63,847 bases of DNA. It comes from an uncultured Bdellovibrionales bacterium (GTDB lineage: Bacteria > Patescibacteriota > Minisyncoccia > Moranbacterales > UBA1568). The DNA lies in the NCBI GenBank assembly GCA_964420045.1, contig CAYQPQ010000003.1, positions 1 to 63,847 on the forward strand. Direction: 5' to 3'. Made by a program: the position numbers and the translations under genes. Positions 1 to 63,847 of this stretch are shown piece after piece. Within the stretch, counting starts at the first letter, position 1. Every line of letters starts with the position of its first letter. The notes beneath the pieces are model-generated. The model had not been told where the DNA came from and ran no database searches. It saw nothing but the letters and a program-made list of their open reading frames with translations.

Positions 1-175
1 TGGATATACAATAATTTTAGAACAAAATTTTTCCAATGGCGACAAGTGCAATAATAGCCCAGATGATATTCAGCACGCCTGGTTGATATGTCTTCTTGTG
101 GAAGGAGACGGTGACGATACCGAGCGCATCTGTTCCATTGAGAAGCTGGTACCAAAGGCTGGTTGGCGTCAAGAG

Positions 176-181
176 GGAGAA
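176..181. repeat. Target-site duplication GGAGAA (copy 1)
   Basis: The identical hexamer directly abuts both IS ends (176-181 and 1111-1116). Confidence 0.75.
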
Positions 182-198
182 CCGTGAACCCAAAAACT
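182..198. repeat. IS terminal inverted repeat (CCGTGAACCCAAAAACT)
   Basis: Exact reverse complement of 1094-1110 (17/17). Confidence 0.9.
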
Positions 199-1024
199 AC
201 TTCCCCTTCGACAAAGCCAGTATCTGATACCCAAGAAGAATCCTGATATAATGCACCAGGTATCCAAATACTGACCGCGGAAAAGAAGAAACGAGATGAA
301 GATGTTCCTTGAGATAATCAAACACTGATTCTATCTTTGATCGCATATTGAGAAGTGTATTCTGAAACGGCGTTGCCATCTTTCGTTTTTGCTTGAAGTG
401 CGGAGGAGCAACAAAGAATGTTCCATATTTCTCCCAGAGAATCCTCCCCATAACGCTTGCTCCATAGTGAGAGTCTCCCGCTCCGATACGTGTGTATTTA
501 TTCACCAAATGCGGCATCATCTGCGCATCATGCACATTGGCGGGCGTTAGAGCGAGTTCGGTAAAAACGCATTCTTTTGAGATAGCGGCATGGAGCTTGA
601 AACCATAATGCCAGCCCTGATGGTTCTTTCCAAACTGAGCAATGGCCTTCGCTACTCGATGCGTGTGAGCTCGTTTTAGTCTGCAGACAGGAAGCATAGT
701 AGAATCCATAAATATGAGAGGCTCTTTTGAAACAAGAAGTATTTGTAAAAACCAAAACATGCTTGGTGCGACACGATGACACTGCTCAAGAAAACCGTTG
801 TATTTTGGCATCTTCGGAAATTCTTTGGCGAGATGACATTGGGTGAATCGATACAGATCTTTGAGGTTTTTCTGTTTTAGAAGGAGTGTATTCCAAACGA
901 GAAGCGTGATCATTTCACTCTCGGAAAGACAGGAAGGGCGTCCGGTGACATATGGTTCTTGCGGGAGTGTATCATCTACCCAAACGAACAAATCAACGAT
1001 ATGATGAGACTGCAAAGAGAGCAT
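197..1024 (-). CDS. IS982-family DDE transposase
   Basis: 275 aa. Block FMDSTMLPVCRLKRAHTHRV...GKNHQGWHYGFKLHAAIS...LTPANVHDAQ resembles IS982 transposases. The stop codon lies inside the left inverted repeat. Confidence 0.85.
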   Translation of the reverse strand: MLSLQSHHIVDLFVWVDDTLPQEPYVTGRPSCLSESEMITLLVWNTLLLKQKNLKDLYRFTQCHLAKEFPKMPKYNGFLEQCHRVAPSMFWFLQILLVSKEPLIFMDSTMLPVCRLKRAHTHRVAKAIAQFGKNHQGWHYGFKLHAAISKECVFTELALTPANVHDAQMMPHLVNKYTRIGAGDSHYGASVMGRILWEKYGTFFVAPPHFKQKRKMATPFQNTLLNMRSKIESVFDYLKEHLHLVSSFPRSVFGYLVHYIRILLGYQILALSKGK

Positions 1025-1093
1025 AGGTGTTGTTTTGGTTTTTACTCACCTCTACAATACCAGGCTCTCTTTGTGTTGTTTAAGGGATTGAGG

Positions 1094-1110
1094 AGTTTTT
1101 GGGTTCACGG
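1094..1110. repeat. IS terminal inverted repeat (AGTTTTTGGGTTCACGG)
   Basis: Exact reverse complement of 182-198 (17/17). Confidence 0.9.
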
Positions 1111-1116
1111 GGAGAA
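1111..1116. repeat. Target-site duplication GGAGAA (copy 2)
   Basis: The identical hexamer directly abuts both IS ends. Confidence 0.75.
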
Positions 1117-1197
1117 ACTTATCATGGCATAGGCAAGGATAATAGTGCCTGTTCCGTACCAGCCAAAGAGTTCAATAAGTTTGTCTTTGTTCATAAA

Positions 1198-1602
1198 TCA
1201 ATCAATGAGATCCTTTGCTTTCAGGTCATCGAAGATGAGTTGATCTACGGGCGATACCTCATTTCGTCTTGAAAAGTCAAACCAATCCATTTGTTCCACT
1301 TCGGCACTGGGCGCAAGCTCCCCGGTATATTTTCCTTGATAACAGGTCATTCTCACGAGCGTTCCCTCGGGTTTTCCGTGAGCTTGCGCTTCAAAAGTTC
1401 CGTAGTGCTCGAGAGTTTCGGAAATGATATCAACTTGTAACTCTTCTTTCATTTCTCGCATCAAGGCTTCTTGATCGCTTTCGCTATTCTTGCGTTTTCC
1501 TCCCGGAATATACCAAGCGTCTTTTCCATAGCTCTTCGTTTCCAATACCTTCCGATTGCGGATTTCAATGAACGCGAGTTTGTCGATATATGTTTTTTCC
1601 AT
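1198..1602 (-). CDS. NUDIX hydrolase
   Basis: Nudix box GGKRKNSESDQEALMREMKEELQV (GX5EX7REUXEEXGU). ATG at 1602 preferred; the listed ORF extends to a GTG at 1620 that overlaps the GH28 stop by 4 nt. Lies directly downstream of GH28-a on the same strand. Confidence 0.8.
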   Translation of the reverse strand: MEKTYIDKLAFIEIRNRKVLETKSYGKDAWYIPGGKRKNSESDQEALMREMKEELQVDIISETLEHYGTFEAQAHGKPEGTLVRMTCYQGKYTGELAPSAEVEQMDWFDFSRRNEVSPVDQLIFDDLKAKDLID

Positions 1603-1616
1603 ACGAATATCGTATC

Positions 1617-3302
1617 TCACTGGATTAGGGCGTTTGCATTAGCTTCTCCCGAGAAAGTGACGGAGTCTTTGGTGAAGCCGCTTGCTTGGATGTTTATATT
1701 GTGCGAAGCGGCGTCGGCAATGGTGAGGCAGTCTTTGCGGACGAGGGGGCATTTGATGTTTTTGAATATGAGATTGGTGCTCTCGGCGATATCGAAGACG
1801 GTGCCTTTGGTGGGGACGGCGGCGAGAGTGTCGAAGGTGATGTGATCTGCCTCTTCTATCTGAGTGCCCCACTTGGATGAGATTTTAATGTTTTTGAAAT
1901 GAATGTCAGTGACCGGTTGCTCCGTGAGTCCGCTGATTTCTATTGAGCGATCGGTTTTCCCGACAGTCATATCTTCTACGGCGATGTTGCGGAAAAGGGG
2001 GATAGCGCCAACGCCTTTTATGAAGGAGTTTTCATAGGCGGTTGTGAGCTGTATGGCGGCGATGGAGGCGTAGTTGATGTTCATTGTGTTGACATGAATA
2101 TTCTCCACGATACCGCCGCGACCTTTGGAGGACTTGATGCGAAAGCCGTACTGCACCATGTTGGCAGAGAGATTTTCAATGAAGATATTGCGAACGTCTC
2201 CGGACATTTCGCTCCCAATGGCGACAGCGGCATGCGCCTCGAGGATGGAATTGTTGCGGATTAAGACGTCCTCGGTTGGTTCTCGGACGCGGAGTCCATC
2301 GCCGTTTCTGCCGGATTTGAGGACGATGGCATCGTCGCCGGTACTGAAGACGTTATTCTCAATAAGAACATCGTGTGATGAGTCCAGCGCGACGCCGTCG
2401 GTGCTTGGTCCGGGGTTTGTTTCGATATGGACACCTCGGACGATAACGTTTTCACTATAGAGCGGGTGAATCGTCCACATGGGACCGTTTTGTATGGTGA
2501 CGCCCTCCACGAGCACACGATGGCAGTTCATAAATTCAATGAATGCCGGGCGAAGCGAATCCTCGACGGTTCCAAAGACGCGTTCGGATACCGGTACATT
2601 GTCATCGCCCATTTGGTAGAGTCGCTTGATTGTTTTGTCCCATTTGCGCATGGCGGTCCACCACGCGGCGCCCTGACCGTCGAGAGTGCCTTCGCCGGTA
2701 ATGGCGACGTCGAATGCATTCGCCGTATATATGGGGGCGGAGTAATTATAGTACTCAATGCCCTCGAATCGCGAGAAAACAACGGGTAAGTAGTCTTCGA
2801 AATGTGTGCTGAACAAAATTGTCGAGCCTTTTTCGAGGTGAAGGTTGATGCGGCTCTTGAGGTGTATGGGACCCGAAAACCAGGTACCCTTAGGAATAAG
2901 CACGGTTCCGCCTCCGGTTTTAGCGCAATCGTCGATCGCTTTCCGGAAGGCATCGGTATTGGAGGTGACGCCGTCATGTTTCCCGCCGTAATCGGCAATG
3001 GAGCATACTCTGTCAGGAAAGCTGGTTTCCTCGATAGCGAGCGAGGAGCCGGAGAGTGTTTGCAGGGCAATCTTCGATGTTGCTGGCGGGATGGATTGGG
3101 ATATATCGGGAAATTCTCGCGGAATTTCCGGTTCGGTTGGTGGTACTGCTTCGCGTGAGTCTTCCCGGACAAGTGTGTGTGACGAAGAAAACGTTCCGCT
3201 TCGGTAGTTTTCAAGCAGTATCCATCCTCCAAGAATCACGACGAGCGAGAGTGTCCCGAAAGCGATAAGCATGAATGGTATGCGAAGAGCTCCTCGAAGC
3301 AT
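1617..3302 (-). CDS. Membrane-anchored glycoside hydrolase family 28 protein (exo-polygalacturonase-like beta-helix), copy a
   Basis: N-terminal TM (FMLIAFGTLSLVVILGGWILL) and a Pro/Ser linker. GH28 blocks follow: SIADYGG...GGGTVLIPKGTW, PSTDGVALDS, STGDDAIVLKSGRNGDG, AIGSEMSG, FRIKSSKGRGG. Paralogue of 14876-16378. Confidence 0.8.
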   Translation of the reverse strand: MLRGALRIPFMLIAFGTLSLVVILGGWILLENYRSGTFSSSHTLVREDSREAVPPTEPEIPREFPDISQSIPPATSKIALQTLSGSSLAIEETSFPDRVCSIADYGGKHDGVTSNTDAFRKAIDDCAKTGGGTVLIPKGTWFSGPIHLKSRINLHLEKGSTILFSTHFEDYLPVVFSRFEGIEYYNYSAPIYTANAFDVAITGEGTLDGQGAAWWTAMRKWDKTIKRLYQMGDDNVPVSERVFGTVEDSLRPAFIEFMNCHRVLVEGVTIQNGPMWTIHPLYSENVIVRGVHIETNPGPSTDGVALDSSHDVLIENNVFSTGDDAIVLKSGRNGDGLRVREPTEDVLIRNNSILEAHAAVAIGSEMSGDVRNIFIENLSANMVQYGFRIKSSKGRGGIVENIHVNTMNINYASIAAIQLTTAYENSFIKGVGAIPLFRNIAVEDMTVGKTDRSIEISGLTEQPVTDIHFKNIKISSKWGTQIEEADHITFDTLAAVPTKGTVFDIAESTNLIFKNIKCPLVRKDCLTIADAASHNINIQASGFTKDSVTFSGEANANALIQ

Positions 3303-3312
3303 GGTAGCAAAA

Positions 3313-5226
3313 TTAGTTCTCTGTTGATGAAGTATCCGAAGAGTCGCTTCTTAGAAAAAGGTTTTCGGCAGGAAGTATCTTGATAAAATTTTCCGATCGA
3401 TTGCCGATGATAAAGGTGCGTGTCGTCTCGTTTGTTTCATAGGCCTTTTTGAAATCGATCGGATCGCTTCCGGGATGTGAGAGCTTGAGTGTTCTTGAGC
3501 GGCGTCCCGAGGAAACAACGACATAGTCTACCTGAAGATCTCGCAAGTCCTTCTGGCTCAAGCCGGTGCGGCACTCTCCGATGAAGACCGCGCAAACGGC
3601 GCCCTTGTCCGACCATATGGATATTTCGCGAGGATTTGGCAGGTGATTGAGAAAGTCGGCAGCCTCCCAACTGCCATCGCCCATATCTTTTAAATTCACA
3701 AAATAGGGTTCCGGGAGAAGAAATGAGGTATAAGCAAAGTAGTACGGTTTGACGGAAAGGAGACTGATAAGCGAGAAAATGAATGTGGCAAGTACTGCCG
3801 CGATGGCAATGGCGTCTTCTTGATACTTCCGGAGGTGATTTGACGTAAGGAAAAATGAAATACCGATGGCTGCGAGGATGCAGGCAAAGGGAAAGAGCGT
3901 TATTTGATACCGAACGGTAGCAATAACATGGTTTACGGTCGAGGCGATATAGTAGAGGAAGATAAACAAGGAAAGAAAGAATGCGATTCTGGTTTCTCGT
4001 GAGGCGATATGGCGCTTTGTTATGCCAAGGGTGAGTGTCGCGATGAGTGCAAAAAGCGCGAGCGGCGAAATGCCAAACATGAGACTGTAGAGATCGGCGA
4101 CGATATTGTCGGCAAAGATAAAGAGGTGCGATCCATCTCCTCCGGAACCCTTTGGAGAAGCGAGAGAAGCGTCGGTATTGAAGATGCTCATGCCGGTAAA
4201 GGTATTGAGTGCTACAAAGAAAAGCGCGGCAATGAAGAGAATGAACGTCGCCTGAATAAATCGCGTTCGGTATCGCGAGAGTACTTCCAAAATAAAAGCC
4301 GTGGTTTTGCTTTTGAGAAGTGAGGCATCGAGAGCGATGAGTGTAATAATTCCGACAAAAAGCGGCCACGTGCTTTCAAAGGCTTTGCTGAGAAATGTCC
4401 CCTCGAGAATCATTTCCGGATGCTTCCAGGTTGCGGGAAAGAAGGCGAAGAAGGTTGCGCAAGAAATAGCGACGAGAATAATGTAGTTGATGGCCGACTG
4501 CTTGAGGTAGGTTCGAAGTGCGGGCTTATCTTTGGAGAAGAGGTATTCAAGGAAGGGAAGGGCAAAGAAAAATATATACAAAATATTGGCGACATATTTG
4601 GTGAGAATCGAGAACCCAAGGAAAAGTCCGCTCATGTAGAGATATTTTTTCTCGGCGTTTTTCTGGAAAACAAAGTAACTCAATACCGAGAGCGGGAGAA
4701 ATATCCAGAGGAGTGAATCGGGATTGATAATAAGCGATATGCCGAAAAGTATCGGAGAAAATCCGATCAGAATAAAGGCGACCAGCGCGGTGGTCTCATC
4801 GAAGAGTTTTTTGAGAAGGAGAAAGAAAACCGGAAGCGACAAGAAGCAAAACAGAAAGATGGGCAGGCGGAAAAAGAAATTGATATCGTTGATGGCGCGG
4901 AATTCCTCATCTGTCTTTATGTCGTCGCGCAGGCTTTTGTAGGGCAGAGGATCTATTTTGAGGAGTCCGGCACCGGAAAGGATAGCGGTGGTAATACCCG
5001 GCTTGTCGTTGATATTGGTGGAACGCCATTTCCCTTCGGCGATGGCTTTCCAAAATTTCGGCGTGCGTTGGTACGTCCAGTAGGGTTCGTCGACAGCCGA
5101 ATATGACTCAAGGCGAAGCAGCCCGAGTGTGAGATGTGTTGCGAGCACGGCGACAATAACTAGGGGCGCGCGGTATTTTTTGAGGAATTCTTTCATGAAG
5201 CAGGGAGAGAATAGAAAGCCAAACAT
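3313..5226 (-). CDS. Polytopic GT-C fold glycosyltransferase (GT39/ArnT/PMT-like), family B copy a
   Basis: 637 aa with more than 10 predicted TM helices. The first loop carries a DE motif (SAVDEPYWTYQRTPKFWKAIAEGKWRSTNINDKPGIT). There is a C-terminal soluble domain. Paralogue of 12895-14829. Alternative ATG at 5196. Confidence 0.7.
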   Translation of the reverse strand: MFGFLFSPCFMKEFLKKYRAPLVIVAVLATHLTLGLLRLESYSAVDEPYWTYQRTPKFWKAIAEGKWRSTNINDKPGITTAILSGAGLLKIDPLPYKSLRDDIKTDEEFRAINDINFFFRLPIFLFCFLSLPVFFLLLKKLFDETTALVAFILIGFSPILFGISLIINPDSLLWIFLPLSVLSYFVFQKNAEKKYLYMSGLFLGFSILTKYVANILYIFFFALPFLEYLFSKDKPALRTYLKQSAINYIILVAISCATFFAFFPATWKHPEMILEGTFLSKAFESTWPLFVGIITLIALDASLLKSKTTAFILEVLSRYRTRFIQATFILFIAALFFVALNTFTGMSIFNTDASLASPKGSGGDGSHLFIFADNIVADLYSLMFGISPLALFALIATLTLGITKRHIASRETRIAFFLSLFIFLYYIASTVNHVIATVRYQITLFPFACILAAIGISFFLTSNHLRKYQEDAIAIAAVLATFIFSLISLLSVKPYYFAYTSFLLPEPYFVNLKDMGDGSWEAADFLNHLPNPREISIWSDKGAVCAVFIGECRTGLSQKDLRDLQVDYVVVSSGRRSRTLKLSHPGSDPIDFKKAYETNETTRTFIIGNRSENFIKILPAENLFLRSDSSDTSSTEN

Positions 5227-5348
5227 GCTTCTAGCATACAGGAATTGTTTTTGGTTTGCAAAAATATATGGCTCGTAGAGGGGCTTTCCGCTTTACGGAC
5301 GGGGCATGAGAGTGATAGAATGTCTCATATCGCTTGTGAGGAATTTCT

Positions 5349-7109
5349 ATGGATATTTTGAAAAGATACTGGGCTCTGTTTGTTTTGCTTGCCATACTTC
5401 TCGGAGCTGTTTTTGTGCGAACATACTCCTTGGATGAATGGCTGTACTTCAAGATGGATCAGGCTCGTGACGCGCTGCTTCTTACGGATGTCCTTGAAAA
5501 CGGTCCGGGCAGTTTGCCGCTGCTTGGTCCTCGAGTGGGCGCAGTGGAACTCCATCAGGGATTTTTGCGTTTGGGTCCGATATATTACTACTTTCAGTAT
5601 CTTTCCGGTATCTTGTTCCACTCGTCCGAGCCGGCTGTCTTTGCGTATCCGGACGTGTTCTTCTCGATTGCCGCAATACCGCTTCTCTATATCTTTGCTC
5701 GACTCTACTTTGAGAAACGCCATGCGCTCATGGTGACGGCTCTGTACGCGTTTTCATTTCTGATTATTCAGTACTCTCGATTCGCATGGAATCCGAACTC
5801 GCTGCAATTCTTCATCCTTTTGAGTTTCTATGGACTTATACGATTTCTCAACGACGAACATGCCACATCAAAAAGATGGTGGCTTGCGCTCTGGGCGCTT
5901 GGCAGTGCGATCGGATCGCAGCTTCATTTTTTCGGATTCTTCAGTCTTCTGGGAATTTCGGGCTTGCTCATGCTTTTCCATCTCAAGGTCTGGAAGCAAT
6001 CATCATGGAAGGCGTTTCTTCACAAAGAGCAACTCCGGCAGTTTGCAATATTCTCCACTATTGTCATCGGAGTGTTTGCCATACTATATACGCCGGTTAT
6101 TTTGAGTGACAGTCTGCGCGGCGGAGAGAACACGAGGAATTTCTTCGAAGCATTGGGATCAAAGGCGGAGAAAAAGCCACTTGTAGACAAGCTTCAGAAA
6201 ACCATGACAGAAAACTTGAAGTACTCGTGTCTTCTACTGACATCGGAATGCTATGCTAGTGATGCCAATTCCAAAGAAAACCTCCCGTTCGTTGCAATAG
6301 CCGCGTTCGTACTTCTTGTTGGCGGAACACTTGCTTTTCGGAGAGCGCGAAGCGAACAGAGTGAGCTGCGTCGGGATTTTCTGGTATTGACGCTGCTCTG
6401 GCTCGGTGTCTTTATGGTTCTGACAGAGCCGGTCTCATTTCAGCTGCGTCCGCGCTTTTATATTGTCATTTTTGCTATCCCGTTTCTCTTTTTGGGATTT
6501 CTCTATGAGTTTCTCGAGGAGCGTTTTGGAAAGCGTGCGCGTTGGGCATCGCTTGTCATAACGGTTGGTATTCTCGCGATCAATATGCACGGGACAGTAT
6601 TGTGGTTCGAAGAACAGGCAAGGGCACAGACAAAAGCGGTTTCGGCAAAGCGAACGCTGATTCTGAAAACCAAAGATGGTGTGACTCTGGGACAATTGCG
6701 CGGTGCGGCGGACTGGATGTACGCGCATATGAAACCGGGAAATACGCTTTACTACTATGTGAAGCCGGAGCACCAGCGTCCGATAAAATTTCTCTTGCGT
6801 TCGCATAAAGATGAATCACTCCGTATCGAGTTGCTCAAAATGAACGGCGATCCCCACGCGCAATTTTTTGCGATTACACCTGCAAAAAATGGAAAGAAGG
6901 ATATTGCGAAGAAGCTGAAGCGCCCCGAGGCGGAATTTACCATTCTTGACTCGAAGCAATTTGGCGAGCTGTTGGTTTCGGAACTCGACTTTCCGAGTCG
7001 GAATATTTCTGAGGCGTTTACCTACAAAGAAAGTATCGAAAAAGATCGAGAAGGAGAAGATGACCGAAGCTATTGGAAGGATGTTCTGCCAAATTTTTTT
7101 AAGGAATAA
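5349..7109 (+). CDS. Polytopic GT-C-like membrane glycosyltransferase, family A paralogue 1
   Basis: 586 aa. Shared family signature: FVRTY..DEW..FKMDQARDALL..LPLLGP..LGPIYYYFQYLSG..AYPDVFFSI..IPLLY..YSRFAWNPNS..QLH. About 11 TM helices plus a roughly 150-aa C-terminal domain. Confidence 0.65.
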   Translation: MDILKRYWALFVLLAILLGAVFVRTYSLDEWLYFKMDQARDALLLTDVLENGPGSLPLLGPRVGAVELHQGFLRLGPIYYYFQYLSGILFHSSEPAVFAYPDVFFSIAAIPLLYIFARLYFEKRHALMVTALYAFSFLIIQYSRFAWNPNSLQFFILLSFYGLIRFLNDEHATSKRWWLALWALGSAIGSQLHFFGFFSLLGISGLLMLFHLKVWKQSSWKAFLHKEQLRQFAIFSTIVIGVFAILYTPVILSDSLRGGENTRNFFEALGSKAEKKPLVDKLQKTMTENLKYSCLLLTSECYASDANSKENLPFVAIAAFVLLVGGTLAFRRARSEQSELRRDFLVLTLLWLGVFMVLTEPVSFQLRPRFYIVIFAIPFLFLGFLYEFLEERFGKRARWASLVITVGILAINMHGTVLWFEEQARAQTKAVSAKRTLILKTKDGVTLGQLRGAADWMYAHMKPGNTLYYYVKPEHQRPIKFLLRSHKDESLRIELLKMNGDPHAQFFAITPAKNGKKDIAKKLKRPEAEFTILDSKQFGELLVSELDFPSRNISEAFTYKESIEKDREGEDDRSYWKDVLPNFFKE

Positions 7110-7121
7110 CACGGGACACAC

Positions 7122-8792
7122 ATGAAGCGGTGGGCGGATTTTTTATATCGATATTTTTCTTTCCATTTGAAACGGCCACTGTCTGGGTCTGGGGTTGTGT
7201 GGACACTGCTCCTTGTTTTGTTGGTGGGAATTTTTGTTCGTACCTATCACTTTCGGGAATGGCTTCACTTCGGATCGGATCAGGCACGAGATGTGATGTT
7301 GGTAGGGGACGTGATTGACGGAAGAGAATCGTTGCCGCTCCTTGGTATGGAGGCGGGAAATACGCGATTCGATCTCGGTCCTGCGTACTACTATCTTCAG
7401 ATAGCGTCGGCACGTATGTTTGGAGTGCGTCCGGAGACTGTGGCTTACCCGGATCTGTTGCTGTCTATTCTGACAATTCCGCTCTCGTTCTTTCTTTTCC
7501 GAAAGCTTTTCGATCGTCATCTTTCGCTCGCGTTGACGGGATTATATGCGATTTCTTTCTATGTCGTCGAGTATTCCCGGTTCGCGTGGAATCCGAATGC
7601 AATCCCGTTCTTTGTGGGGCTTTTCCTGCTCTCTCTGACGGAATTCATGGAGACGGAAGAAAAGACTGCATGGTGGTGGATACTTGCGCTCGGAACCGCT
7701 ATTGGTATCGGTATACAATTGCATACGATTCTCTTATTTCTGTTCCCGGCGATACTCTTTGGAGTTTTCTTGATGTTCCTGAAGAAGAATATCGGAGTCA
7801 TAGCGCGCGTGTTCGGCATAGTGGTGCTCGTGCTCGCATTGAATATTCCGCAAATCGTGAGTGAAGTCCAGACGCATGGAAAGAATACGAAACTTTTCTT
7901 CAAGGCGCTGACAGACCGATCGGAGAGCGGGAGTTCACGATTTGCGGAGAGTCTCGAAATAGATATCTTGTGTCATGCACAGGCAAATTCTCACATTCTC
8001 TCTTCACTCGGGCACCATGGTAATTGCGATTTTCTCACGCTTCTTTTGAGTTCGGAAAAATTTGCAAACTTTCACACTCTTGCGCTCTCATATGGCGGAA
8101 TTATAGTGAGTGTTCTTTTTTCCAGTATCGGCTATGGTCTTCTTATTTTTCTTGCGTTCAAAGAATCGGACCCGAGGCGACGGAAATTTCTTTTTGTTAT
8201 CTTGATATATTCGAGTCTTTCATTTCTCATCCTTTTTTCTGTTATTCGAGGAGCGCCGCTTCGATACTTCATCCATGCAACGTTTATTCCCTTTCTGCTG
8301 CTGGGATTATTCTTGGTCTGGATTCGGAAACACTGTCGGTTCTCGGGAATGCTTGTAGCGGGAATCATTGGCGTCTTAGCGTTGTTGAATATACGGGCGA
8401 TAGGTATTGAGGCGGCAGCGCTCGCGTCGGGAACGCGCGGGGATGCCGGATTTGTTGTCCTTGGAGAGGCGGAGAATATGGTGGCGTACATGAAAGAGCG
8501 ATCCGGATCGTGGACGGAAGCGAATCTTGCTGGAGGAACTGCGTATTTTTCAACCTACTACAAATCGCTCAAATATATCGCAGCACAACAGGGTCTTGAT
8601 ATTCACTTGGCAAAGCGGAAGCATCCTCCGGTGTCCGAGGTACCGTATTTCTTTATCTATCGGCCGCTCGATCAGAGGGATCCGTCTTTCGCGAGGGGGT
8701 ATGACGTGTTGGACTCTCGTGACTTTGGGAATATGGGCATATATCATCTGCAGAGCACAAAATATCGGGATCAAGAACATCTCGCACGGTAA
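7122..8792 (+). CDS. Polytopic GT-C-like membrane glycosyltransferase, family A paralogue 2
   Basis: 556 aa. Motifs FVRTYHFREWLHFGSDQARDVML, LGPAYYYLQ, AYPDLLLSI, YSRFAWNPNAIPFF, IQLHT. Starts 12 nt after paralogue 1. Confidence 0.65.
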   Translation: MKRWADFLYRYFSFHLKRPLSGSGVVWTLLLVLLVGIFVRTYHFREWLHFGSDQARDVMLVGDVIDGRESLPLLGMEAGNTRFDLGPAYYYLQIASARMFGVRPETVAYPDLLLSILTIPLSFFLFRKLFDRHLSLALTGLYAISFYVVEYSRFAWNPNAIPFFVGLFLLSLTEFMETEEKTAWWWILALGTAIGIGIQLHTILLFLFPAILFGVFLMFLKKNIGVIARVFGIVVLVLALNIPQIVSEVQTHGKNTKLFFKALTDRSESGSSRFAESLEIDILCHAQANSHILSSLGHHGNCDFLTLLLSSEKFANFHTLALSYGGIIVSVLFSSIGYGLLIFLAFKESDPRRRKFLFVILIYSSLSFLILFSVIRGAPLRYFIHATFIPFLLLGLFLVWIRKHCRFSGMLVAGIIGVLALLNIRAIGIEAAALASGTRGDAGFVVLGEAENMVAYMKERSGSWTEANLAGGTAYFSTYYKSLKYIAAQQGLDIHLAKRKHPPVSEVPYFFIYRPLDQRDPSFARGYDVLDSRDFGNMGIYHLQSTKYRDQEHLAR

Positions 8793-8832
8793 TGACTGCA
8801 GACGTGTGAAGCCGCTTCTTTTGTTGATAAGA

Positions 8833-10428
8833 ATGTCTATGGATCATTTCATTGATATGTATCGGAAAATTTCCTGGACGGTATGGGCATTGGCAGCAAT
8901 TCTCATCGCCGGGATTTTCGTTCGAACATTCCACTTTCATGACTGGCTTCGTTTTAATGCTGATCAGTCGCGGGACGCCGGTATTGTGAGTAATGTTCTT
9001 GAGGGAGAAACACCGCCTCCGCTCCTTGGTCCGAAGGCCGGCGGGACGGAGTTTCGTCTTGGATCAGCATTCTATATATTTCAAATCGCCTCCGCTTCGA
9101 TTTTCGGAGACCGACCGGACGTGATGGCCTATCCCGATCTCCTGACTTCCATTCTTGCCATTCCGCTTCTCTATCTTTTTCTGCGTCTGTATTTCGAAAG
9201 AAAAACAGCTCTTGCGCTGACAGCGATATTCGCCCTGTCATTTTATGCAGTGAAGTATTCTCGATTCGCATGGAATCCGAATTCGCTGCCGTTTTGGACG
9301 CTACTTTTTTTCTTAGCACTGCATCGTCTGACACTCTTTGCCGGGAAAACCGAGAAGCTCTGGGCGGTCTTGCTGGGCGTTGCTTTGGGCGTTGGTGTGC
9401 AGCTTCATACCTTGACACTTATTGTACTTCCGATGATGACGGTGGGCGTTTTCGGATACCTCGCGTATTTCCGAAGGCGAGAAATCGGCACTGTGTTTCT
9501 CATCGTTTCCGCTGTGGCAATAGCGTTGAACGTCGGGCAAATTATGAGCGAATTCCGAACTGGCGGAGAAAACATATCGGCATTTCTTTCCGGTGTCGGA
9601 AAAAAGCAGGAAAAAGGAAATGGTCTCATGCGAAATGTTGCTCAAGATACAACGTGTTTCATTGAAGGGACAGTCTATATTGTGACGTCGCATGATATTT
9701 CCGATACCTGTAGTACGAAATCGCTTGGAAGAAATATTGATGGAATTTCTTTTGCAATGGGAACAGTTTTGTTTTTTGGCGGAATATTCCTGGCTTTTCG
9801 CGTGCTTCGGCGCGAACAAGAACTTTCTCGGCGATATTTTCTGACATTGAATATCGTGTTTCTTGCACTTTCGTTTCTCTTGCTTGTTCCGCTTGCCAAT
9901 GAAGTGTCCATGCGGTTTTTCCTCATGATGGTATTTTTACCATTTGTGTTGCTCGGACTCTGGCTTGAATTTCTTCAAGAGAAATTTCCCCGACAAGCGC
10001 ATATTTTCATAGCATGTGGATCGATAGCGCTCTTACTTCTGAATGGATACGCTATACGACAGTCATTTTCCGAATACGCGTCTTTTCTGGATGAACATTC
10101 AACGGCGGGAATGGACAATGTTTTGCTTCGAGAAGTCGAAGAAGCGGCTGATTTCATCGTGCTTCATGCGGATGGAAACTCGACAGTATCGCTTCGCGGA
10201 GATTCGAAATATCTCTTTAAAGCATTGAAATCTATCCGCTATTTTACGGAGAAGCAAGGTGTTGATGTCATTCAGGCGGGAAAGGGGAAAGGAGGCACCA
10301 ATCTTCCGGAGTTTCTCGTTGAAAACACGAAGCGGAATAAGAAGACTCTCGAAGAAAACCCCGGTGTGGTAGACTGGAAAATAATCGGGCGCTTCACGAT
10401 CTTTCGGTTGCCGCATGATGTGCAGTGA
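8833..10428 (+). CDS. Polytopic GT-C-like membrane glycosyltransferase, family A paralogue 3
   Basis: The listed ORF begins at 8527 but its first 102 codons overlap paralogue 2 and look like noise. ATG at 8833 gives MSMDHFIDMYRKISW...FVRTFHFHDWLRFNADQSRDAGI, LGSAFYIFQ, AYPDLLTSI, YSRFAWNPNSLPFW, VQLHT. Confidence 0.65.
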   Translation: MSMDHFIDMYRKISWTVWALAAILIAGIFVRTFHFHDWLRFNADQSRDAGIVSNVLEGETPPPLLGPKAGGTEFRLGSAFYIFQIASASIFGDRPDVMAYPDLLTSILAIPLLYLFLRLYFERKTALALTAIFALSFYAVKYSRFAWNPNSLPFWTLLFFLALHRLTLFAGKTEKLWAVLLGVALGVGVQLHTLTLIVLPMMTVGVFGYLAYFRRREIGTVFLIVSAVAIALNVGQIMSEFRTGGENISAFLSGVGKKQEKGNGLMRNVAQDTTCFIEGTVYIVTSHDISDTCSTKSLGRNIDGISFAMGTVLFFGGIFLAFRVLRREQELSRRYFLTLNIVFLALSFLLLVPLANEVSMRFFLMMVFLPFVLLGLWLEFLQEKFPRQAHIFIACGSIALLLLNGYAIRQSFSEYASFLDEHSTAGMDNVLLREVEEAADFIVLHADGNSTVSLRGDSKYLFKALKSIRYFTEKQGVDVIQAGKGKGGTNLPEFLVENTKRNKKTLEENPGVVDWKIIGRFTIFRLPHDVQ

Positions 10429-10509
10429 AAACATGAGAGATTGTGTAACGAGTTGAACTGTTGGGAATCTTTTGAGGAGAAATCCATACTATATCGGACG
10501 GGGTAACCT

Positions 10510-11220
10510 ATGACAAAGATGCGAGAGAAAAATATGATATTCACCGCTGACGATTTTGGCATTAGTCAAAAGGCGGACGAGAGGATTCTGAAACTCGCCG
10601 AAGCGGGAGTACTTGATCGTGTTGCCGTTATGACTCGGGGAACAGCAACAGCATCATCGCTCGAACGATTGGCGAAATCGGGCGTCAAGATTGATCTTCA
10701 CGCGGAAATTCGCGACGATATCGATCCGAATCGAACGCTCAAAGCGGGCGCAGCGGGGAGAATTTTTATTTTTGTGAAAAATTTTCTGTTTGGTGAGAAT
10801 CGCGTGTCCCGCGTAGCTGAGCGATGGGATGCGCAAATACGAGACTTTCAATCGATATTTGGCAGATACCCCGACGGACTGAATTCTCATGAACATACGC
10901 ATTTTTTTCCGCCGTATTTTCGAGCACTTCTTTCTCTGGCAAAGAAATACGATATTCCATTTGTTCGATTCGGAAAGAAATCGTTTCCGGGGAATACGTC
11001 GGTATCGCGTATTCTCAATATGCTCCGCGTGGCGGACCGACAGGAATTTTCTCGGTCGGGACTTGCTTCATCCGACATAATGATCAGTTTTGACTGGATA
11101 GGATCGCTTGAACCGCTTGAAAAATATCCGGAAAGCATGACAATAGAGATTCTGTTTCATCCGGAAAGAGACGAGGAAATGGAATTTCTCGAAAAGAATT
11201 TCCTCTCGAGCTCAATATAA
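10510..11220 (+). CDS. YdjC/ChbG/NaxD-family carbohydrate deacetylase
   Basis: 236 aa. N-terminal FTADDFGISQKADERILKLAEAGVLDRVAVM and HEHTHFFP blocks are typical of the YdjC superfamily. Embedded between GT-C paralogues 3 and 4. Confidence 0.75.
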   Translation: MTKMREKNMIFTADDFGISQKADERILKLAEAGVLDRVAVMTRGTATASSLERLAKSGVKIDLHAEIRDDIDPNRTLKAGAAGRIFIFVKNFLFGENRVSRVAERWDAQIRDFQSIFGRYPDGLNSHEHTHFFPPYFRALLSLAKKYDIPFVRFGKKSFPGNTSVSRILNMLRVADRQEFSRSGLASSDIMISFDWIGSLEPLEKYPESMTIEILFHPERDEEMEFLEKNFLSSSI

Positions 11221-11281
11221 CGAGATTTTGGTTAGGCATTTGAGAGTGAGACAGGTTTTTCCGAACACTTTATATTTCTCT

Positions 11282-12898
11282 ATGGATGTATTCACGAGAG
11301 TGCAAGCGAAGATCAGAAATGAAAAGCGGATTCAGTACGCCATCCTCGCGGGAATCATCACTCTGGGTGTCTTCCTTCGGACCGTTCACTTTCAGTCATG
11401 GATGGAGTTTTCTCCCGATCAGGCGCGTGATGCGACACTGATCGACAAAGTGCTGTCCGGTGAAGAGCCACTCCCGCTTCTCGGTGCCGAATCAGGGAAT
11501 ACTAGATTTAAGCTTGGTCCGATAGCCTATCATTGGCAATATCTTTCCGGGCTTCTCTTTGGATCCGAACCGTACAACTTGGCATACCCGGATCTCCTTT
11601 TTTCGATTTTTGCTCTCATTCTATTCTTCTTCTTGATGCGAAAATATTTCTCCGCCGAGAGAGCTCTCCTTTTGACTCTCCTCATGAGCTCGTCGTTCTT
11701 TCTGGTGAAATATGGTCGATTTGCCTGGAATCCGAATGCTGCACCATTCTTCTCACTTCTTTTTTTGTTCGCGCTTCTCGAGACGCTTGACCCAAAGAAT
11801 AAAGGGAGAGTGGTGTGGCCGGCACTTCTAGGTGTCGCCTGCGGTGTTGCTATTCAACTCCATACGCTGTTTATTTTTATTCTTCCGTGTGTTGTTGGAG
11901 CGGGATTTCTCTTGTGGATCAAACGCGGATTATTCTCTTGGCGCGGACTTGTCCTGTTTCTGGTTTGTTTTCTTGCTGTGAACTGGGCGCAGATATATCG
12001 TGATGTGAACCATCATTACTCAAACACCAATCGATTCTTGAAGGCTATTAGCAAAACATCGTCTGGAGATGGTGAAAGTGCTTTACTGAGAAATATAAAT
12101 GAAGCAACGGCATGCGAAGTGCAGTCAGGTGTGTACCTTCTGTCATCATGGGGTAATCTTGGGAAATGCGAACCGTGGGAATCCGCTTTGCGGCCGCATG
12201 ATATTGAAACGCGAACGACTTTTATCGCGGGGTTCATATTTGTTTTTGGAGGGTATATTCTTTTCGCTCGGTATTTTCGACGAGAGCCCGATGATCGAAA
12301 GTGGGATTTCCTATTTGTAACCGGACTTTACGCAATTGTTTCTTTCGTAGTGAGTATCCCCATTATTACGCAGGTCTCTACGCGTTATTACATAACCTCG
12401 TTTTTTCTCCCATTTATCATTCTTGGGTTGTGGATGAAGTTTCTTGGAAATAAAGTCGGTAAAATCGGCTCCGTCTTTGCAGTGGTTGCAATCGCGCTAT
12501 TTCTTGTCCTGTTTGCCGGTAATATTCGTTCGCTTTCCCTTTGGTCATGGAAGCTTTCTCATGGATCGGCAAGTGATTCAAAGACGGTGTTTTATGCAGA
12601 GGTACGCGATATGATGAGTTACATGGAAGCTCAGTTACCGGAGCAGAATATTGGACTTCTCGGGAGTGGCGACTCTATGTCGAGGTTCTTCAAGTCGCTC
12701 AACTATATCGCGGAAAACGATGGAAGGACGCTGCTTGACCTTTCAAACAAACATCGCGATCCTCATGGGCGTTTCTTTTACATAGATGAATCGGTGCCGG
12801 AATCCGAACTCCGTGTGCAATCAACGTATAAAGGATATGTTGTGGAAGGGTATCGTGTGTTTGGTCAGATTGTGATATTGACACTTCGCGCTGAATGA
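11282..12898 (+). CDS. Polytopic GT-C-like membrane glycosyltransferase, family A paralogue 4
   Basis: The listed ORF starts at a TTG (11228); ATG 11282 preferred. Motifs FLRTVHFQSWMEFSPDQARDATL, LGPIAYHWQYLSG, AYPDLLFSI, YGRFAWNPNAAPFF, IQLHT. The stop overlaps the next start (ATGA at 12895-12898). Confidence 0.65.
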   Translation: MDVFTRVQAKIRNEKRIQYAILAGIITLGVFLRTVHFQSWMEFSPDQARDATLIDKVLSGEEPLPLLGAESGNTRFKLGPIAYHWQYLSGLLFGSEPYNLAYPDLLFSIFALILFFFLMRKYFSAERALLLTLLMSSSFFLVKYGRFAWNPNAAPFFSLLFLFALLETLDPKNKGRVVWPALLGVACGVAIQLHTLFIFILPCVVGAGFLLWIKRGLFSWRGLVLFLVCFLAVNWAQIYRDVNHHYSNTNRFLKAISKTSSGDGESALLRNINEATACEVQSGVYLLSSWGNLGKCEPWESALRPHDIETRTTFIAGFIFVFGGYILFARYFRREPDDRKWDFLFVTGLYAIVSFVVSIPIITQVSTRYYITSFFLPFIILGLWMKFLGNKVGKIGSVFAVVAIALFLVLFAGNIRSLSLWSWKLSHGSASDSKTVFYAEVRDMMSYMEAQLPEQNIGLLGSGDSMSRFFKSLNYIAENDGRTLLDLSNKHRDPHGRFFYIDESVPESELRVQSTYKGYVVEGYRVFGQIVILTLRAE

Positions 12899-14829
12899 AT
12901 CGGACTCTCTACAAGTATTTTAGTATGAAGATGCCTTTGAAATTTCGATGGAGTCTGAATGTGACTATTGGGCTGCTTCTTGGTGTTGTAGTAGTGATGA
13001 ATCTTTCATTGGGAATCCCACGACTCGCCAAGTTTTCTGCGATTGATGAACGTCTCTGGACGTATGATCGGATACCGCAATTTTGGCGCGCGATTGAGAA
13101 GGGAGAATGGAAAAAGACCGATATCAACGATAAGCCAGGCATCACAGTTGCTCTTACTTCAGGTGTGGGATTGTTGTTCTCCAATCCGAAGTCGACCGAA
13201 ATGCTTCGCACTACATCGAAAAATGTGAATGATCTTGCGAAAATATACCAAGTAGATACTTCGTTTCGTCTGCCAATCTATCTCTTTACTCTCTGTATGA
13301 TGCCGGTATTCTTTTGGCTCATACGTCGGCTTTTTGAGAGTAATCGGATTGCATTTTTTGCGACTGCATTCATATTTCTCTCCCCGATTCTTCTCGGTAT
13401 ATCACTTATCGTGAATCCAGATTCTCTCTTGTGGATATTTCTTCCGCTCTCCTTGGTGAGCTTTCTCATTTTTCTTAAAGAGGAAGATTGGAAGTGTGCT
13501 GTTATGAGTGGAGGTTTTCTGGGTTTTGCACTACTTACGAAATATGTTTCCACGATCCTTTTTCCATTTCTCTTCCTTCTGGTGTTTCTGGTTCAGGTTT
13601 TTCCATTACGAAAATATGTTTCGAGTGTGGATGAAAAATCAATGTTGGCGAGGTCTCTCCGAATCGGATTGATGGGATATCTTTGCACTGTATTTGTTGC
13701 ATGTCTTACGGTTTTTGGGTTTTATCCGGTTGTTTGGGTGTCGTTCAATACGCTGCTTCAGACGACTATTTTGAGCCGTCCGATGGTGTCAGTGGGAACG
13801 CCTCTTGCAGTGTTGATTGCTGGAACATTCATTGATGTGGTTCTCTTGAAGGCGTATCTTTCTCAGAAAATCGTACAGGTGCTTTCTCGACATGAATCCT
13901 TATGCCGAAGAGTGCTTGCAGGAGGGTTTCTTGCGTCAATCCTCTTTGTTTTCACAAATGTGTATCTTCACATGAGGTGGATCAATTTTCCCGCTCTCCT
14001 CGCGTCACCGAAAGCACCAGGTACGTGGAGTGTGATCGAGCTTGTTTCCGGCGCCTTTACGGGTCTCTACGGACTTCTGTTTGGGATAACTCCCATTGTG
14101 TCTCTCTTTTTCTTTCTGACAGTTATTTCCTTACTTGGCATTCGGTCTTTTTCTTTCAGGGAAGAGCATCGATCGATAGTTCTTATCTTGCTTGTATTTA
14201 TGGGAGCCTACTATGCTGCCTCTGCTGTGAATTTTGTTGATGCGACGGTTCGGTATCAAATTTCCCTCTATCCGCTCGCATTCATTGTGGCGGCTGTCGG
14301 AGCGCTTCAGTGTTTTTTGTGGATTCGCGCGAAGCTTCGCGTGTCTCTTCTTGTGTTTTCATGCGGTATCCTTTTGTGCTCTCTGGCAAGTCTTCTGCTT
14401 ATTCGCCCGTTCTATTTCTCGTATGCCTCCGTGCTCTTGCCGAAGCAATATGTGCTCAATATGAAGGGTATGGGGGATGGGAGTTATGAAGCATCTCAAT
14501 ATTTGAACAGTCTCCCGAATGCGCAGAGTTTGTCCGTGTGGACTGATGAAGCGGCTGTCTGCGATCATTTTGTTGGACACTGTATCTCGAGTGTCAAACA
14601 AAAAAATGTGGAGGGACAGAACTTCGATTATTTCGTTATTTCTCTTGGAAGAAGACAGAAATCAATAGGGTTTTCCTCTCTTCGGCAGGTAACTGATCCT
14701 GATTTTCTCTGGGCGATGAGGCAGTATGATTCCGAAAACTTTCGGGGACATCAAATATCCATTGGAGGACGAGCGGCAAACTTTATAAAGATAATTCGGA
14801 ACGAATCGCAGTCGCGGGATGCTTTGTAG
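12895..14829 (+). CDS. Polytopic GT-C fold glycosyltransferase (GT39/ArnT/PMT-like), family B copy b
   Basis: 644 aa. SAIDERLWTYDRIPQFWRAIEKGEWKKTDINDKPGIT parallels 3313-5226, with the same TM layout and C-terminal domain (MGDGSYEASQYLNSLPN versus MGDGSWEAADFLNHLPN). Confidence 0.7.
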   Translation: MNRTLYKYFSMKMPLKFRWSLNVTIGLLLGVVVVMNLSLGIPRLAKFSAIDERLWTYDRIPQFWRAIEKGEWKKTDINDKPGITVALTSGVGLLFSNPKSTEMLRTTSKNVNDLAKIYQVDTSFRLPIYLFTLCMMPVFFWLIRRLFESNRIAFFATAFIFLSPILLGISLIVNPDSLLWIFLPLSLVSFLIFLKEEDWKCAVMSGGFLGFALLTKYVSTILFPFLFLLVFLVQVFPLRKYVSSVDEKSMLARSLRIGLMGYLCTVFVACLTVFGFYPVVWVSFNTLLQTTILSRPMVSVGTPLAVLIAGTFIDVVLLKAYLSQKIVQVLSRHESLCRRVLAGGFLASILFVFTNVYLHMRWINFPALLASPKAPGTWSVIELVSGAFTGLYGLLFGITPIVSLFFFLTVISLLGIRSFSFREEHRSIVLILLVFMGAYYAASAVNFVDATVRYQISLYPLAFIVAAVGALQCFLWIRAKLRVSLLVFSCGILLCSLASLLLIRPFYFSYASVLLPKQYVLNMKGMGDGSYEASQYLNSLPNAQSLSVWTDEAAVCDHFVGHCISSVKQKNVEGQNFDYFVISLGRRQKSIGFSSLRQVTDPDFLWAMRQYDSENFRGHQISIGGRAANFIKIIRNESQSRDAL

Positions 14830-14875
14830 TCAATATTGGACTAGGAAGGTAGAAATAAACAAGAGAAAACGTCGT

Positions 14876-16378
14876 ATGAAAAGGATCTATTTTGTTTATA
14901 TGGGTATTCCGCTGCTTTTCGTAGGGGTGATTTTTTTTCGTGAAATTTATTTCGGGAAGCAGGAAGTGAAGAATATGATCGCCCTCGAGAGAATCTCAAC
15001 AGATCATGAGGAATCACCATTTCCAGAAATGACCTCACTTACAGAACCTTCGTTTCCTGACAGGGTATGCAGTATAGCTGATTTCGGTGCTATTGGAGAT
15101 GGGGACACCATGAATACGCGCGCGTTTGCTACAGCCATCAATGAATGTGCGAATCATGGCGGTGGAAAGGTACTGGTACCAAAAGGGAAATGGCTCACCG
15201 GACCGGTAGCACTGAAAGATAACATATGGCTCTTTCTCGAGAAAGACGCAGAAATTCTCTTTAGTATTCAGAAATCGGACTATCTTCCCGTGGTTCGTTC
15301 GCGATTTGAAGGAGTTGAATACTTCGGTTACTCCTCGCCGCTTTCGGCAAGAAACGCAGAGAATATTGCCATAACCGGCGAAGGAACAATCAATGGGCAA
15401 GCGGAGAAATCATGGTGGACATCTGTTGATGATCCAGAGGTGGCAGTTTCTCTGGTTGAGCTGTACCGAATGGGGCAAGACGGAGATCCGGTTGAGAATC
15501 GTGTTTTTGGCGAAGGGAGGGGACTTCGCCCGGCCTTTGTTGAGCTCTTCGAGTGTCACACCGTGCTTATTGATGGTGTGACATTTCTGAATGGTCCCAT
15601 GTGGACGATTCATCCGCTCTATAGCGATACGGTCTCCATTCGGAATATTGTGGTTCAAACACATGACGGTCGAAACACGGACGGAATAGTTGTTGATTCT
15701 TCGCAAAATGTTTCCATCAAAGACTCTCGGTTTGCTACCGGTGATGACGCTATTGCTATCAAGTCTGGTCGGGACAATGACGGTATGCGTATTGGAAGAC
15801 CGTCGAAAAATGTTCTCATCCGGAACTGTGTTGTTGAGGATGCTCACGCGGCTATTGCCATTGGAAGTGAAGTATCCGGCGGCATACACGATATCTTTGT
15901 CGATACGATACGGGTGAAAAATGCCGACTTTGGCATTCGTATGAAATCAAGTCCGGGTCGAGGAGCTTCGGTTCATACTATTCGAATCCGTAATATGGAT
16001 ATCGAGAATGCGAGGATCGCCGCTCTTGAATTGGATCAAATGACCGGAGAAGCGGTCTCGGTCGGAGTGGCGCTCACAGACTTTCATGATATTCACATTG
16101 AAAATGTACGGTGTGGTTGGACGAGGAAGCCTCTGCGATTTAACGGATCGGCAGAACAACCTCCGTATGACATAACACTTCGTGATTTCACGATATCAGC
16201 AAGCGGCACGGCGTCTCTGGAGAATGTTCAGGACGTATTGATCAAGAATTTCACACTAACATCTTCGCGAAAAGGCAAGGATCCAGGCATGGATATTGTC
16301 GGGAGTCACCATGTCATCCTTGATCAAACCAATCTTCCGCAGTCTCGGATACTGTGCAAAGATGGATGTGTCTACTGA
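14876..16378 (+). CDS. Membrane-anchored glycoside hydrolase family 28 protein (exo-polygalacturonase-like), copy b
   Basis: ATG 14876 (MKRIYFVYMGIPLLFVGVIFF, a TM segment); the listed ORF starts at 14819. GH28 blocks: SIADFGAIGDG, GGGKVLVPKGKW, RNTDGIVVDS, ATGDDAIAIKSGRDNDG, AIGSEVSGG, IRMKSSPGRG. Confidence 0.8.
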   Translation: MKRIYFVYMGIPLLFVGVIFFREIYFGKQEVKNMIALERISTDHEESPFPEMTSLTEPSFPDRVCSIADFGAIGDGDTMNTRAFATAINECANHGGGKVLVPKGKWLTGPVALKDNIWLFLEKDAEILFSIQKSDYLPVVRSRFEGVEYFGYSSPLSARNAENIAITGEGTINGQAEKSWWTSVDDPEVAVSLVELYRMGQDGDPVENRVFGEGRGLRPAFVELFECHTVLIDGVTFLNGPMWTIHPLYSDTVSIRNIVVQTHDGRNTDGIVVDSSQNVSIKDSRFATGDDAIAIKSGRDNDGMRIGRPSKNVLIRNCVVEDAHAAIAIGSEVSGGIHDIFVDTIRVKNADFGIRMKSSPGRGASVHTIRIRNMDIENARIAALELDQMTGEAVSVGVALTDFHDIHIENVRCGWTRKPLRFNGSAEQPPYDITLRDFTISASGTASLENVQDVLIKNFTLTSSRKGKDPGMDIVGSHHVILDQTNLPQSRILCKDGCVY

Positions 16379-16445
16379 AGGAACACAAAAAAACAAGCGC
16401 CTATATCGGCTTGCTGAGAAGGGGAATAATAGAAAAAGAAATTTC

Positions 16446-17390
16446 CTAGTCTCGAGGTTTTTTCCGTATGATATAGAGCGGGCGACCAAGAACCTCTCGA
16501 TGAATGTTTTCGATGTAGAGCGAGAGCAATCCGATAGACATGAGGAGAATGCCCACGAGGAACACGATAAAGATAGCGAGATTTTCCGCGTCGGAGAAGG
16601 TTGAAGCAAAGTACGAGTGGAAGAAGTATTTTCCGAGCAAGATGTAGAATCCGGCAATAGCCGATACTGTTGTGATACAAATGCCAAGATAGCCGGCAAG
16701 CCGCAGAGGAAAGAGACTCAGTGAGACGAAACTGTTGAAGGCGAGCCGTGCCAGCTTCCAGAAGTTGTAGCTTGCCGTTCCATGCAGTCGCTCATTGGCG
16801 TCGAAGGAGATGTAGGTTCGTTTGAACCCGAGCCAGTCGATGAGTCCGCGAGTCATCCGATTCACTTCGGTAAGGCGGTTGAATTCGTCGACTACCGCAC
16901 GGTCGAGCAATCGAAAATCGGTTGAATTTGGAACGATTTTCGTTTCAACAATAGCGTTCAATACAGCATAAAAAAGTGTGGAGCCAACTTTTTTCACCCA
17001 TGAATCGCTTCGGCTTTTATTTCGAACGCCGACCACGACTTCGAACCCGACTTCCCACTGCTTTACAAATTCCGGAATCAACTCAACCGGATGTTGGAGA
17101 TCGGCATCTATTAAGATACACGCATCACCGGAAGCATGATTTAATCCCGCTGTTGTTGCGATTTCCTTGCCGAAGTTTCTCGAAAAATCAATATACCGTA
17201 TGCGGGAGTCACTCTCGGAGACGCGTTTTAAAACATCGAGAGTTGTGTCGGTGCTCCCATCGTTTACAAAAAGAAGTTCGTAGGAATACGAGTTGCCGAG
17301 GGATGCAAGTACCGGTCGCACACGCTCACATAAGGCGGGAATATTTTCCGCTTCGTTGTGTGCCGGGATAATAAGGGAAAGCATCTTCAT
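16446..17390 (-). CDS. GT2 polyprenyl-phosphate sugar synthase (ArnC/GtrB/DPM1/RgtE-like)
   Basis: 314 aa. SLIIPAHNEAENI, LLFVNDGSTD, LIDADLQHP, plus two C-terminal TM helices (LGICITTVSAIAGFYILL, IFIVFLVGILLMSIGLLSLYI), the ArnC/GtrB architecture. Confidence 0.75.
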   Translation of the reverse strand: MKMLSLIIPAHNEAENIPALCERVRPVLASLGNSYSYELLFVNDGSTDTTLDVLKRVSESDSRIRYIDFSRNFGKEIATTAGLNHASGDACILIDADLQHPVELIPEFVKQWEVGFEVVVGVRNKSRSDSWVKKVGSTLFYAVLNAIVETKIVPNSTDFRLLDRAVVDEFNRLTEVNRMTRGLIDWLGFKRTYISFDANERLHGTASYNFWKLARLAFNSFVSLSLFPLRLAGYLGICITTVSAIAGFYILLGKYFFHSYFASTFSDAENLAIFIVFLVGILLMSIGLLSLYIENIHREVLGRPLYIIRKKPRD

Positions 17391-17498
17391 AGGCGGGAAT
17401 TGCCACTCGGGGCATGTGAGGAATACGAACTTTCAGTTTCAAGTATACCGCGGCTTTCGTAAGATGCAAAGCAACACGCTCTCTTAATAAAGGGAATC

Positions 17499-17527
17499 TT
17501 GCCATTTGCGAGATTCTTTGGTAGGAT
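17499..17527 (+). promoter_or_regulatory. Candidate sigma70-type promoter upstream of tRNA-Val/rplI
   Basis: TTGCCA (17499-17504), 17-nt spacer, TAGGAT (17522-17527). Sequence match only. Confidence 0.3.
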
Positions 17528-17583
17528 GACCGAAACGGTGAAAACGGTGTGGTTTTGTTTATAGGGGACTGTTGTATCACAAC

Positions 17584-17657
17584 GGACAATTAGCTCAGCT
17601 GGTTAGAGCGCTGCATTCACATTGCAGAGGTCGCTGGTTCGAGCCCAGCATTGTCCA
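17584..17657 (+). tRNA. tRNA-Val (anticodon CAC)
   Basis: Hand-folded cloverleaf. Acceptor GGACAAT/ATTGTCC; D arm GCTC..GAGC; anticodon stem CTGCA/TGCAG with loop TTCACAT; T arm GCTGG-TTCGAGC-CCAGC; discriminator A. No encoded CCA. rplI starts 25 nt downstream. Confidence 0.9.
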
Positions 17658-17682
17658 CAGTTATATGTTTTAGAGCATTCTT

Positions 17683-18129
17683 ATGCAGACGAAGGTGGTG
17701 TTTATACAGACAGTGGATGGCATCGCGAAAGCGGGCGATGTTCGAATTGTTTCGGCGGGATATGCGCGGAATTTCCTGTTTCCGAAAGAACTTGCCGAAC
17801 CGGGGACGGAGCAGGCGCTTCGCGCCGCTGAGATGCGCCGAGCAAAAGAGGCAAAACGGGAGAATGATTTGCTTGCCAAAGTAAAAGAGGAGTCACAGGC
17901 GCTGCGCGAGCGAGAGGTTCGTATTGCCGTGAAGGAGAAAGATGGCGTCATGTTCGGATCGGTTACGGCGAAAGATATCGTCAAGGCGCTCGAGAAAGAC
18001 GGTGTCGTCGTTTCAGAGAGACACATTGTTTTGCCGAAACCGCTCAAGACGCTTGGCGAACATGAATTGACTGCCGATTTTGGTCATGGTATATCGGTGC
18101 CGTTTGTGGTACTCTTAAAAGGTGAGTAG
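17683..18129 (+). CDS. rplI: 50S ribosomal protein L9
   Basis: MQTKVVFIQTVDGIAKAGDVRIVSAGYARNFLFPKELA is a typical L9 N-terminus; 148 aa. Confidence 0.9.
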   Translation: MQTKVVFIQTVDGIAKAGDVRIVSAGYARNFLFPKELAEPGTEQALRAAEMRRAKEAKRENDLLAKVKEESQALREREVRIAVKEKDGVMFGSVTAKDIVKALEKDGVVVSERHIVLPKPLKTLGEHELTADFGHGISVPFVVLLKGE

Positions 18130-18219
18130 AAAAAGGATAAGTACCTTTCAGGACAGGTAGGGGAGTCGCTTCAAAAAGCGGCTCTCTGTCTTTATGAAAA
18201 GAAAGAAGCGAATATTTTT

Positions 18220-18249
18220 TTGAAGCGCTGAATTGGCGTTTCGCATAAT
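18220..18249 (+). promoter_or_regulatory. Candidate sigma70-type promoter for pyrG
   Basis: TTGAAG (18220-18225), 18-nt spacer, CATAAT (18244-18249). Sequence match only. Confidence 0.3.
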
Positions 18250-18270
18250 CCGGTAATGATTGGAGTCTCT

Positions 18271-19929
18271 ATGGCAAAGCTAGAGAAAAAACGAACACGA
18301 TTTATTTTCGTGGTGGGAGGTGTGATGAGTGGCGTGGGAAAGGGCATAGCTTCTTCGTCCATCGGAAGAATTCTTGAATCGCGCGGCTTTAATGTAACGG
18401 CGCTCAAAATCGATCCGTATATAAATGTTGATGCCGGTACGATGAGTCCGACCGAGCATGGAGAGGTGTTCGTGCTCCAAGACGGATATGAAACCGATCA
18501 GGACATGGGCAATTACGAACGCTTCCTGGGGAAGAGTCTCTCGCGAGAGAATTACATGACGACAGGGAGTGTCTATCAATCAGTGATCAATCGTGAGCGG
18601 AATTTGAAATACAATGGCGCTTGTGTCGAAGTGGTGCCACATATTCCATTGGAAGTGATTTCCCGCATCAAGCGCGCCGCAGCAAATGACGAAGCGGATA
18701 TTGCCATCATAGAAATCGGCGGAACTATCGGGGAATATCAGAATATCCTCTTTCTCGAAGCGGCGCGCATGATGAAAATCCACCATCCGGAAGACGTGCT
18801 GTTTGTGCTCGTGAGTTATTTGCCTGTTCCTAACAAGATAGGCGAGATGAAAACAAAACCGACGCAGTATGCCGCGCGGACACTCAATGGCGCCGGTATT
18901 CAGCCAGATATTATTATTGCTCGAAGTGACCATTCGCTGGATGAGAAGCGCAAGGAGAAGATTGCTGTTTTTTGCAATGTAAAGAAAGAAGATGTCGTGA
19001 GCGCGCCGGATGTCGAGAGTATCTACGATGTTCCGGTCAATTTTGAGAAAGACAACCTCAGCACACTCATTCTCAAGAAGCTCGGACTGCGAGCGAAAAT
19101 GAAAGACATGAAACAGTGGAACGGCCTTGTTTCTCGTATTCACGGTCTTGAGGAAACTGTCAAAATTGGCATTGTTGGGAAGTACTTTAAAACAGGGGAC
19201 TTTGTCTTATCCGATGTGTATATTAGTGTCATAGAAGCGATCAAGCATGCTGCCTATTCACTTCGTCGCAAACCGATCATCGAGTGGCTCGAGAGCAGTA
19301 CCTATGAAAGCGATCCCTCGTCTCTTCGGGAACTTTCGAATTATGATGGCATTCTCATTCCCGGAGGTTTCGGCTCGCGCGGTATTGAAGGGAAGATTTC
19401 CGCCATTGGGTACTGTCGTGAGAAGAAGATTCCCTACTTCGGACTGTGCTATGGTATGCAGCTTGCCGTTGTCGAGTATGCGAGAAATGTTGCCGGTCTT
19501 GAAGGTGCCAACACGGTGGAAATCGACGAACGTACACCGAATCCCGTTATTGATATTATGCCGGAGCAAAAGGAACGATTGAAGAAAAAAGAATACGGCG
19601 CCACCATGCGCCTGGGTGCTTATCCGGCAACGTTGAAAAAAGAAACCATTGCACGGAACGCCTATGGTCGGAAAGATATATCCGAGCGGCATCGTCACCG
19701 ATACGAGGTAAATCCCGAATATGTTGAACAATTGGAAAGGGCGGGTCTTGTGTTCTCCGGCACCTCGCCGGACGGCACGCTGATGGAAATCGCCGAAATC
19801 CCTCGCGAAAAACACCCGTTCTTTCTGGGTACGCAGTTTCACCCGGAATTCCAATCCGCGCCGCTCAATCCCCATCCGCTCTTCGTCGAATTCCTCAAAG
19901 CAAGCATCTCGGCATCGGGGAAGAACTAA
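18271..19929 (+). CDS. pyrG: CTP synthase
   Basis: FIFVVGGVMSGVGKGIASSSIG, a C-terminal glutamine amidotransferase (GLCYGMQLA, HRHRYEV). ATG 18271 is preceded by GGAG; the listed ORF starts at 18256. Confidence 0.92.
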   Translation: MAKLEKKRTRFIFVVGGVMSGVGKGIASSSIGRILESRGFNVTALKIDPYINVDAGTMSPTEHGEVFVLQDGYETDQDMGNYERFLGKSLSRENYMTTGSVYQSVINRERNLKYNGACVEVVPHIPLEVISRIKRAAANDEADIAIIEIGGTIGEYQNILFLEAARMMKIHHPEDVLFVLVSYLPVPNKIGEMKTKPTQYAARTLNGAGIQPDIIIARSDHSLDEKRKEKIAVFCNVKKEDVVSAPDVESIYDVPVNFEKDNLSTLILKKLGLRAKMKDMKQWNGLVSRIHGLEETVKIGIVGKYFKTGDFVLSDVYISVIEAIKHAAYSLRRKPIIEWLESSTYESDPSSLRELSNYDGILIPGGFGSRGIEGKISAIGYCREKKIPYFGLCYGMQLAVVEYARNVAGLEGANTVEIDERTPNPVIDIMPEQKERLKKKEYGATMRLGAYPATLKKETIARNAYGRKDISERHRHRYEVNPEYVEQLERAGLVFSGTSPDGTLMEIAEIPREKHPFFLGTQFHPEFQSAPLNPHPLFVEFLKASISASGKN

Positions 19930-19961
19930 GGGGACTATTCACAGTGTTATTTTCTCTGTAT

Positions 19962-20372
19962 ATGGAAACGTTCTCATATCTCGGAATTGATTGGGGCGAG
20001 AAAAAGGTGGGTGTGGCGATTGCTGATTCGGAGACGAAGATGGCATTCTCCCTTGCAACGTTCTCGAATGATGCCAAACTTCTCGATGCTTTGGGGGAAA
20101 TTATCAGGGCGCGAACGGTGCGAGATATCGTGATCGGCATTCCGTCGCATGTGAACCGTGAACGAGTGGAGTATGGCGGAGAGAAACTTGGCAAACGGCT
20201 TGCCGAACGATTTCAGGTAGCGATTTACTACGAAAACGAAATGTTCACGACCAAAATGGCGCGTGCCGAACTCATTGCGCGCGGCGTTCGAGGACATCTC
20301 GACGCTCAAGACGATCGCGAGGCCGCCCGGATTATTCTCGAGAGCTTTCTCGCGGGAAAGGGAACATTGTGA
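19962..20372 (+). CDS. ruvX: Holliday junction resolvase-like nuclease RuvX/YqgF
   Basis: YLGIDWGEKKVGVAIAD N-terminal motif. ATG 19962 preferred over the listed GTG at 19944. Confidence 0.8.
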   Translation: METFSYLGIDWGEKKVGVAIADSETKMAFSLATFSNDAKLLDALGEIIRARTVRDIVIGIPSHVNRERVEYGGEKLGKRLAERFQVAIYYENEMFTTKMARAELIARGVRGHLDAQDDREAARIILESFLAGKGTL

Positions 20373-20419
20373 TACACTGAGAGTGTTCGGGGGTATAATT
20401 TCTCTTCCCTTTATTTTCT

Positions 20420-21211
20420 ATGGAATCACAGCCTTTTGTCTCGGTCATCATTCCGGCATACAAAGAAGGTGACCGTATCGGGACAACGCTTTTGGAAATC
20501 GGCAAGTACTTCAAACAAAAAGATCTTCCCTATGAAATTCTCGTTGTGGTGGACGGATCACCGGACAATACGGCGGAAATCGCCAGGAACTACGCGCTCC
20601 ACGTCGACAATATCCGCGTGATCGACAATCCGGAAAATCATGGAAAAGGATATGTGGTGCGACAAGGGCTTCTCGCGGCAAAAGGAGAATACCGGCTTTT
20701 TATGGATGCGGACGGTTCGACGGCGATTACGCATCTCGAGACATTTCTTCCGGCGATAACCGAGGAAGGGAATGATGTCGTGATCGGATCGCGCGATATC
20801 GAGGGCGCATTTGTGCAGGTGCATCAGCCTCGGTATCGGGAAATCATGGGCGATATGGGCAATTGGGCGATTCGCATTGTCTTGGGACTATGGTCGTATC
20901 CGGATACGCAGTGTGGATTTAAGATGCTTTCAGCACGGGCGGCGGAGGCGATAGCGAGCCGCATGGTGGTGGATCGATTCGGTTTTGATTACGAGCTTAT
21001 TATCTTGGCACACAAGCTCGGATTCAAGGTGAAACAATTGCCGGTTCGATGGCTCAATGAAGAGGGCTCGACAGTGGGCGGGCTCTTCGGACCGAATGGC
21101 TTTTTGCAGGTGCTCATTGATCTTTTCAAGACAAAGTGGCGGCTTGTGATCGGCGCCTACCGACTCGGCGAGTATGTTCCGGAAGAGAAGAAAGCGGAGG
21201 CTAGTCGCTAG
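20420..21211 (+). CDS. GT2 glycosyltransferase (dolichyl/polyprenyl-phosphate beta-glucosyltransferase-like, no TM)
   Basis: VSVIIPAYKEGDRI, ILVVVDGSPDNT, FMDADGS, QCGFK. Confidence 0.7.
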   Translation: MESQPFVSVIIPAYKEGDRIGTTLLEIGKYFKQKDLPYEILVVVDGSPDNTAEIARNYALHVDNIRVIDNPENHGKGYVVRQGLLAAKGEYRLFMDADGSTAITHLETFLPAITEEGNDVVIGSRDIEGAFVQVHQPRYREIMGDMGNWAIRIVLGLWSYPDTQCGFKMLSARAAEAIASRMVVDRFGFDYELIILAHKLGFKVKQLPVRWLNEEGSTVGGLFGPNGFLQVLIDLFKTKWRLVIGAYRLGEYVPEEKKAEASR

Positions 21212-21338
21212 ATGGATACGTATTGCTTGCGAGAAGATGCTTTTTGGCATGGTATCGGTTCTTTCTTTGAAGTGAGTAGTGTGTTGGGCGCTGCTTTTGT
21301 GAGATGTTCGGTACAAGTGAATCCTATAAAACAAAACT

Positions 21339-22382
21339 GTGAACGAAAGTTCTCAAAAAGGATCTGAAAAAGAATCGTCTGCTCAGATATCACCCGTGTC
21401 CGAGTTGCGGCAGGATATCGTGACCGGGGACTGGGTGGTTATTGCAACGGGGCGCTCCAAACGTCCGGATGAGTTTGCGCATCACGATCATGAGTCGAGT
21501 GATGTTGGAATCGAGCATTGCCCCTTTGAAAATCCCGAAGCAACCGGACAAGAAAAAGACGTCTTGATCTATACCTCGGGAGACAGCCATTGGACGCTCC
21601 GAGTCTTCCCGAATAAATACCCGGCATTTTCGCGCGGCAAAGTGCCTCGCCAAATCGGCGAAGGGCCGTATTTCTCGATGACGGGATCGGGCTATCATGA
21701 AGTGATCGTGACACGCGATCATTATAACCAACTGGCCACGATGGAGTCATGGCAGGTGGCGGAAGTGCTCGATGCGTATCAAGATCGATATCTCTCGCTC
21801 ATGAAGAAAAAGAGCGTGAACTATATTCAGATATTTCACAATCACGGCAAAGCTTCCGGCGCCTCTCTCCCGCACCCACATTCGCAGCTCATGGCAATAC
21901 CGGTCGTTTCGCCCTATATTCAGTTGGAGTTGAAAGGCGCGGAGGCGTATTTTCGGAGCACGCGCAAGAAAGTGTATTCCGTAATGGCTGAATACGAGCG
22001 CGAAATAAAGACTCGCATGGTGTATGAAAACGATCTCTTTATTGCCTTTTGCCCCTATGCGTCTCGCGCGGCATTCGAAGTGTGGGTGATGCCGAAAAAA
22101 TCCTCGCCGTACTTTGAACGAATAAACGATGAGGAGAAGCTTCTTGCGGGAGAAGCGCTTCGTGCGGCGCTCTTCTCAATCTATCGCGGACTTGGCGATC
22201 CGTCGTACAACTTTTACCTTCATACCGCACCATGCGACGGGCGAGACTATCCGCACTACGGCTGGCACATCGAGATTCTTCCGAAGACGTCCGTTTGGGC
22301 GGGATTCGAACTCTCAACTGGCATTGAAGTCTCTTCCCTTGAGCCGGAAAGGGCTGCGGAATATTTGCGAGGGCAACTCTAG
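21339..22382 (+). CDS. galT: Galactose-1-phosphate uridylyltransferase family protein (HIT branch III)
   Basis: HNHGKASGASLPHPHSQLMA active-site block. The N-terminal CPFENPE replaces the usual CPFC zinc motif. Confidence 0.75.
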   Translation: MNESSQKGSEKESSAQISPVSELRQDIVTGDWVVIATGRSKRPDEFAHHDHESSDVGIEHCPFENPEATGQEKDVLIYTSGDSHWTLRVFPNKYPAFSRGKVPRQIGEGPYFSMTGSGYHEVIVTRDHYNQLATMESWQVAEVLDAYQDRYLSLMKKKSVNYIQIFHNHGKASGASLPHPHSQLMAIPVVSPYIQLELKGAEAYFRSTRKKVYSVMAEYEREIKTRMVYENDLFIAFCPYASRAAFEVWVMPKKSSPYFERINDEEKLLAGEALRAALFSIYRGLGDPSYNFYLHTAPCDGRDYPHYGWHIEILPKTSVWAGFELSTGIEVSSLEPERAAEYLRGQL

Positions 22383-22433
22383 TTTCTTGAGAATCACCGA
22401 GTTCCGTTTAATTGAGAGTATAAGGATTGCTTA

Positions 22434-23222
22434 ATGCGTCGTATGCGATACGTAGTTGCCAATTTGAAGATGAAGCTCGTCTCGAAAGAGGAGAATTTGG
22501 AATATCTCGCAACGCTCTCGGAGACGATGAAAGGGTGGAAAGGGGATGATGTCAGGGTTATAGTGTGTCCATCGTTTCCGTTTTTGGGTGAATTCAACAA
22601 GAAACTTCCAAAGCGGGTAGCTCTTGGTGCGCAGGATGTCGCATCGGATGATGTTGGAGCCTTTACCGGAGACGTATCGCCAAAGTCTCTGACTGACTTT
22701 GGTGTGACCTATACACTTGTTGGACACAGCGAACGGCGAGAATTTCACGGTGAGTCGGATATACTTCTTGGAAAGAAACTCATCACATCTCTGCGGAATG
22801 GTATGCAACCGATATTCTGTGTAGGGGAAACCTCAGTAGAACGTTCGACGGGAAAAACATTTTCGGTGATACGTCGACAAATTGAGTCGGCATGCGGCGA
22901 TATTTCTTCCGAGGAAATAAAACGTGTTATCATGGCGTATGAACCGAGGTGGGCAATCGGTGCGGAACAAACACCTTCGTCAAATGAAATCTTAGAGGTG
23001 ATTATTGCTATCAGACGGACACTGGTGGAAATGTTCACTCGCGATACTGCGGATGCACTCCCGATTCTCTACGGCGGATCGGTATCGGCAGATCGAGTGA
23101 GTGATGTTCTTCGTACCTCGGGACTCGCCGGCGTGCTCATTGGTCGGGAGGGTCTTGTGCCAAGGGAAATTGTCAGGCTTTCAGAGATGCTGTTGCGTAA
23201 TTCAGTAAAGGAATCCGTATGA
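22434..23222 (+). CDS. tpiA: Triosephosphate isomerase
   Basis: VANLKM, VGHSERR, AYEPRWAIG, YGGSV. The stop overlaps the fba start (ATGA). Confidence 0.88.
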   Translation: MRRMRYVVANLKMKLVSKEENLEYLATLSETMKGWKGDDVRVIVCPSFPFLGEFNKKLPKRVALGAQDVASDDVGAFTGDVSPKSLTDFGVTYTLVGHSERREFHGESDILLGKKLITSLRNGMQPIFCVGETSVERSTGKTFSVIRRQIESACGDISSEEIKRVIMAYEPRWAIGAEQTPSSNEILEVIIAIRRTLVEMFTRDTADALPILYGGSVSADRVSDVLRTSGLAGVLIGREGLVPREIVRLSEMLLRNSVKESV

Positions 23223-24148
23223 TAGCAAGTGTAAAAGATATTCTCACAAAGGCGCAGGAGGGAAAATACGCGGTCGGTGCGTTTAATACCGTGAATCTCG
23301 AGACGACACACGCCATTCTCCATGCGGCATCCGAACTTCGGTCGCCGGTTATCGTGCAAATGACGGAAAAGACTCTGGATTATGCCGGAGGACGGGCGAT
23401 TTATCATCTCGTGCGCGATTTGGCGGAGTGTTACTATCCGAATATTCCCGTAGGCATTCATCTCGATCACGGCAAGAGCTATGAATTAGTGGAACGGGCA
23501 GTTGATATTGGCTTCACATCGGTCATGTATGATGGATCTCGCAAGAAATATGTCGACAACGCTGCGATGACGAAGCGGGTTGTGGATCTCTGCCAAAGCC
23601 GCGACGTATGCGTGCAAGGTGAGCTCGGCAGCGTGCCCTATATCGGCGAAGCGTCAACGCAAACAATTATATGGGAAGAATACATGACGGATCCGGAAGA
23701 AGCGTGTCGATTTGTCGAGGAAACGGGCATTGATACGCTGGCTATTGCAATAGGGAATGCGCACGGATTTTTCCCAGAGCGTCCCGAACCGGATTATGCC
23801 CGTCTCGAGAAGTTGCGACGGTGCGTTCGAGTGCCGATTGTGCTGCATGGCGCATCGGATTGGGATGGTGATCGAGTCTCGAAGGTTATTGGGCTCGGCG
23901 TATCGTGTTTTAACGTCGATACTGCGATTCGATTGAGCTTCCTGAGTCAACTCTCTCAGACGCTTGCCGGCGGCGACGAGACAGACATTCGGAAAGCACT
24001 CGGCGCGGCGCGAAGGAGTGCTGAGGCGGCGGTATGGAAGAAGATTGAGTCGTTTGGTTCAGCTGGGAAAGCAGAGGGGGTGGGGAAAAAACCGAAAAGC
24101 GACGATGTCCGACTGGATGCAGACGTGGAGAATGTCAAAGGAGAATAA
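23219..24148 (+). CDS. fba: Class II fructose-bisphosphate aldolase
   Basis: GKYAVGAFNTVNLE, PVIVQ, HLDHG, MYDGS, AIGNAHG, VLHGAS. Confidence 0.88.
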   Translation: MIASVKDILTKAQEGKYAVGAFNTVNLETTHAILHAASELRSPVIVQMTEKTLDYAGGRAIYHLVRDLAECYYPNIPVGIHLDHGKSYELVERAVDIGFTSVMYDGSRKKYVDNAAMTKRVVDLCQSRDVCVQGELGSVPYIGEASTQTIIWEEYMTDPEEACRFVEETGIDTLAIAIGNAHGFFPERPEPDYARLEKLRRCVRVPIVLHGASDWDGDRVSKVIGLGVSCFNVDTAIRLSFLSQLSQTLAGGDETDIRKALGAARRSAEAAVWKKIESFGSAGKAEGVGKKPKSDDVRLDADVENVKGE

Positions 24149-24167
24149 ACAGGATAATGAAATTCTT

Positions 24168-25157
24168 ATGAAACGAGTTGCTATTAACGGGTTTGGACGA
24201 ATCGGGCGAACAGCATTCCGTATTTTGACAGAACGAGATGGCGTGGAAGTGGTTGCCATCAATGATCTTACCGATGCGGAAACGCTCGCTCACTTACTGA
24301 AACACGATACGGCGTACCGGGCATTTAACCGAGAAATTTCGTCAAAAGAAAGTGTGATTTTAGTTGACGGCAAGGAAATCCCCGTGCTGTCTGAGCCTGA
24401 TCCGGAGAAACTTCCGTGGGGAGATATGCATGTGGACGTGGTGCTCGAGTGTACGGGACGATTTGTGAAGGGCGATGCCGCCGGGAAACACATAACCGCA
24501 GGCGCGCAGAAAGTGATTCTCTCGGCGCCGGGAAAGGGAAGTGATATCCCGATGTATCTTATGGGTGTGAATGACGAGGTCTATCAAGGCGAACGCATCA
24601 TATCGAATGCGTCGTGCACGACGAATTGTCTTGCGCCGGTGGCACAGGTGATGCAGCAGACATTCGGTATCGAAAAGGCGATGATGACGACCGTGCACTC
24701 ATATACCGCCGATCAAAATTTGCAGGACGGGCCGCACAAAGATTTGCGCCGAGCGCGCGCGGCGGCGCAGAATATTGTGCCAACTACGACGGGCGCGGCG
24801 ATTGCTATCGGGGAAGTAGTGCCGGAAATACGCGGGAAATTCGACGGTTTGGCGATACGCGTGCCAACGTCAGTCGTGTCGCTTACGGATTTTACTTTTG
24901 TGCTCGGTCGCGACGTGACCGAAGAAGAGGTGAATGCGGCGCTCGAAGTGGCATCCAAATCCGATCGCTTCAAAGGCATTCTCGAGGTGACGAATGAGCC
25001 ATTGGTTTCCTCTGACTTCATCGGCAATCCGGCATCGTCAACCGTGGACCTTTCGCTTACCAAGGTGGTTGGCGGCAACCTCGTCAAGGTGGTTGCCTGG
25101 TATGACAATGAGTGGGGCTATTCCGAGCGGCTCGTTGATATGGCAATGATGGTATAG
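24168..25157 (+). CDS. gap: Glyceraldehyde-3-phosphate dehydrogenase
   Basis: MKRVAINGFGRIGR, SNASCTTNC, WYDNEWGYS. The listed ORF start (23964) overlaps fba and is rejected. Confidence 0.92.
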   Translation: MKRVAINGFGRIGRTAFRILTERDGVEVVAINDLTDAETLAHLLKHDTAYRAFNREISSKESVILVDGKEIPVLSEPDPEKLPWGDMHVDVVLECTGRFVKGDAAGKHITAGAQKVILSAPGKGSDIPMYLMGVNDEVYQGERIISNASCTTNCLAPVAQVMQQTFGIEKAMMTTVHSYTADQNLQDGPHKDLRRARAAAQNIVPTTTGAAIAIGEVVPEIRGKFDGLAIRVPTSVVSLTDFTFVLGRDVTEEEVNAALEVASKSDRFKGILEVTNEPLVSSDFIGNPASSTVDLSLTKVVGGNLVKVVAWYDNEWGYSERLVDMAMMV

Positions 25158-25217
25158 CGACAAAAAGTTTACCTTGGTGTAGCAAGTGATTGTCTGAAAA
25201 AAACAAAAAGATTTCGT

Positions 25218-26816
25218 ATGTACGATATCATTATAAAAAACGGGGCGGTGCTCGATGGGACGGGCGCGCGCGAGTTTGCGAGCGATATCGGTATCAAAGA
25301 GGGAATAATTGCGACGGTTGGTAATTTGAATGGCGAACACGCCGAGAGAGTTATTGATGCCAAAGGTTTGTATGTCGCGCCCGGTTTTGTGGATATCAAT
25401 AATCATTCCGATACGTATTGGCAGATATTTCTGAATCCCGATCTCGAGAGTCTCGTCCGGCAGGGGATTACGACAATTGTTGGCGGGAATTGCGGATCGT
25501 CTCTCGCGCCGCTCGCCGATCAATCCATGCTGCAGTCTATTCAGAAATGGACGGATATTCGGAATCTCAACCTCAACTGGCTGTCGACGAAAGAATTTCT
25601 TGAGGAAGTGGAGCGACGCGAACTCTCGGTGAATTTCGCGACGCTTTTGGGACACGGAACGCTTCGACGCGGATTTGTGCACGATGAGTCGAGACCGCTT
25701 CGAGCCGCGGAGCTTGCCGGTATGGAAAAGATGCTCAAGCAATCAATGCGCGAAGGATCACTTGGCATGTCATTGGGACTCGCCTATGTGCACGGACGGC
25801 ACGCAACGGAACACGAGCTTTCGACACTCGCAGCGGTAGTCGGGAAGTATGGCGGATTTTGTACGGCACACCTTCGAAGTGAAGGGAAAGAGCTCTCGGA
25901 GGCGGTTGCCGAGGCGATTGCTATGGCGAAAAGCTCCGGAGTGCGTCTCCATATATCGCATCTCAAGGCGGTTGGGAAACGATATTGGGAGTTTATGGAG
26001 CGCGCACTCTATCTTCTGGATGCGTCCGACTCAGAAGGCGTTGACGTTTCGTTTGATATATACCCCTATCGATCGACCGCGACGGTGCTCTACACGATCC
26101 TTCCTACGTGGATAACCGACGGCGGAAAGAAAATGATGTTTGAGCGGTTGCGCAATCCCGCTATTCGAGCCGAAGCGATTCGCGATCTCAAAGAGGAACA
26201 TATCGACTACTCTTCGGCGGTACTTTCGCTCTCGTCGCTCAACAAAATGATTACGCGCACAAATGTGCTCGAGATGGCGCATGCACAGGGCAAGACGCCG
26301 GAAGATGTCATTTTCGATGTGCTTCTCGCATCGGATGATCGCGCGATCGTGTCGCTCGACGCGCTTTCGGAAGAAAATATCGAGAAGGGACTCCGACATC
26401 CGTTTTCCATTGTGAGTACCAATGGCACGGGATACCCGGCGAATTACTCGGGAACGGGCGAGTCTATTCATCCGCGCTGCTTTGGAACATTCCCGCGTGT
26501 GCTCTTCCGCTATGTTCGCGAGCGAAAACTGCTCGGTTGGGAAGAAGCGATTCACAAGATGACCGGAAAACCAGCGGCAAAGGCTGGTCTGCAGAAGCGC
26601 GGCACAATTGCAATTGGGAATCATGCCGATATCGTCGTGATCAATCCGAATGAAGTCGAGGATCATGCGACATCGGAGAATCCCTATCAGTATCCGTCGG
26701 GCATTCCGTTTGTTGTTGTCAACGGAAAGATAGCAGTCGATGCCGGAGAGTATATGGGAAACCGAGCCGGAACCGTTCTGCGCCGTGAAGGCAGCTTTCT
26801 GGAACGATTTTGGTAG
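25218..26816 (+). CDS. Amidohydrolase of the D-aminoacylase (N-acyl-D-amino-acid deacylase) family
   Basis: MYDIIIKNGAVLDGTG...VIDAKGLYVAPGFVDINNHSD, GGNCGSS, TAHLRSEG, LHISHLK, ADIVVINP. The first His of the usual HxH motif is Asn here. Confidence 0.75.
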   Translation: MYDIIIKNGAVLDGTGAREFASDIGIKEGIIATVGNLNGEHAERVIDAKGLYVAPGFVDINNHSDTYWQIFLNPDLESLVRQGITTIVGGNCGSSLAPLADQSMLQSIQKWTDIRNLNLNWLSTKEFLEEVERRELSVNFATLLGHGTLRRGFVHDESRPLRAAELAGMEKMLKQSMREGSLGMSLGLAYVHGRHATEHELSTLAAVVGKYGGFCTAHLRSEGKELSEAVAEAIAMAKSSGVRLHISHLKAVGKRYWEFMERALYLLDASDSEGVDVSFDIYPYRSTATVLYTILPTWITDGGKKMMFERLRNPAIRAEAIRDLKEEHIDYSSAVLSLSSLNKMITRTNVLEMAHAQGKTPEDVIFDVLLASDDRAIVSLDALSEENIEKGLRHPFSIVSTNGTGYPANYSGTGESIHPRCFGTFPRVLFRYVRERKLLGWEEAIHKMTGKPAAKAGLQKRGTIAIGNHADIVVINPNEVEDHATSENPYQYPSGIPFVVVNGKIAVDAGEYMGNRAGTVLRREGSFLERFW

Positions 26817-26847
26817 CAGGGAAACCTATATGAATCGCAATGAGTAG

Positions 26848-26879
26848 AAGGGTCTTTCATTTGACCCTTTTGTCATTTT
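26848..26879 (+). terminator. Rho-independent terminator after the aminoacylase gene
   Basis: Stem AAGGGTC (26848-26854) / GACCCTT (26863-26869) followed by TTGTCATTTT. Confidence 0.55.
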
Positions 26880-26950
26880 GAAGCGCCAGCTTGATTCGAG
26901 GGTGCTTTTGGGGGTATGGTTGAGATGTTGGCGATGCTCTTATTTGCGCT

Positions 26951-29479
26951 ATGGCTGATCAACCGAAGGCGACGAAATTCGTGTTTGATTCGTATCATTT
27001 TTCTTTGCACGAAAAGAAAGCGTCTTTTATGTATCGAATGGAGTTTGCGAATCGAGAGCCGATGCTTTTTACCGACACGCTTGTCTTTCCGGGATTGCCG
27101 GAAACGATACGCGCTTCGGAAGCGTTGATTGATGCGATGTTGCGTGGGATGCATCTCGCGCTCGGTGTGAGCTATTACAAGCTCTCGTGTCCGAAGACGA
27201 TTGAAGTGACACATGCGCTTTCGGAGAAGCAGGCGGCGTTCTGGAACGATGTGTATCGAAAAGGGCTTGGAGAATTTTTCTTTCGGAACAATATTGATTC
27301 GCGCGGAAGAATTGCGTTTCCATTTGATAAAGATATTTCATCGGTGAGCTTTTCGATTGACGTGGAAGACCGGGCGCTTCTTGGTATTGGTGGGGGCAAA
27401 GATTCCATTGTTGCCGGCGAACTTCTCAACGAGATGAATTATGAAACGAGCGCATTTATCTTTGAAACCGGCGATCCGGTTCCGTTGGTTGAGCACGTTG
27501 TTGGTGCGATGGAACTCTCGACTGTAAAGGTGCGTCACTTGCTTGATCCGCAGGTTTTCCAGGCATACGACGGGTCGTTCAATGGACACGTGCCGTTTTC
27601 GGCGATGGTGGCGTGGGTGGGGTATTTGGCGGCCGCATTGTATGGCTATCGATATGTTGTCGTGGGAAATGAACGAAGCAGCAATATCGGCAATGTTGAG
27701 TACTTGGGCGAAACAGTGAATCATCAATGGAGCAAGTCGCTGGAATTCGAGACGATGTTTCAGAAGTATGCCCGGGAATTCTTGTCGCCGGACATCACCT
27801 ATTTTTCACTCCTTCGCCCGTTCTATGAGATTCGAGTTGCTGAGACGTTTTCCCGGTATGAGAAATATTTTTCGTCTTTCTCGAGTTGCAACAGGAGCTT
27901 CAAAGTGCATCAGAAGCGTTCGGAAACACTCTGGTGTGGCGAGTGTGCGAAGTGTGCCTTCGTCTTTCTGCTCCTCTCTGCATTTCTCAAAAAAGAAACA
28001 CTTCTCCATATTTTTGGAAAGAACCTTCTGGACGACGAGGCGCTTCAATCGCTCTTTGGAGATATATTGGGATTCGGCTCGATGAAACCGTTTGACTGCG
28101 TGGGAACATTTGAAGAGGCGCGTGCAGCGCTTTTCCTCTCCGAGAAAAACTTCGGTGAAAGTCGTGTTTCGAAAGAGTTTCTTGCGCGAATCGAACATTC
28201 GGAAGAACTGGTTCGTGAAGTGACGCGCTTCTATTCGGCGCCGACTATCCCTGCACACTTTCTTTTTGTAGGAGCAAAGAAAGTGCTGATTCTCGGATAT
28301 GGCGTCGAAGGAAAAGAAACGGAGCGGTACTTGAAGCAATCTCTGCCTCATTTGGTACTCGGGATCGCGGACAGGAGCGCGGATGCCGGATATCTTGACC
28401 GTCAGAACGAATACGATATAGCCATAAAAACGCCAGGCATTCCAAAACGACTCGTAACAATTCCCTATACTACGGCGACCAATATATTTTTCTCTCGTAT
28501 AAAAAATCTCACCATTGGTGTAACGGGTACAAAGGGGAAGAGCACGACCGCCTCTCTCATTCATTCCATTTTGCGTGCGGCGAAACGGAAGTCACTGCTT
28601 TTGGGAAATATCGGCCAGCCGCTTCTCTCGGCATTCTCCGCTCCGACTGATCCAGATACGGTTATTGTTGCGGAGCTGTCGAGCTATCAGCTCGAAGATA
28701 TCGAGTATTCGCCGCATATCGCCGTCATGCTCAATCTCTTTTCCGATCACATGGATTATCATGGCGGCGTTGCAGCGTATCACGACGCGAAACGCAATAT
28801 ACTTCGATTTCAGAATGAGCGCGACTTTGTTGTCTACAAGAGTCGAGATGCAAGACTGTCTGAGTGGGCACAAGAAGGGAAGGCAAACGCTGTTCCTTTC
28901 GATACAGGAGAGGAAGAAGTGTATGAATCCACGTTGCACGGATTGCACAATGCGGACAATGTTCGGGCAGCGGTTGCCGTTGCGAAACTTCTCAATATTT
29001 CCGAGGAAGCGATTCGAGAAGGTGTGCGAACATTTGTGCCACTTCCGCATCGTCTCGAACGTATCGGAGAGTTTCTCGGTATCACATTTTACGATGATGC
29101 GATTTCGACAACGCCGGAGTCGACCGAGGCGGCACTTGAAGCGATACCGAACGTCTCGACAATTTTCTTGGGTGGCGAAGATCGGGGCTATGATTTTCAC
29201 GGATTGGAGCGGTCGATTCGCAAGTATGGCGTGAAGAATATCGTCTTGTTTCCAGAGAGCGGGAAGCGAATGCTTACCTCGACCGATGGTCTCACTGTGC
29301 TTGAAACAAGAAGTATGGAGGAGGCAGTGTGTTTTGCTTATGAGCAAACGCCGACCGGTTCGGTATGTCTCCTTTCAACCGCTTCGCCAAGTTATTCTCT
29401 CTGGAAAAATTTTGAAGAGAAGGGCGATGAGTTTCAACGCTGTGTGAGAAAATTCGGCGCGCAAGTTGTTCCGAATTGA
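26951..29479 (+). CDS. murD: Fusion protein: N-terminal PP-loop ATP-pyrophosphatase-like domain (MurL-like?) plus C-terminal UDP-MurNAc-L-Ala--glutamate ligase (MurD family)
   Basis: 842 aa. aa 147-152 GGGKDS (27389-27406) is a PP-loop-type motif, and CGECAKCAF lies later in the N-terminal half. From about aa 430 the MurD pattern appears: KKVLILGYGVEGKE...IAIKTPGIP...IGVTGTKGKSTT...DHMDYHG...PHRLE. Confidence 0.75.
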   Translation: MADQPKATKFVFDSYHFSLHEKKASFMYRMEFANREPMLFTDTLVFPGLPETIRASEALIDAMLRGMHLALGVSYYKLSCPKTIEVTHALSEKQAAFWNDVYRKGLGEFFFRNNIDSRGRIAFPFDKDISSVSFSIDVEDRALLGIGGGKDSIVAGELLNEMNYETSAFIFETGDPVPLVEHVVGAMELSTVKVRHLLDPQVFQAYDGSFNGHVPFSAMVAWVGYLAAALYGYRYVVVGNERSSNIGNVEYLGETVNHQWSKSLEFETMFQKYAREFLSPDITYFSLLRPFYEIRVAETFSRYEKYFSSFSSCNRSFKVHQKRSETLWCGECAKCAFVFLLLSAFLKKETLLHIFGKNLLDDEALQSLFGDILGFGSMKPFDCVGTFEEARAALFLSEKNFGESRVSKEFLARIEHSEELVREVTRFYSAPTIPAHFLFVGAKKVLILGYGVEGKETERYLKQSLPHLVLGIADRSADAGYLDRQNEYDIAIKTPGIPKRLVTIPYTTATNIFFSRIKNLTIGVTGTKGKSTTASLIHSILRAAKRKSLLLGNIGQPLLSAFSAPTDPDTVIVAELSSYQLEDIEYSPHIAVMLNLFSDHMDYHGGVAAYHDAKRNILRFQNERDFVVYKSRDARLSEWAQEGKANAVPFDTGEEEVYESTLHGLHNADNVRAAVAVAKLLNISEEAIREGVRTFVPLPHRLERIGEFLGITFYDDAISTTPESTEAALEAIPNVSTIFLGGEDRGYDFHGLERSIRKYGVKNIVLFPESGKRMLTSTDGLTVLETRSMEEAVCFAYEQTPTGSVCLLSTASPSYSLWKNFEEKGDEFQRCVRKFGAQVVPN

Positions 29480-29544
29480 TCTTGTCTCTCTCCGGTGGTA
29501 CACTGCACAGACAGGAAAATTCCCCGTTTCTGAAGATAAAGACT

Positions 29545-30708
29545 ATGAAAATCGATATTGCAAAGCGAGCCCTCCACGCACACAAGGCGCTTCAGGGAAA
29601 AATTGAGGTGGTTTCAAAAGTAAAGATCGCGAAACCGGAGGATCTGAGCGTATACTATTCTCCCGGTGTCGGAGCCGTGTCGTCCTATGTGGCGAAGTTT
29701 CCCGAGAAGTCACGAGTGTATACGATTCGACGCAATACGGTGGCGGTCGTGTCTGATGGATCGGCAGTTTTGGGACTGGGGAATCTGGGTCCCATCGGAG
29801 CACTTCCGGTGATGGAGGGGAAGGCGATGCTCTTCAAGTCATTTGCCAATGTTGATGCATTTCCTATTGTGCTCTCGACGCAAAATGTTGATGAGATCAT
29901 TGATACGGTCGTGCGTATTGCGCTCACTTTCGGCGGCATCAACCTCGAGGACATTGCCGCGCCGCGCTGTTTTGAGATTGAGTCCCGTCTGAGAATGCTA
30001 CTTGATATCCCGGTATTTCACGATGATCAACACGGAACGGCAATGGTTGTTCTTGCGGGACTTATCAATGCGCTCAAGATAGCAAAGAAGAATATCGCTA
30101 CGGCGCGTATTGTCATTGCCGGCGCCGGCGCTGCGGGAAACGCTATTGCGGAACTCCTTCTTTTGGGTGGAGCGCATGATATTATTATGCTTGATAGTCG
30201 AGGGATCCTCTCCAAGAGGCGCGACGATCTGAGCATTCCCAAGCAAGCGCTTCTTGCAAAAACGAACCCGCGGGATATTTCCGGAGGTCTTGACGAGGCG
30301 CTTGCCGATGCCGATGTCTTTATCGGTGTTTCCAAAGGAGACACAGTGACGCAAACGCATATCTCTTCAATGGCGAAGAATAGCATCGTGTTTGCACTGG
30401 CAAATCCTGTGCCGGAAATTATGCCGGATAAAGCGAAGAAAGCCGGGGCATTTGTTGTGGCGACGGGTCGTTCGGATTTCCCCAACCAACTCAACAATGT
30501 TCTTGGTTTCCCGGGAATATTCCGTGGCGCACTCGATCATGGCGTCCAAGATATTACGAATGAAATGCTGGTTGTTGCCGCCAAGAAGCTGGCAAGGCTT
30601 ATTGTATCGCCAAGGCCAGATATGATTATTCCATCGCCTTTCGACAAGCGAGTTGTTCCGGCGGTCGCGAGTGCAATACGCGGTGGAGTGAAAAAAGTGT
30701 GGAAATAA
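29545..30708 (+). CDS. NAD(P)-dependent malic enzyme (short form)
   Basis: LQGKIEV, VYYSPGV, GINLEDIAAPRCF, HDDQHGTA, IAGAGAAG. ATG 29545 preferred over the listed 29476. Confidence 0.85.
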   Translation: MKIDIAKRALHAHKALQGKIEVVSKVKIAKPEDLSVYYSPGVGAVSSYVAKFPEKSRVYTIRRNTVAVVSDGSAVLGLGNLGPIGALPVMEGKAMLFKSFANVDAFPIVLSTQNVDEIIDTVVRIALTFGGINLEDIAAPRCFEIESRLRMLLDIPVFHDDQHGTAMVVLAGLINALKIAKKNIATARIVIAGAGAAGNAIAELLLLGGAHDIIMLDSRGILSKRRDDLSIPKQALLAKTNPRDISGGLDEALADADVFIGVSKGDTVTQTHISSMAKNSIVFALANPVPEIMPDKAKKAGAFVVATGRSDFPNQLNNVLGFPGIFRGALDHGVQDITNEMLVVAAKKLARLIVSPRPDMIIPSPFDKRVVPAVASAIRGGVKKVWK

Positions 30709-30742
30709 TTTCTTTCATCTGAATACTAAGCAAGACATTTTT

Positions 30743-31663
30743 ATGTACGATCTCATCATTATCGGCGCGGGTCCGGCAGGACTCTCCGCTTCAGTCTATG
30801 CTTCTCGCTACGGCATTAAGCATGTGATTCTCGGCGAGGTTGCCGGAGGACTTCTGACGCAGACATTTGATGTGGGAAATTGGCTCGGGACAGAGGCGAT
30901 TGGCGGGCAGACCTTTGCCGATAATGCGGAAAAACACGCGAAAAGTTACGGCGTCGAAATACTTCCGCTTACCGTAGATCGAATCGAAAAGCGCGACGGC
31001 TTTTTCGAGATATTCGCTTCCGGAAAATCATTTCAGACGAAAACTGTGCTGATTGCGACCGGGACAAAGCATCGGCATCTTGGCGTGCCAGGAGAACAGG
31101 AGTTTGCCGGGAAGGGAGTATCATTTTGTCCAACGTGTGACGGCTTCTTTTTCAAGGGGAAGCGCGTGGCAGTCGTCGGCGGAGGAGACAGCGCGACGGA
31201 AGCAGGGGTCTATCTCGCCGATCTTTGTTCAGACGTGTTCGTGATTGTGCGAGAGAAAATAATGATTGCGGAGCAGTTCTGGCAGAAACTTCTTTTATCC
31301 AAAAAGAACGTGCGTGTTATTTTCGAAACGAATGTGAAAGAGATTCGCGGAAGCGGAAAAATGGAAACGCTGCTTCTCGATACGCCCTTTGATGGAAATG
31401 AGACGCTCTCGGTTGACGGGCTCTTTGTGGAGATTGGACTCGCGCCAAACACGAAGCTCCTTGCCGATATTGGTGCGCCGCTCGATGCTCGCGGATATGT
31501 GGAGACCGAGCCGGACCAGAGCGTTGGAGTGCCTGGTGTTTGGGCGGCGGGCGACATCACGACAAATTCGAATCGCTTCTGCCAAATTGTCACAGCCGCA
31601 TCCGAAGGTGCTATTGCCGCAAAGAGTATCCTTGAATATCTTCAGCGCCAAGATGCGAATTAA
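30743..31663 (+). CDS. trxB: Thioredoxin-disulfide reductase
   Basis: YDLIIIGAGPAGLSA, redox CPTCDG, VVGGGDSA, GVWAAGD. Confidence 0.88.
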   Translation: MYDLIIIGAGPAGLSASVYASRYGIKHVILGEVAGGLLTQTFDVGNWLGTEAIGGQTFADNAEKHAKSYGVEILPLTVDRIEKRDGFFEIFASGKSFQTKTVLIATGTKHRHLGVPGEQEFAGKGVSFCPTCDGFFFKGKRVAVVGGGDSATEAGVYLADLCSDVFVIVREKIMIAEQFWQKLLLSKKNVRVIFETNVKEIRGSGKMETLLLDTPFDGNETLSVDGLFVEIGLAPNTKLLADIGAPLDARGYVETEPDQSVGVPGVWAAGDITTNSNRFCQIVTAASEGAIAAKSILEYLQRQDAN

Positions 31664-31707
31664 TACTCCTCGCTACCTTGGTTACCCGCAAAACATTCAT
31701 ATACCCT

Positions 31708-32160
31708 ATGGAGCTTGTTGAAAATACAATCAGCAGTGAAGCAGCCTCAAGGACGGTAGATGTCGAGCATTCGATCATAGAAAAGCAGCGTCAGTGGTTT
31801 GATCGGGAACTACAGGCATGTGCTATTGAAAACATCGCTCGGAGTTTGTCGCCGGATAAGGAAGATTGGGATAATCTCGACAGTTCGGCCAAAAATCAAC
31901 TGCGAATACACGTGGTCACGAGCGGTTTTACCGCCTGGTATCGGGATGAAAAAATTTCCCAGCAATTTACGGAAAATCAGATAGAATTTTCGAAAATAGC
32001 GGCACTCTATGAGCGCTATAAAGATACTGATACGTCGAGAAATTCTAATGGAGAAATGACTGGTCGAATCGCCTTAATGATGGCGTTCTCGGAATTTTCA
32101 GAGCGAGTGTCGAGCGAATGGTTCAAAATACATCCGCCAAAGAATACGCCTCAACATTAG
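31708..32160 (+). CDS. Hypothetical protein (150 aa)
   Basis: Open frame with ATG 31708 (the listed ORF starts at a TTG, 31678). No motif recognised. Followed by a bidirectional terminator. Confidence 0.45.
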   Translation: MELVENTISSEAASRTVDVEHSIIEKQRQWFDRELQACAIENIARSLSPDKEDWDNLDSSAKNQLRIHVVTSGFTAWYRDEKISQQFTENQIEFSKIAALYERYKDTDTSRNSNGEMTGRIALMMAFSEFSERVSSEWFKIHPPKNTPQH

Positions 32161-32195
32161 GAAATTGTTGAGGGGAATCGAGGCAGTGGAAGAAA

Positions 32196-32230
32196 TCAAA
32201 AAGACCACAGGAAGTCCGCGGTCTTTTTTG
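32196..32230. terminator. Bidirectional rho-independent terminator between convergent genes
   Basis: A-run, stem AAGACCAC/GCGGTCTT (7 of 8 bp), T-run. It reads as stem plus U-tract on both strands (downstream of 31708-32160 and of rpmA). Confidence 0.5.
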
Positions 32231-32256
32231 TTTTGTCGTTTAGAAGAGAGCGTTCT

Positions 32257-32538
32257 TTATGCTGTCGGTTCCACATGGACGAAGATGCGCTTGGCGAGTT
32301 TGCCGGTAAAGGCAAGCATTTTCTTGTGTTGAAACGAAACTCTTCCGTCGGACAGGGAAAAGAGCGTATCATCAGCGCCCTGCTTGACGTTCTTGCCAGG
32401 GTGAAATTTGGTACCGCGCTGGCGGATAATAATCTCTCCGGGATGCACAACTTGACCGCCAAACCGCTTGACACCAAGCCGCTTCGAAATGGAATCGCGT
32501 CCGAGTTGTGTAGAACCGCCCGCTTTACGATGTGCCAT
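32257..32538 (-). CDS. rpmA: 50S ribosomal protein L27
   Basis: [51 protein letters not shown]. Confidence 0.93.
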
Positions 32539-32702
32539 AAACCTTAACGATAGGGATAGATAACAAGGGGATGGTATCGCTTTTCTTCGCTTCTGTCAAT
32601 GGTCGCAAAAAATGGCCACTCCCTCTATTCCAGAAAAGAGTTCCATGGCCTAAAATGGCGTATATTTGCATTTTCCGACATACAGAGATAGGATAGCGCA
32701 TT

Positions 32703-33215
32703 ATGATACCGTTTGTTCAAAAATCTTTTCGTCACATCAAGGCGCTTGGTGTGGGTTGGTCCCAAAAGCATGGGAGGCACGTTCTCTTGTTTTTGGGCAT
32801 GCTCGCATCAATAGCACTTGCTTTTGAGGGCGGGTTCCTTATTGGTCGCGATCGGCAAATGGCGCCCCTGCTTGTCGAAAAGCCCACAGAATCATGTGTA
32901 GCTGATGTGACTCAGTCACTTCAGATGTCATCATCGAGTGATTCTGCCGGAAACGCTCAGACACCAGCGGATGTGTCCGTTGCCAAAGAGAATGGAAGCA
33001 AAGACTTCAAAGCGCCAGCTGAACCTTCAAAAGCCACCCTACCATCAGCGAGTGCTCAAGACTCGACATGCGCGCTTGTAGGAAGTCGGAATTCCGACAA
33101 ATACCATCTTCCGAAATGCAGCTGGGCAAAGCGTATAAAACCGGAGAATCGCGTTTGTTTCACATCTGCCGCCGATGCCGAATCCAAAGGATACAAACCG
33201 GGCTGTATAGAATAG
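32703..33215 (+). CDS. Membrane-anchored protein with a C-terminal four-Cys (Ada-metal-binding-like / sunset-type) domain
   Basis: One TM (LLFLGMLASIALAFEGGFLIG), a low-complexity linker, then C-x13-C...C-x17-C: CALVGSRNSDKYHLPKCSWAKRIKPENRVCFTSAADAESKGYKPGC. Confidence 0.55.
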   Translation: MIPFVQKSFRHIKALGVGWSQKHGRHVLLFLGMLASIALAFEGGFLIGRDRQMAPLLVEKPTESCVADVTQSLQMSSSSDSAGNAQTPADVSVAKENGSKDFKAPAEPSKATLPSASAQDSTCALVGSRNSDKYHLPKCSWAKRIKPENRVCFTSAADAESKGYKPGCIE

Positions 33216-33278
33216 TGTTCCAAATAGAGCAATGCGAGACACTTCGACAGTCTCGGCATTTTCTGTGATAATAGGGGC

Positions 33279-34499
33279 ATGGTGGAAATAGAAAATCAAA
33301 ATATACTGCAGCATGCCGAACACTATGATCCATTGCAGACGCGGCGACTGAGTGGCATCGCGTTTTTGTTTGGTTTTGCCGATTCGTTTCTCGTGTATAT
33401 TCTTTCAGCATATTTCTCTGAGGCTCTCGGCAGCAATAATGTTAGCATTTTCTATTTTCTCGCCTTCGGTGCCATGCTCGCACTGCTTTTCTTTTTGCAA
33501 ACACTGATCCGATATGTCGGGGGATCACGGCTCTTTCTTTTTCTTCTTCTTGGTGTCATCCTCGTGCAGATACCCCCCATTGTTTTGCCAACCTCGCTCT
33601 GGGGGTCGCTCGGCATTATGACCTATCTCATTGTCACGGCGCTTGCTTGGGTGACGCTCGATATAGTGCTCGAACGCTCATCTGAAGACCGCCGATCCGG
33701 CAGGATACGCGGCATGAATCTTTCCGCAATGAATCTTGGCATCCTGTTTGCCCCGTTTCTCTCCGCTGTTATTCTCGGGCGCTTTGGATTTTCTGGAATA
33801 TTCCTCACGAGTCTCGTCTTCTATTCAGTGGTATTTCTTAGTGCGGTTATTGTTCTTTCGAACTCAGCAAATCACCCCGAACGGCGCGTTTTTCCATTTG
33901 AAATCCTTCGTAAGGTAGTTCATCGTGCCGACATCCTTCGAATATACGCGGTTTCATTTGCTCTGAATTTCTTCTACGCGACGATGATTGTTTATACGTC
34001 GCTTCGCCTTCGTGAACTCGGCATGGCATGGAACGACATCGGCATCGTGCTCACTGTGATGCTCGTACCGTTTGTTATTTTGCAGTATCCGCTCGGAATG
34101 CTTGCTGATCGGAAACTTGGCGAAAAGGAGCTTCTCATCGGAGCATTGCTCCTCTCGGCAATTTCGACGGTTTCTCTCGTATGGATAGAGAGTGCCAGTG
34201 TGGTACTCTGGGCGTCAATGCTCTTTATAACACGGGTTGGCATCGCCGGCGTCGAAGTGCTTGGTGACGCATACTTCTACAAACGTATTGAGGGGGATGA
34301 TAGCGACTTTATTGCCTTCTTCCGTACGGCACGTCCGGTTGGCAATATCATCGCGGCTCTCATTCTTGGTGTGTGGCTTCTCTTTTTTCCGCTTTCAAGC
34401 GTTTTTCTCTTGCCGGCGCTCGTACTCTTGCTCACGCTTATCCCAACGCTTTCGCTGGAGGATAATCCGAGTGAATACGAGCAAGGACTAACCGCATAA
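33279..34499 (+). CDS. MFS-type transporter
   Basis: 406 aa with about 12 hydrophobic helices in a 6+6 layout and a central loop (ERSSEDRRSGRIRG). Confidence 0.65.
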   Translation: MVEIENQNILQHAEHYDPLQTRRLSGIAFLFGFADSFLVYILSAYFSEALGSNNVSIFYFLAFGAMLALLFFLQTLIRYVGGSRLFLFLLLGVILVQIPPIVLPTSLWGSLGIMTYLIVTALAWVTLDIVLERSSEDRRSGRIRGMNLSAMNLGILFAPFLSAVILGRFGFSGIFLTSLVFYSVVFLSAVIVLSNSANHPERRVFPFEILRKVVHRADILRIYAVSFALNFFYATMIVYTSLRLRELGMAWNDIGIVLTVMLVPFVILQYPLGMLADRKLGEKELLIGALLLSAISTVSLVWIESASVVLWASMLFITRVGIAGVEVLGDAYFYKRIEGDDSDFIAFFRTARPVGNIIAALILGVWLLFFPLSSVFLLPALVLLLTLIPTLSLEDNPSEYEQGLTA

Positions 34500-34543
34500 A
34501 AAACCTTCATTTCAGATTTGTTTTTTTTAGGAATGTATACGCT

Positions 34544-36925
34544 ATGTTGCAACACTCCTATCCGGGGCTTTCGACACGTGAAGCTGAAGCGGCATTGGAG
34601 CGCTACGGTATCAACGATGTTTCCGAACAGCGAACGGGATTTGTGCGAAAGTTCCTCGCGCCACTCTACTCGCCAATATCGATCATGTTGCTCGGTGCGG
34701 CGACGCTTTCGAGACTCAATGGACGGTATTTCGACTTTTACTTCATACTCGCGCTTTACGCGGTAAATTACTCCATACAAAAATGGCAGGAATTCAAAGC
34801 GGATCGTGCCATTCAGGAATTGCAGAATCGATTGTCCTTTGACGTGTGGACACTCCGAGAAGGGAAATGGGTGTTCGTGAATGCAAAATATCTCGTCCCC
34901 GGCGATCATATCCGATTGGGTTTGGGAAGTATTATTCCGGCAGACGGCACGGTGATTGAGGCGAAGAATCTTTCCGTAAATGAAGCGGTTCTGACCGGAG
35001 AATCGCTCCCCAAAGAAAAGCATCCGGGAAGCGCAATTCTTTCCGGATCTTTTGTCGCGACGGGAAGTTTCGAGGCGGAAATAACTGCGACCGGTCGACA
35101 TACCGCTTTTGGAAAAACGATCTTCTCCATCGAGCAGCCGACTGAGAAAAGCATACTCGAGAAAGATATTCTGAGTATCACAAGATTTCTCATGGTGGTA
35201 AGCATGCTTGCCGTTGCAATACTGACCATCGTTTTTCTCTTTCGCGGCGAATCGCTCAATAATCTCGTCTTGCTCGACTTGAGTCTTATCATTGCCGGTA
35301 TCCCCATTGCGCTTCCGGCGGTTATGGCGATTATTCTCAGTATCGGTGCTTCGGGGCTCGCCAAAAAACTCGTCATCGTGCGAAGACTTTCCGCGCTTCA
35401 GGACCTTGCCAATGTGAATCTCCTTTTGACGGATAAAACGGGAACGCTCACGAAGAATGAGATTAGCGTTGCCAATGTCATTTCCTACCGAAATGGTTTG
35501 AGTACGGACGATGTCATAGAGCTTGCGCACCTGGCAACCTCAACTGATACTCCGGATGCTATTGATCTCGCTGTGACGAAACGGTTCCAAAAGACCGGTC
35601 GATCATCCGAAGGAAGCGCTGTGTTAACTTTCATCCCGTATGATTCGGAACGAAAACACTCAACCGCACATATACAAAAAGGAGATGAGAAGCTGCTTAT
35701 CAGCCTTGGCGCTCCGCAAGTCATACGCGCACTTGATGAATTTGCACTTCCGGAAATGGCGGAGCGATTCGACAATGATATTCGTGAAGCGGCGCAAAAT
35801 GGCTTTCGAGTCCTCGCTGTTGCCACAAAGAAAAACAGCGAGGAAGAATCTCACATGGAAATTGCCGGTGTACTTTTCTTGGCGGATCCGCTTGATGAAC
35901 GGTCAAAGGAAACCATGCATTTTATGCGAGAAAACGGCATAGCCGTTAAAATGTTGACGGGAGACAATTGCGTTATCGCGGAGAGAATCGCTCAAGAACT
36001 TGAGTTGCCCGGTGAGGTTTTTCCGGCAGAAGAGGCGCGGAAACTCTTCAGTGATGTCGAAGCCATGCATCGAAAATTCAATGCAATTGCCGCCTTTGCC
36101 GAGATTCTCCCGAAAGATAAATATGAAATTGTAAAAGCATTCCAATCACAGTATATCGTCGCATCAACCGGTGATGGCATCAATGATCTCCCGGCACTCA
36201 AGGTGGCCAATGTCGGCATTGCTGTTTCCGGAGCGGTCAGTGCACTCAAGAGCATGGCCGATATTGTTCTCTTGGGACAAGGATTGTCGGTAATACAAGA
36301 CGCTATCTTGGAATCCCGGAAAATCTTCGTGCGGCTCTATAATTATTCCGTCTATCGAATTTCCGAGAGTTTTCGCCTTATCATCACCATCCTTATCCTA
36401 GGCGTTTGGTACGGATTTTATCCGCTCGTGCCACTCCAACTCATCCTACTCGCATTCTTGAATGACATTCCCATTATTTCTCTGGCGTTTGATCGGGTGA
36501 AAATTCTTGCCAAGCCGTCGGAAGTGAACGTTCGGGAGCGCCTTATTCTGAGTCTTCTCTTCGGATCCGTCGGGGTGATAAACAGCATCTTACTGTTTTT
36601 TCTCATGACCAACGTATTTCACCTTTCGCTTCCGGTGATTCAAACGATATTTTTCCTCAAACTCACCGTATCCGGACACGCGCTCGTATTCGTGGCCCAT
36701 ACCAAAGAACGATGGTACCGTTTCTTCCCCAGTCGCGCGGTCATACTTGCCACGGTTACGACGCAGATACTTGCTACGGCGCTTGCTGTTTCGGGATTTT
36801 TGATGCCGGCAAGCATTTCGCTTTCGACGGCATTCCTGGTGTGGCTGTGGGCGTTCTTCTGGATGCAAATCAGCGAGTATACGAAAGACGTACAAACGCG
36901 ATATTTCCAAAATCATTCGAAATAA
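34544..36925 (+). CDS. P-type ATPase, closest in pattern to type III (plasma-membrane H+/Mg2+ type)
   Basis: GLSTREAEAALERYGINDVSE N-terminus, TGES, LLTDKTGTLTKN, MLTGDN, TGDGINDLPALKVANVGIAV. Confidence 0.8.
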   Translation: MLQHSYPGLSTREAEAALERYGINDVSEQRTGFVRKFLAPLYSPISIMLLGAATLSRLNGRYFDFYFILALYAVNYSIQKWQEFKADRAIQELQNRLSFDVWTLREGKWVFVNAKYLVPGDHIRLGLGSIIPADGTVIEAKNLSVNEAVLTGESLPKEKHPGSAILSGSFVATGSFEAEITATGRHTAFGKTIFSIEQPTEKSILEKDILSITRFLMVVSMLAVAILTIVFLFRGESLNNLVLLDLSLIIAGIPIALPAVMAIILSIGASGLAKKLVIVRRLSALQDLANVNLLLTDKTGTLTKNEISVANVISYRNGLSTDDVIELAHLATSTDTPDAIDLAVTKRFQKTGRSSEGSAVLTFIPYDSERKHSTAHIQKGDEKLLISLGAPQVIRALDEFALPEMAERFDNDIREAAQNGFRVLAVATKKNSEEESHMEIAGVLFLADPLDERSKETMHFMRENGIAVKMLTGDNCVIAERIAQELELPGEVFPAEEARKLFSDVEAMHRKFNAIAAFAEILPKDKYEIVKAFQSQYIVASTGDGINDLPALKVANVGIAVSGAVSALKSMADIVLLGQGLSVIQDAILESRKIFVRLYNYSVYRISESFRLIITILILGVWYGFYPLVPLQLILLAFLNDIPIISLAFDRVKILAKPSEVNVRERLILSLLFGSVGVINSILLFFLMTNVFHLSLPVIQTIFFLKLTVSGHALVFVAHTKERWYRFFPSRAVILATVTTQILATALAVSGFLMPASISLSTAFLVWLWAFFWMQISEYTKDVQTRYFQNHSK

Positions 36926-36977
36926 CAGCAGGTATTTTATAGTCAGGAGTACATCGTAAACACTTTTTCATATTCCT

Positions 36978-37178
36978 ATGGATTCGGATACTCTCAAGAA
37001 ACTGGAAGCGATGGAGCAGAAAATAGACCGCATGTTTACCAGCGTGGAGAAACTTCGACGATATTTTCTGTGGACGTTGGTTATCACGCTTCTAACAGTT
37101 GTCCTTCCGCTTATCGCACTGCTTTTTGCGGTGCCATGGGCATTTGGCATTCTTTCAAATGCATACAACATATCATAA
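36978..37178 (+). CDS. Small membrane protein, hypothetical (66 aa)
   Basis: A charged N-terminal helix followed by two hydrophobic segments. No homology recognised. Confidence 0.35.
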   Translation: MDSDTLKKLEAMEQKIDRMFTSVEKLRRYFLWTLVITLLTVVLPLIALLFAVPWAFGILSNAYNIS

Positions 37179-37187
37179 TATTCTCCT

Positions 37188-38303
37188 ATGACTCGATTGC
37201 TTCGCGGCATAATATTGCTTTGTGTGCTTCTTGCGGTGCTTTTTGGTATACAGGTATTCGTTTTCTTTTCCATTGAAACGTTTTTCTCGATTACCGATGA
37301 TTTCGAACGGCTCCTCTTGTATGCGGGAACAGCCGCTATTCCACTCGGCTTTATTCTCGCGTCCATACTCGGGAAAATGCACGAAAACGTCATCACCAAA
37401 TCCTTCTATGTACTCACGGGGATTCTCTTGGGCATTGGAGCGAATATCGCACTTGCTTCACTTATCGTTTGGGGAATATTTTGGATTTTTGGAAGTTCAG
37501 TCTATTTCTCGTTTCCCATGTTCGCCGGAATATTGTTCGCGCTAGCGATTATTGCGTCGATCTATGGCGTCTGGAACGCCTCTCACCCGATTATTAAACA
37601 TATCGAGGTATCCATTCCGAATCTTCCCGATATCTGGAAAGGGAAGTGTGTCGTTCAGCTGTCGGATATTCATTTGGGATATGTCTATCAGTTGAATTTT
37701 ATGCGTCGAGTTGTTGCGCTCGTCAATGATCTTCATCCGGAAGCAGTCTTTATCACCGGCGATCTCTTCGATGGTATGGACGGCGATCTTGAACATGCCG
37801 TAGATACGATTGGCGATATTCGTTCTCAGCAGGGCATCTTTTTTGTAAATGGAAATCACGAAACGTATTTCGGACTGGAAAAATCATTCGACCTTCTCAA
37901 AAGAACTCCGGTGCGAATTCTCAAGGACGAGGTGGTCGATGTGCAAGGGCTCAAAGTGATCGGTATTGGGTATCCGAAACAGGGAGAAAAGAAGGATATC
38001 GTGCGCATCGCAGAATCTCTCAGCAGCGCCTGGAAGGGAATGCCCAATGTGCTCCTCTACCATGCACCGACGCATATTCAGGGCTTCCAAGACGCTGGTA
38101 TCAATCTTCAACTCTCGGGGCATACCCACAAGGGGCAGCTCTTCCCCTTTAATCTCATAACCAAAATCGTGCATAAGGGACACGATTACGGACTGTATAC
38201 GCAGGGCGACTACACGCTGTACACAACAAGCGGTATCGGCACCTGGGGACCGTCCATGCGACTTGGCAACCGCCCGGAAATTGTCGCTATCACACTCCGA
38301 TAG
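37188..38303 (+). CDS. Membrane-bound metallophosphoesterase
   Basis: Four N-terminal TM helices, then VVQLSDIHLG, TGDLFDG, VNGNHE, LSGHTHKGQ. Confidence 0.85.
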   Translation: MTRLLRGIILLCVLLAVLFGIQVFVFFSIETFFSITDDFERLLLYAGTAAIPLGFILASILGKMHENVITKSFYVLTGILLGIGANIALASLIVWGIFWIFGSSVYFSFPMFAGILFALAIIASIYGVWNASHPIIKHIEVSIPNLPDIWKGKCVVQLSDIHLGYVYQLNFMRRVVALVNDLHPEAVFITGDLFDGMDGDLEHAVDTIGDIRSQQGIFFVNGNHETYFGLEKSFDLLKRTPVRILKDEVVDVQGLKVIGIGYPKQGEKKDIVRIAESLSSAWKGMPNVLLYHAPTHIQGFQDAGINLQLSGHTHKGQLFPFNLITKIVHKGHDYGLYTQGDYTLYTTSGIGTWGPSMRLGNRPEIVAITLR

Positions 38304-38324
38304 GTCTGCATGCTTGGAACATCT

Positions 38325-38338
38325 TGTCAACGTTGACA
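38325..38338. promoter_or_regulatory. Perfect 14-bp palindrome TGTCAACGTTGACA overlapping the -35 element (candidate operator)
   Basis: Exact dyad symmetry read in the sequence. It overlaps the TTGACA of the promoter listed next. Confidence 0.3.
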
Positions 38339-38362
38339 CGAAAAAACATTTTTTTCTACAAT
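38333..38362 (+). promoter_or_regulatory. Near-consensus sigma70-type promoter for the ABC operon
   Basis: TTGACA (38333-38338), 18-nt spacer, TACAAT (38357-38362), 38 nt upstream of the ATG at 38400. Confidence 0.5.
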
Positions 38363-38399
38363 GGGAAAACATGCGTGAACTTTTCCTTTCTTCCTCGGT

Positions 38400-39323
38400 A
38401 TGATTACACTCAAGAATGTCACGAAGTATTTTGGAAATGTCAAAGCGGTAAATGACCTCTCGTTTTCCGTAGACTCAGGCGAAGTTATCGGGTTCCTCGG
38501 ACCGAATGGCGCCGGAAAAACAACAACGCTGCGTATGATGACGGGGTTTCTTTCTCCCGATCGCGGTTCCATCTCCATAGACGGCATCGATATTGAGAGA
38601 GACCCGGTATCCGCTCAGAAAAAAATAGGCTATCTTCCCGAAAACAACCCGCTCTATACCACTATGCTGGTATCGGAGTTTCTTGATTTGGCCGCCCGTC
38701 TCCATCAGGTGCCACCGTCCGACTGCAAAGAGGCAACCGGCCGCGTCGTGCACGCTGTCGGTATCGAAGAAATGTTTTACCGTCCGATACGGGAACTCTC
38801 CAAAGGATTCCGCCAACGAGTCGGCATCGCCGCCGCACTGATTCATCAACCGGACATCATCATCCTTGACGAGCCAACCGAAGGTCTTGATCCAAATCAG
38901 CGGGGAGATATTCGCACGCTCATCAAAGACTTGGCAAAAAAACACACGGTTGTTATGAGCACGCACGTTATGCAAGAGGCTTCCGCCGTCTGCAGTCGAC
39001 TTCTCATACTCAACAAAGGCGGGATAGCCGCCGATGGAACCGCTGAAGAACTTGCTGCCAACGCGGAAGGGAAGCGAATCCTCTCTCTGGACATTGAAGG
39101 ATCCGAAGTAACTCCCGAGTTAACAAAGCTGGTCGGAAAAGAGGCTTTCTCGATAAAAAAGCAGAGACAAGACCGGATTTCCGCCACACTCTCACTTGAA
39201 AAGGGAAGGGAGATTCGTCCCGATATCTCCAAGCTTGCGTGGAAACATCACTGGATTGTGTGGGATATGCATGAAGAAGAACGGAAACTCGAAGACATCT
39301 TTCAAGCCCTTACCAAGGAATAG
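38400..39323 (+). CDS. ABC transporter ATP-binding protein (GldA-like)
   Basis: GPNGAGKTT, LSKGFRQRV, IILDEPTEGLD. Confidence 0.88.
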   Translation: MITLKNVTKYFGNVKAVNDLSFSVDSGEVIGFLGPNGAGKTTTLRMMTGFLSPDRGSISIDGIDIERDPVSAQKKIGYLPENNPLYTTMLVSEFLDLAARLHQVPPSDCKEATGRVVHAVGIEEMFYRPIRELSKGFRQRVGIAAALIHQPDIIILDEPTEGLDPNQRGDIRTLIKDLAKKHTVVMSTHVMQEASAVCSRLLILNKGGIAADGTAEELAANAEGKRILSLDIEGSEVTPELTKLVGKEAFSIKKQRQDRISATLSLEKGREIRPDISKLAWKHHWIVWDMHEEERKLEDIFQALTKE

Positions 39324-39328
39324 ACGCT

Positions 39329-41641
39329 ATGAAAAATATGCTTACGCTTGTCCGAAAGGAATTACAAGCTTCTTTTAACAACCCGACAGCCTATATCGTT
39401 ATCGCGGCATTTCTTCTTCTGTGGGAATTTCTCTTCTTTCGACAGGTCTTTCTCATTGGGGAAGTCTCCGTGCGAAGTCTTTTCGACTTCTTGCCTTGGC
39501 TTCTCCTCCTGGTCATTCCCGCCCTCACCATGGGATCTCTTGCGGAAGAAAAAAACGAGGGGACAATCGAATTTCTTCTGACGCGACCAATACGACCGAT
39601 AGAACTCATTCTTGGAAAATTCTTCGGCATACTCATATTCTTCTCGATAGCAACCGCTTTTGTTTTTCCGATTGCGTGGAGTTTTCATTTCTTCGGAACC
39701 GTTGATTGGGGTCAAGCGGTTGCACAATATCTCGGCGGAATACTTCTGGCAGCCGTTTTGTCGAGCCTCGGCATTGCCATATCGAGCCTCGTACGAAGTC
39801 AGATTGCCGCTTTTGTCGTGTCTGCCATAGCCAGCTTCTTTCTGATTATTTCCGGGATGGAGATTGTGACATCGAGACTGCCTCTTTCGATGGCATCATT
39901 CTTTGAGCAATTCTCCGCTTTCAATCACTTCACCTCTCTTGCGCGCGGCGTAATTGACACCCGAGATATCTGGTATTTCGCTTCTTTTACGGCGGTATTC
40001 TTGAGTGTCGCTTTTTTGAATATTCTTCAATCGAAGCTTGGAAAACGTCGGAAAGCATATCGGCAATACCGACTCGCACTCGTGATACTCTTCGGCATAG
40101 CGTTCTTCTCAAACATTGTCGGTTCGAGAATTCCCGGACGTATCGATCTGACCCGCAATAAAGCGTACACGCTCTCTCCATCGACGGTCGCCATACTGAC
40201 ATCGCTCCCTGATGACATTATCAATATCTCCCTGTACGCTTCGGGGCAGCTCCCGGCAGAATTTCAACCCGTGTTGCGCGACACGAAAGACATGCTCTCG
40301 GACTACCAGCGAATCGCTGCCGGAAAAATACAACTTACCGTCAAGGACCCTCTTTCGGATGCAGCGGTCGCCAGTGAAGCACAATCTCTCGGTATTCAAT
40401 CGGTGCGCTTCAATGTCGTTTCACAAGAGGCCTATCAGGTTAAGGAAGGGTATCTTGGCATCGTTGTCTCCTTTGGAGGAAAACACGAAACCATCCCCTT
40501 TGTTCGAAACACAGACACTCTGGAATACCAACTCTCCAGTCTTTTGACCAAGCTTACTACCGATAAGAAACCAGCTGTCGGCATGCTGTCCGGACATGGA
40601 GAGAAAAGTCTTTTCAGAGACTACGCGCGCATTTCGGATGAATGGAGCAAACAATTCGACGTGCGAGAAATAGTTGCGGAAAGCGACGCATCAACCGACA
40701 CGGCTACAAGCAAGGCAAATTCTGCTAAGAAGCCGACAGAAGAAAATCCTACGAAACATTTTACGCTTTCGGATGATTTGAAAGTGCTGATCATTGCCGG
40801 TCCGACGGAGAATTTTTCCGACAACGAAAAGAAAACGCTGACTGATTTCCTCAATCGCGGTGGAAGCGCGCTCTTTCTGGTTGATGGCGTCACGGCATCG
40901 CCAAGCACCATGAGTGTTTCCAAAAATACCAGTAATTTCACAGGTTTCCTCAAGGATGAGCTGGGCGTCACAGTTCAGGGAAATATGATCTACGATCTCC
41001 GCGCCAATGAATCCGTGAGTTTCGGCGGAGGACATCAAATGCAGTACATATTGCCGTACCCTCTTTGGATTCGCGCACAGAAAATAGCGAGTGATTCTCC
41101 GATTGTCGCATCGATCAATGAAATCTCTCTTCCTTGGACCAGCGGTATCGAAACCAATGATGACGAATTGAAGAAGCAAGGATACGAATCAACGACACTC
41201 TTTTCCACGACGCCGTTTGCCGGACAGGAAGATGCGAATCTCAGCATAGCGCCGGATCAAGACTTTCCGAAGACAGATCTTGCGACACGAACGGTTGCCG
41301 TTGAGCTGTCATCTACGTCAGCGCAAGAAGGGAAGACCGGTTCTCGGATTATCATCGTCGGCAATTCAGGATTTCTCACGGATCAGTTTGTTGGCAACAA
41401 TCCGGCGAATCTCTCTTTTGGCGTAAGCGCTCTGGCATTCTTAGGACAAGAATCTTCCTTGGGCTCAATTGCCGCCAAAAATGCTTCGGCGGAGAAATTT
41501 ACTTTTACCAACGCTTCGGAACCAAATATTCTTAAGTTTGGGAATATGGCGTTTGCACTTGCACTTACTATCGGATACGGCATGTTCCGACTCTTTCGCA
41601 GAAACAGAAAACGACGTCTTTCTTATGGCGAAGAATTCTAA
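39329..41641 (+). CDS. Fused ABC-2 permease (GldF-like) and GldG-like auxiliary ectodomain
   Basis: 770 aa. aa 1-240 form six TM helices of ABC-2 type. A long extracytoplasmic domain follows (RIDLTRNKAYTLSPST...INISLYASGQLP...IVSFGGKHETIPF...IIAGP...IIIVGNSGFLTDQF), then a final TM and a basic tail. Confidence 0.7.
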   Translation: MKNMLTLVRKELQASFNNPTAYIVIAAFLLLWEFLFFRQVFLIGEVSVRSLFDFLPWLLLLVIPALTMGSLAEEKNEGTIEFLLTRPIRPIELILGKFFGILIFFSIATAFVFPIAWSFHFFGTVDWGQAVAQYLGGILLAAVLSSLGIAISSLVRSQIAAFVVSAIASFFLIISGMEIVTSRLPLSMASFFEQFSAFNHFTSLARGVIDTRDIWYFASFTAVFLSVAFLNILQSKLGKRRKAYRQYRLALVILFGIAFFSNIVGSRIPGRIDLTRNKAYTLSPSTVAILTSLPDDIINISLYASGQLPAEFQPVLRDTKDMLSDYQRIAAGKIQLTVKDPLSDAAVASEAQSLGIQSVRFNVVSQEAYQVKEGYLGIVVSFGGKHETIPFVRNTDTLEYQLSSLLTKLTTDKKPAVGMLSGHGEKSLFRDYARISDEWSKQFDVREIVAESDASTDTATSKANSAKKPTEENPTKHFTLSDDLKVLIIAGPTENFSDNEKKTLTDFLNRGGSALFLVDGVTASPSTMSVSKNTSNFTGFLKDELGVTVQGNMIYDLRANESVSFGGGHQMQYILPYPLWIRAQKIASDSPIVASINEISLPWTSGIETNDDELKKQGYESTTLFSTTPFAGQEDANLSIAPDQDFPKTDLATRTVAVELSSTSAQEGKTGSRIIIVGNSGFLTDQFVGNNPANLSFGVSALAFLGQESSLGSIAAKNASAEKFTFTNASEPNILKFGNMAFALALTIGYGMFRLFRRNRKRRLSYGEEF

Positions 41642-41674
41642 TCCGTCAGATTCCGAAATACGAAAAATACGAAT

Positions 41675-42280
41675 ATGAATAACTCATTTCTCAAGGTATC
41701 ATCCATTATTCTTGGCTGCCTCCTCCTTGTTGCCAGTATTCCTTGGTTGCGTGACGCCTTCGGATCAAAGCAGGGGAGCAATACGCTGGCAAGTACAGCT
41801 ACGAGCATCAATCTCTCATCATTTGCAGAAAACTCCGTCATTGCCGTAAACATAAAACAGAAAGACAGGGACGCGATTGTGTTGGAAAAACAGGGAGATG
41901 TGTGGAAAATAGGACCCGACGACGCCGATGCCGACAAGGTAACTTCGCTCTTCCAGGCTTTTTCATTGCTCGTGCCACAAGAAATGGTCTCAAAGAATGA
42001 AGCCAATTTTGCCAAATTCGGAGTCACCAAAGAAGACGGCATTCGGCTCGAGGTTCGAGATGCAAGTGGAGGATCATCCGTTTTCTATGTGGGTACGGAT
42101 AGCGACGTTCCCCAAGAGTTTTTTATTCGAAAAGATGGTATAAAAAATACCTATTCTGCCAAAGGAACACTCCGAAGCCTCCTTACTCAGGGTGCATCCT
42201 ATTGGAAGAAATCGTCCGAAAAAAAATCCGGTGCGGATACGTCGACAAATACGAATATCTCGAAAGAATCTGCGAAGTAG
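41675..42280 (+). CDS. Signal-anchored extracytoplasmic protein, DUF4340-like (usual partner of GldG-type genes)
   Basis: 201 aa with an N-terminal TM. Position and size match the DUF4340 gene that commonly follows GldG-type genes. The assignment is from context. Confidence 0.45.
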   Translation: MNNSFLKVSSIILGCLLLVASIPWLRDAFGSKQGSNTLASTATSINLSSFAENSVIAVNIKQKDRDAIVLEKQGDVWKIGPDDADADKVTSLFQAFSLLVPQEMVSKNEANFAKFGVTKEDGIRLEVRDASGGSSVFYVGTDSDVPQEFFIRKDGIKNTYSAKGTLRSLLTQGASYWKKSSEKKSGADTSTNTNISKESAK

Positions 42281-42367
42281 TGTATACTCAAAAAATGTGA
42301 ACAGGGAAGTCATGTAAACTCAGCGCTCTCGAGAATAATTCGTTTATACAAAATAAGAATTCTCTTT

Positions 42368-42721
42368 ATGTCAGATATTCAAAGTATTTTCAATCACTTG
42401 AGCGAGATGAAAAAAGAACAAAAGGAAATAAAAAAAGAGTATCGAGACGTGCTCGCGCAGAATCTCGATTATGAGAAAGCTGTCGAGGAGCTCGAGAAAT
42501 CGAGGGAGAAGAAAACCATGCTCGAGCAAAAGGCTAAAGAATCTCTTGGTAAACGCTATGAGCGCTACGAAGAACTTGCCGATGAAATCAAAGCGAATCA
42601 AGAAATGCTCTCCGATATGGCTATGACGACGCTTATGGACGGAAAAACTGTTGAAGCCGTCGATGAATATGGCAACAAATACGAGCCTATTTTCGCCGTC
42701 CGCTTTAAGAAACAAGGGTAG
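42368..42721 (+). CDS. Hypothetical coiled-coil protein (117 aa)
   Basis: A Lys/Glu-rich heptad-like sequence. Followed by a hairpin plus T-tract. Confidence 0.5.
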   Translation: MSDIQSIFNHLSEMKKEQKEIKKEYRDVLAQNLDYEKAVEELEKSREKKTMLEQKAKESLGKRYERYEELADEIKANQEMLSDMAMTTLMDGKTVEAVDEYGNKYEPIFAVRFKKQG

Positions 42722-42798
42722 AGGAGGGGAGGAGAGAGTAACGAGAAGAAATGAAAGATTTGTAGAAGGTGTCTGCGCGGATAGGACAGATAAATATA

Positions 42799-42830
42799 AA
42801 AAAACCGGCATATATTCATACCGGTTTTTG
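42799..42830 (+). terminator. Candidate rho-independent terminator
   Basis: AAAAACCGG (42800-42808) ... CCGGTTTTT (42821-42829). The stem is weak and AU-rich. Confidence 0.4.
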
Positions 42831-42839
42831 GAAATATAC

Positions 42840-42869
42840 TATGTCGCATAATGTAAGTTATGCGACATA
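42840..42869. terminator. Perfect 12-bp stem hairpin (TATGTCGCATAA / TTATGCGACATA, 6-nt loop)
   Basis: Exact inverted repeat. It lies 13 nt downstream of the stop (42884-42882) of the minus-strand gene fragment. Confidence 0.45.
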
Positions 42870-42881
42870 TAACTATACAAA

Positions 42882-43067
42882 TCACTTTTCTTCGTAATCA
42901 TAATCAGTAGTGAGAAGCGGCGCATCTCCTTCAGCTGTCTCACCATCATCTTCTTCTATGGGAAGCAAGTTTGCCGCCATACCAGCAGCACCAATGTACG
43001 TATTATATGGTCCGGAAGGACCAAGGAATTCCCAAGAAGCCCCATCACTGTCACCAGGATCACTAGG
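42882..43067 (-). pseudogene. 3-prime fragment of an unknown gene (acidic C-terminal tail), truncated at the IS30 remnant
   Basis: The open frame ...PGDSDGASWEFLGPSGPYNTYIGAAGMAANLLPIEEDDGETAEGDAPLLTTDYDYEEK* has no credible start. The frame closes at 43095-43097, inside the IS30 fragment. Confidence 0.3.
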
Positions 43068-43367
43068 ATGACCATTGACAGAGGAACTGAAATGTCACAA
43101 CGCAAACTTTTTACCAGAGAGACGAAAATACGGGTGTTCTTTGCTGATCCCTACAGCCCATGGCAAAGAGGCACAAACGAAAATACCAACGGTCTTATTC
43201 GGCAATACTTTCCCAAAGGAAGTGATTTGTCTCAGGTATCCGTGAGGCAAATGAGGGCGGTTGAGCAAAAGTTAAACTCACGTCCACGAAAGGTTCTTGG
43301 ATTTTATACACCTTCAGAGAAGTTTTACACATTAACAACGGGTCAGAATATTGCATTGGAAAGTTGA
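43068..43367 (+). pseudogene. IS30-family transposase, C-terminal fragment only
   Basis: TIDRGTEM...VFFADPYSPWQRGTNENTNGLIRQYFPKGSDL...LNSRPRKVLGFYTPSEKF matches the last third of an IS30 DDE transposase. The N-terminal two thirds are absent. Confidence 0.8.
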
Positions 43368-43471
43368 ATCCAGCTAAGAAACCATGAAAAAGAAATCATG
43401 AAAAAATCATTCGGCACAAAAATGGTACAAAAAAGAGGGAAGTCGTCAGTATTTTCTCCTTTTGCTTCTTT

Positions 43472-43499
43472 TTGCTTGAGGTGGATCCGGGAGTATAAT
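43472..43499 (+). promoter_or_regulatory. Candidate sigma70-type promoter for 43511-45322
   Basis: TTGCTT (43472-43477), 16-nt spacer, TATAAT (43494-43499). The ATG is only 12 nt downstream, so the leader would be very short. Confidence 0.35.
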
Positions 43500-43510
43500 A
43501 AAAGACACCT

Positions 43511-45322
43511 ATGAACGAGCGAAAACAAGATGCCTCTCCCCTCTTGCCAGAGTCGGATAGATCGATCATAAGCCGCATATTGGGAGTATGGCTTGCGTTT
43601 CTTTTCGGAGCGTTTTTTCTTGCGATAGAAGGAATATTTACAGACAATGCTGTACTCTTCCTTTCGCTTGCTGCGCTTGTTGGGATACTTATATCACTCC
43701 GAACACTGCGTCCATCAAAAGAGTTGGCACTGGTGGGGGCGATACTCTTTGTGTTCGTGTTTCTCATTTCTTTCCCCTCCTCCCCTTCTGTCTTCTCAGG
43801 ACGAGACCAAGGATCATATGCCGGAGCGGCTATTCGACTTGCGCATGAACACTCGCTGCACTCGCATATACCGGAAGTTGCGCAGGATTTTTTTCACATC
43901 TATGGAGCGGGGAAATCGCTTAATATACCCGGGTTCTTCTTTGCTCCGGACGGATCTCTTGTCACGCAATTTCCGCTTGGAAATATTGCATGGCTCGGAG
44001 CAAATGTTTCACTTTTCGGCGTAGTCGGACTTTCCTTGGCAAATGCATTCACACTCTTTCTTTCGCTTCTCATTCTCTTTGCTTTTCTCAGACTATTTTT
44101 GCCTTTCCAATTTGCCTTCGGAGGGTTCGCAGTTGCTGTACTTTCATTTCCTTTCGTGTGGATACAAGAGCGAACGCTTAGCGAGAATCTCGCCCTCCCT
44201 CTCTTTCTTGCACTTTCTTTTTACGTAGTTTCATTCCTCAAAGAACCGCGACGATGGTCATGGTGGATGAGCGTACTCTTGGCAACGTTTCTCTCTCTGA
44301 CGCGCATCGAGGGATTCGCACTCCTTGCCGTTGCTGTTCTAATTGTATTCTTCCGGAAAGAATCAAGAGACTACCTCCTCTCACATTTTTTTACCACCGT
44401 GTTTCCGGCGATTGGTATCGTTGGAGCGATCATAGGTGTAGATATTCAGGCAAATCTCCCCTTTTATATCACCATGGGGAAGGCGGCACTGGAATCTTTT
44501 TCCGTACGTTCAAATATATCTCCTCCTTCTTCAAGCTCACCCCTATCAATTATTCGAACATTCGAGGTATTTTGGACATACGGTATGATTTCAGTGACTT
44601 CGCTCGCACTTCTTGGAATGACATTTCTTATAAGAAGACGCGCATATATTCATCTGACACCGCTCTGGTTAGCACTACCGACATTCGTGTACCTCTTAAG
44701 CCCGCAAATATCCTCGGATCATCCCTGGATGCTTCGGCGATTTGTATTTGCTTTTTGGCCAGCCGTCATCATCTTGGCGATATTTTCCCTTGCCATACTG
44801 CACGAATTCTTCGAGAACCGATTTCCAGGAAAAACACTCGTTCGTCCGGCGGTTTTTTCGGCATGTTTCTGCACGTTGCTTATTCTTCCGGCACTTCCAA
44901 CAACCGTCCCACGTCTTTTCTTTGCAGAAAACAAAAATCTGCTTGCGGATATAGAAACGCTTTCGAGTAATTTTTCTAACAAAGATCTCGTGCTCGTCGA
45001 CCGTCTATCTTCCGGAGATTCATTTTCGATGATTGCCGATCCAATGAGTACGCTATTCGGAAAAAATGCGATATATTTCTTTAATCCAAGCGACCTCTCG
45101 CGCATTGATATTGCCAAATTTGAACATGTATACCTCATAGCGAAAGATGGGGATGAAAATACCTATCGAACGGCATTCGGGTCTCGTTTTGAGCTCCAAA
45201 GAATCAAGCCATACACACTTCGAACCTCTCTATTCAGTCGAGAAACCGATCCGTCCCGCATACCTCTTCGAAGCGACACGGCCGTGTCAGGTTCGATATT
45301 TCTCATTGTACCAAGTGCTTAG
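43511..45322 (+). CDS. Polytopic membrane protein, possible additional GT-C-type glycosyltransferase
   Basis: 603 aa with more than 10 TM helices. The first loop has RDQGSYAGAAIRLAHEHSL (a D-x-x-x-Y type motif as in ArnT/PMT first loops). There is a C-terminal soluble domain. Confidence 0.4.
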   Translation: MNERKQDASPLLPESDRSIISRILGVWLAFLFGAFFLAIEGIFTDNAVLFLSLAALVGILISLRTLRPSKELALVGAILFVFVFLISFPSSPSVFSGRDQGSYAGAAIRLAHEHSLHSHIPEVAQDFFHIYGAGKSLNIPGFFFAPDGSLVTQFPLGNIAWLGANVSLFGVVGLSLANAFTLFLSLLILFAFLRLFLPFQFAFGGFAVAVLSFPFVWIQERTLSENLALPLFLALSFYVVSFLKEPRRWSWWMSVLLATFLSLTRIEGFALLAVAVLIVFFRKESRDYLLSHFFTTVFPAIGIVGAIIGVDIQANLPFYITMGKAALESFSVRSNISPPSSSSPLSIIRTFEVFWTYGMISVTSLALLGMTFLIRRRAYIHLTPLWLALPTFVYLLSPQISSDHPWMLRRFVFAFWPAVIILAIFSLAILHEFFENRFPGKTLVRPAVFSACFCTLLILPALPTTVPRLFFAENKNLLADIETLSSNFSNKDLVLVDRLSSGDSFSMIADPMSTLFGKNAIYFFNPSDLSRIDIAKFEHVYLIAKDGDENTYRTAFGSRFELQRIKPYTLRTSLFSRETDPSRIPLRSDTAVSGSIFLIVPSA

Positions 45323-45354
45323 AGTAAATCTCCTAGAAGAGAACACCAAAAAAT

Positions 45355-46698
45355 ATGACCGAAGCATATCGCCTCAGAAAACCTTGGAAATATCTCTATA
45401 CTTCACTTCGCATTCTTTTGTGGGGAGTTTTCTTGATCAGCATGTCGACATTTGTCTTCTCCATACTTTTCCCTTCGAGAGACCTTTCGTACACCTTTTC
45501 CGATTCACGGGCAGGAGGAAATGAAATCGAACGACCTCGAACCGAAACGGGAGATTCACGAGAGAATGGATATATCCGTGAGGGGGATACACTGGTTCTG
45601 GACGCATCGGTACTGGGAGATTTTTCACACGCTCGGGTGATCATTTCAGGACAAGACGCGCTGGATGCCAAAGCGATTCAACGTGTCACCGCGAGACGCT
45701 CCCAACAAGCATTTTTTTATCCGAAAGGACCGCCCGCCGTATTTCCTGCAGGAACCCTTCTTCGCTATAAAGACAGTTTCTTTCTTGTTGGTCAAGATGA
45801 AATGAAACACCGATTCCCTTCCGAAGAGTATATGCGTTCTTTGGGATATGATGTCGCTTCATTCATGCCGGTTTCCGACGAAGAATTCGCAGCCAATCCC
45901 GAGGGACTAGCTATTCCCGAAACGCAAGATCGAGAGACGCCACCAAACAGCGCGTTCGTTCAAGCAAGCGCTACCTACTATCTCTGGAAAGATGGAAAAC
46001 TCTTTCCCTTTGTGAGCGAAGGCGCTTTCCTTGAGCAGTTTCCTAAGAGTTGGGCGCTGGTTCGAGACGATGCCTTCATCAAAAATCATACGGTTTCCGA
46101 CGAATGGATAGGCTATCCGAGCGGGTCGCTTCTTGCCTGGGGGGACGGCGTTTATATTATGGACCACGATTCCCCTCGACCCGTTCTTGGTGCGGATATT
46201 TTTCTTTCACTTGGATACTCTTGGGATGATGTTCGCCCGGTAAGCGATGAAGAAATAAGCCTTGTGCAAAAAGGAAAATTTATCGATACCAGCGTTCCAC
46301 ATCCTAACGGAACCGTACTTCTGGACACGAAAGAGAACCGCTACTTTCTTGTTCAAGATGAAACACTGCGAGAAATACGGGGCGAATCACTCCTTCACCT
46401 GTGGCTCGGTAAGAAACATCCGATATCGGTTTCCTCTGAAACATTTGAGAGAGACGCTTCATGCACTCCTCACGACGCATCCATGTTTTCCGCCGATACC
46501 ATAGAGTGCCTGATACCCCTTGAAAATCTTGCAAATCTCAGTGGCGATACCTATGAAGTTTCTTTTTCATTTGTCAAAAAGACCACTCTCGATAGAATGG
46601 ATATCATATTTGAAAGCTCCCTCAAAGAGCAGACGCTGCTCGCAACTTTTTCCAAACTCAAATCTCGAATACTCTCACGCTATCTCCCTTCTTCATAA
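45355..46698 (+). CDS. Signal-anchored extracytoplasmic protein with four degenerate repeats of about 50 aa
   Basis: 447 aa. TM LLWGVFLISMSTFVFSILF. Repeats end in ...LGYDVASFMPVSDEEF and ...LGYSWDDVRPVSDEEI. Confidence 0.55.
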   Translation: MTEAYRLRKPWKYLYTSLRILLWGVFLISMSTFVFSILFPSRDLSYTFSDSRAGGNEIERPRTETGDSRENGYIREGDTLVLDASVLGDFSHARVIISGQDALDAKAIQRVTARRSQQAFFYPKGPPAVFPAGTLLRYKDSFFLVGQDEMKHRFPSEEYMRSLGYDVASFMPVSDEEFAANPEGLAIPETQDRETPPNSAFVQASATYYLWKDGKLFPFVSEGAFLEQFPKSWALVRDDAFIKNHTVSDEWIGYPSGSLLAWGDGVYIMDHDSPRPVLGADIFLSLGYSWDDVRPVSDEEISLVQKGKFIDTSVPHPNGTVLLDTKENRYFLVQDETLREIRGESLLHLWLGKKHPISVSSETFERDASCTPHDASMFSADTIECLIPLENLANLSGDTYEVSFSFVKKTTLDRMDIIFESSLKEQTLLATFSKLKSRILSRYLPSS

Positions 46699-46760
46699 AA
46701 ATCCCCAACGGAACAAACACTTGCAAAGTTACTCGTCTTCATAAAATTTCGTAAAATAGT

Positions 46761-47231
46761 ATGAAAGCTTCCCTGTCTTTTTCCATGATTAAGAATGTTG
46801 CAAAAAAAGAAGAACCTCGAATTATTGCGACACTCCTCTCTCGCGAAGCAATCGTACTTGCCCTATTTTCGCTCGCCATGTTGCTTTCAATGGAGAGCCT
46901 TTTGCCAGGAACTGTCTCGCTCCGGGAAAGCATGATCTTTTTTATCCTCGGGATAGCTACAATACTGATCGCGGAACGATATCTTTCGAAGACACTCAAA
47001 CCGGAGTCATTGTCAGCACTATCCCCTCCATCTTCCGGGAAAACCCGTGTGTTTTTCTGGGGATTTATCGCATGGTCGGCATTCCTTATTGGAAACGCTC
47101 TTTTCGGATTCCACCCCGCTATTATTGCGCTTCTCCTCCTTATCACAGCTCCACTGCTTGCACTCTTTTTTGGCGTGGCATTTGAATCCGGAAAAAACGA
47201 CGAGAAATCTCCGAAGAACCCTATTGAATAA
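46761..47231 (+). CDS. Small four-TM membrane protein, hypothetical
   Basis: 156 aa with four clear hydrophobic helices. The antisense 172-aa ORF is Arg/Ser-rich noise. Confidence 0.5.
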   Translation: MKASLSFSMIKNVAKKEEPRIIATLLSREAIVLALFSLAMLLSMESLLPGTVSLRESMIFFILGIATILIAERYLSKTLKPESLSALSPPSSGKTRVFFWGFIAWSAFLIGNALFGFHPAIIALLLLITAPLLALFFGVAFESGKNDEKSPKNPIE

Positions 47232-48342
47232 TCCACTCGGCTGTTTCTCGAGCGCATGTATCCCAGGAGAATTTTTTGAGCTGATCCCGCCCCTTTTCAA
47301 TGAGCGCTGATCTCATTGAGGCATTGTCCCACAGTTGAGAGAGGGTATCAGAGAGCGCTTCACTCTGATCGGCATCGAAAAGCAAGGCTGCCTCCCCGGC
47401 AACTTCAGGAAGACTTGAATTATTTGCACAGATCACCGGTACGCCCGAAGCAAATGCTTCCAATATCGGAAGCCCGAACCCCTCGTACAGAGACGGATAA
47501 ACAAAGAGTCTCGCATGTTTGTAAAGCGCCGTTCGCTCCTCGAAAGACACGCGACCGGTCATTATAATACGATCGCGAAATATGTGGTGTTCTTGCGCGC
47601 GGAGTATCTGTCCACTCATCCACGCCGCTTCCCCTGCAAACACTAACTTTACTGATATGTGTTTTCTTCCAAACACCTTGAACGCCTCCATAAGCCGGAC
47701 GAGATTCTTTCTTGGCTGCAGCGCTCCAACATAGAGGACGTACTCTCCGGGAGAAAGATGGAATTTCTCAAGAACATCAGTACCAACTTCATCGTCACTT
47801 TCGGGTTTTTCCACATGAAGAGGATTGTCGAATCCATGATGAATCACTCGGATCTTACTCTCGGAAACATCCGGATACCAGTGAAGAATATCCCGCTTTG
47901 TTGATTCCGAAACAGCGATAAGTCGCGTCGCATATCGAACCGAAAAGTCCGTGAGCCAATTCAATTTTCGCAGATCCTGAGGTGGAAAATATTCCGGAAA
48001 CACTTTGAAAGCGAGGTCATGAATCGTCACCACGGATTCAACATTCTTCGGAAGAAGTACGGGAAGCGCCTGAACCGGCATGAATAGACGGTCGGGATAC
48101 AATCGGAATAGCTCCCACGCAAAGCGCGTTTGTGTCCACGAGAGCGGAAACGGAACGGAATGTACGTGGTAATTAGGCAAAGACGGCGGCGTCAAATGCG
48201 AATTGAAATGACGCCGATGGAAGAGGTGCCATGATTCATCGGGAAATATCAATCCGAAACGCTCAAGGAGACGAAGAAGATAGACCCGCGTTCCATCGAT
48301 CCGCTCCACATCGAGATCGGCTGCTTGAATGGCAATCCGCAT
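47221..48342 (-). CDS. GT4 (GT-B fold) glycosyltransferase
   Basis: LYVGALQPRKN, PSLYEGFGLPILEAFASGVPVI. Confidence 0.85.
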   Translation of the reverse strand: MRIAIQAADLDVERIDGTRVYLLRLLERFGLIFPDESWHLFHRRHFNSHLTPPSLPNYHVHSVPFPLSWTQTRFAWELFRLYPDRLFMPVQALPVLLPKNVESVVTIHDLAFKVFPEYFPPQDLRKLNWLTDFSVRYATRLIAVSESTKRDILHWYPDVSESKIRVIHHGFDNPLHVEKPESDDEVGTDVLEKFHLSPGEYVLYVGALQPRKNLVRLMEAFKVFGRKHISVKLVFAGEAAWMSGQILRAQEHHIFRDRIIMTGRVSFEERTALYKHARLFVYPSLYEGFGLPILEAFASGVPVICANNSSLPEVAGEAALLFDADQSEALSDTLSQLWDNASMRSALIEKGRDQLKKFSWDTCARETAEWIIQ

Positions 48343-48348
48343 AGAGGT

Positions 48349-49053
48349 TTACTGGATCGTTGTGCCCACGAAATTTCCTCCGAGAAAATACTGCTCGAGA
48401 TTTCCGATGTCTGACCCGTTCAAAACAACAACAGAAAATCCCTCCTCTTCAGCGAGCTTCGACGCTACCGGATCAAAGGGAGCGCTCATGCCGGGGCTCC
48501 ACGTATTTCCCACAAGCGCGCGAAATGCCGACCACGAAAGTGAATCGAAACGCTTCGCACGAGTATCTTTCCGAGGGTCAACTTCATACACTCCGTCCGT
48601 ATTTGAGAGATTGATAATTGTTTTGAAATCGAGATACTTTGCCAAGACCGTCGCAATATAATCTGTCGAAAAGCCCGGTCGCCACCCTCCAGCAACAATA
48701 ATCGGCTCTTTTGCTTGATAGAAATCTTCGAGATCGTGCGGGTTGGTATTGATGCGCGGATGCGCCCACTCGCGAAAAATCGTGCGAAGAAAATGCGCAT
48801 TCATGCGTGTTGCGTGAATACCGAGCCAGTCTTGGTCGTCATTTTCTATCGCGTGAACCTTCGAAGCGGCATCAATATAATTACGAGCCGTCCTTCCACC
48901 TCCGACTACAAGGATAAACGAATAGCCGTCCTGTACGCGCGCCACAATACAGTCATGGAACCGCCTCACAAAGTCCGTATCAATACCGTCCTCAGGCACC
49001 ACAAGCGATCCGCCAACGGAAATGAGGAATCGTTTCGATTGATCGTGTTTCAT
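48349..49053 (-). CDS. pyrH: UMP kinase, archaeal/short type (amino-acid kinase fold)
   Basis: FLISVGGSLVVPEDGIDTDFV...FILVVGGGRTARNYI...GIHATRMNA...IIVAGGWRPGFSTD...NLSNTDGVYEVDPRKD...GTTIQ parallels archaeal UMP kinases. 234 aa. Confidence 0.7.
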   Translation of the reverse strand: MKHDQSKRFLISVGGSLVVPEDGIDTDFVRRFHDCIVARVQDGYSFILVVGGGRTARNYIDAASKVHAIENDDQDWLGIHATRMNAHFLRTIFREWAHPRINTNPHDLEDFYQAKEPIIVAGGWRPGFSTDYIATVLAKYLDFKTIINLSNTDGVYEVDPRKDTRAKRFDSLSWSAFRALVGNTWSPGMSAPFDPVASKLAEEEGFSVVVLNGSDIGNLEQYFLGGNFVGTTIQ

Positions 49054-50312
49054 TGTTTTGTTTTACCCAGAAGAGCTTCAACCTCTTCGAAAGAAAGAAT
49101 GCTCGACTCATCCTCTCCCCGTCGTTTCACCTCTGCGCCACCCTTCTCAAGCGAACGCTTGGAAATGACCAATCGATATGGCATGCCGAGCAAGTCGCTG
49201 TCGCCAAATTTTTCTCCGGCGCTCACGTCACGATCATCATAAAGTGTCTCAATGCCAGCATCGTGCAATTTTCCATACCATAGAACGGCTTCTTCGTCGG
49301 AGCTAAGCGAAAGAAGGTGGACACGAAATGGAGCGACACTCTCCGGCCAGACAATACCCTTCTCATCTGACAGTATCTCAACAATCGTTCCCATAAGTCG
49401 AGTCGGCCCAATACCATAACTCCCCATAATAACCGGCTTTATCTCCCCGTACTCATCCGTATAGACTAACCCGAGTGCTTCGGAAAAGCGTGTTCCGAGT
49501 TTGAAGATATTTCCCACTTCGATCGACGTTACCTTTTCAAGCTCATCTTTCTTGAGACTGAGATCGTGCAAAACCTCATCCGTATACACTTCCTCATTGA
49601 CAGCGATGCCTTTCGTTCGCGAGAGATAGATCGTATCTTCACCCGCATTACTGATCGTTTGAAATTCATGGCTGTATTTCGAGAAAACACCGCCACTCGC
49701 AAACGTTTTGAAGGTTTGATTGCCAATTCCAACCCGAGAAAATATGCGCGCATACGCCTCGGCACACCGTCCATAAAACACATCGAGATCTTCTTGGGTA
49801 GCGCTGAAAGAATAAAGATCTTTCATTAAAAATTCTCGTCCGCGCATGATACCGCTTTTCGCTCGTTCTTCATTTCGAAATTTCGCTTGAATTTGATAAG
49901 GATATACCGGAAGATCGCGGTAGGAAGAGATATGTTGCTTCATGATGGCGGTTATTGTCTCTTCATGGGTGAACCCCAGCCCAAGATCCGATCCATTTTT
50001 GAGCGTCGTCTTGAACCAATTATCGACCACGTCGTCGCTCCAGCGATTTGTTTTCTGCCACAACTCCGGATTCTGAAGTGCGGTCATAAGCACCTCGTGC
50101 CCGCCGATTGCGTTCATCTCCTCTCGAATAATATTCTCGATCTTTCGGAGTGTTCGGAGTCCAAGCGGCAAAAAAGAATAGACACCAGCCATCTCTTTGT
50201 GAACAAACCCGGCACGAATCAAGAGCTGTGCATTACGACTCACTTCATCCGCTGGGTTTTCTTTGCGCGTCTTTGTAAAAAGTTCGGACTGTTTCATAGA
50301 AGTATTTATCAA
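49050..50312 (-). CDS. proS: Prolyl-tRNA synthetase, bacterial-type N-terminus but lacking the INS editing domain
   Basis: LLIRAGFVHKEMAGVYSFLPLG, REFLMKDLYSF, GIGPTR, anticodon-binding tail. It is 420 aa, versus about 570 aa for INS-containing bacterial ProRS. Confidence 0.8.
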   Translation of the reverse strand: MINTSMKQSELFTKTRKENPADEVSRNAQLLIRAGFVHKEMAGVYSFLPLGLRTLRKIENIIREEMNAIGGHEVLMTALQNPELWQKTNRWSDDVVDNWFKTTLKNGSDLGLGFTHEETITAIMKQHISSYRDLPVYPYQIQAKFRNEERAKSGIMRGREFLMKDLYSFSATQEDLDVFYGRCAEAYARIFSRVGIGNQTFKTFASGGVFSKYSHEFQTISNAGEDTIYLSRTKGIAVNEEVYTDEVLHDLSLKKDELEKVTSIEVGNIFKLGTRFSEALGLVYTDEYGEIKPVIMGSYGIGPTRLMGTIVEILSDEKGIVWPESVAPFRVHLLSLSSDEEAVLWYGKLHDAGIETLYDDRDVSAGEKFGDSDLLGMPYRLVISKRSLEKGGAEVKRRGEDESSILSFEEVEALLGKTKQ

Positions 50313-50422
50313 AACAGGGACAAAACACCGCAGGAACGATATCTTCTTTCCAAGAGTACACCACTTATGCTACACTGACAATCTCTCTCGATGCTGATTT
50401 TTATTTTCAAAGTATACGTACT

Positions 50423-51337
50423 ATGTCGCTTATTTCCGTTAAGAATCTCTCGAAAACGTATAGTTCCGGTCTCCATGCGCTTCGAGATATTTCGCTTGAT
50501 ATCCGCTCCGGAGAAATTTTTGCGCTCTTGGGACCCAATGGCGCTGGAAAAACAACACTCATTGGCATCATCACCGGACTCGTTACCAAGACATCCGGCA
50601 AAGTCCTTGTTGACGGCAAAGATATCGAGAAAGATTATCGGTACACACGCGGTCTTATCGGGTTTGTCCCGCAGGAAATATCACTCGATATCTTCCTCTC
50701 CGTCGAACAGATTCTCAAAAATCAGCGCGGATTCTACGGCAAGTCGGCAAACCCCGCTCTCCTCGAACGCATCATGCGCGACCTCTCACTCTGGGACAAG
50801 CGACACACAGAAGTCCGTTCGCTTTCGGGCGGCATGAAACGCCGCGTGCTTATTGCCAAAGCACTCACCAATGAACCGAAAATTCTCTTTCTTGACGAGC
50901 CGACCGCCGGCGTTGATGTCGATCTCCGCAAAGACATGTGGGAACAGGTGAAAAAACTTCGTGAATCCGGCACAACCATCATTCTCACCACACACTATAT
51001 CGAAGAGGCTGAGCTTCTCGCCGACCGAATCGGAATTATTAACGAAGGCAAACTGATTCTCGTTGAAGACAAAGAAACGCTCATGAAAAAAATGGGCGAG
51101 AAAACGCTTATTGTTCAACTGGGCGAACCTCTGCACTCGATTCCACCAGCGCTCTCGCGCTACCGAATTACGCTTTCCGAAGACAAACAAATTCTTTCCT
51201 TGCAGTATTCTTCCGAAGAACAAGCAGTTTCACCTTTTCTACAGACACTCAGAGATCAAAATATCTCCGTATCTGATATCACAACAACCGAAACATCGCT
51301 CGAGGAGATATTCGTCACGCTTATCGGGAAAAAATAG
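50423..51337 (+). CDS. ABC transporter ATP-binding protein (ABC-2 exporter type)
   Basis: GPNGAGKTT, LSGGMKRRV, LFLDEPTAGVD. Confidence 0.88.
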   Translation: MSLISVKNLSKTYSSGLHALRDISLDIRSGEIFALLGPNGAGKTTLIGIITGLVTKTSGKVLVDGKDIEKDYRYTRGLIGFVPQEISLDIFLSVEQILKNQRGFYGKSANPALLERIMRDLSLWDKRHTEVRSLSGGMKRRVLIAKALTNEPKILFLDEPTAGVDVDLRKDMWEQVKKLRESGTTIILTTHYIEEAELLADRIGIINEGKLILVEDKETLMKKMGEKTLIVQLGEPLHSIPPALSRYRITLSEDKQILSLQYSSEEQAVSPFLQTLRDQNISVSDITTTETSLEEIFVTLIGKK

Positions 51338-51364
51338 TTTTCATTACTCACACATTACATCATT

Positions 51365-52126
51365 ATGAACTGGATCGGATTCAAGACCATATTCATGAAA
51401 GAAGTCGGCCGCTCAAAAGACGTCATCGTTCAAGCTTTTCTTTCGCCTGTTATTACCACCCTGCTCTATTTCCTTGTCTTCGGAAGCGCGATTGGCGGCA
51501 ATATCAAACCGATTCACGGCGTGCCCTACGATCACTTCATCGTACCCGGACTCATCATGATGGCACTTCTCATGAACTCTCTCATGGCGGCATCGAGCGG
51601 CATTTACTTCCCGCGGTTTATCGGTACCATGAGCGATCTTCTCACTTCCCCCCTCTCCTATCTTGAGATCGTGATGGGATTCGCACTCTCCGCCGCTGCC
51701 CGCGCTCTCGCTATCGGCATCACCATATTCGTCATCTCGTGGATCATTACCGGCATCACGGTCTCTCACGTCATTTTCACTCTCATTTTCGGACTCCTCA
51801 CCGCACTCACGTTTGCCCTGCTCGGACTCGTCCTTGGCATTTGGGCAAAGGACTTCGAACAGCTCAGCATGGTGCCGACACTCCTCCTCACCCCGCTTAC
51901 CTTCTTGGGCGGCATCTTCTATTCGGCAAGCATGCTTCCGCCGATGTGGCAAAACGTGACACGAGCAAACCCGGTATTCTATATGATCGACGGTCTTCGT
52001 TGGGGATTCTTTGGTGTCTCAGACACCAATCCGTGGATGAGCCTCATCATCACCGGCGCTGTCCTCGTCATCTCCATCCTCATCCTCCGCCGTATGTTCC
52101 AAACCGGCTACCGATTGAAAAATTAG
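51365..52126 (+). CDS. ABC-2 type transporter permease
   Basis: 253 aa with six TM helices. Immediately downstream of the ATPase. Confidence 0.8.
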   Translation: MNWIGFKTIFMKEVGRSKDVIVQAFLSPVITTLLYFLVFGSAIGGNIKPIHGVPYDHFIVPGLIMMALLMNSLMAASSGIYFPRFIGTMSDLLTSPLSYLEIVMGFALSAAARALAIGITIFVISWIITGITVSHVIFTLIFGLLTALTFALLGLVLGIWAKDFEQLSMVPTLLLTPLTFLGGIFYSASMLPPMWQNVTRANPVFYMIDGLRWGFFGVSDTNPWMSLIITGAVLVISILILRRMFQTGYRLKN

Positions 52127-52969
52127 TTATTTCACCAATTCGTGTTCGCTGCTGGCGAAGACGCGATTGGTGATGGGCGTGTCGCCGACGAGGGCGCCGT
52201 CTACGAGAGAGAGCATGCGCTTTCCATGACGCGCCGTAGTTGATTCATGGGTGACAAGGATGATCGTTTTTCCTGCATCGTTGAGTTTTTGCAGAATCGC
52301 CATGACAGCGAGTCCCGATTTTGAATCGAGATTCCCTGTCGGCTCATCGGCAAAGATAATATCCGGATCATTGACAAGCGCGCGCGCAATAGCAACGCGT
52401 TGCATTTCCCCACCGGAGAGCTGATTGGTAAAGTAGTCGGCTCGATGTTCCATTCCGACCGAACGGAGCGCTTCCAGAACTCGCTCACGATGCGCCGTCT
52501 TCCCCATACCAACCCACGCGGAGCCAAGCGAAGCAAGTACGCCCTTGAACCCGCCGGACGAAAAGACGCCACGAAATGTTCGCCGGTGAATGCCATACAT
52601 ATCATAGAGCAACGGGAGTTCAACATTCTCAAAAACTGTTGTTCGCGGCAGAAGATTGAATGACTGAAAAACAAATCCCAAGCTCTTGTTGCGTATTTCA
52701 GCAAGACGATCCGTCGGGAGAGTACTCGTGTCTTCGCCGGAAAGGAAGTATTGCCCTGTTGTTGGTCGATCAAGAAGCCCCAGAAGATGCATAAGTGTGG
52801 ACTTCCCCGATCCGGACGGACCCATCAGGGCGACAAACTCCCCTCGGTCTATGGAAAACGTCGCGCTTCGCAACGCGAGAGTTTGCACTTTTTCTTCCGA
52901 AAGATACGTTTTGGCAAGATCGCGACAGGCAATAAGTGCTGGCATACTCACAGAGTTCAGAAAATTCAC
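52127..52969 (-). CDS. MacB/LolD/FtsE-type ABC ATP-binding protein with an internal insertion
   Basis: GPSGSGKST, FVFQSFNLLP, LSGGEMQRVAIARAL, FADEPTGNLD. An extra segment of about 35 aa (DMYGIHRRTFRGVFSSGGFKGVLASLGSAWVGMGKT) sits between the Q-loop region and the signature motif. Confidence 0.8.
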   Translation of the reverse strand: MNFLNSVSMPALIACRDLAKTYLSEEKVQTLALRSATFSIDRGEFVALMGPSGSGKSTLMHLLGLLDRPTTGQYFLSGEDTSTLPTDRLAEIRNKSLGFVFQSFNLLPRTTVFENVELPLLYDMYGIHRRTFRGVFSSGGFKGVLASLGSAWVGMGKTAHRERVLEALRSVGMEHRADYFTNQLSGGEMQRVAIARALVNDPDIIFADEPTGNLDSKSGLAVMAILQKLNDAGKTIILVTHESTTARHGKRMLSLVDGALVGDTPITNRVFASSEHELVK

Positions 52970-54276
52970 GAAGCATTCGAGACAATCTTCTCTCCTTCGG
53001 AAAGTCCCGAACGAATCTCTATCTGACCGTCATCACCTCGAAGGCCCGTCGACACTTCGCGTTCTTCGATTGATCCGTCCAATGCGAGCACCTTTGCGAA
53101 AAACTTCCCATTCTCCTCGCGCAGCAGTCGCGAAGGAATTTCAAGCACATTCTTTCGTTCGTCGATATGAATGTCCGAATCGCCGCTCATGCCCGGTTTG
53201 AGGCGCGCGTCAACCGACGGAAGGCGTAGCTTCACGATATAATATACGACATCCTGAATAATGGTCGCATCCGGTTTGATCTCAATCACTTCCGCCGGCA
53301 ATATATTATCCGATGCGAATGCATCAAAAGAAATTCCCGCCGATTGACCGAGTTTTACTTTCGTAATATCCGATTCCGGAACTTTCGCTTCGAGCACCAG
53401 ATCGTAAGAGAGCAGTTTCCCGAAAGCGCCCGACACCGCCGTTCCAACAACCTCTCCTTTCGAGAAATTTACCTTGGTCACGAGTCCGTTTACCGGAGCA
53501 ACAATGTCTGCCTTCTTGGCATTTGCAGTCGCGATAGCATAAGCCGCTTCCGCCGATCGAATAGCGCTCGTTTCGATAGTTGTTTGTGCCGAAGATTCCA
53601 GCGTATCGGTTTTCTCTCGCGCCGCATCCCACGAGTTTTTTGCGGAACGAGTTGCTGTGTCTCGGTTTTTCTGTGCCGTATCTCGCGCTTCATCCGCCGC
53701 TTTCCGCGCATTGGTTGCCGCCGTGAAGGTAAGCTTCGCGCTCTTTGCCGTCGAACTCGACGCCCCGCTATCCGACACTACTTGGTTGTAATATGATTCG
53801 GCATCATCTTCGTACTCTTTTGCGCTTTCATAGGCTGCATCTGCCGCGCTTACCTTTTGATCCTCCGCCTCCTTCACGGTGTCATAGTACGCTTTCAGAT
53901 TTTTCTCGCTCTCTTGCGCCTCACGAAGCGTATGGTCGCTCATACTGGCATCGGCTTTCGCCCGATCCAGCGCCGCAGCTGCCCGATCCACTTCCCCCTG
54001 CAATGTTGCCGATTCGAGGGATGCGAGAGTCTCACCCGCCGCAACTTTTTGCCCTTCTTTAACAGAGACTGACCGGATACGTCCGGCTATTTCAAAATTC
54101 AAGTCGATCTCATCGGAAGCAACGAGCGAAACGCTTGCCGACACCGTTTCCGTCACATCCCCTCTCGCCACAGACACCGTCTCATAGTTTGGCGTCGCCG
54201 ACGATTTCTTCCAATACCAAAACCCGCCACCAAGAATCACCATCACGACAATAAACAGCCACCGTTTGAATTTCAT
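52966..54276 (-). CDS. HlyD/MacA-family membrane-fusion (periplasmic adaptor) protein
   Basis: ATG 54276 (MKFKRWLFIVVMVILGG); the listed ORF extends to 54330 and overlaps rnhA. Lipoyl-like ARGDV...IAGRI..V.VKEGQKV.AG, a long Ala/Glu coiled coil, and IVAPVNGLVT. Confidence 0.8.
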   Translation of the reverse strand: MKFKRWLFIVVMVILGGGFWYWKKSSATPNYETVSVARGDVTETVSASVSLVASDEIDLNFEIAGRIRSVSVKEGQKVAAGETLASLESATLQGEVDRAAAALDRAKADASMSDHTLREAQESEKNLKAYYDTVKEAEDQKVSAADAAYESAKEYEDDAESYYNQVVSDSGASSSTAKSAKLTFTAATNARKAADEARDTAQKNRDTATRSAKNSWDAAREKTDTLESSAQTTIETSAIRSAEAAYAIATANAKKADIVAPVNGLVTKVNFSKGEVVGTAVSGAFGKLLSYDLVLEAKVPESDITKVKLGQSAGISFDAFASDNILPAEVIEIKPDATIIQDVVYYIVKLRLPSVDARLKPGMSGDSDIHIDERKNVLEIPSRLLREENGKFFAKVLALDGSIEEREVSTGLRGDDGQIEIRSGLSEGEKIVSNAS

Positions 54277-54289
54277 AGAAGCATATTCC

Positions 54290-54724
54290 CTATTGTTTCT
54301 GTTCCCCGGCCGCCTTGTCCAAAGCTTCATTCACCATACGATCTGCCTCTTTATTCTCTTCACGCGGAACATGATGAAAACTCACTTTCGCAAACTTCGG
54401 AATCTCTTCCTGAATAAGTGAAAACCAGTGTTTCATATGCGGATGCTTCACGCGATACCGCCCCGTAAGCTGTCGCATCGCAAGCTCACTGTCCATCCGA
54501 CATTCGAGATGCATCTCACGCGCGCGTGTCGTCCCGACAATTTCAACCGCCCGCTTCATTCCGGAAAGGATTGCCGCATACTCCGCCTCATTATTTGTCC
54601 CCGTTCCCAAGAACTCTCCAAATCGCACATCGAGCGTCTCCAGAAACACCCCCAACGCCGAAGGTCCCGGATTCCCCCTCGACCCCCCATCTGTATACAT
54701 CACAATCGTTTCCATCCCAGACAA
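54290..54724 (-). CDS. rnhA: Ribonuclease HI
   Basis: YTDGGSRGNPGPSA, TNNEAEYAA, MDSEL, PREENKEADRM. Confidence 0.85.
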   Translation of the reverse strand: MSGMETIVMYTDGGSRGNPGPSALGVFLETLDVRFGEFLGTGTNNEAEYAAILSGMKRAVEIVGTTRAREMHLECRMDSELAMRQLTGRYRVKHPHMKHWFSLIQEEIPKFAKVSFHHVPREENKEADRMVNEALDKAAGEQKQ

Positions 54725-54777
54725 TGCAAGAAATTATTCGAACATTCTTTTCCTGGAGTATATCACTTTTTCTCCCC

Positions 54778-54825
54778 AAAAGAAAAACGCCACGCACTCT
54801 CGTAGATTAAAAACGAGTGCGTGGC
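54778..54825 (-). terminator. Rho-independent terminator ending the recJ-orphan transcription unit
   Basis: Perfect 11-bp stem GCCACGCACTC (54789-54799) / GAGTGCGTGGC (54815-54825), followed on the minus strand by GTTTTTCTTTT. Confidence 0.65.
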
Positions 54826-54885
54826 TAAACTGATGATCAATAACTTTCCCAATCATGAGAGATTTCCTCTTATTCCCCAGTTCGG

Positions 54886-55347
54886 TTAGTGAGAAGATGC
54901 CAGAAACAAGCGAGCATCCTTATTGTCAAGCGAGAAAAACCGGCGACGAAACCAGCTCATCCTGCTTGTCACATATTCATAATCGCCCTGATGTCTCCAT
55001 GCTATAAAGAGTTGAAGCAATATGTACGCTTCAGGATGTAGAGGGATATGCCCCTGCTTCTTGTAGTGTTCTCTCAAGAGCGGAAATTCCTTCAGAAGAG
55101 CATGAAGCCCCCCATGAAGACAGAACCACCCCACCAAAATAGCTTGTCCGCAATAATGGTGAGCAGGATCAAGCGAAAGATTGACGGCGGCAAAATACCG
55201 ATTCATAGGATCAAATGCTCGTTCTCCCATACGACGACAGAACTCCTTCTCCTGTTGCTTTAGCTCTTGCTGCTTGCGATACCATGCGCAAAGTTGCATT
55301 TCCCACGGCTCCATTATTCGTGAGTATTCTTGAAGGTACCTATGCAT
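54886..55347 (-). CDS. Hypothetical protein, Trp/His/Cys-rich (153 aa)
   Basis: Open frame with RBS GGAGGGA 4 nt upstream of the ATG. No recognisable motif. Confidence 0.5.
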   Translation of the reverse strand: MHRYLQEYSRIMEPWEMQLCAWYRKQQELKQQEKEFCRRMGERAFDPMNRYFAAVNLSLDPAHHYCGQAILVGWFCLHGGLHALLKEFPLLREHYKKQGHIPLHPEAYILLQLFIAWRHQGDYEYVTSRMSWFRRRFFSLDNKDARLFLASSH

Positions 55348-55511
55348 CTTTCCCTCCTCGAGCTTGTTCTAGCCCTTCTTGTGGGTTGATTTTCGGTAAC
55401 AAAAACCACCTCTACGGCGGGGGCATGTTCAATCAATCGGACATGTCGGGGTCGTTGTGATGATTTCCCGGGTTGTGAAGGAACGAAACCCCTTCACGTA
55501 CTACCCTCGTT

Positions 55512-57218
55512 CTAGTCCTCTTTCCGCGCCATGTCAAGTACTCTGAATTCCAGCTTTGTTGAGCCATTCCATCGATTCTCCTCGAGATGAAAAACCACAT
55601 CCACTCGCTCGCCTGTCCGAAGATGTCCCCACTCAGCTCCCATGCCAAATCCGATCGCGCCAAAGACGCCGTTCTCGGTCTGAAAAGAGAGCTTGAGATG
55701 CTTCTCGCCATTCCCCACAAAGCGCACGGCTTCAACAAGAACATCGCGAAGCAACAAGGTTGGTTCCGGATTGCCCATGCCGAAGGGACCGAGCTTTTTC
55801 AGGCGATTGAAGAATTCCGGCGTGATATGAAACGCCGATATCTCGAGATCGATATCCCGCCGAACCGTCATATCCGTCTCGGCCAGTTTTCGATTAACAA
55901 TCGACTCGAGCTTCTCGGAAAAAGCGTCGAGGTGTTCATTGAGAATCGTCGCGCCCGCCGCTTGACTGTGCCCGCCGAACCGAACCAGAAGCTCCGAACA
56001 TTCTCCGATCGCTTCGATAATGCTGAGTGCCGGGATACTTCGAAATGATCCGGTACTTTCTGTCTCACCCCGATGGAAAACCGCCGTTGGCTTCCCAAGC
56101 TCATGAGCGATCTTTCCCGCGACGAGCCCGGCGACACCGAGTGGAAACTGCTCTCCCGCCGCAAAGATAAGCTTGCGATCGCGATACGTTGTTTCTGCAA
56201 GCGCACGAACATCCTGCGCCGCCTGCTCGCTCACTTTCTGCCGAGCGCGATTCTGCTCTTCGAGCTCAAGTGCAAGGAGTCTCCCTTCCGGTCGTTTCTC
56301 GGTCATCAAAAGCTCATGCGATGTTTTCGCATGCGCCATACGACTCGCCGCGTTGATACGCGGAGCGATTTGAAAGGCAATCGTCTGCGCGGTTGGCACA
56401 TGATCTTCGTCAATTGGAATCTTCCCCACGGCGAACATCTCTTGCAGTCCCACATGTCGCGTCTTGGAAAGCACAATGAGTCCGTATTTCACAAGCACGC
56501 GATTCTCTCCAAGGAGCGGCATACAGTCCGCCACCGTGCCGATTGCCGCAATATCAAGCAGCCACTTGATTTCATCCGCCTTGTCGGGGAGAAAGACCTC
56601 GTAGATCGCTCGTGCCACCGTAAACGTCGTTCCGGCGCCGCACAGCTCGGTAAAAGGATACTGTGATCCCGGCAGTTTCGGATTCACAATGGCAAACGCC
56701 TCCGGAAGCTCTTCCGGCACATGGTGATGGTCAATGACGATCACTTCCATTCCGCGAGACACGGCGTCGCGTATTTCCGCATGGTTCATCATGCCGCAGT
56801 CGACCGTAAACACGAGTTTCGCTCCCGCCCGCTCAAAGGCATCGAGCGCATTCGGGTGAAGCCCATGCCCTTCGGTCAACTTGTCGGGAATATATGGAAT
56901 AACTGAGAGATCGAGACGCTGCAAAACTTTCCGGAGAATCACCGACGACGTAATGCCATCGGCATCATAATCGCCAAATATCCCGACGGTCTCTTTTCTC
57001 TCGCGAGCAACTCGTATCCGATCGATAATTTTCGACATGTCGGCAAACAGAAACGGATCATGAAGATCCGTGTCATAATTCGGCATCAAGAACCTCTTCC
57101 GATCATCCTCGGTTACCACACCGCGAAGCTCAAGCAATGACGCTATCGGGTCTCGAGCCAACAAACCACCGTTCGCTCCGCCCGGAAGCGAACATCGTAT
57201 ATTCCACAGGTGATTCAT
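55512..57218 (-). CDS. recJ: Single-stranded-DNA-specific exonuclease RecJ
   Basis: GIFGDYDADGITSS, VIVIDHHHV, DHH/DHHA1 layout. 568 aa. Confidence 0.9.
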   Translation of the reverse strand: MNHLWNIRCSLPGGANGGLLARDPIASLLELRGVVTEDDRKRFLMPNYDTDLHDPFLFADMSKIIDRIRVARERKETVGIFGDYDADGITSSVILRKVLQRLDLSVIPYIPDKLTEGHGLHPNALDAFERAGAKLVFTVDCGMMNHAEIRDAVSRGMEVIVIDHHHVPEELPEAFAIVNPKLPGSQYPFTELCGAGTTFTVARAIYEVFLPDKADEIKWLLDIAAIGTVADCMPLLGENRVLVKYGLIVLSKTRHVGLQEMFAVGKIPIDEDHVPTAQTIAFQIAPRINAASRMAHAKTSHELLMTEKRPEGRLLALELEEQNRARQKVSEQAAQDVRALAETTYRDRKLIFAAGEQFPLGVAGLVAGKIAHELGKPTAVFHRGETESTGSFRSIPALSIIEAIGECSELLVRFGGHSQAAGATILNEHLDAFSEKLESIVNRKLAETDMTVRRDIDLEISAFHITPEFFNRLKKLGPFGMGNPEPTLLLRDVLVEAVRFVGNGEKHLKLSFQTENGVFGAIGFGMGAEWGHLRTGERVDVVFHLEENRWNGSTKLEFRVLDMARKED

Positions 57219-57229
57219 AGAGAGGAAAT

Positions 57230-57589
57230 TCAGAAACGGGCGCTTTCATCCAGCGTGAGCTTCTTTTTGATGCTGCGCGCACCGCGCCGAGTAAGCGACC
57301 CCTCGCGGTCTTTTGTCTCGGTAATCTGTCGCGCTATATCGTCAATAACAACGTCAGCTGACGCCTCGACACTTTCACTCGTCTCTTCCGCACGGAAAAG
57401 TTTTTGTTTCGGCACATCCACCATAACTTCAACGCGGAATTTTCCCTGCTTGTTTCGATCAACCTCCACCTCAAGCTTCGACGAAGCGGGCACCAATTTC
57501 TCAACACGAAGCAATCGCTTTGCCACGTACTGCATGGTTTTTCCGTCCAACTCCACCCCTTGAAACAAAAATCGTGTTTTCATAGGCAA
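57230..57589 (-). CDS. hpf: Ribosome hibernation factor HPF/RaiA (short form)
   Basis: 119 aa. GVELDGKTMQYVAKRLLRVEKL...LEVEVDRNKQGKFRVEVMV pattern. Confidence 0.8.
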   Translation of the reverse strand: MPMKTRFLFQGVELDGKTMQYVAKRLLRVEKLVPASSKLEVEVDRNKQGKFRVEVMVDVPKQKLFRAEETSESVEASADVVIDDIARQITETKDREGSLTRRGARSIKKKLTLDESARF

Positions 57590-57664
57590 ACGTTACGGGA
57601 TTATGTTTCCTCCTCGGGAATACAGTATACCACACCGAAAGACCGCTCAGAATATCCGGGCGCT

Positions 57665-58600
57665 TCAAAACCCAACCATCTGCACTTCTTCCTGGAGACG
57701 GACATTCGCCTCGGTGCGAACCCGCTGCTTGATAAGACTCGTGAGAATAAGAATGCTTTCCGCTGTCGCCGTGCCGGTATTGATAATATAGTTCGGATGA
57801 ATATCACTTACTTTGGCGCCGCCGATTTCCTTGCCGCGCAGTCCCACATGATCAATCACCCACCCGGCAGGCAGTTTATCATCCTTCACTGGCATACCGG
57901 TATCGAGTTCGAACTCTTTACGAAGCGATGCGTCAGAGACCGTCGGATTCATAAAGAACGAGCCGGCACACAGCAAGCGTTGCGGATGCTTCATCTCGCG
58001 CGTCGCAATGGTTTCGCGCATAATATGCTCCAAATCGTCCGGCGACTGTCCGGGAACAAGCATAAGTTCCGCCGACAAGACAATCAGCTCCGGATGTTTT
58101 TTGAAGTGACTCATTCGATAAGAAAATTCGCACGCATTCTTCGGATACGTTCGAATTTCCAATGTATTGCGGTCGAGCGCGCGAACCAAGGTTACCGCCG
58201 ACGCTGTTTCCGCTCCGAATGCTCCGGCATTGCCGCGCACCGCACCACCGATCGTGCCCGGTATCCCGGCGAGCCGTTCGATACCGCCATAGCCGTGATC
58301 TCGCGCGCATTCCACTGCCGAATGAAGCGCCACTCCGGCGCCGACCCGAAGCCGCCCCTCACCAAGATCTGCAAGATCGTTCATCTCGATCTTGATCACC
58401 AGACCATCCCAACCGCTGTCCGAAAACAGCACATTGCTTCCACCTCCCAAGACAAAAACGTTCACTTTCTTTTCTTTCGCCCACTGAAGCGCCTCAATTG
58501 TATCAGCCTCGGTTTTTGCCTCGACGAAATATCGCGCCTTCCCGCCCACTCGAAACGTCGTAAGCGGATGCAAATCAATATATTCCTGCGGAGTTATCAT
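57665..58600 (-). CDS. murB: UDP-N-acetylenolpyruvoylglucosamine reductase
   Basis: HPLTTFRVGGKARYF, VFVLGGGSNVLF, AGIPGTIGGA, GSFFMNP. Confidence 0.9.
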   Translation of the reverse strand: MITPQEYIDLHPLTTFRVGGKARYFVEAKTEADTIEALQWAKEKKVNVFVLGGGSNVLFSDSGWDGLVIKIEMNDLADLGEGRLRVGAGVALHSAVECARDHGYGGIERLAGIPGTIGGAVRGNAGAFGAETASAVTLVRALDRNTLEIRTYPKNACEFSYRMSHFKKHPELIVLSAELMLVPGQSPDDLEHIMRETIATREMKHPQRLLCAGSFFMNPTVSDASLRKEFELDTGMPVKDDKLPAGWVIDHVGLRGKEIGGAKVSDIHPNYIINTGTATAESILILTSLIKQRVRTEANVRLQEEVQMVGF

Positions 58601-58679
58601 AAGGGTTTGTTCTCTAGATCTCTAGTCAAAATTCAAAAGTAACCGTCCCGGAGCAATGCTCACGCAAAAAATGAATTTC

Positions 58680-60077
58680 TCATGAAAGCACGCCCGTTCC
58701 CACACGCCACACATCGCCCGCGCCCAACGTCACCACAAGGTCATCCGGTCCCAGAGATTCCTTGAGCGTCTCGATGACCGCTTCTGGAGTCGGAATGTGC
58801 AGAGCCTGCTCGCGACGATAACGATTCATAAGCGCAACCAGGTCAGCCGAAGACACACCGCCCGCGGTCTCACGAGCACTCCCGTAAATATCGAGCACGA
58901 TCACGCGATCCGCCGCATCAAAACTCTGCGCGAAATCTTCAAGCAATGCCTTGGTTCGCGAAAACGTATGCGGATGGAAAACGGCGATAATATTCCGTGT
59001 CGGAAAAAGTTCACGAAAAGCGGCGAGCGTTGCGCGAATTTCTTCGGGATGATGTGCATAGTCATCATACACCGGTGCGCCCCGATATTCCCCCACTCGT
59101 TCAAAGCGCCGCGCCGTCCCGAAGAAATGTTCCATACCCCGACGAATATCGTCCACATCAAACTTGAGCGCGAGAAGCAATGCCGCAACGGCCGCTGCAT
59201 TCTGCGCATTGTGCTTTCCTGCAAGACGGAGACGAAACAATCCAAGATCGTGTTCTCCTTCAAAAAGATGGAACTGTTGGTGAAAGGATCCCTCAAGCAA
59301 CGGTTCGTAATCAACGATACGAATATCGTTCTCGGGCAGAAATCCATACGAACGCTTCTGCGCCCGCGAAACTGACACCACATCGGCGACCGATGCGCTG
59401 TCTCCGCAAAAAATCAGGAATCCGTGCGGCGGAATACGCCGAAGAAGCGCACGAAATGTTTCGGCGTATGATTGCATATCCGGGAAAAAGTCCGGGTGAT
59501 CCCAGTCGAGACTCGTCAGAATGACGCTCCATGGTTCATAATGTCGCAGTTTGTTCTGATATTCATCCGCTTCCAACACGAAGTATTTTCCCGATCCCAA
59601 GAGCGCATTACCGCCCCAACTTGAAATGGAGCTCCCTACCAGCGCGAGCGGATCGGCATGAAGTGCCTTCAGTGTTTCCGCAAGCAGGGCGCTCGTCGTC
59701 GTTTTGCCATGCGTGCCGGAGACGAGAATGGAGAGTCGCTCTCGAGTCAACTCACCGACCGCTTCTGGATAACTCATCACACAAATATCAGACGTGGCGG
59801 CGCGAGCATAGGCGGCAGCGAGCTCCTCATTATTCTCGGGCGTATAGGCCGTCGAATAGATAATACAATCAGCGTCATCCGGGATATTCTTTGGAGAGAA
59901 CCCCTCCGTAAAACGAATACCGCGCCGGCGAAGCACCTCGTCGGTAAAAAAATGCTCGTGTGTATCAGAGCCACCGACGAGTAGTGAGCGACCGGAAAGA
60001 ATCTCCGCGAGCGCCGCCATACCGGCGCCCTTGATTCCGATCATATGCACCCGTATCACATCGGCAAAAGATTTCAT
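58680..60077 (-). CDS. murC: UDP-N-acetylmuramate--L-alanine ligase
   Basis: VHMIGIKGAGMAALAEIL, VSGTHGKTTT, DDYAHHP. Confidence 0.92.
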   Translation of the reverse strand: MKSFADVIRVHMIGIKGAGMAALAEILSGRSLLVGGSDTHEHFFTDEVLRRRGIRFTEGFSPKNIPDDADCIIYSTAYTPENNEELAAAYARAATSDICVMSYPEAVGELTRERLSILVSGTHGKTTTSALLAETLKALHADPLALVGSSISSWGGNALLGSGKYFVLEADEYQNKLRHYEPWSVILTSLDWDHPDFFPDMQSYAETFRALLRRIPPHGFLIFCGDSASVADVVSVSRAQKRSYGFLPENDIRIVDYEPLLEGSFHQQFHLFEGEHDLGLFRLRLAGKHNAQNAAAVAALLLALKFDVDDIRRGMEHFFGTARRFERVGEYRGAPVYDDYAHHPEEIRATLAAFRELFPTRNIIAVFHPHTFSRTKALLEDFAQSFDAADRVIVLDIYGSARETAGGVSSADLVALMNRYRREQALHIPTPEAVIETLKESLGPDDLVVTLGAGDVWRVGTGVLS

Positions 60078-60113
60078 AGGCAGTGTATCGGCGCGTATAT
60101 CGATATATTTTCA

Positions 60114-61295
60114 CTATCGCCGGAAGAAAGAAATCAATCGATCAAAAGCCGTGACGCGAGCTTCTCGATCGTGAATCAGTGTCGCCACAGATTCAGCAAT
60201 ACGCGCCGACGCATCAGCATGATAGAATCCACGGATCGAAGCGGCCATCTTTTGACGCAACGCCGCATCATCCAAGAGCTCTTCTATTTTGCCCGCGAGA
60301 AGATTTTCACCAAGGTTACTCTCCTCCAAAACGAGAGCGCCGCCGGCACGCGCAATTTCATAGGCATTCATGCGTTGTTCATCATTAGCCGCCGAAGGAA
60401 GCGGGATGAGTATCGCCGGCTTCCCCACCGCTGCAATTTCGGAAATGGTATTCGCCCCCGCCCGCGAAACAATCAAATCCGCCAGTGCAAATGCGTCGGA
60501 AAGTTCGCCCGTATCAAAGAAGGGCGCCATATGAATTTTCCCGGACGCATCACCAAGTGCATGCTCCTCAAAACGCGAACGCGTTTCGTCATAGTTCGCT
60601 TGCCCCGTCTGATGAATCACAAAGAATCGCTCGAGAAGCCTCGGGAGAATGCGCACTATCGCCCGATTAATCGCTTGCGATCCCAAGCTCCCGCCAAGCA
60701 CCAGAAGCACCAGCTTCCCCGGCGGACATCCGAACCGCCCACGCGCACGGTCAACATTACCCATAAGAAGCCCTTCGCGTATCGGATTCCCCGTAATAGC
60801 CACTCGAGAAGGCTCGAAGAACTTGGTTGCCGACGGATATGCAACAGCGATGCGATCCGCAAATTTCCCCATGATGCGATTGGCAACACCCGGCGTCGCA
60901 TCGGAATCCTGCGTGAGAATCGGAATCCGATAGACCCATGCCGCAAAAACAACCGGCACTGCCGCATAGGCACCTTTGGAAAAGACCGCGTCCGGCATGT
61001 GCCGGTATAAATAGTAGAGCGACTGGAAGAATCCGGCGATATTCCTGAACACATCGCTCACATTTCGCAGATCAAAATAGCGCCGCCACTTGCCGCTCAA
61101 AATGCGAATTGATGCGATACCCGCCTCGCTAATGATCTTCTGCTCCAATTCGCCCGCCGGACCAAAATATAAAAGCTCAGTATTCTCGCCAAGCTGCGCA
61201 CGAATCTCTTTGGCAACCGGAATAAGCGGGAAAATGTGTCCTCCGGTCCCGCCGCCTGCGAGCACAATACGATATGTTTTGTTCATAGGATACAA
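60114..61295 (-). CDS. murG: Undecaprenyldiphospho-muramoylpentapeptide beta-N-acetylglucosaminyltransferase
   Basis: VLAGGGTGGHIFPLIPVA, VLGGSLGS, SRAGANTISE. Confidence 0.9.
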   Translation of the reverse strand: MYPMNKTYRIVLAGGGTGGHIFPLIPVAKEIRAQLGENTELLYFGPAGELEQKIISEAGIASIRILSGKWRRYFDLRNVSDVFRNIAGFFQSLYYLYRHMPDAVFSKGAYAAVPVVFAAWVYRIPILTQDSDATPGVANRIMGKFADRIAVAYPSATKFFEPSRVAITGNPIREGLLMGNVDRARGRFGCPPGKLVLLVLGGSLGSQAINRAIVRILPRLLERFFVIHQTGQANYDETRSRFEEHALGDASGKIHMAPFFDTGELSDAFALADLIVSRAGANTISEIAAVGKPAILIPLPSAANDEQRMNAYEIARAGGALVLEESNLGENLLAGKIEELLDDAALRQKMAASIRGFYHADASARIAESVATLIHDREARVTAFDRLISFFRR

Positions 61296-61302
61296 TGCTG
61301 GT

Positions 61303-62508
61303 CTAGTGTTCCTTTAGTGTAGAATCTTTCCCAATCCGTATCAAGATGCCCATAGCCGCCATAAGAAAGACAATAGAAGTTCCTCCATAGCTCACGAACG
61401 GCAACGGAATGCCTGTGAGCGGAATCAGAGCGGTTGCTGCCGCGATATTGATAAACGCCTGAAAAATGACCCACGACACGATACCCGCTGCCGCGTAGCG
61501 TCCGAAGTCATCCGGAGCCTGGCGCGCAATGCGCAATCCCTGCCACGCAATAAATACAAAAAGCGCAATCAGCAACACCGAGACGAAAAATCCCCATTCT
61601 TCGGAGAAGATGGCAAAGATGGAATCCGTCACCGGCTCCGGAAGATAATTGAACTTTTGCCGACTGAGTCCGAGTCCGAGTCCGAAGAGTCCGCCGCTTC
61701 CGATCGCAATAAGCGCCTGATTCACCTGATAACCCGCTCCCTTGGGATCGAAATCCGGATTCATAAAGACCAGAAATCGCTGCAGCCGGTAGGGCGCCAC
61801 CTTGATAAGAATCGCGAGCATCGCCATGCCAGAGAGGAACAGCCCGAAGAGATGGGAAACTTTCGCACCCGCAATAAAGTACACCGAAACGGCAATAAGA
61901 AAGATGAGCCCGAAGGTTCCCGTGTCAGGCTGCTTCATAATGAGGAAACCAACAAGGCCCAACACCACAAGGAACGGCACCAGATCCTCGATAAAGTCTC
62001 CCACCATCTTCCGATCCTTCCGCGAAAACCATGCCGCGAGATAGAGCACGAAAGCAAACTTCGCCATCTCCGACGGCTGAAAAGAGAACGCTCCGATAGA
62101 AAGCCAGCGACTCGCTCCGTATACACGATCCCCGACGCCGGGAATCAAAACCGCGATAAGCGCAAGAACCGTCACAGCAAAGAGCGGAAAAGCGAGCCGC
62201 CGCCACACGCGATAGTCAACGTATTGAAAGACAAAGAGCGCAATCAGTCCAACTCCGACCCCAAGGAGTTGCCGCTTCAAAAAGAAATAGTCGTCGCCGA
62301 ACCGCGTCTCGCCATAGAAAACGCCGGCGCTCGCAATGGTGACGAGTCCGATCACCACCAGCGCCAAAACCGAAAACAAGAGGCTGCGATTCTGAAACGA
62401 AGATGAGGAAGAATGAGAAACCGATCGCACAGAAGTGTGTATTTGTCTTGAATTAAAAGACGGCGCACAGAAACAAAAGGAGTTCTTGGCATTACGCCGG
62501 CGAAGCAT
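61303..62508 (-). CDS. ftsW: SEDS-family peptidoglycan polymerase FtsW/RodA
   Basis: Ten-TM SEDS pattern ([35 protein letters not shown]). ATG 62508 preferred; the listed ORF start 62697 lies deep inside trmD. Confidence 0.85.
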
Positions 62509-63148
62509 GCTCACGCCGCCATCGATCGATATCGGCATGATTCCCGGAAAGCAACACTTCCGGAACGCACCACTCGTTGAACACCTCCGGCTTGGTATAT
62601 TGCGGGTGTTCGAGATATCCCGGTTCGCGATGAGACTCGGTATCTGCGCTCGTCTCATTACCAAGAACGCCCGGCACGAGACGCGCCACCGCATCAACTA
62701 TCACAAGCGCTGGAAGCTCGCCACCCGTCAACACGAAGTCACCGATCGACAGTTCTTCATCCGCCATATATTCCGCCACACGCTCGTCGACTCCCTCATA
62801 ACGCCCGCAAATAAGAACGATCTGCTCATATGCCGACAATCGTCGGGCGTCTTCCTGTCGGAACGGCTTCCCTTTCGCCGAGAGCAACACGATGCGACGT
62901 GACAAATCGGCATGCGCCACTTTCAAAGATTCGACCGCCTTCCAAATCGGTTCCACTTTCATCACCATGCCCGCCCCGCCGCCATAGGGCGTATCGTCCG
63001 TCTTGTGATGCTTGTCGGTCGCAAAGTCACGAATATTGTGCGCCGCAATCGAGATATGTCCCGCCTCCTGCGCGCGTTTCAAAATAGACTCGCCGAGATA
63101 GGAGTCGAATATATATGGAAAAAGAGTAAGGATATCAAAACGCATCAT
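62492..63148 (-). CDS. trmD: tRNA (guanine37-N1)-methyltransferase
   Basis: [40 protein letters not shown] 63148 preferred over 63199. Confidence 0.9.
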
Positions 63149-63291
63149 CCTGGTTATAATAGCACGCCCCAAACAAGCAAAAAAGTAACGCGACATCAAG
63201 AATTCAGCTCAACAAAAAAAACGAGCCGCCGATTCTCCTTATTATTCGGAAAACAGGCGGCATAATAAGGAGGCTGCACTACAAAGCCCGC

Positions 63292-63573
63292 TCAATCACA
63301 CGGATACACCCTCCCATACTGATCGCGACAGTACCGAGGAGGCGGACCGGGATCGTAGCGGTGCCGAGAACGTCCGCGGTACCGATAATACCCCGGAGGC
63401 GGACCCGGATCATACCGACGCCCATGGTGATATTCATTGGACCGATCGCTGACAACAGCGCCTGCGAGAGCGCCAATGGCAGCTCCCCCGAGAATAGCCC
63501 GATCCCGATCCGTACAAGCAGTCAACAAAAGTACTGCAGACAGAACACTTACCACTTTCCACGAACTTTTCAC
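63292..63573 (-). CDS. Small lipoprotein with a glycine-zipper segment and a Pro-rich tandem repeat
   Basis: GTG start with AAGGAG 7 nt upstream. Signal peptide plus lipobox LLTAC, glycine zipper AILGGAAIGALAGAVV, and RYDPGPPP twice. Confidence 0.65.
   Translation of the reverse strand: MKSSWKVVSVLSAVLLLTACTDRDRAILGGAAIGALAGAVVSDRSNEYHHGRRYDPGPPPGYYRYRGRSRHRYDPGPPPRYCRDQYGRVYPCD
63337..63417. repeat. In-frame 24-nt repeat pair encoding RYDPGPPP (63337-63360 and 63394-63417)
   Basis: CGCTACGATCCCGGTCCGCCTCCT versus CGGTATGATCCGGGTCCGCCTCCG on the coding strand, 57 nt apart. Confidence 0.8.
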
Positions 63574-63792
63574 TGCTTACTCCTTCCCCGAATTTTTTCG
63601 GGAGTATGTACAAGCAACTAGAAATAGAAACACACTCTTTGCAAGCCCTCTCTGTATAGCACAAAACAAAATATCTGTCGAGAGTCTACGCATTTCCCGT
63701 CTACCTTTAGCATAATTCTCATACGGTGGTTTTCCATGCTGTAGAAAAACACAAAAAGTGATACTCCTCGCATCATCAAAGAAGGTAAGCCA

Positions 63793-63832
63793 AAAAAAAC
63801 TCCCCCGCCAGGCATCCTGCCTGTGGGGGTAA
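63793..63832 (-). terminator. Rho-independent terminator for a minus-strand gene lying beyond the window end
   Basis: On the minus strand, CCCCCACAGGCAGGATGCCTGGCGGGGG forms a stem (CAGGCA/TGCCTG plus C5/G5) followed by AGTTTTTTTT. Confidence 0.55.
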
Positions 63833-63847
63833 ATTACTACATAAGCG

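Follow-up and report, generated by a model that had tools for sequence, protein, structure and literature searches.

What does a tiny-genome CPR/Moranbacteria organism build when it spends about 16 kb on a single block of glycosylation genes? The window, by which we mean the whole stretch of 63,847 nucleotides that was analysed, belongs to a Candidatus Moraniibacteriota (CPR) bacterium. ORF analysis of the window placed eleven genes at 1198-17390 (Table 1), all of them where the original prediction had put them, including the whole of 1617-17390, and the four peptide strings quoted in that prediction were found exactly.

Table 1 Features of the glycosylation locus, with coordinates counted from the first base of the window
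Feature	Length	Coordinates	Strand	Evidence and remarks
NUDIX hydrolase	140 aa	1198-1620	-	Pfam NUDIX 41.8 bits; NCBIfam, weak generic Nudix matches only
GH28a, exo-galacturonidase-like glycoside hydrolase, predicted membrane-anchored	561 aa	1617-3302	-	PF00295 95 bits
O1, outer-type GT-C glycosyltransferase	637 aa	3313-5226	-	PMT_2 49 bits, PMT 44 bits
Divergent intergenic region O1/c1		5227-5348	none	Presumed bidirectional promoter region
c1, central-type GT-C	586 aa	5349-7109	+	PMT 41 bits, PMT_2 27 bits
c2, central-type GT-C	556 aa	7122-8792	+	PMT_2 41 bits
c3, central-type GT-C	529 aa from ATG 8839	8839-10428	+	PMT_2 36 bits
YdjC-family deacetylase	236 aa	10510-11220	+	PF04794 97 bits
c4, central-type GT-C	538 aa from ATG 11282	11282-12898	+	PMT_2 31 bits
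O2, second outer-type GT-C	644 aa	12895-14829	+	PMT_2 46 bits
GH28b, second GH28, predicted anchored		14819/14876-16378	+	PF00295 105 bits
GT2-A, putative GtrB/PgfS/ArnC-type polyprenyl-phosphate sugar synthase	314 aa	16446-17390	-	PF00535 106 bits; convergent with GH28b

The longest ORF for c3, from TTG 8527, would overlap c2, and a gene of 529 aa is called on an identical Logan contig; GH28b has two candidate starts, ATG 14819 (519 aa) and ATG 14876 (500 aa), the latter being the Logan contig gene call. As read from the sequence, the c4 stop and the O2 start share an ATGA overlap at 12895-12898, and NUDIX, a possible accessory gene to the cluster, overlaps GH28a by 4 bp at the GH28a stop. 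A promoter scan of 5227-5348 gave one promoter-like match at 5292-5321(+), with the scan overall not above shuffled expectation. The outer pairs are paralogous, as had been proposed, with O1 and O2 39% and GH28a and GH28b 45% identical, and O2 is an old paralogue of O1. The mirror-image layout described earlier is genuine in this locus but lineage-specific: the nearest complete genome (L005) has the same gene order, including NUDIX-GH28-GT-C, with O2 absent without remnant.

Gene products of the cluster

All six large membrane proteins pass PMT_2 (PF13231) and/or PMT (PF02366) above the Pfam gathering score, and a hydrophobicity scan gave 8-13 TM segments for each. In Foldseek searches of the PDB with AlphaFold2 models of O1 (pLDDT 85.8, pTM 0.90) and c2 (pLDDT 91.9, pTM 0.90), the top 28 matches of O1 and the top matches of c2 were all GT-C enzymes, bearing out the predicted fold; for c1, c3, c4, and O2, it is assigned through 29-39% identity to the modelled O1 and c2. 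Fold matches of the two models include STT3/AglB/PglB, ALG12/ALG9, ArnT, DPY19, Pmt4, and AftA, with AftB and EmbB also among the GT-C matches, and the best PDB match of c2 is ArnT 5EZM (E 1.8e-8, TM 0.53/0.55). Since the TM-scores are moderate, at 0.4-0.55, structure yields neither a subfamily assignment nor an acceptor. The six proteins form three subfamilies, O1/O2, c1, and c2-c4, with mutual identities of 29-36% among c1-c4 and of 34-36% between c3 and each of c1, c2, and c4. From the alignments, all six appear to carry the acidic catalytic residues of the first extracytoplasmic loop by which GT-C membership is judged: directly past TM1, the O-type alignment, which includes O1 and O2, has an invariant D46-E47, and the c-type alignment, which includes the c paralogues of the window, has invariant D53, Q54, and D57; c1 has a DQARD motif after TM1. 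Assignment as PMT (GT39) protein O-mannosyltransferases was rejected, the Asp-Glu (DE) loop motif being confined to O1 and O2 among the six and PMT_4TMC and MIR domains having no Pfam match in any of them. A seventh GT-C, counted earlier at 43511-45322, was not supported either, as it has no Pfam or NCBIfam match and reaches a probability of 8% in hhalign against the c-type profile.

GT2-A aligns with GtrB (PDB 5EKP) at 237 bits over residues 4-308 and with ArnC at 135 bits. In NCBIfam it scores 240 bits against PgfS, its best-scoring named family (cut-off 500), and 150 bits against ArnC (cut-off 529), both full-length and both below equivalog level, so that it was not taken as an equivalog of any characterised GT2. 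With two C-terminal TM segments (221-239 and 271-289, hydrophobicity scan) and a DAD motif (DXD) within ILIDADLQ, the protein is predicted to be a GtrB/ArnC/DPMS-class polyprenyl-phosphate glycosyltransferase and does not resemble a processive synthase. The description of this enzyme as ArnC/RgtE-like stands as to the polyprenyl-phosphate class, given the full-length GtrB/ArnC alignment and the two C-terminal TM segments, but GT2-A is nearer to GtrB/PgfS than to ArnC. Its scores are equal for the Glc-specific GtrB and the GalNAc-pathway PgfS and therefore do not fix its sugar. The YdjC protein, with its PF04794 match, has ADDFG, H, and SHxHxH segments that align with EF_3048 (2I5I) and the chitooligosaccharide deacetylase 7VI8, and this conserved Asp/His metal site points to membership of the YdjC superfamily. 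YdjC and NUDIX have zero TM segments in the hydrophobicity scan, and YdjC is predicted to be soluble and cytoplasmic.

The two GH28s match the NCBIfam BT4155 alpha-D-galacturonidase at 321 bits (GH28a) and 288 bits (GH28b), both below the equivalog cut-off of 800, and the closest characterised enzymes to them are exo-acting alpha-galacturonidases. Against the exo-poly-alpha-D-galacturonosidase 3JUR, GH28a scores 295 bits and is aligned across the catalytic Asp residues, D302, D323, and D324 falling on D239, D260, and D261 of 3JUR. These three residues and K390 are invariant in the Moraniibacteriota GH28s; of the 29 sequences, 27 have H357 and 28 have R388. The catalytic columns are conserved in GH28b. 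Each protein has one N-terminal TM segment in the hydrophobicity scan (12-30 in GH28a) with basic residues ahead of the anchor, and both, predicted to be N-terminally anchored, have an intact catalytic site.

The cluster in related genomes

The cluster is not a product of chance: in related genomes, 77 loci have these gene families grouped about an O-type GT-C, and in this comparison the block proved to be syntenic, as had been expected of it. At the core of these loci, a c1-type and an O-type GT-C form a conserved divergent pair, accompanied by an array of varying size (1-7 c-type paralogues). The median number of GT-Cs is 4 per 22 kb, and the members of the pair are immediately adjacent in 30 of the 40 fully flanked loci. 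O1 appears on this evidence to be the conserved anchor of the locus and c1 its conserved divergent partner. Clear 1:1 orthologues of c1 lie beside O in many relatives, typically at 550-1054 bits compared to about 200 for the next paralogue. The orthology of c2-c4 is blurred past close relatives, which fits diversification and is also compatible with redundancy. O2 groups with second copies in two relatives (L006 and L055), each beside a GH28.

The partners of the GT-Cs vary in how widely they are shared. Orthologues of GT2-A at 450 bits or more always adjoin O or O-GH28 genes in the related loci, and YdjC lies within the same cluster in five lineages (L004, L005, L035, L037, and L063) and in 3 of the 40 fully flanked loci. 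GH28 is present in 13 of these 40, is lacking in the majority of the more distant loci, and stands beside the O-type GT-C in many loci in several arrangements, including duplicated O-GH28 pairs. At least two relatives (P0093/L004 and P0099) encode 1060-aa in-frame fusions of an O-type GT-C and a GH28, in which the GH28 domain comes after the C-terminal domain of the GT-C. In the literature searched, no GH28 was found described as a partner of, or in fusion with, a GT-C, and patescibacterial GH28 is listed there only as a catabolic CAZyme (PMC9868632).

The uronic acid at which the GH28 pair had been taken to hint is independently supported, because a TuaD-like UDP-glucose 6-dehydrogenase (Ugd) lies directly beside an ArnC-like GT2, GT2-B, by the same GT-C cluster in 37 related loci, and the invariant GH28 catalytic residues strengthen it further. 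In 35 related loci, the full module of TIGR00374 flippase-like gene, GT4, Ugd, and GT2-B is present, and one locus (L083) has a 61% identical copy of GT2-A after GT2-B. This module is absent beside the cluster in the window and in the matching segment of L005, and the 64-kb window as a whole lacks Ugd, UDP-GlcA 4-epimerase, and any flippase candidate, so that a supply of uronic acid in this organism is only presumed.

A probable lipid-carrier pathway and the alternatives to it

We consider it likely that the block is a lipid-carrier locus dependent on polyprenyl-phosphate sugars, whose six GT-Cs and GH28 trimming partner assemble an extracytoplasmic envelope glycan or decorate one. The glycan itself probably contains uronic-acid and amino-sugar residues. 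GT2-A, at the cytoplasmic face, would charge polyprenyl phosphate with the sugar of a UDP-sugar, and the soluble YdjC may N-deacetylate a lipid-linked HexNAc to a cationic HexN, as does NaxD, a YdjC-superfamily deacetylase acting on a lipid-linked sugar (PMC11279074). What points to such a substrate for the present YdjC is its place within a GT2/GT-C cluster in five lineages. The carrier would cross the membrane by a flippase encoded outside this block, and outside the membrane the six GT-Cs, each probably specific for one linkage or acceptor site, would pass the sugar or sugars to an acceptor in the envelope, the glycan being built or decorated by successive extracytoplasmic additions. A polyprenyl-phosphate-linked donor for the GT-Cs is suggested by a single observation, the adjacent GtrB-type GT2. 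GH28a and GH28b may act together with the O-type transferases, removing alpha-linked uronic acids from the glycan termini to edit the product or control its length. The product of an inverting GT2 is a beta-polyprenyl-phosphate sugar, from which an inverting GT-C forms an alpha-glycoside, and bonds of this type are those that GH28 enzymes cleave. As the acceptor we favour a polymer anchored to lipid or wall rather than protein, on the model of lipomannan/arabinan assembly in mycobacteria.

One alternative, PMT/Pgf-type O-glycosylation of proteins, departs from this pathway only in the acceptor: GT2-A would make polyprenyl-P-Hex(NAc), and each GT-C paralogue would glycosylate the Ser/Thr-rich segments of different proteins at the cell surface, for example pilins, adhesins, or S-layer proteins. 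We regard this as rather unlikely. PMT/PMT_2 matches in all six GT-Cs, the invariant Asp-Glu pair in loop 1 of the O-type proteins, as in PMTs, and the naming of GT2-A after PgfS, from the streptococcal Pgf protein-glycosylation pathway, are in its favour, but PMT_4TMC/MIR domains were not detected, the cluster contains no Ser/Thr-rich target gene, and the fold of c2 is nearest to ArnT, an enzyme with a lipid acceptor. The exo-galacturonidase partner and the Ugd, GT4, and lipid-flippase-like genes of the relatives also better fit the assembly of a polymer or glycolipid. The same likeness to ArnT, the best structural match of c2, together with the identical component families (GT2, YdjC, and PMT_2 GT-C), might point instead to a true lipid A or LPS-core modification system, an orthologue set of Arn, Flm/NaxD, or Rgt. 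This is extremely improbable in a Moraniibacteriota (CPR) host: the original prediction saw no lipid A genes, and indeed no lpx or Kdo genes were found across the 64-kb window, the only LpxG-like match scoring 68 bits against a cut-off of 350. Assignment to the Arn pathway (GT83, L-Ara4N on lipid A) was rejected, as the window contains no Arn genes, including ArnA/B/D, and the ArnC score of GT2-A is far below its cut-off.

The GH28s could also stand outside biosynthesis altogether, as surface-displayed enzymes of the pectinase type that scavenge galacturonate or attack host or partner polysaccharide, their proximity to the GT-Cs reflecting shared envelope-related regulation. Their closest non-CPR homologues, at about 38-45% identity, come from polysaccharide degraders such as Bacteroides and Planctomycetota, and their catabolic listing (PMC9868632) and the lack of GH28 in the majority of more distantly related loci are in line with such a role. 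In-frame fusion to a GT-C in at least two relatives and adjacency to the O-type GT-C that recurs in several arrangements, including duplicated pairs, argue against it, as does the lack of visible genes for uronate uptake or catabolism in the window, and we judge a purely catabolic role decidedly unlikely.

It is conceivable, though rather unlikely, that Moraniibacteriota make an anionic uronic-acid envelope polymer, either a lipoglycan or a teichuronic-acid-like substitute for teichoic acid. A wholly extracytoplasmic GT-C polymerase and branching array would be fed by one or two polyprenyl-P-sugar donors, GH28s coupled physically, and in some cases fused, to the O-type GT-C would serve editing or length control, and the variable c-type array would diversify the surface glycan between lineages. 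If so, this diversity might serve, for example, host attachment or phage evasion.

Known systems of similar composition

The GT-C/GH28 locus would be a variation on a known lipid-carrier logic of GT2, deacetylase, and GT-C. The FlmF2/NaxD/FlmK system of Francisella, like LgmA-C of Bordetella, adds GalN or GlcN to lipid A and shares a GtrB/ArnC-class GT2 (there making undecaprenyl-P-HexNAc), a YdjC-superfamily deacetylase, and a PMT_2-type GT-C acting on the outer side of the membrane, but it has one GT-C compared to six of three subfamilies with GH28 partners here, where a CPR host shows no lipid A genes in the window and YdjC is likened at the family level. In Rhizobium and Mesorhizobium, one GT2 donor synthase, RgtE, serves several ArnT-like GT-Cs, RgtA-D/RgtF, each with its own acceptor site (PMC7663294). 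This matches the present GT2 with several GT-C paralogues and its probable link to uronic acid (bactoprenyl-P-GalA there; GH28 and the Ugd of relatives here), whereas the Rgt acceptor is LPS core/lipid A, no glycoside hydrolase partner is known there, and the present window has no Ugd or epimerase and a GT2-A that is GtrB/PgfS-like.

Monoderm systems offer a further parallel: in PgfS/PgfM1 and GtrB/PgtC2, a GtrB-family GT2 makes an Und-P-sugar and GT-Cs glycosylate extracytoplasmic targets (bioRxiv 10.1101/2024.05.05.592596). Streptococcal protein O-glycosylation by Pgf (PgfS/PgfM1/PgfE/PgfM2) and GtrB/PgtC2, and wall-polymer glycosylation by CsbB-YfhO of Bacillus/Listeria and by GacI-GacL, resemble the present locus in pairing a GtrB-family GT2 with GT-Cs, although these are one or two in number, of the YfhO family or GacL type rather than PMT_2, and have no GH28 or YdjC with them. 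Mycobacterial lipomannan/LAM and arabinan assembly (PimA/B GT4, Ppm1 GT2, and the PimE/MptA-C and Emb/Aft GT-Cs) likewise has many linkage-specific GT-Cs, which draw on one or two polyprenyl-P-sugar donors to build an extracytoplasmic polymer. A GT4 and a lipid-flippase-like gene accompany the present locus in its relatives too, and the fold matches include AftA, AftB, and EmbB. The resemblance is in logic only, with no sequence-level orthology, other sugars, and the GT4/flippase module absent from the window. Exopolysaccharide synthase operons encode hydrolases or lyases of their own polymer, namely BcsZ, PslG, PelA, and AlgL. Although these enzymes come from different GH or lyase families and partner GT2 or Wzy-type synthases, they share with the role proposed for the GH28s of this locus the arrangement of an enzyme that degrades the polymer being encoded with, and working beside, its synthase.

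Gene content of the cluster

An ORF map of the cluster agreed with the gene coordinates of the original prediction, and the four peptide strings cited there were found as exact matches in the window proteins. For c3, c4 and GH28b, shorter ATG starts were taken from gene calls on the identical contig in the Logan assembly of SRR12487046. Beyond the predicted polyprenyl-phosphate sugar synthase gene, GT2-A, and the tRNA-Val that follows it, comes a CTP synthase gene. Promoter and terminator scans of the cluster gave no excess over the shuffled expectation.

Features of the glycosylation cluster and its edges in the window
Feature	Position	Strand	Remarks
IS982-family transposase	197-1024	-	left edge of cluster
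NUDIX	1198-1620	-	ORF map
GH28a	1617-3302	-	ORF map
O1	3313-5226	-	637-aa membrane protein; ORF map
Divergent gap	5227-5348		122 bp, between O1 and c1
c1	5349-7109	+	membrane protein; ORF map
c2	7122-8792	+	membrane protein; ORF map
c3	8839-10428	+	membrane protein; ORF map
YdjC	10510-11220	+	236 aa, between c3 and c4; ORF map
c4	11282-12898	+	membrane protein; ORF map
O2	12895-14829	+	644-aa membrane protein; ATG overlaps c4 TGA
GH28b	ends at 16378	+	ORF map
GT2-A	16446-17390	-	314 aa, convergent; ORF map
tRNA-Val	17584-17658		after GT2-A

All six large membrane proteins, the two outer-type (O1, O2) and four central-type (c1-c4) enzymes, scored above the Pfam gathering score for PMT_2 and/or PMT, and a hydrophobicity scan found 8-13 hydrophobic segments in each. 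Since sequence searches of the PDB returned nothing useful for these proteins, folds were compared using structures modelled from family alignments, one per class (O1 and c2, two of the six). The top 28 Foldseek matches of the O1 model (637 aa, pLDDT 85.8, pTM 0.90) in the PDB were all GT-C enzymes (STT3/AglB/PglB, ALG12/ALG9, ArnT, DPY19, Pmt4 and AftA), and the c2 model (556 aa, pLDDT 91.9, pTM 0.90) matched ArnT first (5EZM, E 1.8e-8, TM 0.53/0.55), followed by GT-Cs only. TM-scores of 0.4-0.55 support a GT-C fold for the models, with no particular subfamily, and these matches, along with the Pfam assignments, bear out the proposal that the six proteins are GT-Cs. In family alignments that take in all window paralogues, the O-type enzymes have an invariant D46-E47 directly after TM1 (SAVDEPYW / SAIDERLW), and the c-type enzymes have invariant D53, Q54 and D57 (DQ[AS]RD) at the same point; because of these acidic residues, all six look catalytically competent. 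The O-type and c-type profiles matched in hhalign over ~85 columns of the PMT_2 core only (probability 86%), and the two are separate, remotely related subfamilies. With 29% identity to c2 and c4 and 34% to c3, c1 is a third, distinct GT-C lineage.

A seventh GT-C, proposed at 43511-45322, was rejected as unsupported, as its product had no Pfam match even at E 0.1, none in NCBIfam and no BLAST match to the six GT-Cs, and the hhalign probability was 8%. It is a polytopic membrane protein. Two adjacent large proteins lacking any Pfam or NCBIfam match are encoded at 43511-46698 (+): this rejected GT-C candidate, which has 603 aa and at least 11 hydrophobic segments, and a protein of 447 aa. A GT4 gene adjoins them (47221-48342, -).

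GT2-A aligned over its full length to the polyprenyl-phosphate glucosyltransferase GtrB (5EKP, 237 bits) and to ArnC (135 bits), and two C-terminal hydrophobic segments were found by hydrophobicity scan, consistent with its earlier reading as a lipid-sugar synthase. Among named NCBIfam models PgfS fits it best, at 240 bits, which falls short of the equivalog cut-off, and the Glc-type GtrB and GalNAc-pathway PgfS score equally. The deacetylase, YdjC, scored 97 bits to the YdjC family in Pfam, in alignments the ADDFG and His motifs coincide with those of solved YdjC proteins, and the hydrophobicity scan detected no hydrophobic segment. At 20420-22382 (+), 3-5 kb downstream of the cluster, are genes for another GT2, of 263 aa and without TM segments, and for a galactose-1-phosphate uridylyltransferase-like protein; they possibly serve UDP-hexose supply or another glycosylation step.

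Conservation and rearrangement of the locus

Homologues of O1, c2 and GH28a came overwhelmingly from Candidatus Moranbacteria/Moraniibacteriota MAGs. Scanning one genome per species gave 77 loci, which, where classified, are nearly all from Moraniibacteriota or the wider Parcubacteria/Paceibacteria, many records having absent or doubtful taxon labels. These loci were taken with 10-kb flanks and their ORFs typed by phmmer with the window proteins; many are incomplete, and presence counts use the 40 fully flanked loci. The synteny check suggested with the original prediction gave a positive result, with the same gene families found around the O-type GT-C in the 77 related loci. A c-type GT-C lies divergent to and immediately upstream of the O-type gene in 30 of the 40, this partner being a clear c1 orthologue in close relatives, and the c-type arrays range from one to seven genes, with a median of four GT-Cs per 22 kb. 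YdjC is present in 3/40 and lies inside the cluster in loci L004, L005, L035, L037 and L063, while GT2-A orthologues of at least 450 bits occur only beside O or O-GH28 genes. Conservation throughout the phylum, together with expansion in particular lineages, marks the locus as a probable major surface determinant.

The mirror-image layout described for the cluster is present in the window as a gene order; it is not conserved. In the nearest complete genome (L005, CP064989.1, 1.09 Mb) the order is NUDIX, GH28, O, then c1, c2, c3, YdjC, c4, then GH28 and GT2, and a search of this genome found neither O2 nor a remnant of it. The mirror layout is a lineage state, not a conserved design. O2 clusters with the second O copies of loci L006 and L055, each adjoining a GH28 gene. 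The O-GH28 module therefore underwent an ancient duplication, followed by loss in some lines. A recent inverted duplication as the origin of the layout was rejected: inverted repeats at the DNA level come down to a single 104-nt arm pair, 72% complementary, within the GH28 catalytic regions, and the proteins of the outer paralogue pairs are 39-45% identical, which along with the grouping of O2 argues for an old duplication.

Most relatives carry, downstream of the O gene, a four-gene module, recognized from Pfam-annotated contexts and ORF typing. It consists of a membrane protein of the flippase-like TIGR00374 family (76.7 bits, exceeding the cut-off), a GT4, a TuaD-like UDP-glucose 6-dehydrogenase (Ugd, 538 bits) and a second ArnC-like GT2 (GT2-B, 313 aa, 181 bits), 27% identical to GT2-A. 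Ugd adjoins GT2-B in 37 loci, and the complete module is present in 35. In addition, several related loci have a Wzx/MurJ-like gene at the edge of the c-array, and L083 contains a GtrA-like gene. Neither Ugd, flippase-like, GT2-B, Wzx-like nor GtrA-like genes were found in the 64-kb window. A transposase gene on the same side of the locus in both the window (IS982) and L005 (IS1595, 933-1613) suggests a rearrangement of the locus in this lineage, and these edge transposases may relate to the absence of the flippase-like/GT4/Ugd/GT2-B module. In L083, a copy 61% identical to GT2-A directly follows GT2-B. In related loci GT2-A may therefore be frequent a short way beyond the retrieved flanks.

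Association of GH28 enzymes with the GT-Cs

The two GH28s scored 95 and 105 bits to PF00295 (GH28a and GH28b, respectively), and the best named relatives of both are exo-acting. Against the BT4155 alpha-D-galacturonidase model they reached 321 and 288 bits, short of the equivalog cut-off, and the Thermotoga exo-poly-alpha-D-galacturonosidase 3JUR matched GH28a with 295 bits. The catalytic Asp triad D302, D323 and D324, aligned to D239, D260 and D261 of 3JUR, is invariant in 29 sequences, as is K390, and H357 and R388 are kept in 27/29 and 28/29. The GH28s are active-looking hydrolases retained beside the transferase, not decayed binding domains. One N-terminal hydrophobic segment was found by hydrophobicity scan in each window GH28, and 27 of 28 standalone GH28 proteins from the loci analysed carry such an anchor.

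Among the 40 fully flanked loci, 13 contain a GH28, which adjoins an O-type gene in 10 of those 13. In two relatives (P0093 of L004, and P0099), an N-terminal O-type GT-C and a C-terminal GH28 are fused in a protein of 1060 aa, in which the GH28 domain has no N-terminal anchor of its own and follows the GT-C C-terminal domain, placing it outside the membrane. The fusion is a new domain combination of interest to the GT-C field. A working GT-C-GH28 pair is predicted from the locus, and no published description of a hydrolase partner for a GT-C was apparent in the literature on GT-C and GH28 in CPR/Patescibacteria.

Proposed pathway and acceptor

The analysis shows directly which families make up the locus, their folds and topology, the intact motifs, the synteny and the fusion. 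What is known of GtrB/ArnC-class GT2s and GT-Cs then allows us to infer an order of sugar transfer. A cytoplasmic inverting GT2 would put a sugar from a UDP-sugar onto polyprenyl phosphate, YdjC would optionally deacetylate a lipid-linked HexNAc, as NaxD does, the carrier would be flipped across the membrane, and the extracytoplasmic GT-Cs would transfer the sugar with inversion to give alpha-linked residues. GH28 enzymes split alpha-galacturonosidic bonds, so their natural substrate would be what a GT-C makes from polyprenyl-P-beta-GalA. The Ugd/GT2-B pair of relatives agrees with this, as does the GalA precedent of Rhizobium RgtE/RgtA-D/F. The locus predicts polyprenyl-P-HexNAc, -HexN and -HexA intermediates and alpha-linked uronic acid in the envelope.

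The likeness to RgtA-D lies in many paralogues acting on one or two donors, and that to the Mpt/Emb/Aft GT-C sets, by which mycobacterial lipoglycans are built outside the membrane, lies in logic. The GT4 and lipid-flippase-like genes of relatives would suit a glycolipid primer. Taken with these likenesses, they make a heteroglycan with a lipid or wall anchor the acceptor that we favour. The main alternative is Pgf/PMT-type O-glycosylation of proteins, and lipid A is a very unlikely target.

CPR/Patescibacteria are ultrasmall and live attached to other cells via their surfaces, and to our knowledge there is almost no experimental work on the composition of their envelopes. The cluster, which would occupy ~1.4% of the genome if this is ~1.1 Mb as in the nearest complete relatives, offers a way into the chemistry of the CPR envelope. 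The component families and the carrier-lipid logic are already known, and automatic annotation already calls homologues 'glycosyltransferase family 39' and 'glycoside hydrolase family 28'. No description of the locus was found in the literature on GT-C, GT39, GT83 or GH28 in CPR, Moranbacteria or Patescibacteria, and envelope glycans are not treated in a 2024 overview of patescibacterial biology. What appears to be new is a locus shared across the phylum, the variability of its GT-C arrays, the repeated pairing of a GT-C with a GH28, also as a fusion, and its setting in ~1-Mb CPR genomes.

Metallophosphoesterase (calcineurin-like) genes are interleaved with GT-C arrays in L083 (5062-6018), L084 (8873-9655, 12033-13094) and L085 (2851-3870, 5561-6388), and one 804-aa protein (P0222) is a metallophosphoesterase fused to a PMT_2 GT-C. 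The pathway may thus include a step that processes phosphodiesters. The sole Metallophos gene of the window (37188-38303) lies far from the cluster. In the distant relative L085, the locus runs on (17614-21806) into an FdtA-like isomerase, a DegT aminotransferase and additional GT2 and GT4 genes, which belong to a dTDP-3-amino-sugar type pathway, and the envelope-glycan region is therefore larger there.

Elsewhere in the window, an 842-aa apparent fusion (26951-29479, +) joins an N-terminal MurL-like half (residues 7-397; 352 bits to UDP-MurNAc-L-Ala-L-Glu epimerase, short of the equivalog cut-off) to a C-terminal MurD half (residues 481-834; 258 bits, above cut-off), suggesting the alternative L-Glu-then-epimerise peptidoglycan route in this CPR genome. 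An ABC ATPase, a 770-aa GldF-like ABC-2 permease/GldG-like fusion and a DUF4340 protein, encoded in this order at 38400-42280 (+), make up an ABC set of the gliding-motility type, here in a CPR bacterium. Cumulative GC skew peaks at ~34-38 kb and gene orientation changes from mostly + to mostly - at ~46-47 kb; a replication terminus or origin is possible within ~32000-47000.

Follow-up and report, generated by a model that had tools for sequence, protein, structure and literature searches.

The window analysed in this study is a stretch of 63,847 nucleotides (64 kb) from a bacterium of the candidate phyla radiation (CPR), Moranbacteria-type. A first-pass annotation, made by reading the sequence, had marked on it an open reading frame (ORF) in which a PP-loop domain precedes a MurD-like ligase, and had suggested a single-polypeptide MurL/MurD2 route to the D-Glu of peptidoglycan. 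The 842-aa ORF is present as claimed, with ATG as its start codon, and the motifs quoted for it (GGGKDS, CGECAKC, GVTGTKGKSTT, DHMDYHG and PHRLE) were all located. Its division into two parts was likewise correct (about 435 aa N-terminal and about 407 aa C-terminal), and residues 1-435 are referred to below as the MurL half and residues 436-842 as the ligase half.

26951..29479, plus strand: whole fusion gene (842 aa), MurL-like epimerase module and then MurD2-like ligase module, from the ORF list and the NCBIfam MurL and murD matches

With more than 2,600 homologs of the fusion protein recovered, and full length (811-885 aa) in each of the best 120, the ORF is not a product of chance. The AlphaFold2 model of the full-length fusion reached pLDDT 89.1 and pTM 0.86. 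A scan for promoters and terminators around the gene returned sites no more frequently than shuffled sequence did.

The N-terminal half, whose relation to MurL had earlier been proposed as something the eye could not verify, is homologous to MurL over its full length. The NCBIfam model MurL_Xanthmoales (NF041275) matched it with E=3.5e-105 across model positions 7-394 of 447, and the RefSeq-annotated MurL of Xanthomonas sacchari shares 38% identity with it over 371 aa (E=2e-76) together with the motifs GGGKDS, NHQWSK, SSCNR, WCGxCxKC and KPF[DE]CVG. A profile built from the CPR MurLs aligned with Xanthomonas MurL end to end (341 bits, positions 4-414 of 434). The NF041275 score of the window protein, 352 bits, is below the equivalog cutoff of 700, as expected of a member from a distant phylum, since the model takes its name and its training set from Xanthomonadales. 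The local Pfam scan of the query returned Mur_ligase domains only, with no match in residues 1-435; precomputed Pfam assignments on homologs at 96%, 79% and 77% identity and on all of the best 120 comprise MurL_N (PF26299) and MurL_epimerase_C (PF26298). Taken as HMM and BLAST comparisons, these results favour MurL and not the tRNA-modifying or queuosine PP-loop enzymes. The features of this half are as follows.

26951..27355, plus strand: MurL_N subdomain, residues ~1-135, beta-sheet and helices with LG[IV]SYYK and GLGEFxxRN, from PF26299 on the homologs, the conservation profile and secondary structure
27365..27985, plus strand: PP-loop ATP-pyrophosphatase core with a QueC-like fold, residues ~139-345, from Foldseek on the predicted structure
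27389..27406, plus strand: PP-loop motif GGGKDS, residues 147-152, putative ATP pyrophosphate-binding loop, conserved in two alignments
27887..27955, plus strand: Cys cluster C313 (SCNR) ... C329-x2-C332-x2-C335 (WCGECAKC), candidate QueC-like zinc site, from invariance and the QueC fold match
27935-27955, plus strand: CGECAKC, residues 329-335, within the Cys cluster
28085..28105, plus strand: KPFDCVG, residues 379-385, with the fifth conserved Cys C383, from conservation

As the PDB sequence search with the N-terminal half gave no solved relative, we turned to structure prediction and Foldseek; no MurL structure was found in the PDB copy searched. The AlphaFold2 model of the MurL half (pLDDT 90, pTM 0.90) contains a PP-loop core, whose range of ~139-345 was estimated from secondary structure and the lengths of the Foldseek matches. 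Its top matches were Cap9, a QueC-like protein of CBASS (9nto_B, E=1.7e-4, target TM 0.70), and QueC (3bl5, E=3.7e-4, TM 0.63), both at probability 1.0, followed by TtuA, MnmA, NAD synthetase (NadE) and argininosuccinate synthase; across the set including QueC the probability was 0.97-1.0. The GGGKDS motif is placed between strand 139-145 and helix 150-161, and its residues G148, G149, K150, D151 and S152 are invariant in both alignments; Xanthomonas MurL carries the same motif (IGGGKDS). By these features the MurL half belongs to the PP-loop superfamily, with Gly instead of Ser as the first motif residue. The PP-loop noted at first pass was thus rightly read, but as the fold of MurL itself. 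With QueC and Cap9 the core has in common this predicted fold, a Gly-rich PP-loop followed by Asp-Ser, and, past the nucleotide-binding part, a C-x2-C-x2-C cluster. However, sequence identity to them is only 12-18%, their motif opens with Ser, MurL has ~135 aa more as an N-terminal domain and ~90 aa more as a helical domain at the C-terminus, and its outcome is epimerisation and hydrolysis instead of an amide or nitrile. On the predicted model, the kinship of the MurL core with QueC-type PP-loop enzymes is structural and distant only.

Conservation in the MurL half extends beyond the nucleotide-binding loop. LG[IV]SYYK and GLGEFxxRN of the N-terminal subdomain also occur in Xanthomonas MurL. 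C313, C329, C332 and C335 are invariant and are found in Xanthomonas MurL and in a Pseudonocardia homolog as well; in the modelled core these four Cys form a probable zinc site, a role which we assume from the fold match to QueC and from the zinc site of QueC. In KPFDCVG, conservation is complete at K379, P380, F381, C383, V384 and G385 and reaches at least 90% at D382 (KPFECVG in Xanthomonas MurL), and from this pattern C383 may be proposed as a candidate catalytic residue.

The C-terminal half is a MurD-family ligase, as had been read from its motifs. TIGR01087, the NCBIfam murD (D-Glu ligase) equivalog, scored 258 bits over residues 481-834 against a cutoff of 212, Pfam Mur_ligase_M matched with E=1.2e-21, and Foldseek aligned ~445 columns to whole MurD structures through all three domains, with a target TM-score of up to 0.77 (E. 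coli MurD). The three-domain fold, the P-loop, the carbamylated-Lys position and the catalytic His place this half in the MurD branch of the Mur ligase family. The MurD catalytic residues are all kept (K530, N553, E575, H600, K614, R701, D716, T720, S814 and F821), as are all checked residues contacting ATP, Mg and UDP-MurNAc-L-Ala. It contains the following features.

28256..28510, plus strand: MurD N-terminal UDP-binding Rossmann-like domain, residues ~436-520, right after the junction, from Foldseek and conserved ILGYGxEGK
28517..28549, plus strand: ATP-binding P-loop GVTGTKGKSTT, residues 523-533, with K530 equivalent to E. coli K115, from Mur_ligase_M
28745..28765, plus strand: DHMDYHG, residues 599-605, with D599 as discriminator 1 and H600 as catalytic H183, from alignment
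Residues 699-703, plus strand: PHRLE motif, found in the translation
29093..29116, plus strand: DDAISTTP, residues 715-722, with I718 at the position of E. coli K319, from alignment
29171..29197, plus strand: GGEDRGYDF, residues 741-749, with R745 as discriminator 2 (E. coli K348, MurD2 R358), from alignment
29381..29395, plus strand: ASPSY, residues 811-815, Glu-binding loop with P813 and Y815 as discriminators 3 and 4, from alignment

The published residues that discriminate MurD2 from MurD are E197, R358, P433 and F435 in X. oryzae against D182, K348, A414 and L416 in E. coli. At three of these four positions the window ligase is MurD2-type (R745, P813 and Y815), and at the first it is MurD-like (D599). 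The best 120 homologs carry Arg at the R745 position and Pro at the P813 position without exception, just as they all keep K530; Arg at R745 is also found in 81 of 81 loci retrieved through GTDB and in Xanthomonas MurD2 (R367), while Ala stands at the P813 position in all canonical MurDs compared. P813 and Y815 correspond to P443 and F445 of Xanthomonas MurD2; the full-length AlphaFold2 model is of low confidence at loop 812-819. At discriminator 1, Glu is present in 102 of the best 120 homologs, in 71 of the 81 loci and in Xanthomonas MurD2 (E206, in the same FPEH context). A further position, I718, is Ile in 115 of the best 120 homologs, in 76 of 81 loci and in Xanthomonas MurD2 (I339, DSISTTP), and Lys in all five canonical MurDs compared (E. 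coli, S. agalactiae, A. baumannii, P. aeruginosa and T. maritima). In E. coli MurD, K319T admits L-Glu (PMC8788868). The profile of the CPR ligases scored Xanthomonas MurD2 at 234 bits and E. coli MurD at 193.5. Overall identity of the ligase half is a poor separator, at ~30% to both MurD2 and MurD, so that the MurD2 assignment is argued from signature residues, profile scores and genetic linkage. In silico, these support a MurD2-type ligase half that is predicted to add L-Glu.

The MurL type encoded here was found in at least 594 species-level genomes, with CPR-type loci for all of the best 80, and its homologs fall into ~1,500 clusters at the 50% identity level. Among the 83 loci examined, 57 carry the fusion, 24 have adjacent genes in the order murL then murD, and two are cut by contig ends. 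In each of the 81 complete loci, this type of ligase thus either forms one protein with the MurL domain or is encoded directly after it. The split CPR loci and Xanthomonas have the same gene order, murL then murD2. Such adjacent genes, which overlap in other CPR lineages and in Xanthomonas, give some ground for suspecting that a single-base error joined two genes and that the long ORF is an artefact of assembly or frameshift. We find this barely credible, as the same uninterrupted frame of 811-885 aa occurs in 57 independent loci and in all the best 120 homolog clusters, a rooted NJ tree unites the fused forms in one clade, residue P434 at the junction is invariant in the alignment of relatives, and the full-length AlphaFold2 model is confident across the module junction. 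In the split relatives, the end of murL and the start of murD coincide with the fusion junction. The fusion is the usual layout throughout a large CPR clade, and the predicted MurL/MurD2 route, whether through fused or adjacent genes, proves to be the rule over much of the CPR.

The surroundings of the fusion in the window include a cell-wall gene block and an upstream neighbour.

25218..26816, plus strand: D-aminoacylase / N-acyl-D-glutamate deacylase homolog, 532 aa, upstream neighbour, from PDB matches
57665-58600, minus strand: murB, NCBIfam above cutoff
58680-60077, minus strand: murC, NCBIfam above cutoff
60114-61295, minus strand: murG, NCBIfam above cutoff
61303-62697, minus strand: ftsW, NCBIfam above cutoff
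57665..63199, minus strand: trmD-ftsW-murG-murC-murB block without murD, from NCBIfam, with the TrmD-like translation recognised by eye

The earlier observation that murD is missing from this block stands, the gene upstream of ftsW being trmD and not murD. In the whole 64-kb window, tblastn gives no further ligase of the MurD type. Among the loci examined, ftsW lies directly downstream of the fusion or pair in 28, which is the canonical murD slot, and mraY lies upstream in at least seven. The 532-aa neighbour matched PDB 1m7j (E=3.7e-68) and 3gip (E=7.5e-65), with a PRK09061-type amidohydrolase model of NCBIfam below cutoff, and in 10 of 81 loci the fusion is immediately preceded by a homolog of this neighbour; the functions of neighbour and fusion may be linked. 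A terminator-like hairpin was read by eye at ~26848-26882, is absent from the output of the terminator scan, and may part the neighbour from the fusion gene.

This neighbour and the Asp at discriminator 1 together raise the case of a relaxed ligase, in which the D599/R745 form in the window's clade would take both L-Glu, later epimerised, and D-Glu salvaged by the D-aminoacylase-like neighbour, combining de novo synthesis with salvage. E197D alone altered the stereospecificity of X. oryzae MurD2, the MurD of S. mutans, which has Arg at this discriminator, accepts a little L-Glu, and the combination of Asp or Thr with Arg is also seen in streptococcal D-Glu ligases. We nevertheless consider dual use by the putative deacylase and the ligase unlikely, as the Asp variant does not go with the neighbour (9 of the 10 neighbour-bearing loci have Glu at this position) and the by-eye hairpin may separate the two genes.

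A different account keeps the ligase an ordinary D-Glu-adding MurD, fed by a racemase or transaminase encoded elsewhere, and gives the MurL-like module other alpha-carboxylate chemistry, such as the amidation to iso-glutamine for which other PP-loop amidotransferases offer a parallel, or a further modification that depends on adenylation. The TIGR01087 score above cutoff, the MurD-like D599 and the missed MurL equivalog cutoff agree with it, and the nearest folds, QueC and NAD synthetase, adenylate carboxylates which then react with ammonia. No MurI-like sequence was found in the window or in the 1.31 Mb of window and CPR flanks, the regions that this search covered, and the window proteins scanned included neither an Asp_Glu_race protein nor a class-IV aminotransferase. 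The N-module, however, is a full-length homolog of Xanthomonas MurL with every conserved motif in common, and characterised MurLs from proteobacteria and actinomycetes all epimerise. I718 and P813 match MurD2, unlike all canonical MurDs compared, the ligase type accompanies MurL in every one of the 81 complete loci, and no glutaminase or amidotransferase partner adjoins the fusion gene. An ordinary MurD with an amidating module thus appears quite improbable. With good confidence, we favour the reading that the 842-aa protein joins a predicted MurL epimerase and a MurD2-type ligase, which would catalyse consecutive steps of the alternative D-Glu route, in one polypeptide.

The fusion resembles the Xanthomonas MurL/MurD2 pair in full-length homology (~29-30% identity between its ligase half and the MurD2 of X. 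sacchari), in gene order, and in the PP-loop, Cys cluster and KPF[DE]CVG of MurL and the ISTTP, DRG and PS[FY] of the ligase. It differs in being one polypeptide, in having Asp instead of Glu at the first discriminator, and in its host, a CPR bacterium and not a proteobacterium or actinomycete. Many relatives have the fusion at the murD slot of their dcw cluster, while the X. sacchari pair adjoins lysC/lysA. From canonical E. coli MurD the ligase half departs by Lys319 to Ile, Lys348 to Arg and Ala414 to Pro, and by its fusion to MurL. The MurC-Ddl and MurE-MurF fusions also unite consecutive or related UDP-MurNAc-peptide steps in one polypeptide, and their NCBIfam equivalog models (NF011171 and NF008896) gave weak matches to the window protein. 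Those fusions combine two ligases, while here a ligase appears to be combined with an ATP-dependent epimerase acting on the ligase product.

In the alternative route to peptidoglycan D-Glu, L-Glu is added first and then flipped to D-Glu. By homology and signature residues, the C-terminal MurD2-type ligase would join L-Glu to UDP-MurNAc-L-Ala with conversion of ATP to ADP and Pi. The MurL module, by its homology to characterised MurL, would then take a second ATP in the PP-loop and adenylate the alpha-carboxylate of the terminal L-Glu with release of PPi; QueC likewise adenylates the carboxylate of its substrate. The activated C-alpha would be inverted and the adenylate hydrolysed, giving the D-Glu product and AMP in an irreversible reaction. 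On the model, fusion of the modules probably prevents loss of the L-Glu intermediate by diffusion. The fusion itself would have arisen in a single event from an adjacent murL-murD2 pair, such as basal CPR lineages and Xanthomonas have, and in many relatives it fills the murD slot of the cell-wall cluster. AMP-forming chemistry is reported for MurL (PMC8788868, PMC5808125), and the PP-loop ATP-pyrophosphatase fold of the MurL half fits it. The first-pass proposal that an adenylating PP-loop domain fused to MurD suits MurL/MurD2 chemistry is supported in silico by the QueC-type fold, the MurL homology and the MurD2-type residues at three discriminators.

Reviews place the pathway in "relatively few genera" and describe MurL as without known conserved domains. 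The literature searched confines it to a few proteobacterial and actinobacterial genera and contains no paper on the fusion or its CPR distribution; the "glutamate epimerase" of a 2017 dead-zone metagenome paper is an unrelated enolase-superfamily L-Ala-D/L-Glu epimerase. For one CPR lineage, Ca. Saccharimonas (Saccharibacteria), an active glutamate racemase (MurI) is reported in a paper cited in PMC11974145. Tentatively, and at somewhat less than even confidence, all this may be read together as follows: most CPR of the Parcubacteria, Microgenomates and Peregrinibacteria types would obtain their peptidoglycan D-Glu mainly, and possibly solely, through MurL/MurD2, Saccharibacteria with their MurI excepted; one ancient fusion would have given the Parcubacteria-type clade a bifunctional enzyme that channels its intermediate; MurL would contain zinc, belong to the QueC-like PP-loop enzymes and epimerise by way of an acyl-adenylate; and horizontal transfer would link the systems of proteobacteria and actinobacteria with those of CPR.

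Public annotation of these fusion proteins is mostly plain "MurD (D-glutamate ligase)", a label which probably misnames the substrate and leaves the epimerase out of sight. The predicted QueC-like PP-loop fold, together with its conserved Cys cluster, offers a concrete, testable mechanism for MurL, and the natural fusion is a ready single-gene construct for complementation of D-Glu auxotrophs and for structural work. With at least 594 species-level genomes against the few genera of the reviews, the reported distribution of the alternative D-Glu pathway changes, which bears on MurL/MurD2 as a proposed target for narrow-spectrum antibiotics and on the way in which CPR bacteria with reduced genomes may build their walls without free D-Glu.

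The first-pass annotation had proposed that one polypeptide combines MurL with MurD2 to supply the D-Glu of peptidoglycan. The ORF list bears out its reading frame as ATG-initiated, free of interruption and 842 aa long, and the ligase motifs quoted for it (GVTGTKGKSTT, DHMDYHG and PHRLE) are all present in the C-terminal half. The window features that concern the cell wall are as follows.

25218-26816, plus strand: D-aminoacylase / N-acyl-D-glutamate deacylase (amidohydrolase) homolog, directly upstream of the fusion
26951-29479, plus strand: the fusion
27389-27406: GGGKDS motif of the N-terminal half
27935-27955: CGECAKC motif of the N-terminal half
57.7-62.7 kb, minus strand: cell-wall block ftsW-murG-murC-murB

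On alignment, residues 1-435 of the fusion are a MurL homolog over their full length. The suspected kinship was confirmed by the NCBIfam model MurL_Xanthmoales (E=3.5e-105, model positions 7-394 of 447), with a score of 352 bits that lies below the 700-bit equivalog cutoff of this model built for Xanthomonadales. Close homologs of the fusion carry the Pfam domains MurL_N (PF26299) and MurL_epimerase_C (PF26298); neither was reported on the query itself with the local Pfam copy. Through tblastn against a plasmid collection, we found a Xanthomonas sacchari record with a RefSeq-annotated murL and an adjacent murD. The N-terminal half is 38% identical to this MurL over 371 residues (E=2e-76), and the two have in common LG[IV]SYYK, GLGEFxxRN, GGGKDS, NGH[VI]P, NHQWSK, SSCNR, WCGxCxKC and KPF[DE]CVG; all strongly conserved motifs of the half occur in the X. 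sacchari protein too. Against a profile of the CPR N-domains, Xanthomonas MurL scored 341 bits over an alignment that runs from one end to the other.

The X. sacchari record (L085, NZ_CP010410.1, 508,653 bp), labelled 'plasmid unnamed', is probably no ordinary plasmid but a chromid or part of a chromosome: its murL, its murD2 (annotated as D-glutamate ligase) and its gene for a bifunctional aspartate kinase/diaminopimelate decarboxylase seem to serve core functions of a chromosome. A stand-alone MurL-like gene, annotated as hypothetical, was also seen on three Pseudonocardia plasmids, namely P. alni pPaSha1 (NZ_CP052772.1; locus L086, 4959-6359) and the matches H2 and H4. These genes are 31-32% identical to the N-terminal half, reach 257 bits against the CPR MurL profile and retain the PP-loop and Cys motifs. 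No Mur ligase adjoins the gene in L086, the one Pseudonocardia locus examined, and the plasmid gene may encode a MurL-fold enzyme with another substrate.

No solved structure matched the N-terminal half in a PDB sequence search. AlphaFold2 modelled residues 1-436 with high confidence (pLDDT 90.2, pTM 0.90), and the model's best PDB fold match is the QueC-like Cap9 (E=1.7e-4, target TM 0.70), followed by Bacillus subtilis QueC (E=3.7e-4, target TM 0.63) and by further PP-loop ATP pyrophosphatases such as TtuA, MnmA, NAD synthetase and argininosuccinate synthase. These QueC-type matches, together with the placement of GGGKDS after strand 139-145 and before helix 150-161, the usual site of a PP-loop, show that the PP-loop call made by eye was correct. 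C313, C329, C332 and C335 are invariant in the CPR, Xanthomonas and Pseudonocardia homologs, a set similar to the four cysteines of the QueC zinc site. In reviews, MurL needs one ATP, forms AMP and works in the L to D direction only (PMC8788868, PMC5808125). The PP-loop fold accounts for the AMP. The MurL module would adenylate the alpha-carboxylate of Glu with release of PPi, and candidates for the inversion at C-alpha would be the invariant C383, H258 and K262 or an oxazolone-type intermediate.

Residues 436-842 make up an entire MurD-type ligase with all three domains (Pfam Mur_ligase_M, E=1.2e-21; NCBIfam murD, 258 bits, cutoff 212), with S. agalactiae MurD as the top PDB sequence match (E about 1e-57). 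Each of the ten catalytic and ligand-contact positions mapped from E. coli MurD (K115, N138, E157, H183, K198, R302, D317, T321, S415 and F422) is retained by 119-120 of 120 homologs. The full-length AlphaFold2 model (pLDDT 89.1, pTM 0.86) aligns in this half with whole MurD structures over about 445 columns at a target TM of at most 0.77, and its high pTM suggests that the modules may be held in a fixed arrangement. For both halves, homology can be taken as practically certain.

The positions that separate MurD, the D-Glu ligase, from MurD2, the L-Glu ligase, are given in a 2021 review as D182/E197, K348/R358, A414/P433 and L416/F435 for E. coli MurD and X. oryzae MurD2 (PMC8788868). E197D/R358K turns X. 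oryzae MurD2 into a D-Glu ligase, E197D alone changes its stereospecificity, and K319T in E. coli MurD admits L-Glu (PMC8788868). The E. coli positions were mapped after correction of a one-residue numbering offset and counted in two sets.

Residues at the discriminating positions, in the order E. coli MurD; X. oryzae MurD2 (X. sacchari MurD2); window; 120 homologs; 81 GTDB loci.
D182; E197 (E206); D599; Glu 102, Asp 18; Glu 71, Asp 10
K348; R358 (R367); R745; Arg 120; Arg 81
A414; P433 (P443); P813; Pro 120; Pro 77
L416; F435 (F445); Y815; Tyr 119, Phe 1; Tyr/Phe 78
K319; not in review (I339); I718; Ile 115; Ile 76

X. sacchari MurD2 also has the local motifs of the CPR majority (FPEH, ISTTP, DRG and PSF). 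In the five canonical D-Glu MurDs of solved structure that were compared, the K319 position is always Lys and the A414 position always Ala; streptococcal MurD has both an aromatic residue at 416 and an Arg at 348, so these two are not specific to MurD2. The CPR ligase-domain profile scores Xanthomonas MurD2 at 234 bits vs 193.5 for E. coli MurD. Judged by signature residues and profile scores, the window ligase probably belongs with MurD2, its own Asp at the first discriminator (D599) being a real caveat. It is likely, as read from the sequence, that one protein ligates L-Glu and then epimerises it in an ATP-dependent manner.

The cell-wall block and its lack of murD, both pointed out in the first-pass annotation, were upheld: ftsW, murG, murC and murB each exceed their own NCBIfam cutoff (4/4), and the gene upstream of ftsW has a TrmD-like translation (identified by eye), not MurD. 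A second MurD-type ligase was not found in the window by tblastn. Neither were mraY, murE, murF and ddl found in the window, so its cell-wall genes are dispersed. A search for MurI-like sequences gave no match in the window, nor in the 1.31 Mb that the window and the CPR flanks make up together, and the window proteins scanned include neither a racemase nor a class-IV aminotransferase. Glutamate racemase activity is reported for Ca. Saccharimonas aalborgensis in work cited in PMC11974145, so CPR would not be uniformly without MurI.

More than 2,600 homologs came up in a protein search; the top 120 are full length without exception (811-885 aa), come from MAGs labelled Moran-, Kaiser-, Pace- and Parcubacteria, and are usually annotated as "MurD (D-glutamate ligase)", with the epimerase named in a few. 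The closest complete genome among the matches listed, the Moraniibacteriota chromosome CP064989.1 (1.09 Mb, 77% identity), has synteny with the window across galT, tpi, fba, gap, amidohydrolase, fusion, malic enzyme and trxB. Scanning GTDB, sampled at one genome per species, with the N-domain alignment gave at least 600 stretches, 594 of them confirmed; the best 80 of at least 594 bear Parcubacteria- and Microgenomates-type and Peregrini-/Peribacteria names, along with some doubtful automatic labels. Among 1.84 billion cluster representatives, the N-domain profile matched 3,244 clusters at E≤1e-3 and 1,509 at E≤1e-30; about 27 of the best 150 are of fusion length and most others stand-alone (about 440-460 aa). 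CPR-type murL-murD contigs were also seen under 'uncultured Gammaproteobacteria', 'Candidatus Saccharibacteria', 'Weeksellaceae' and 'Omnitrophota' (loci L007, L012, L014, L016, L022, L056-L058, L069 and others); such labels are probably automatic or mis-binned, and taxon names in the MurL-MurD family therefore call for caution.

The two modules form a single uninterrupted frame in 57 of 83 loci and separate murL and murD genes in 24, the remaining 2 being cut by contig ends; split genes keep the same order, with a stop/start overlap or a few bases between them. An NJ tree of the MurL domains, with Xanthomonas and Pseudonocardia as root and without support values, groups all 58 fused sequences (58/58) in a single clade free of split forms, which branch off at the base; the tree suggests a single fusion event from an ancestral overlapping gene pair. 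The fusion or pair has ftsW directly 3' of it in 28 loci and mraY 5' of it in at least 7, and so fills the canonical murD slot; the relatives' loci L044 and L003, for example, have the order mraY-fusion-ftsW-murG-murC-murB. In one relative, on the 962-kb contig L004, the fusion lies away from any dcw genes, with an M14 carboxypeptidase-family gene (7147-7944, minus strand) divergently adjacent and a FemAB-family gene about 6.5 kb downstream.

The amidohydrolase homolog upstream of the fusion matches PDB entries 1m7j (E=3.7e-68) and 3gip (E=7.5e-65), and such a gene lies directly 5' of the fusion in 10 of 81 CPR loci (L002 8261-9859, L003 6357-7946 and eight more); in L003 it stands between mraY and the fusion, just 5' of ftsW-murG-murC-murB. 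The neighbour may be tied to the salvage of D-Glu or to muropeptide recycling; it showed no correlation with the Asp/Glu variant of the ligase. Between the two window genes is a hairpin at 26848-26882 (GAAGGGTC...GACCCTT) followed by a T-rich run, terminator-like by eye and absent from the consensus scan's list, and the genes may be transcribed separately.

Elsewhere, the window holds a tandem array of six paralogous PMT/PMT_2-family (ArnT-like) membrane glycosyltransferases within 1617-16378, a transposase gene and a P-type ATPase gene. The ATPase model, TIGR01647, describes a plasma-membrane proton-efflux ATPase, a type best known in fungi and plants.

197-1024, minus strand: DDE-family transposase gene at the left end (DDE_Tnp_1_3, E=9e-28)
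1617-3302, minus strand: GH28 / beta-helix protein flanking the array
3313-5226, minus strand: PMT/PMT_2 paralog
5349-7109, 7122-8792, 8527-10428, 11228-12898 and 12895-14829, plus strand: PMT/PMT_2 paralogs
10510-11220: YdjC-like gene inside the array
14819-16378, plus strand: GH28 / beta-helix protein flanking the array
34544-36925, plus strand: P-type ATPase, 793 aa (TIGR01647, 643 bits, above the equivalog cutoff of 615.5)

The X. oryzae MurD2 and MurL pair would work alike and is homologous to the fusion module by module, but the window system is one polypeptide. The known system is hosted by Xanthomonadales, a few Alphaproteobacteria and rare actinomycetes, whereas the fusion or pair occurs in a large part of CPR and, unlike the X. 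oryzae system, replaces murD in the dcw cluster of many CPR relatives. The literature searched makes no mention of a fusion, a CPR distribution or a PP-loop fold of MurL; since domain databases already model the MurL domains, precomputed annotations contain the fusion implicitly. The CPR finding overturns the view that the pathway is narrowly distributed and gives MurL a mechanistic fold assignment, and the functional reading is directly testable by placing one gene in a D-Glu auxotroph.
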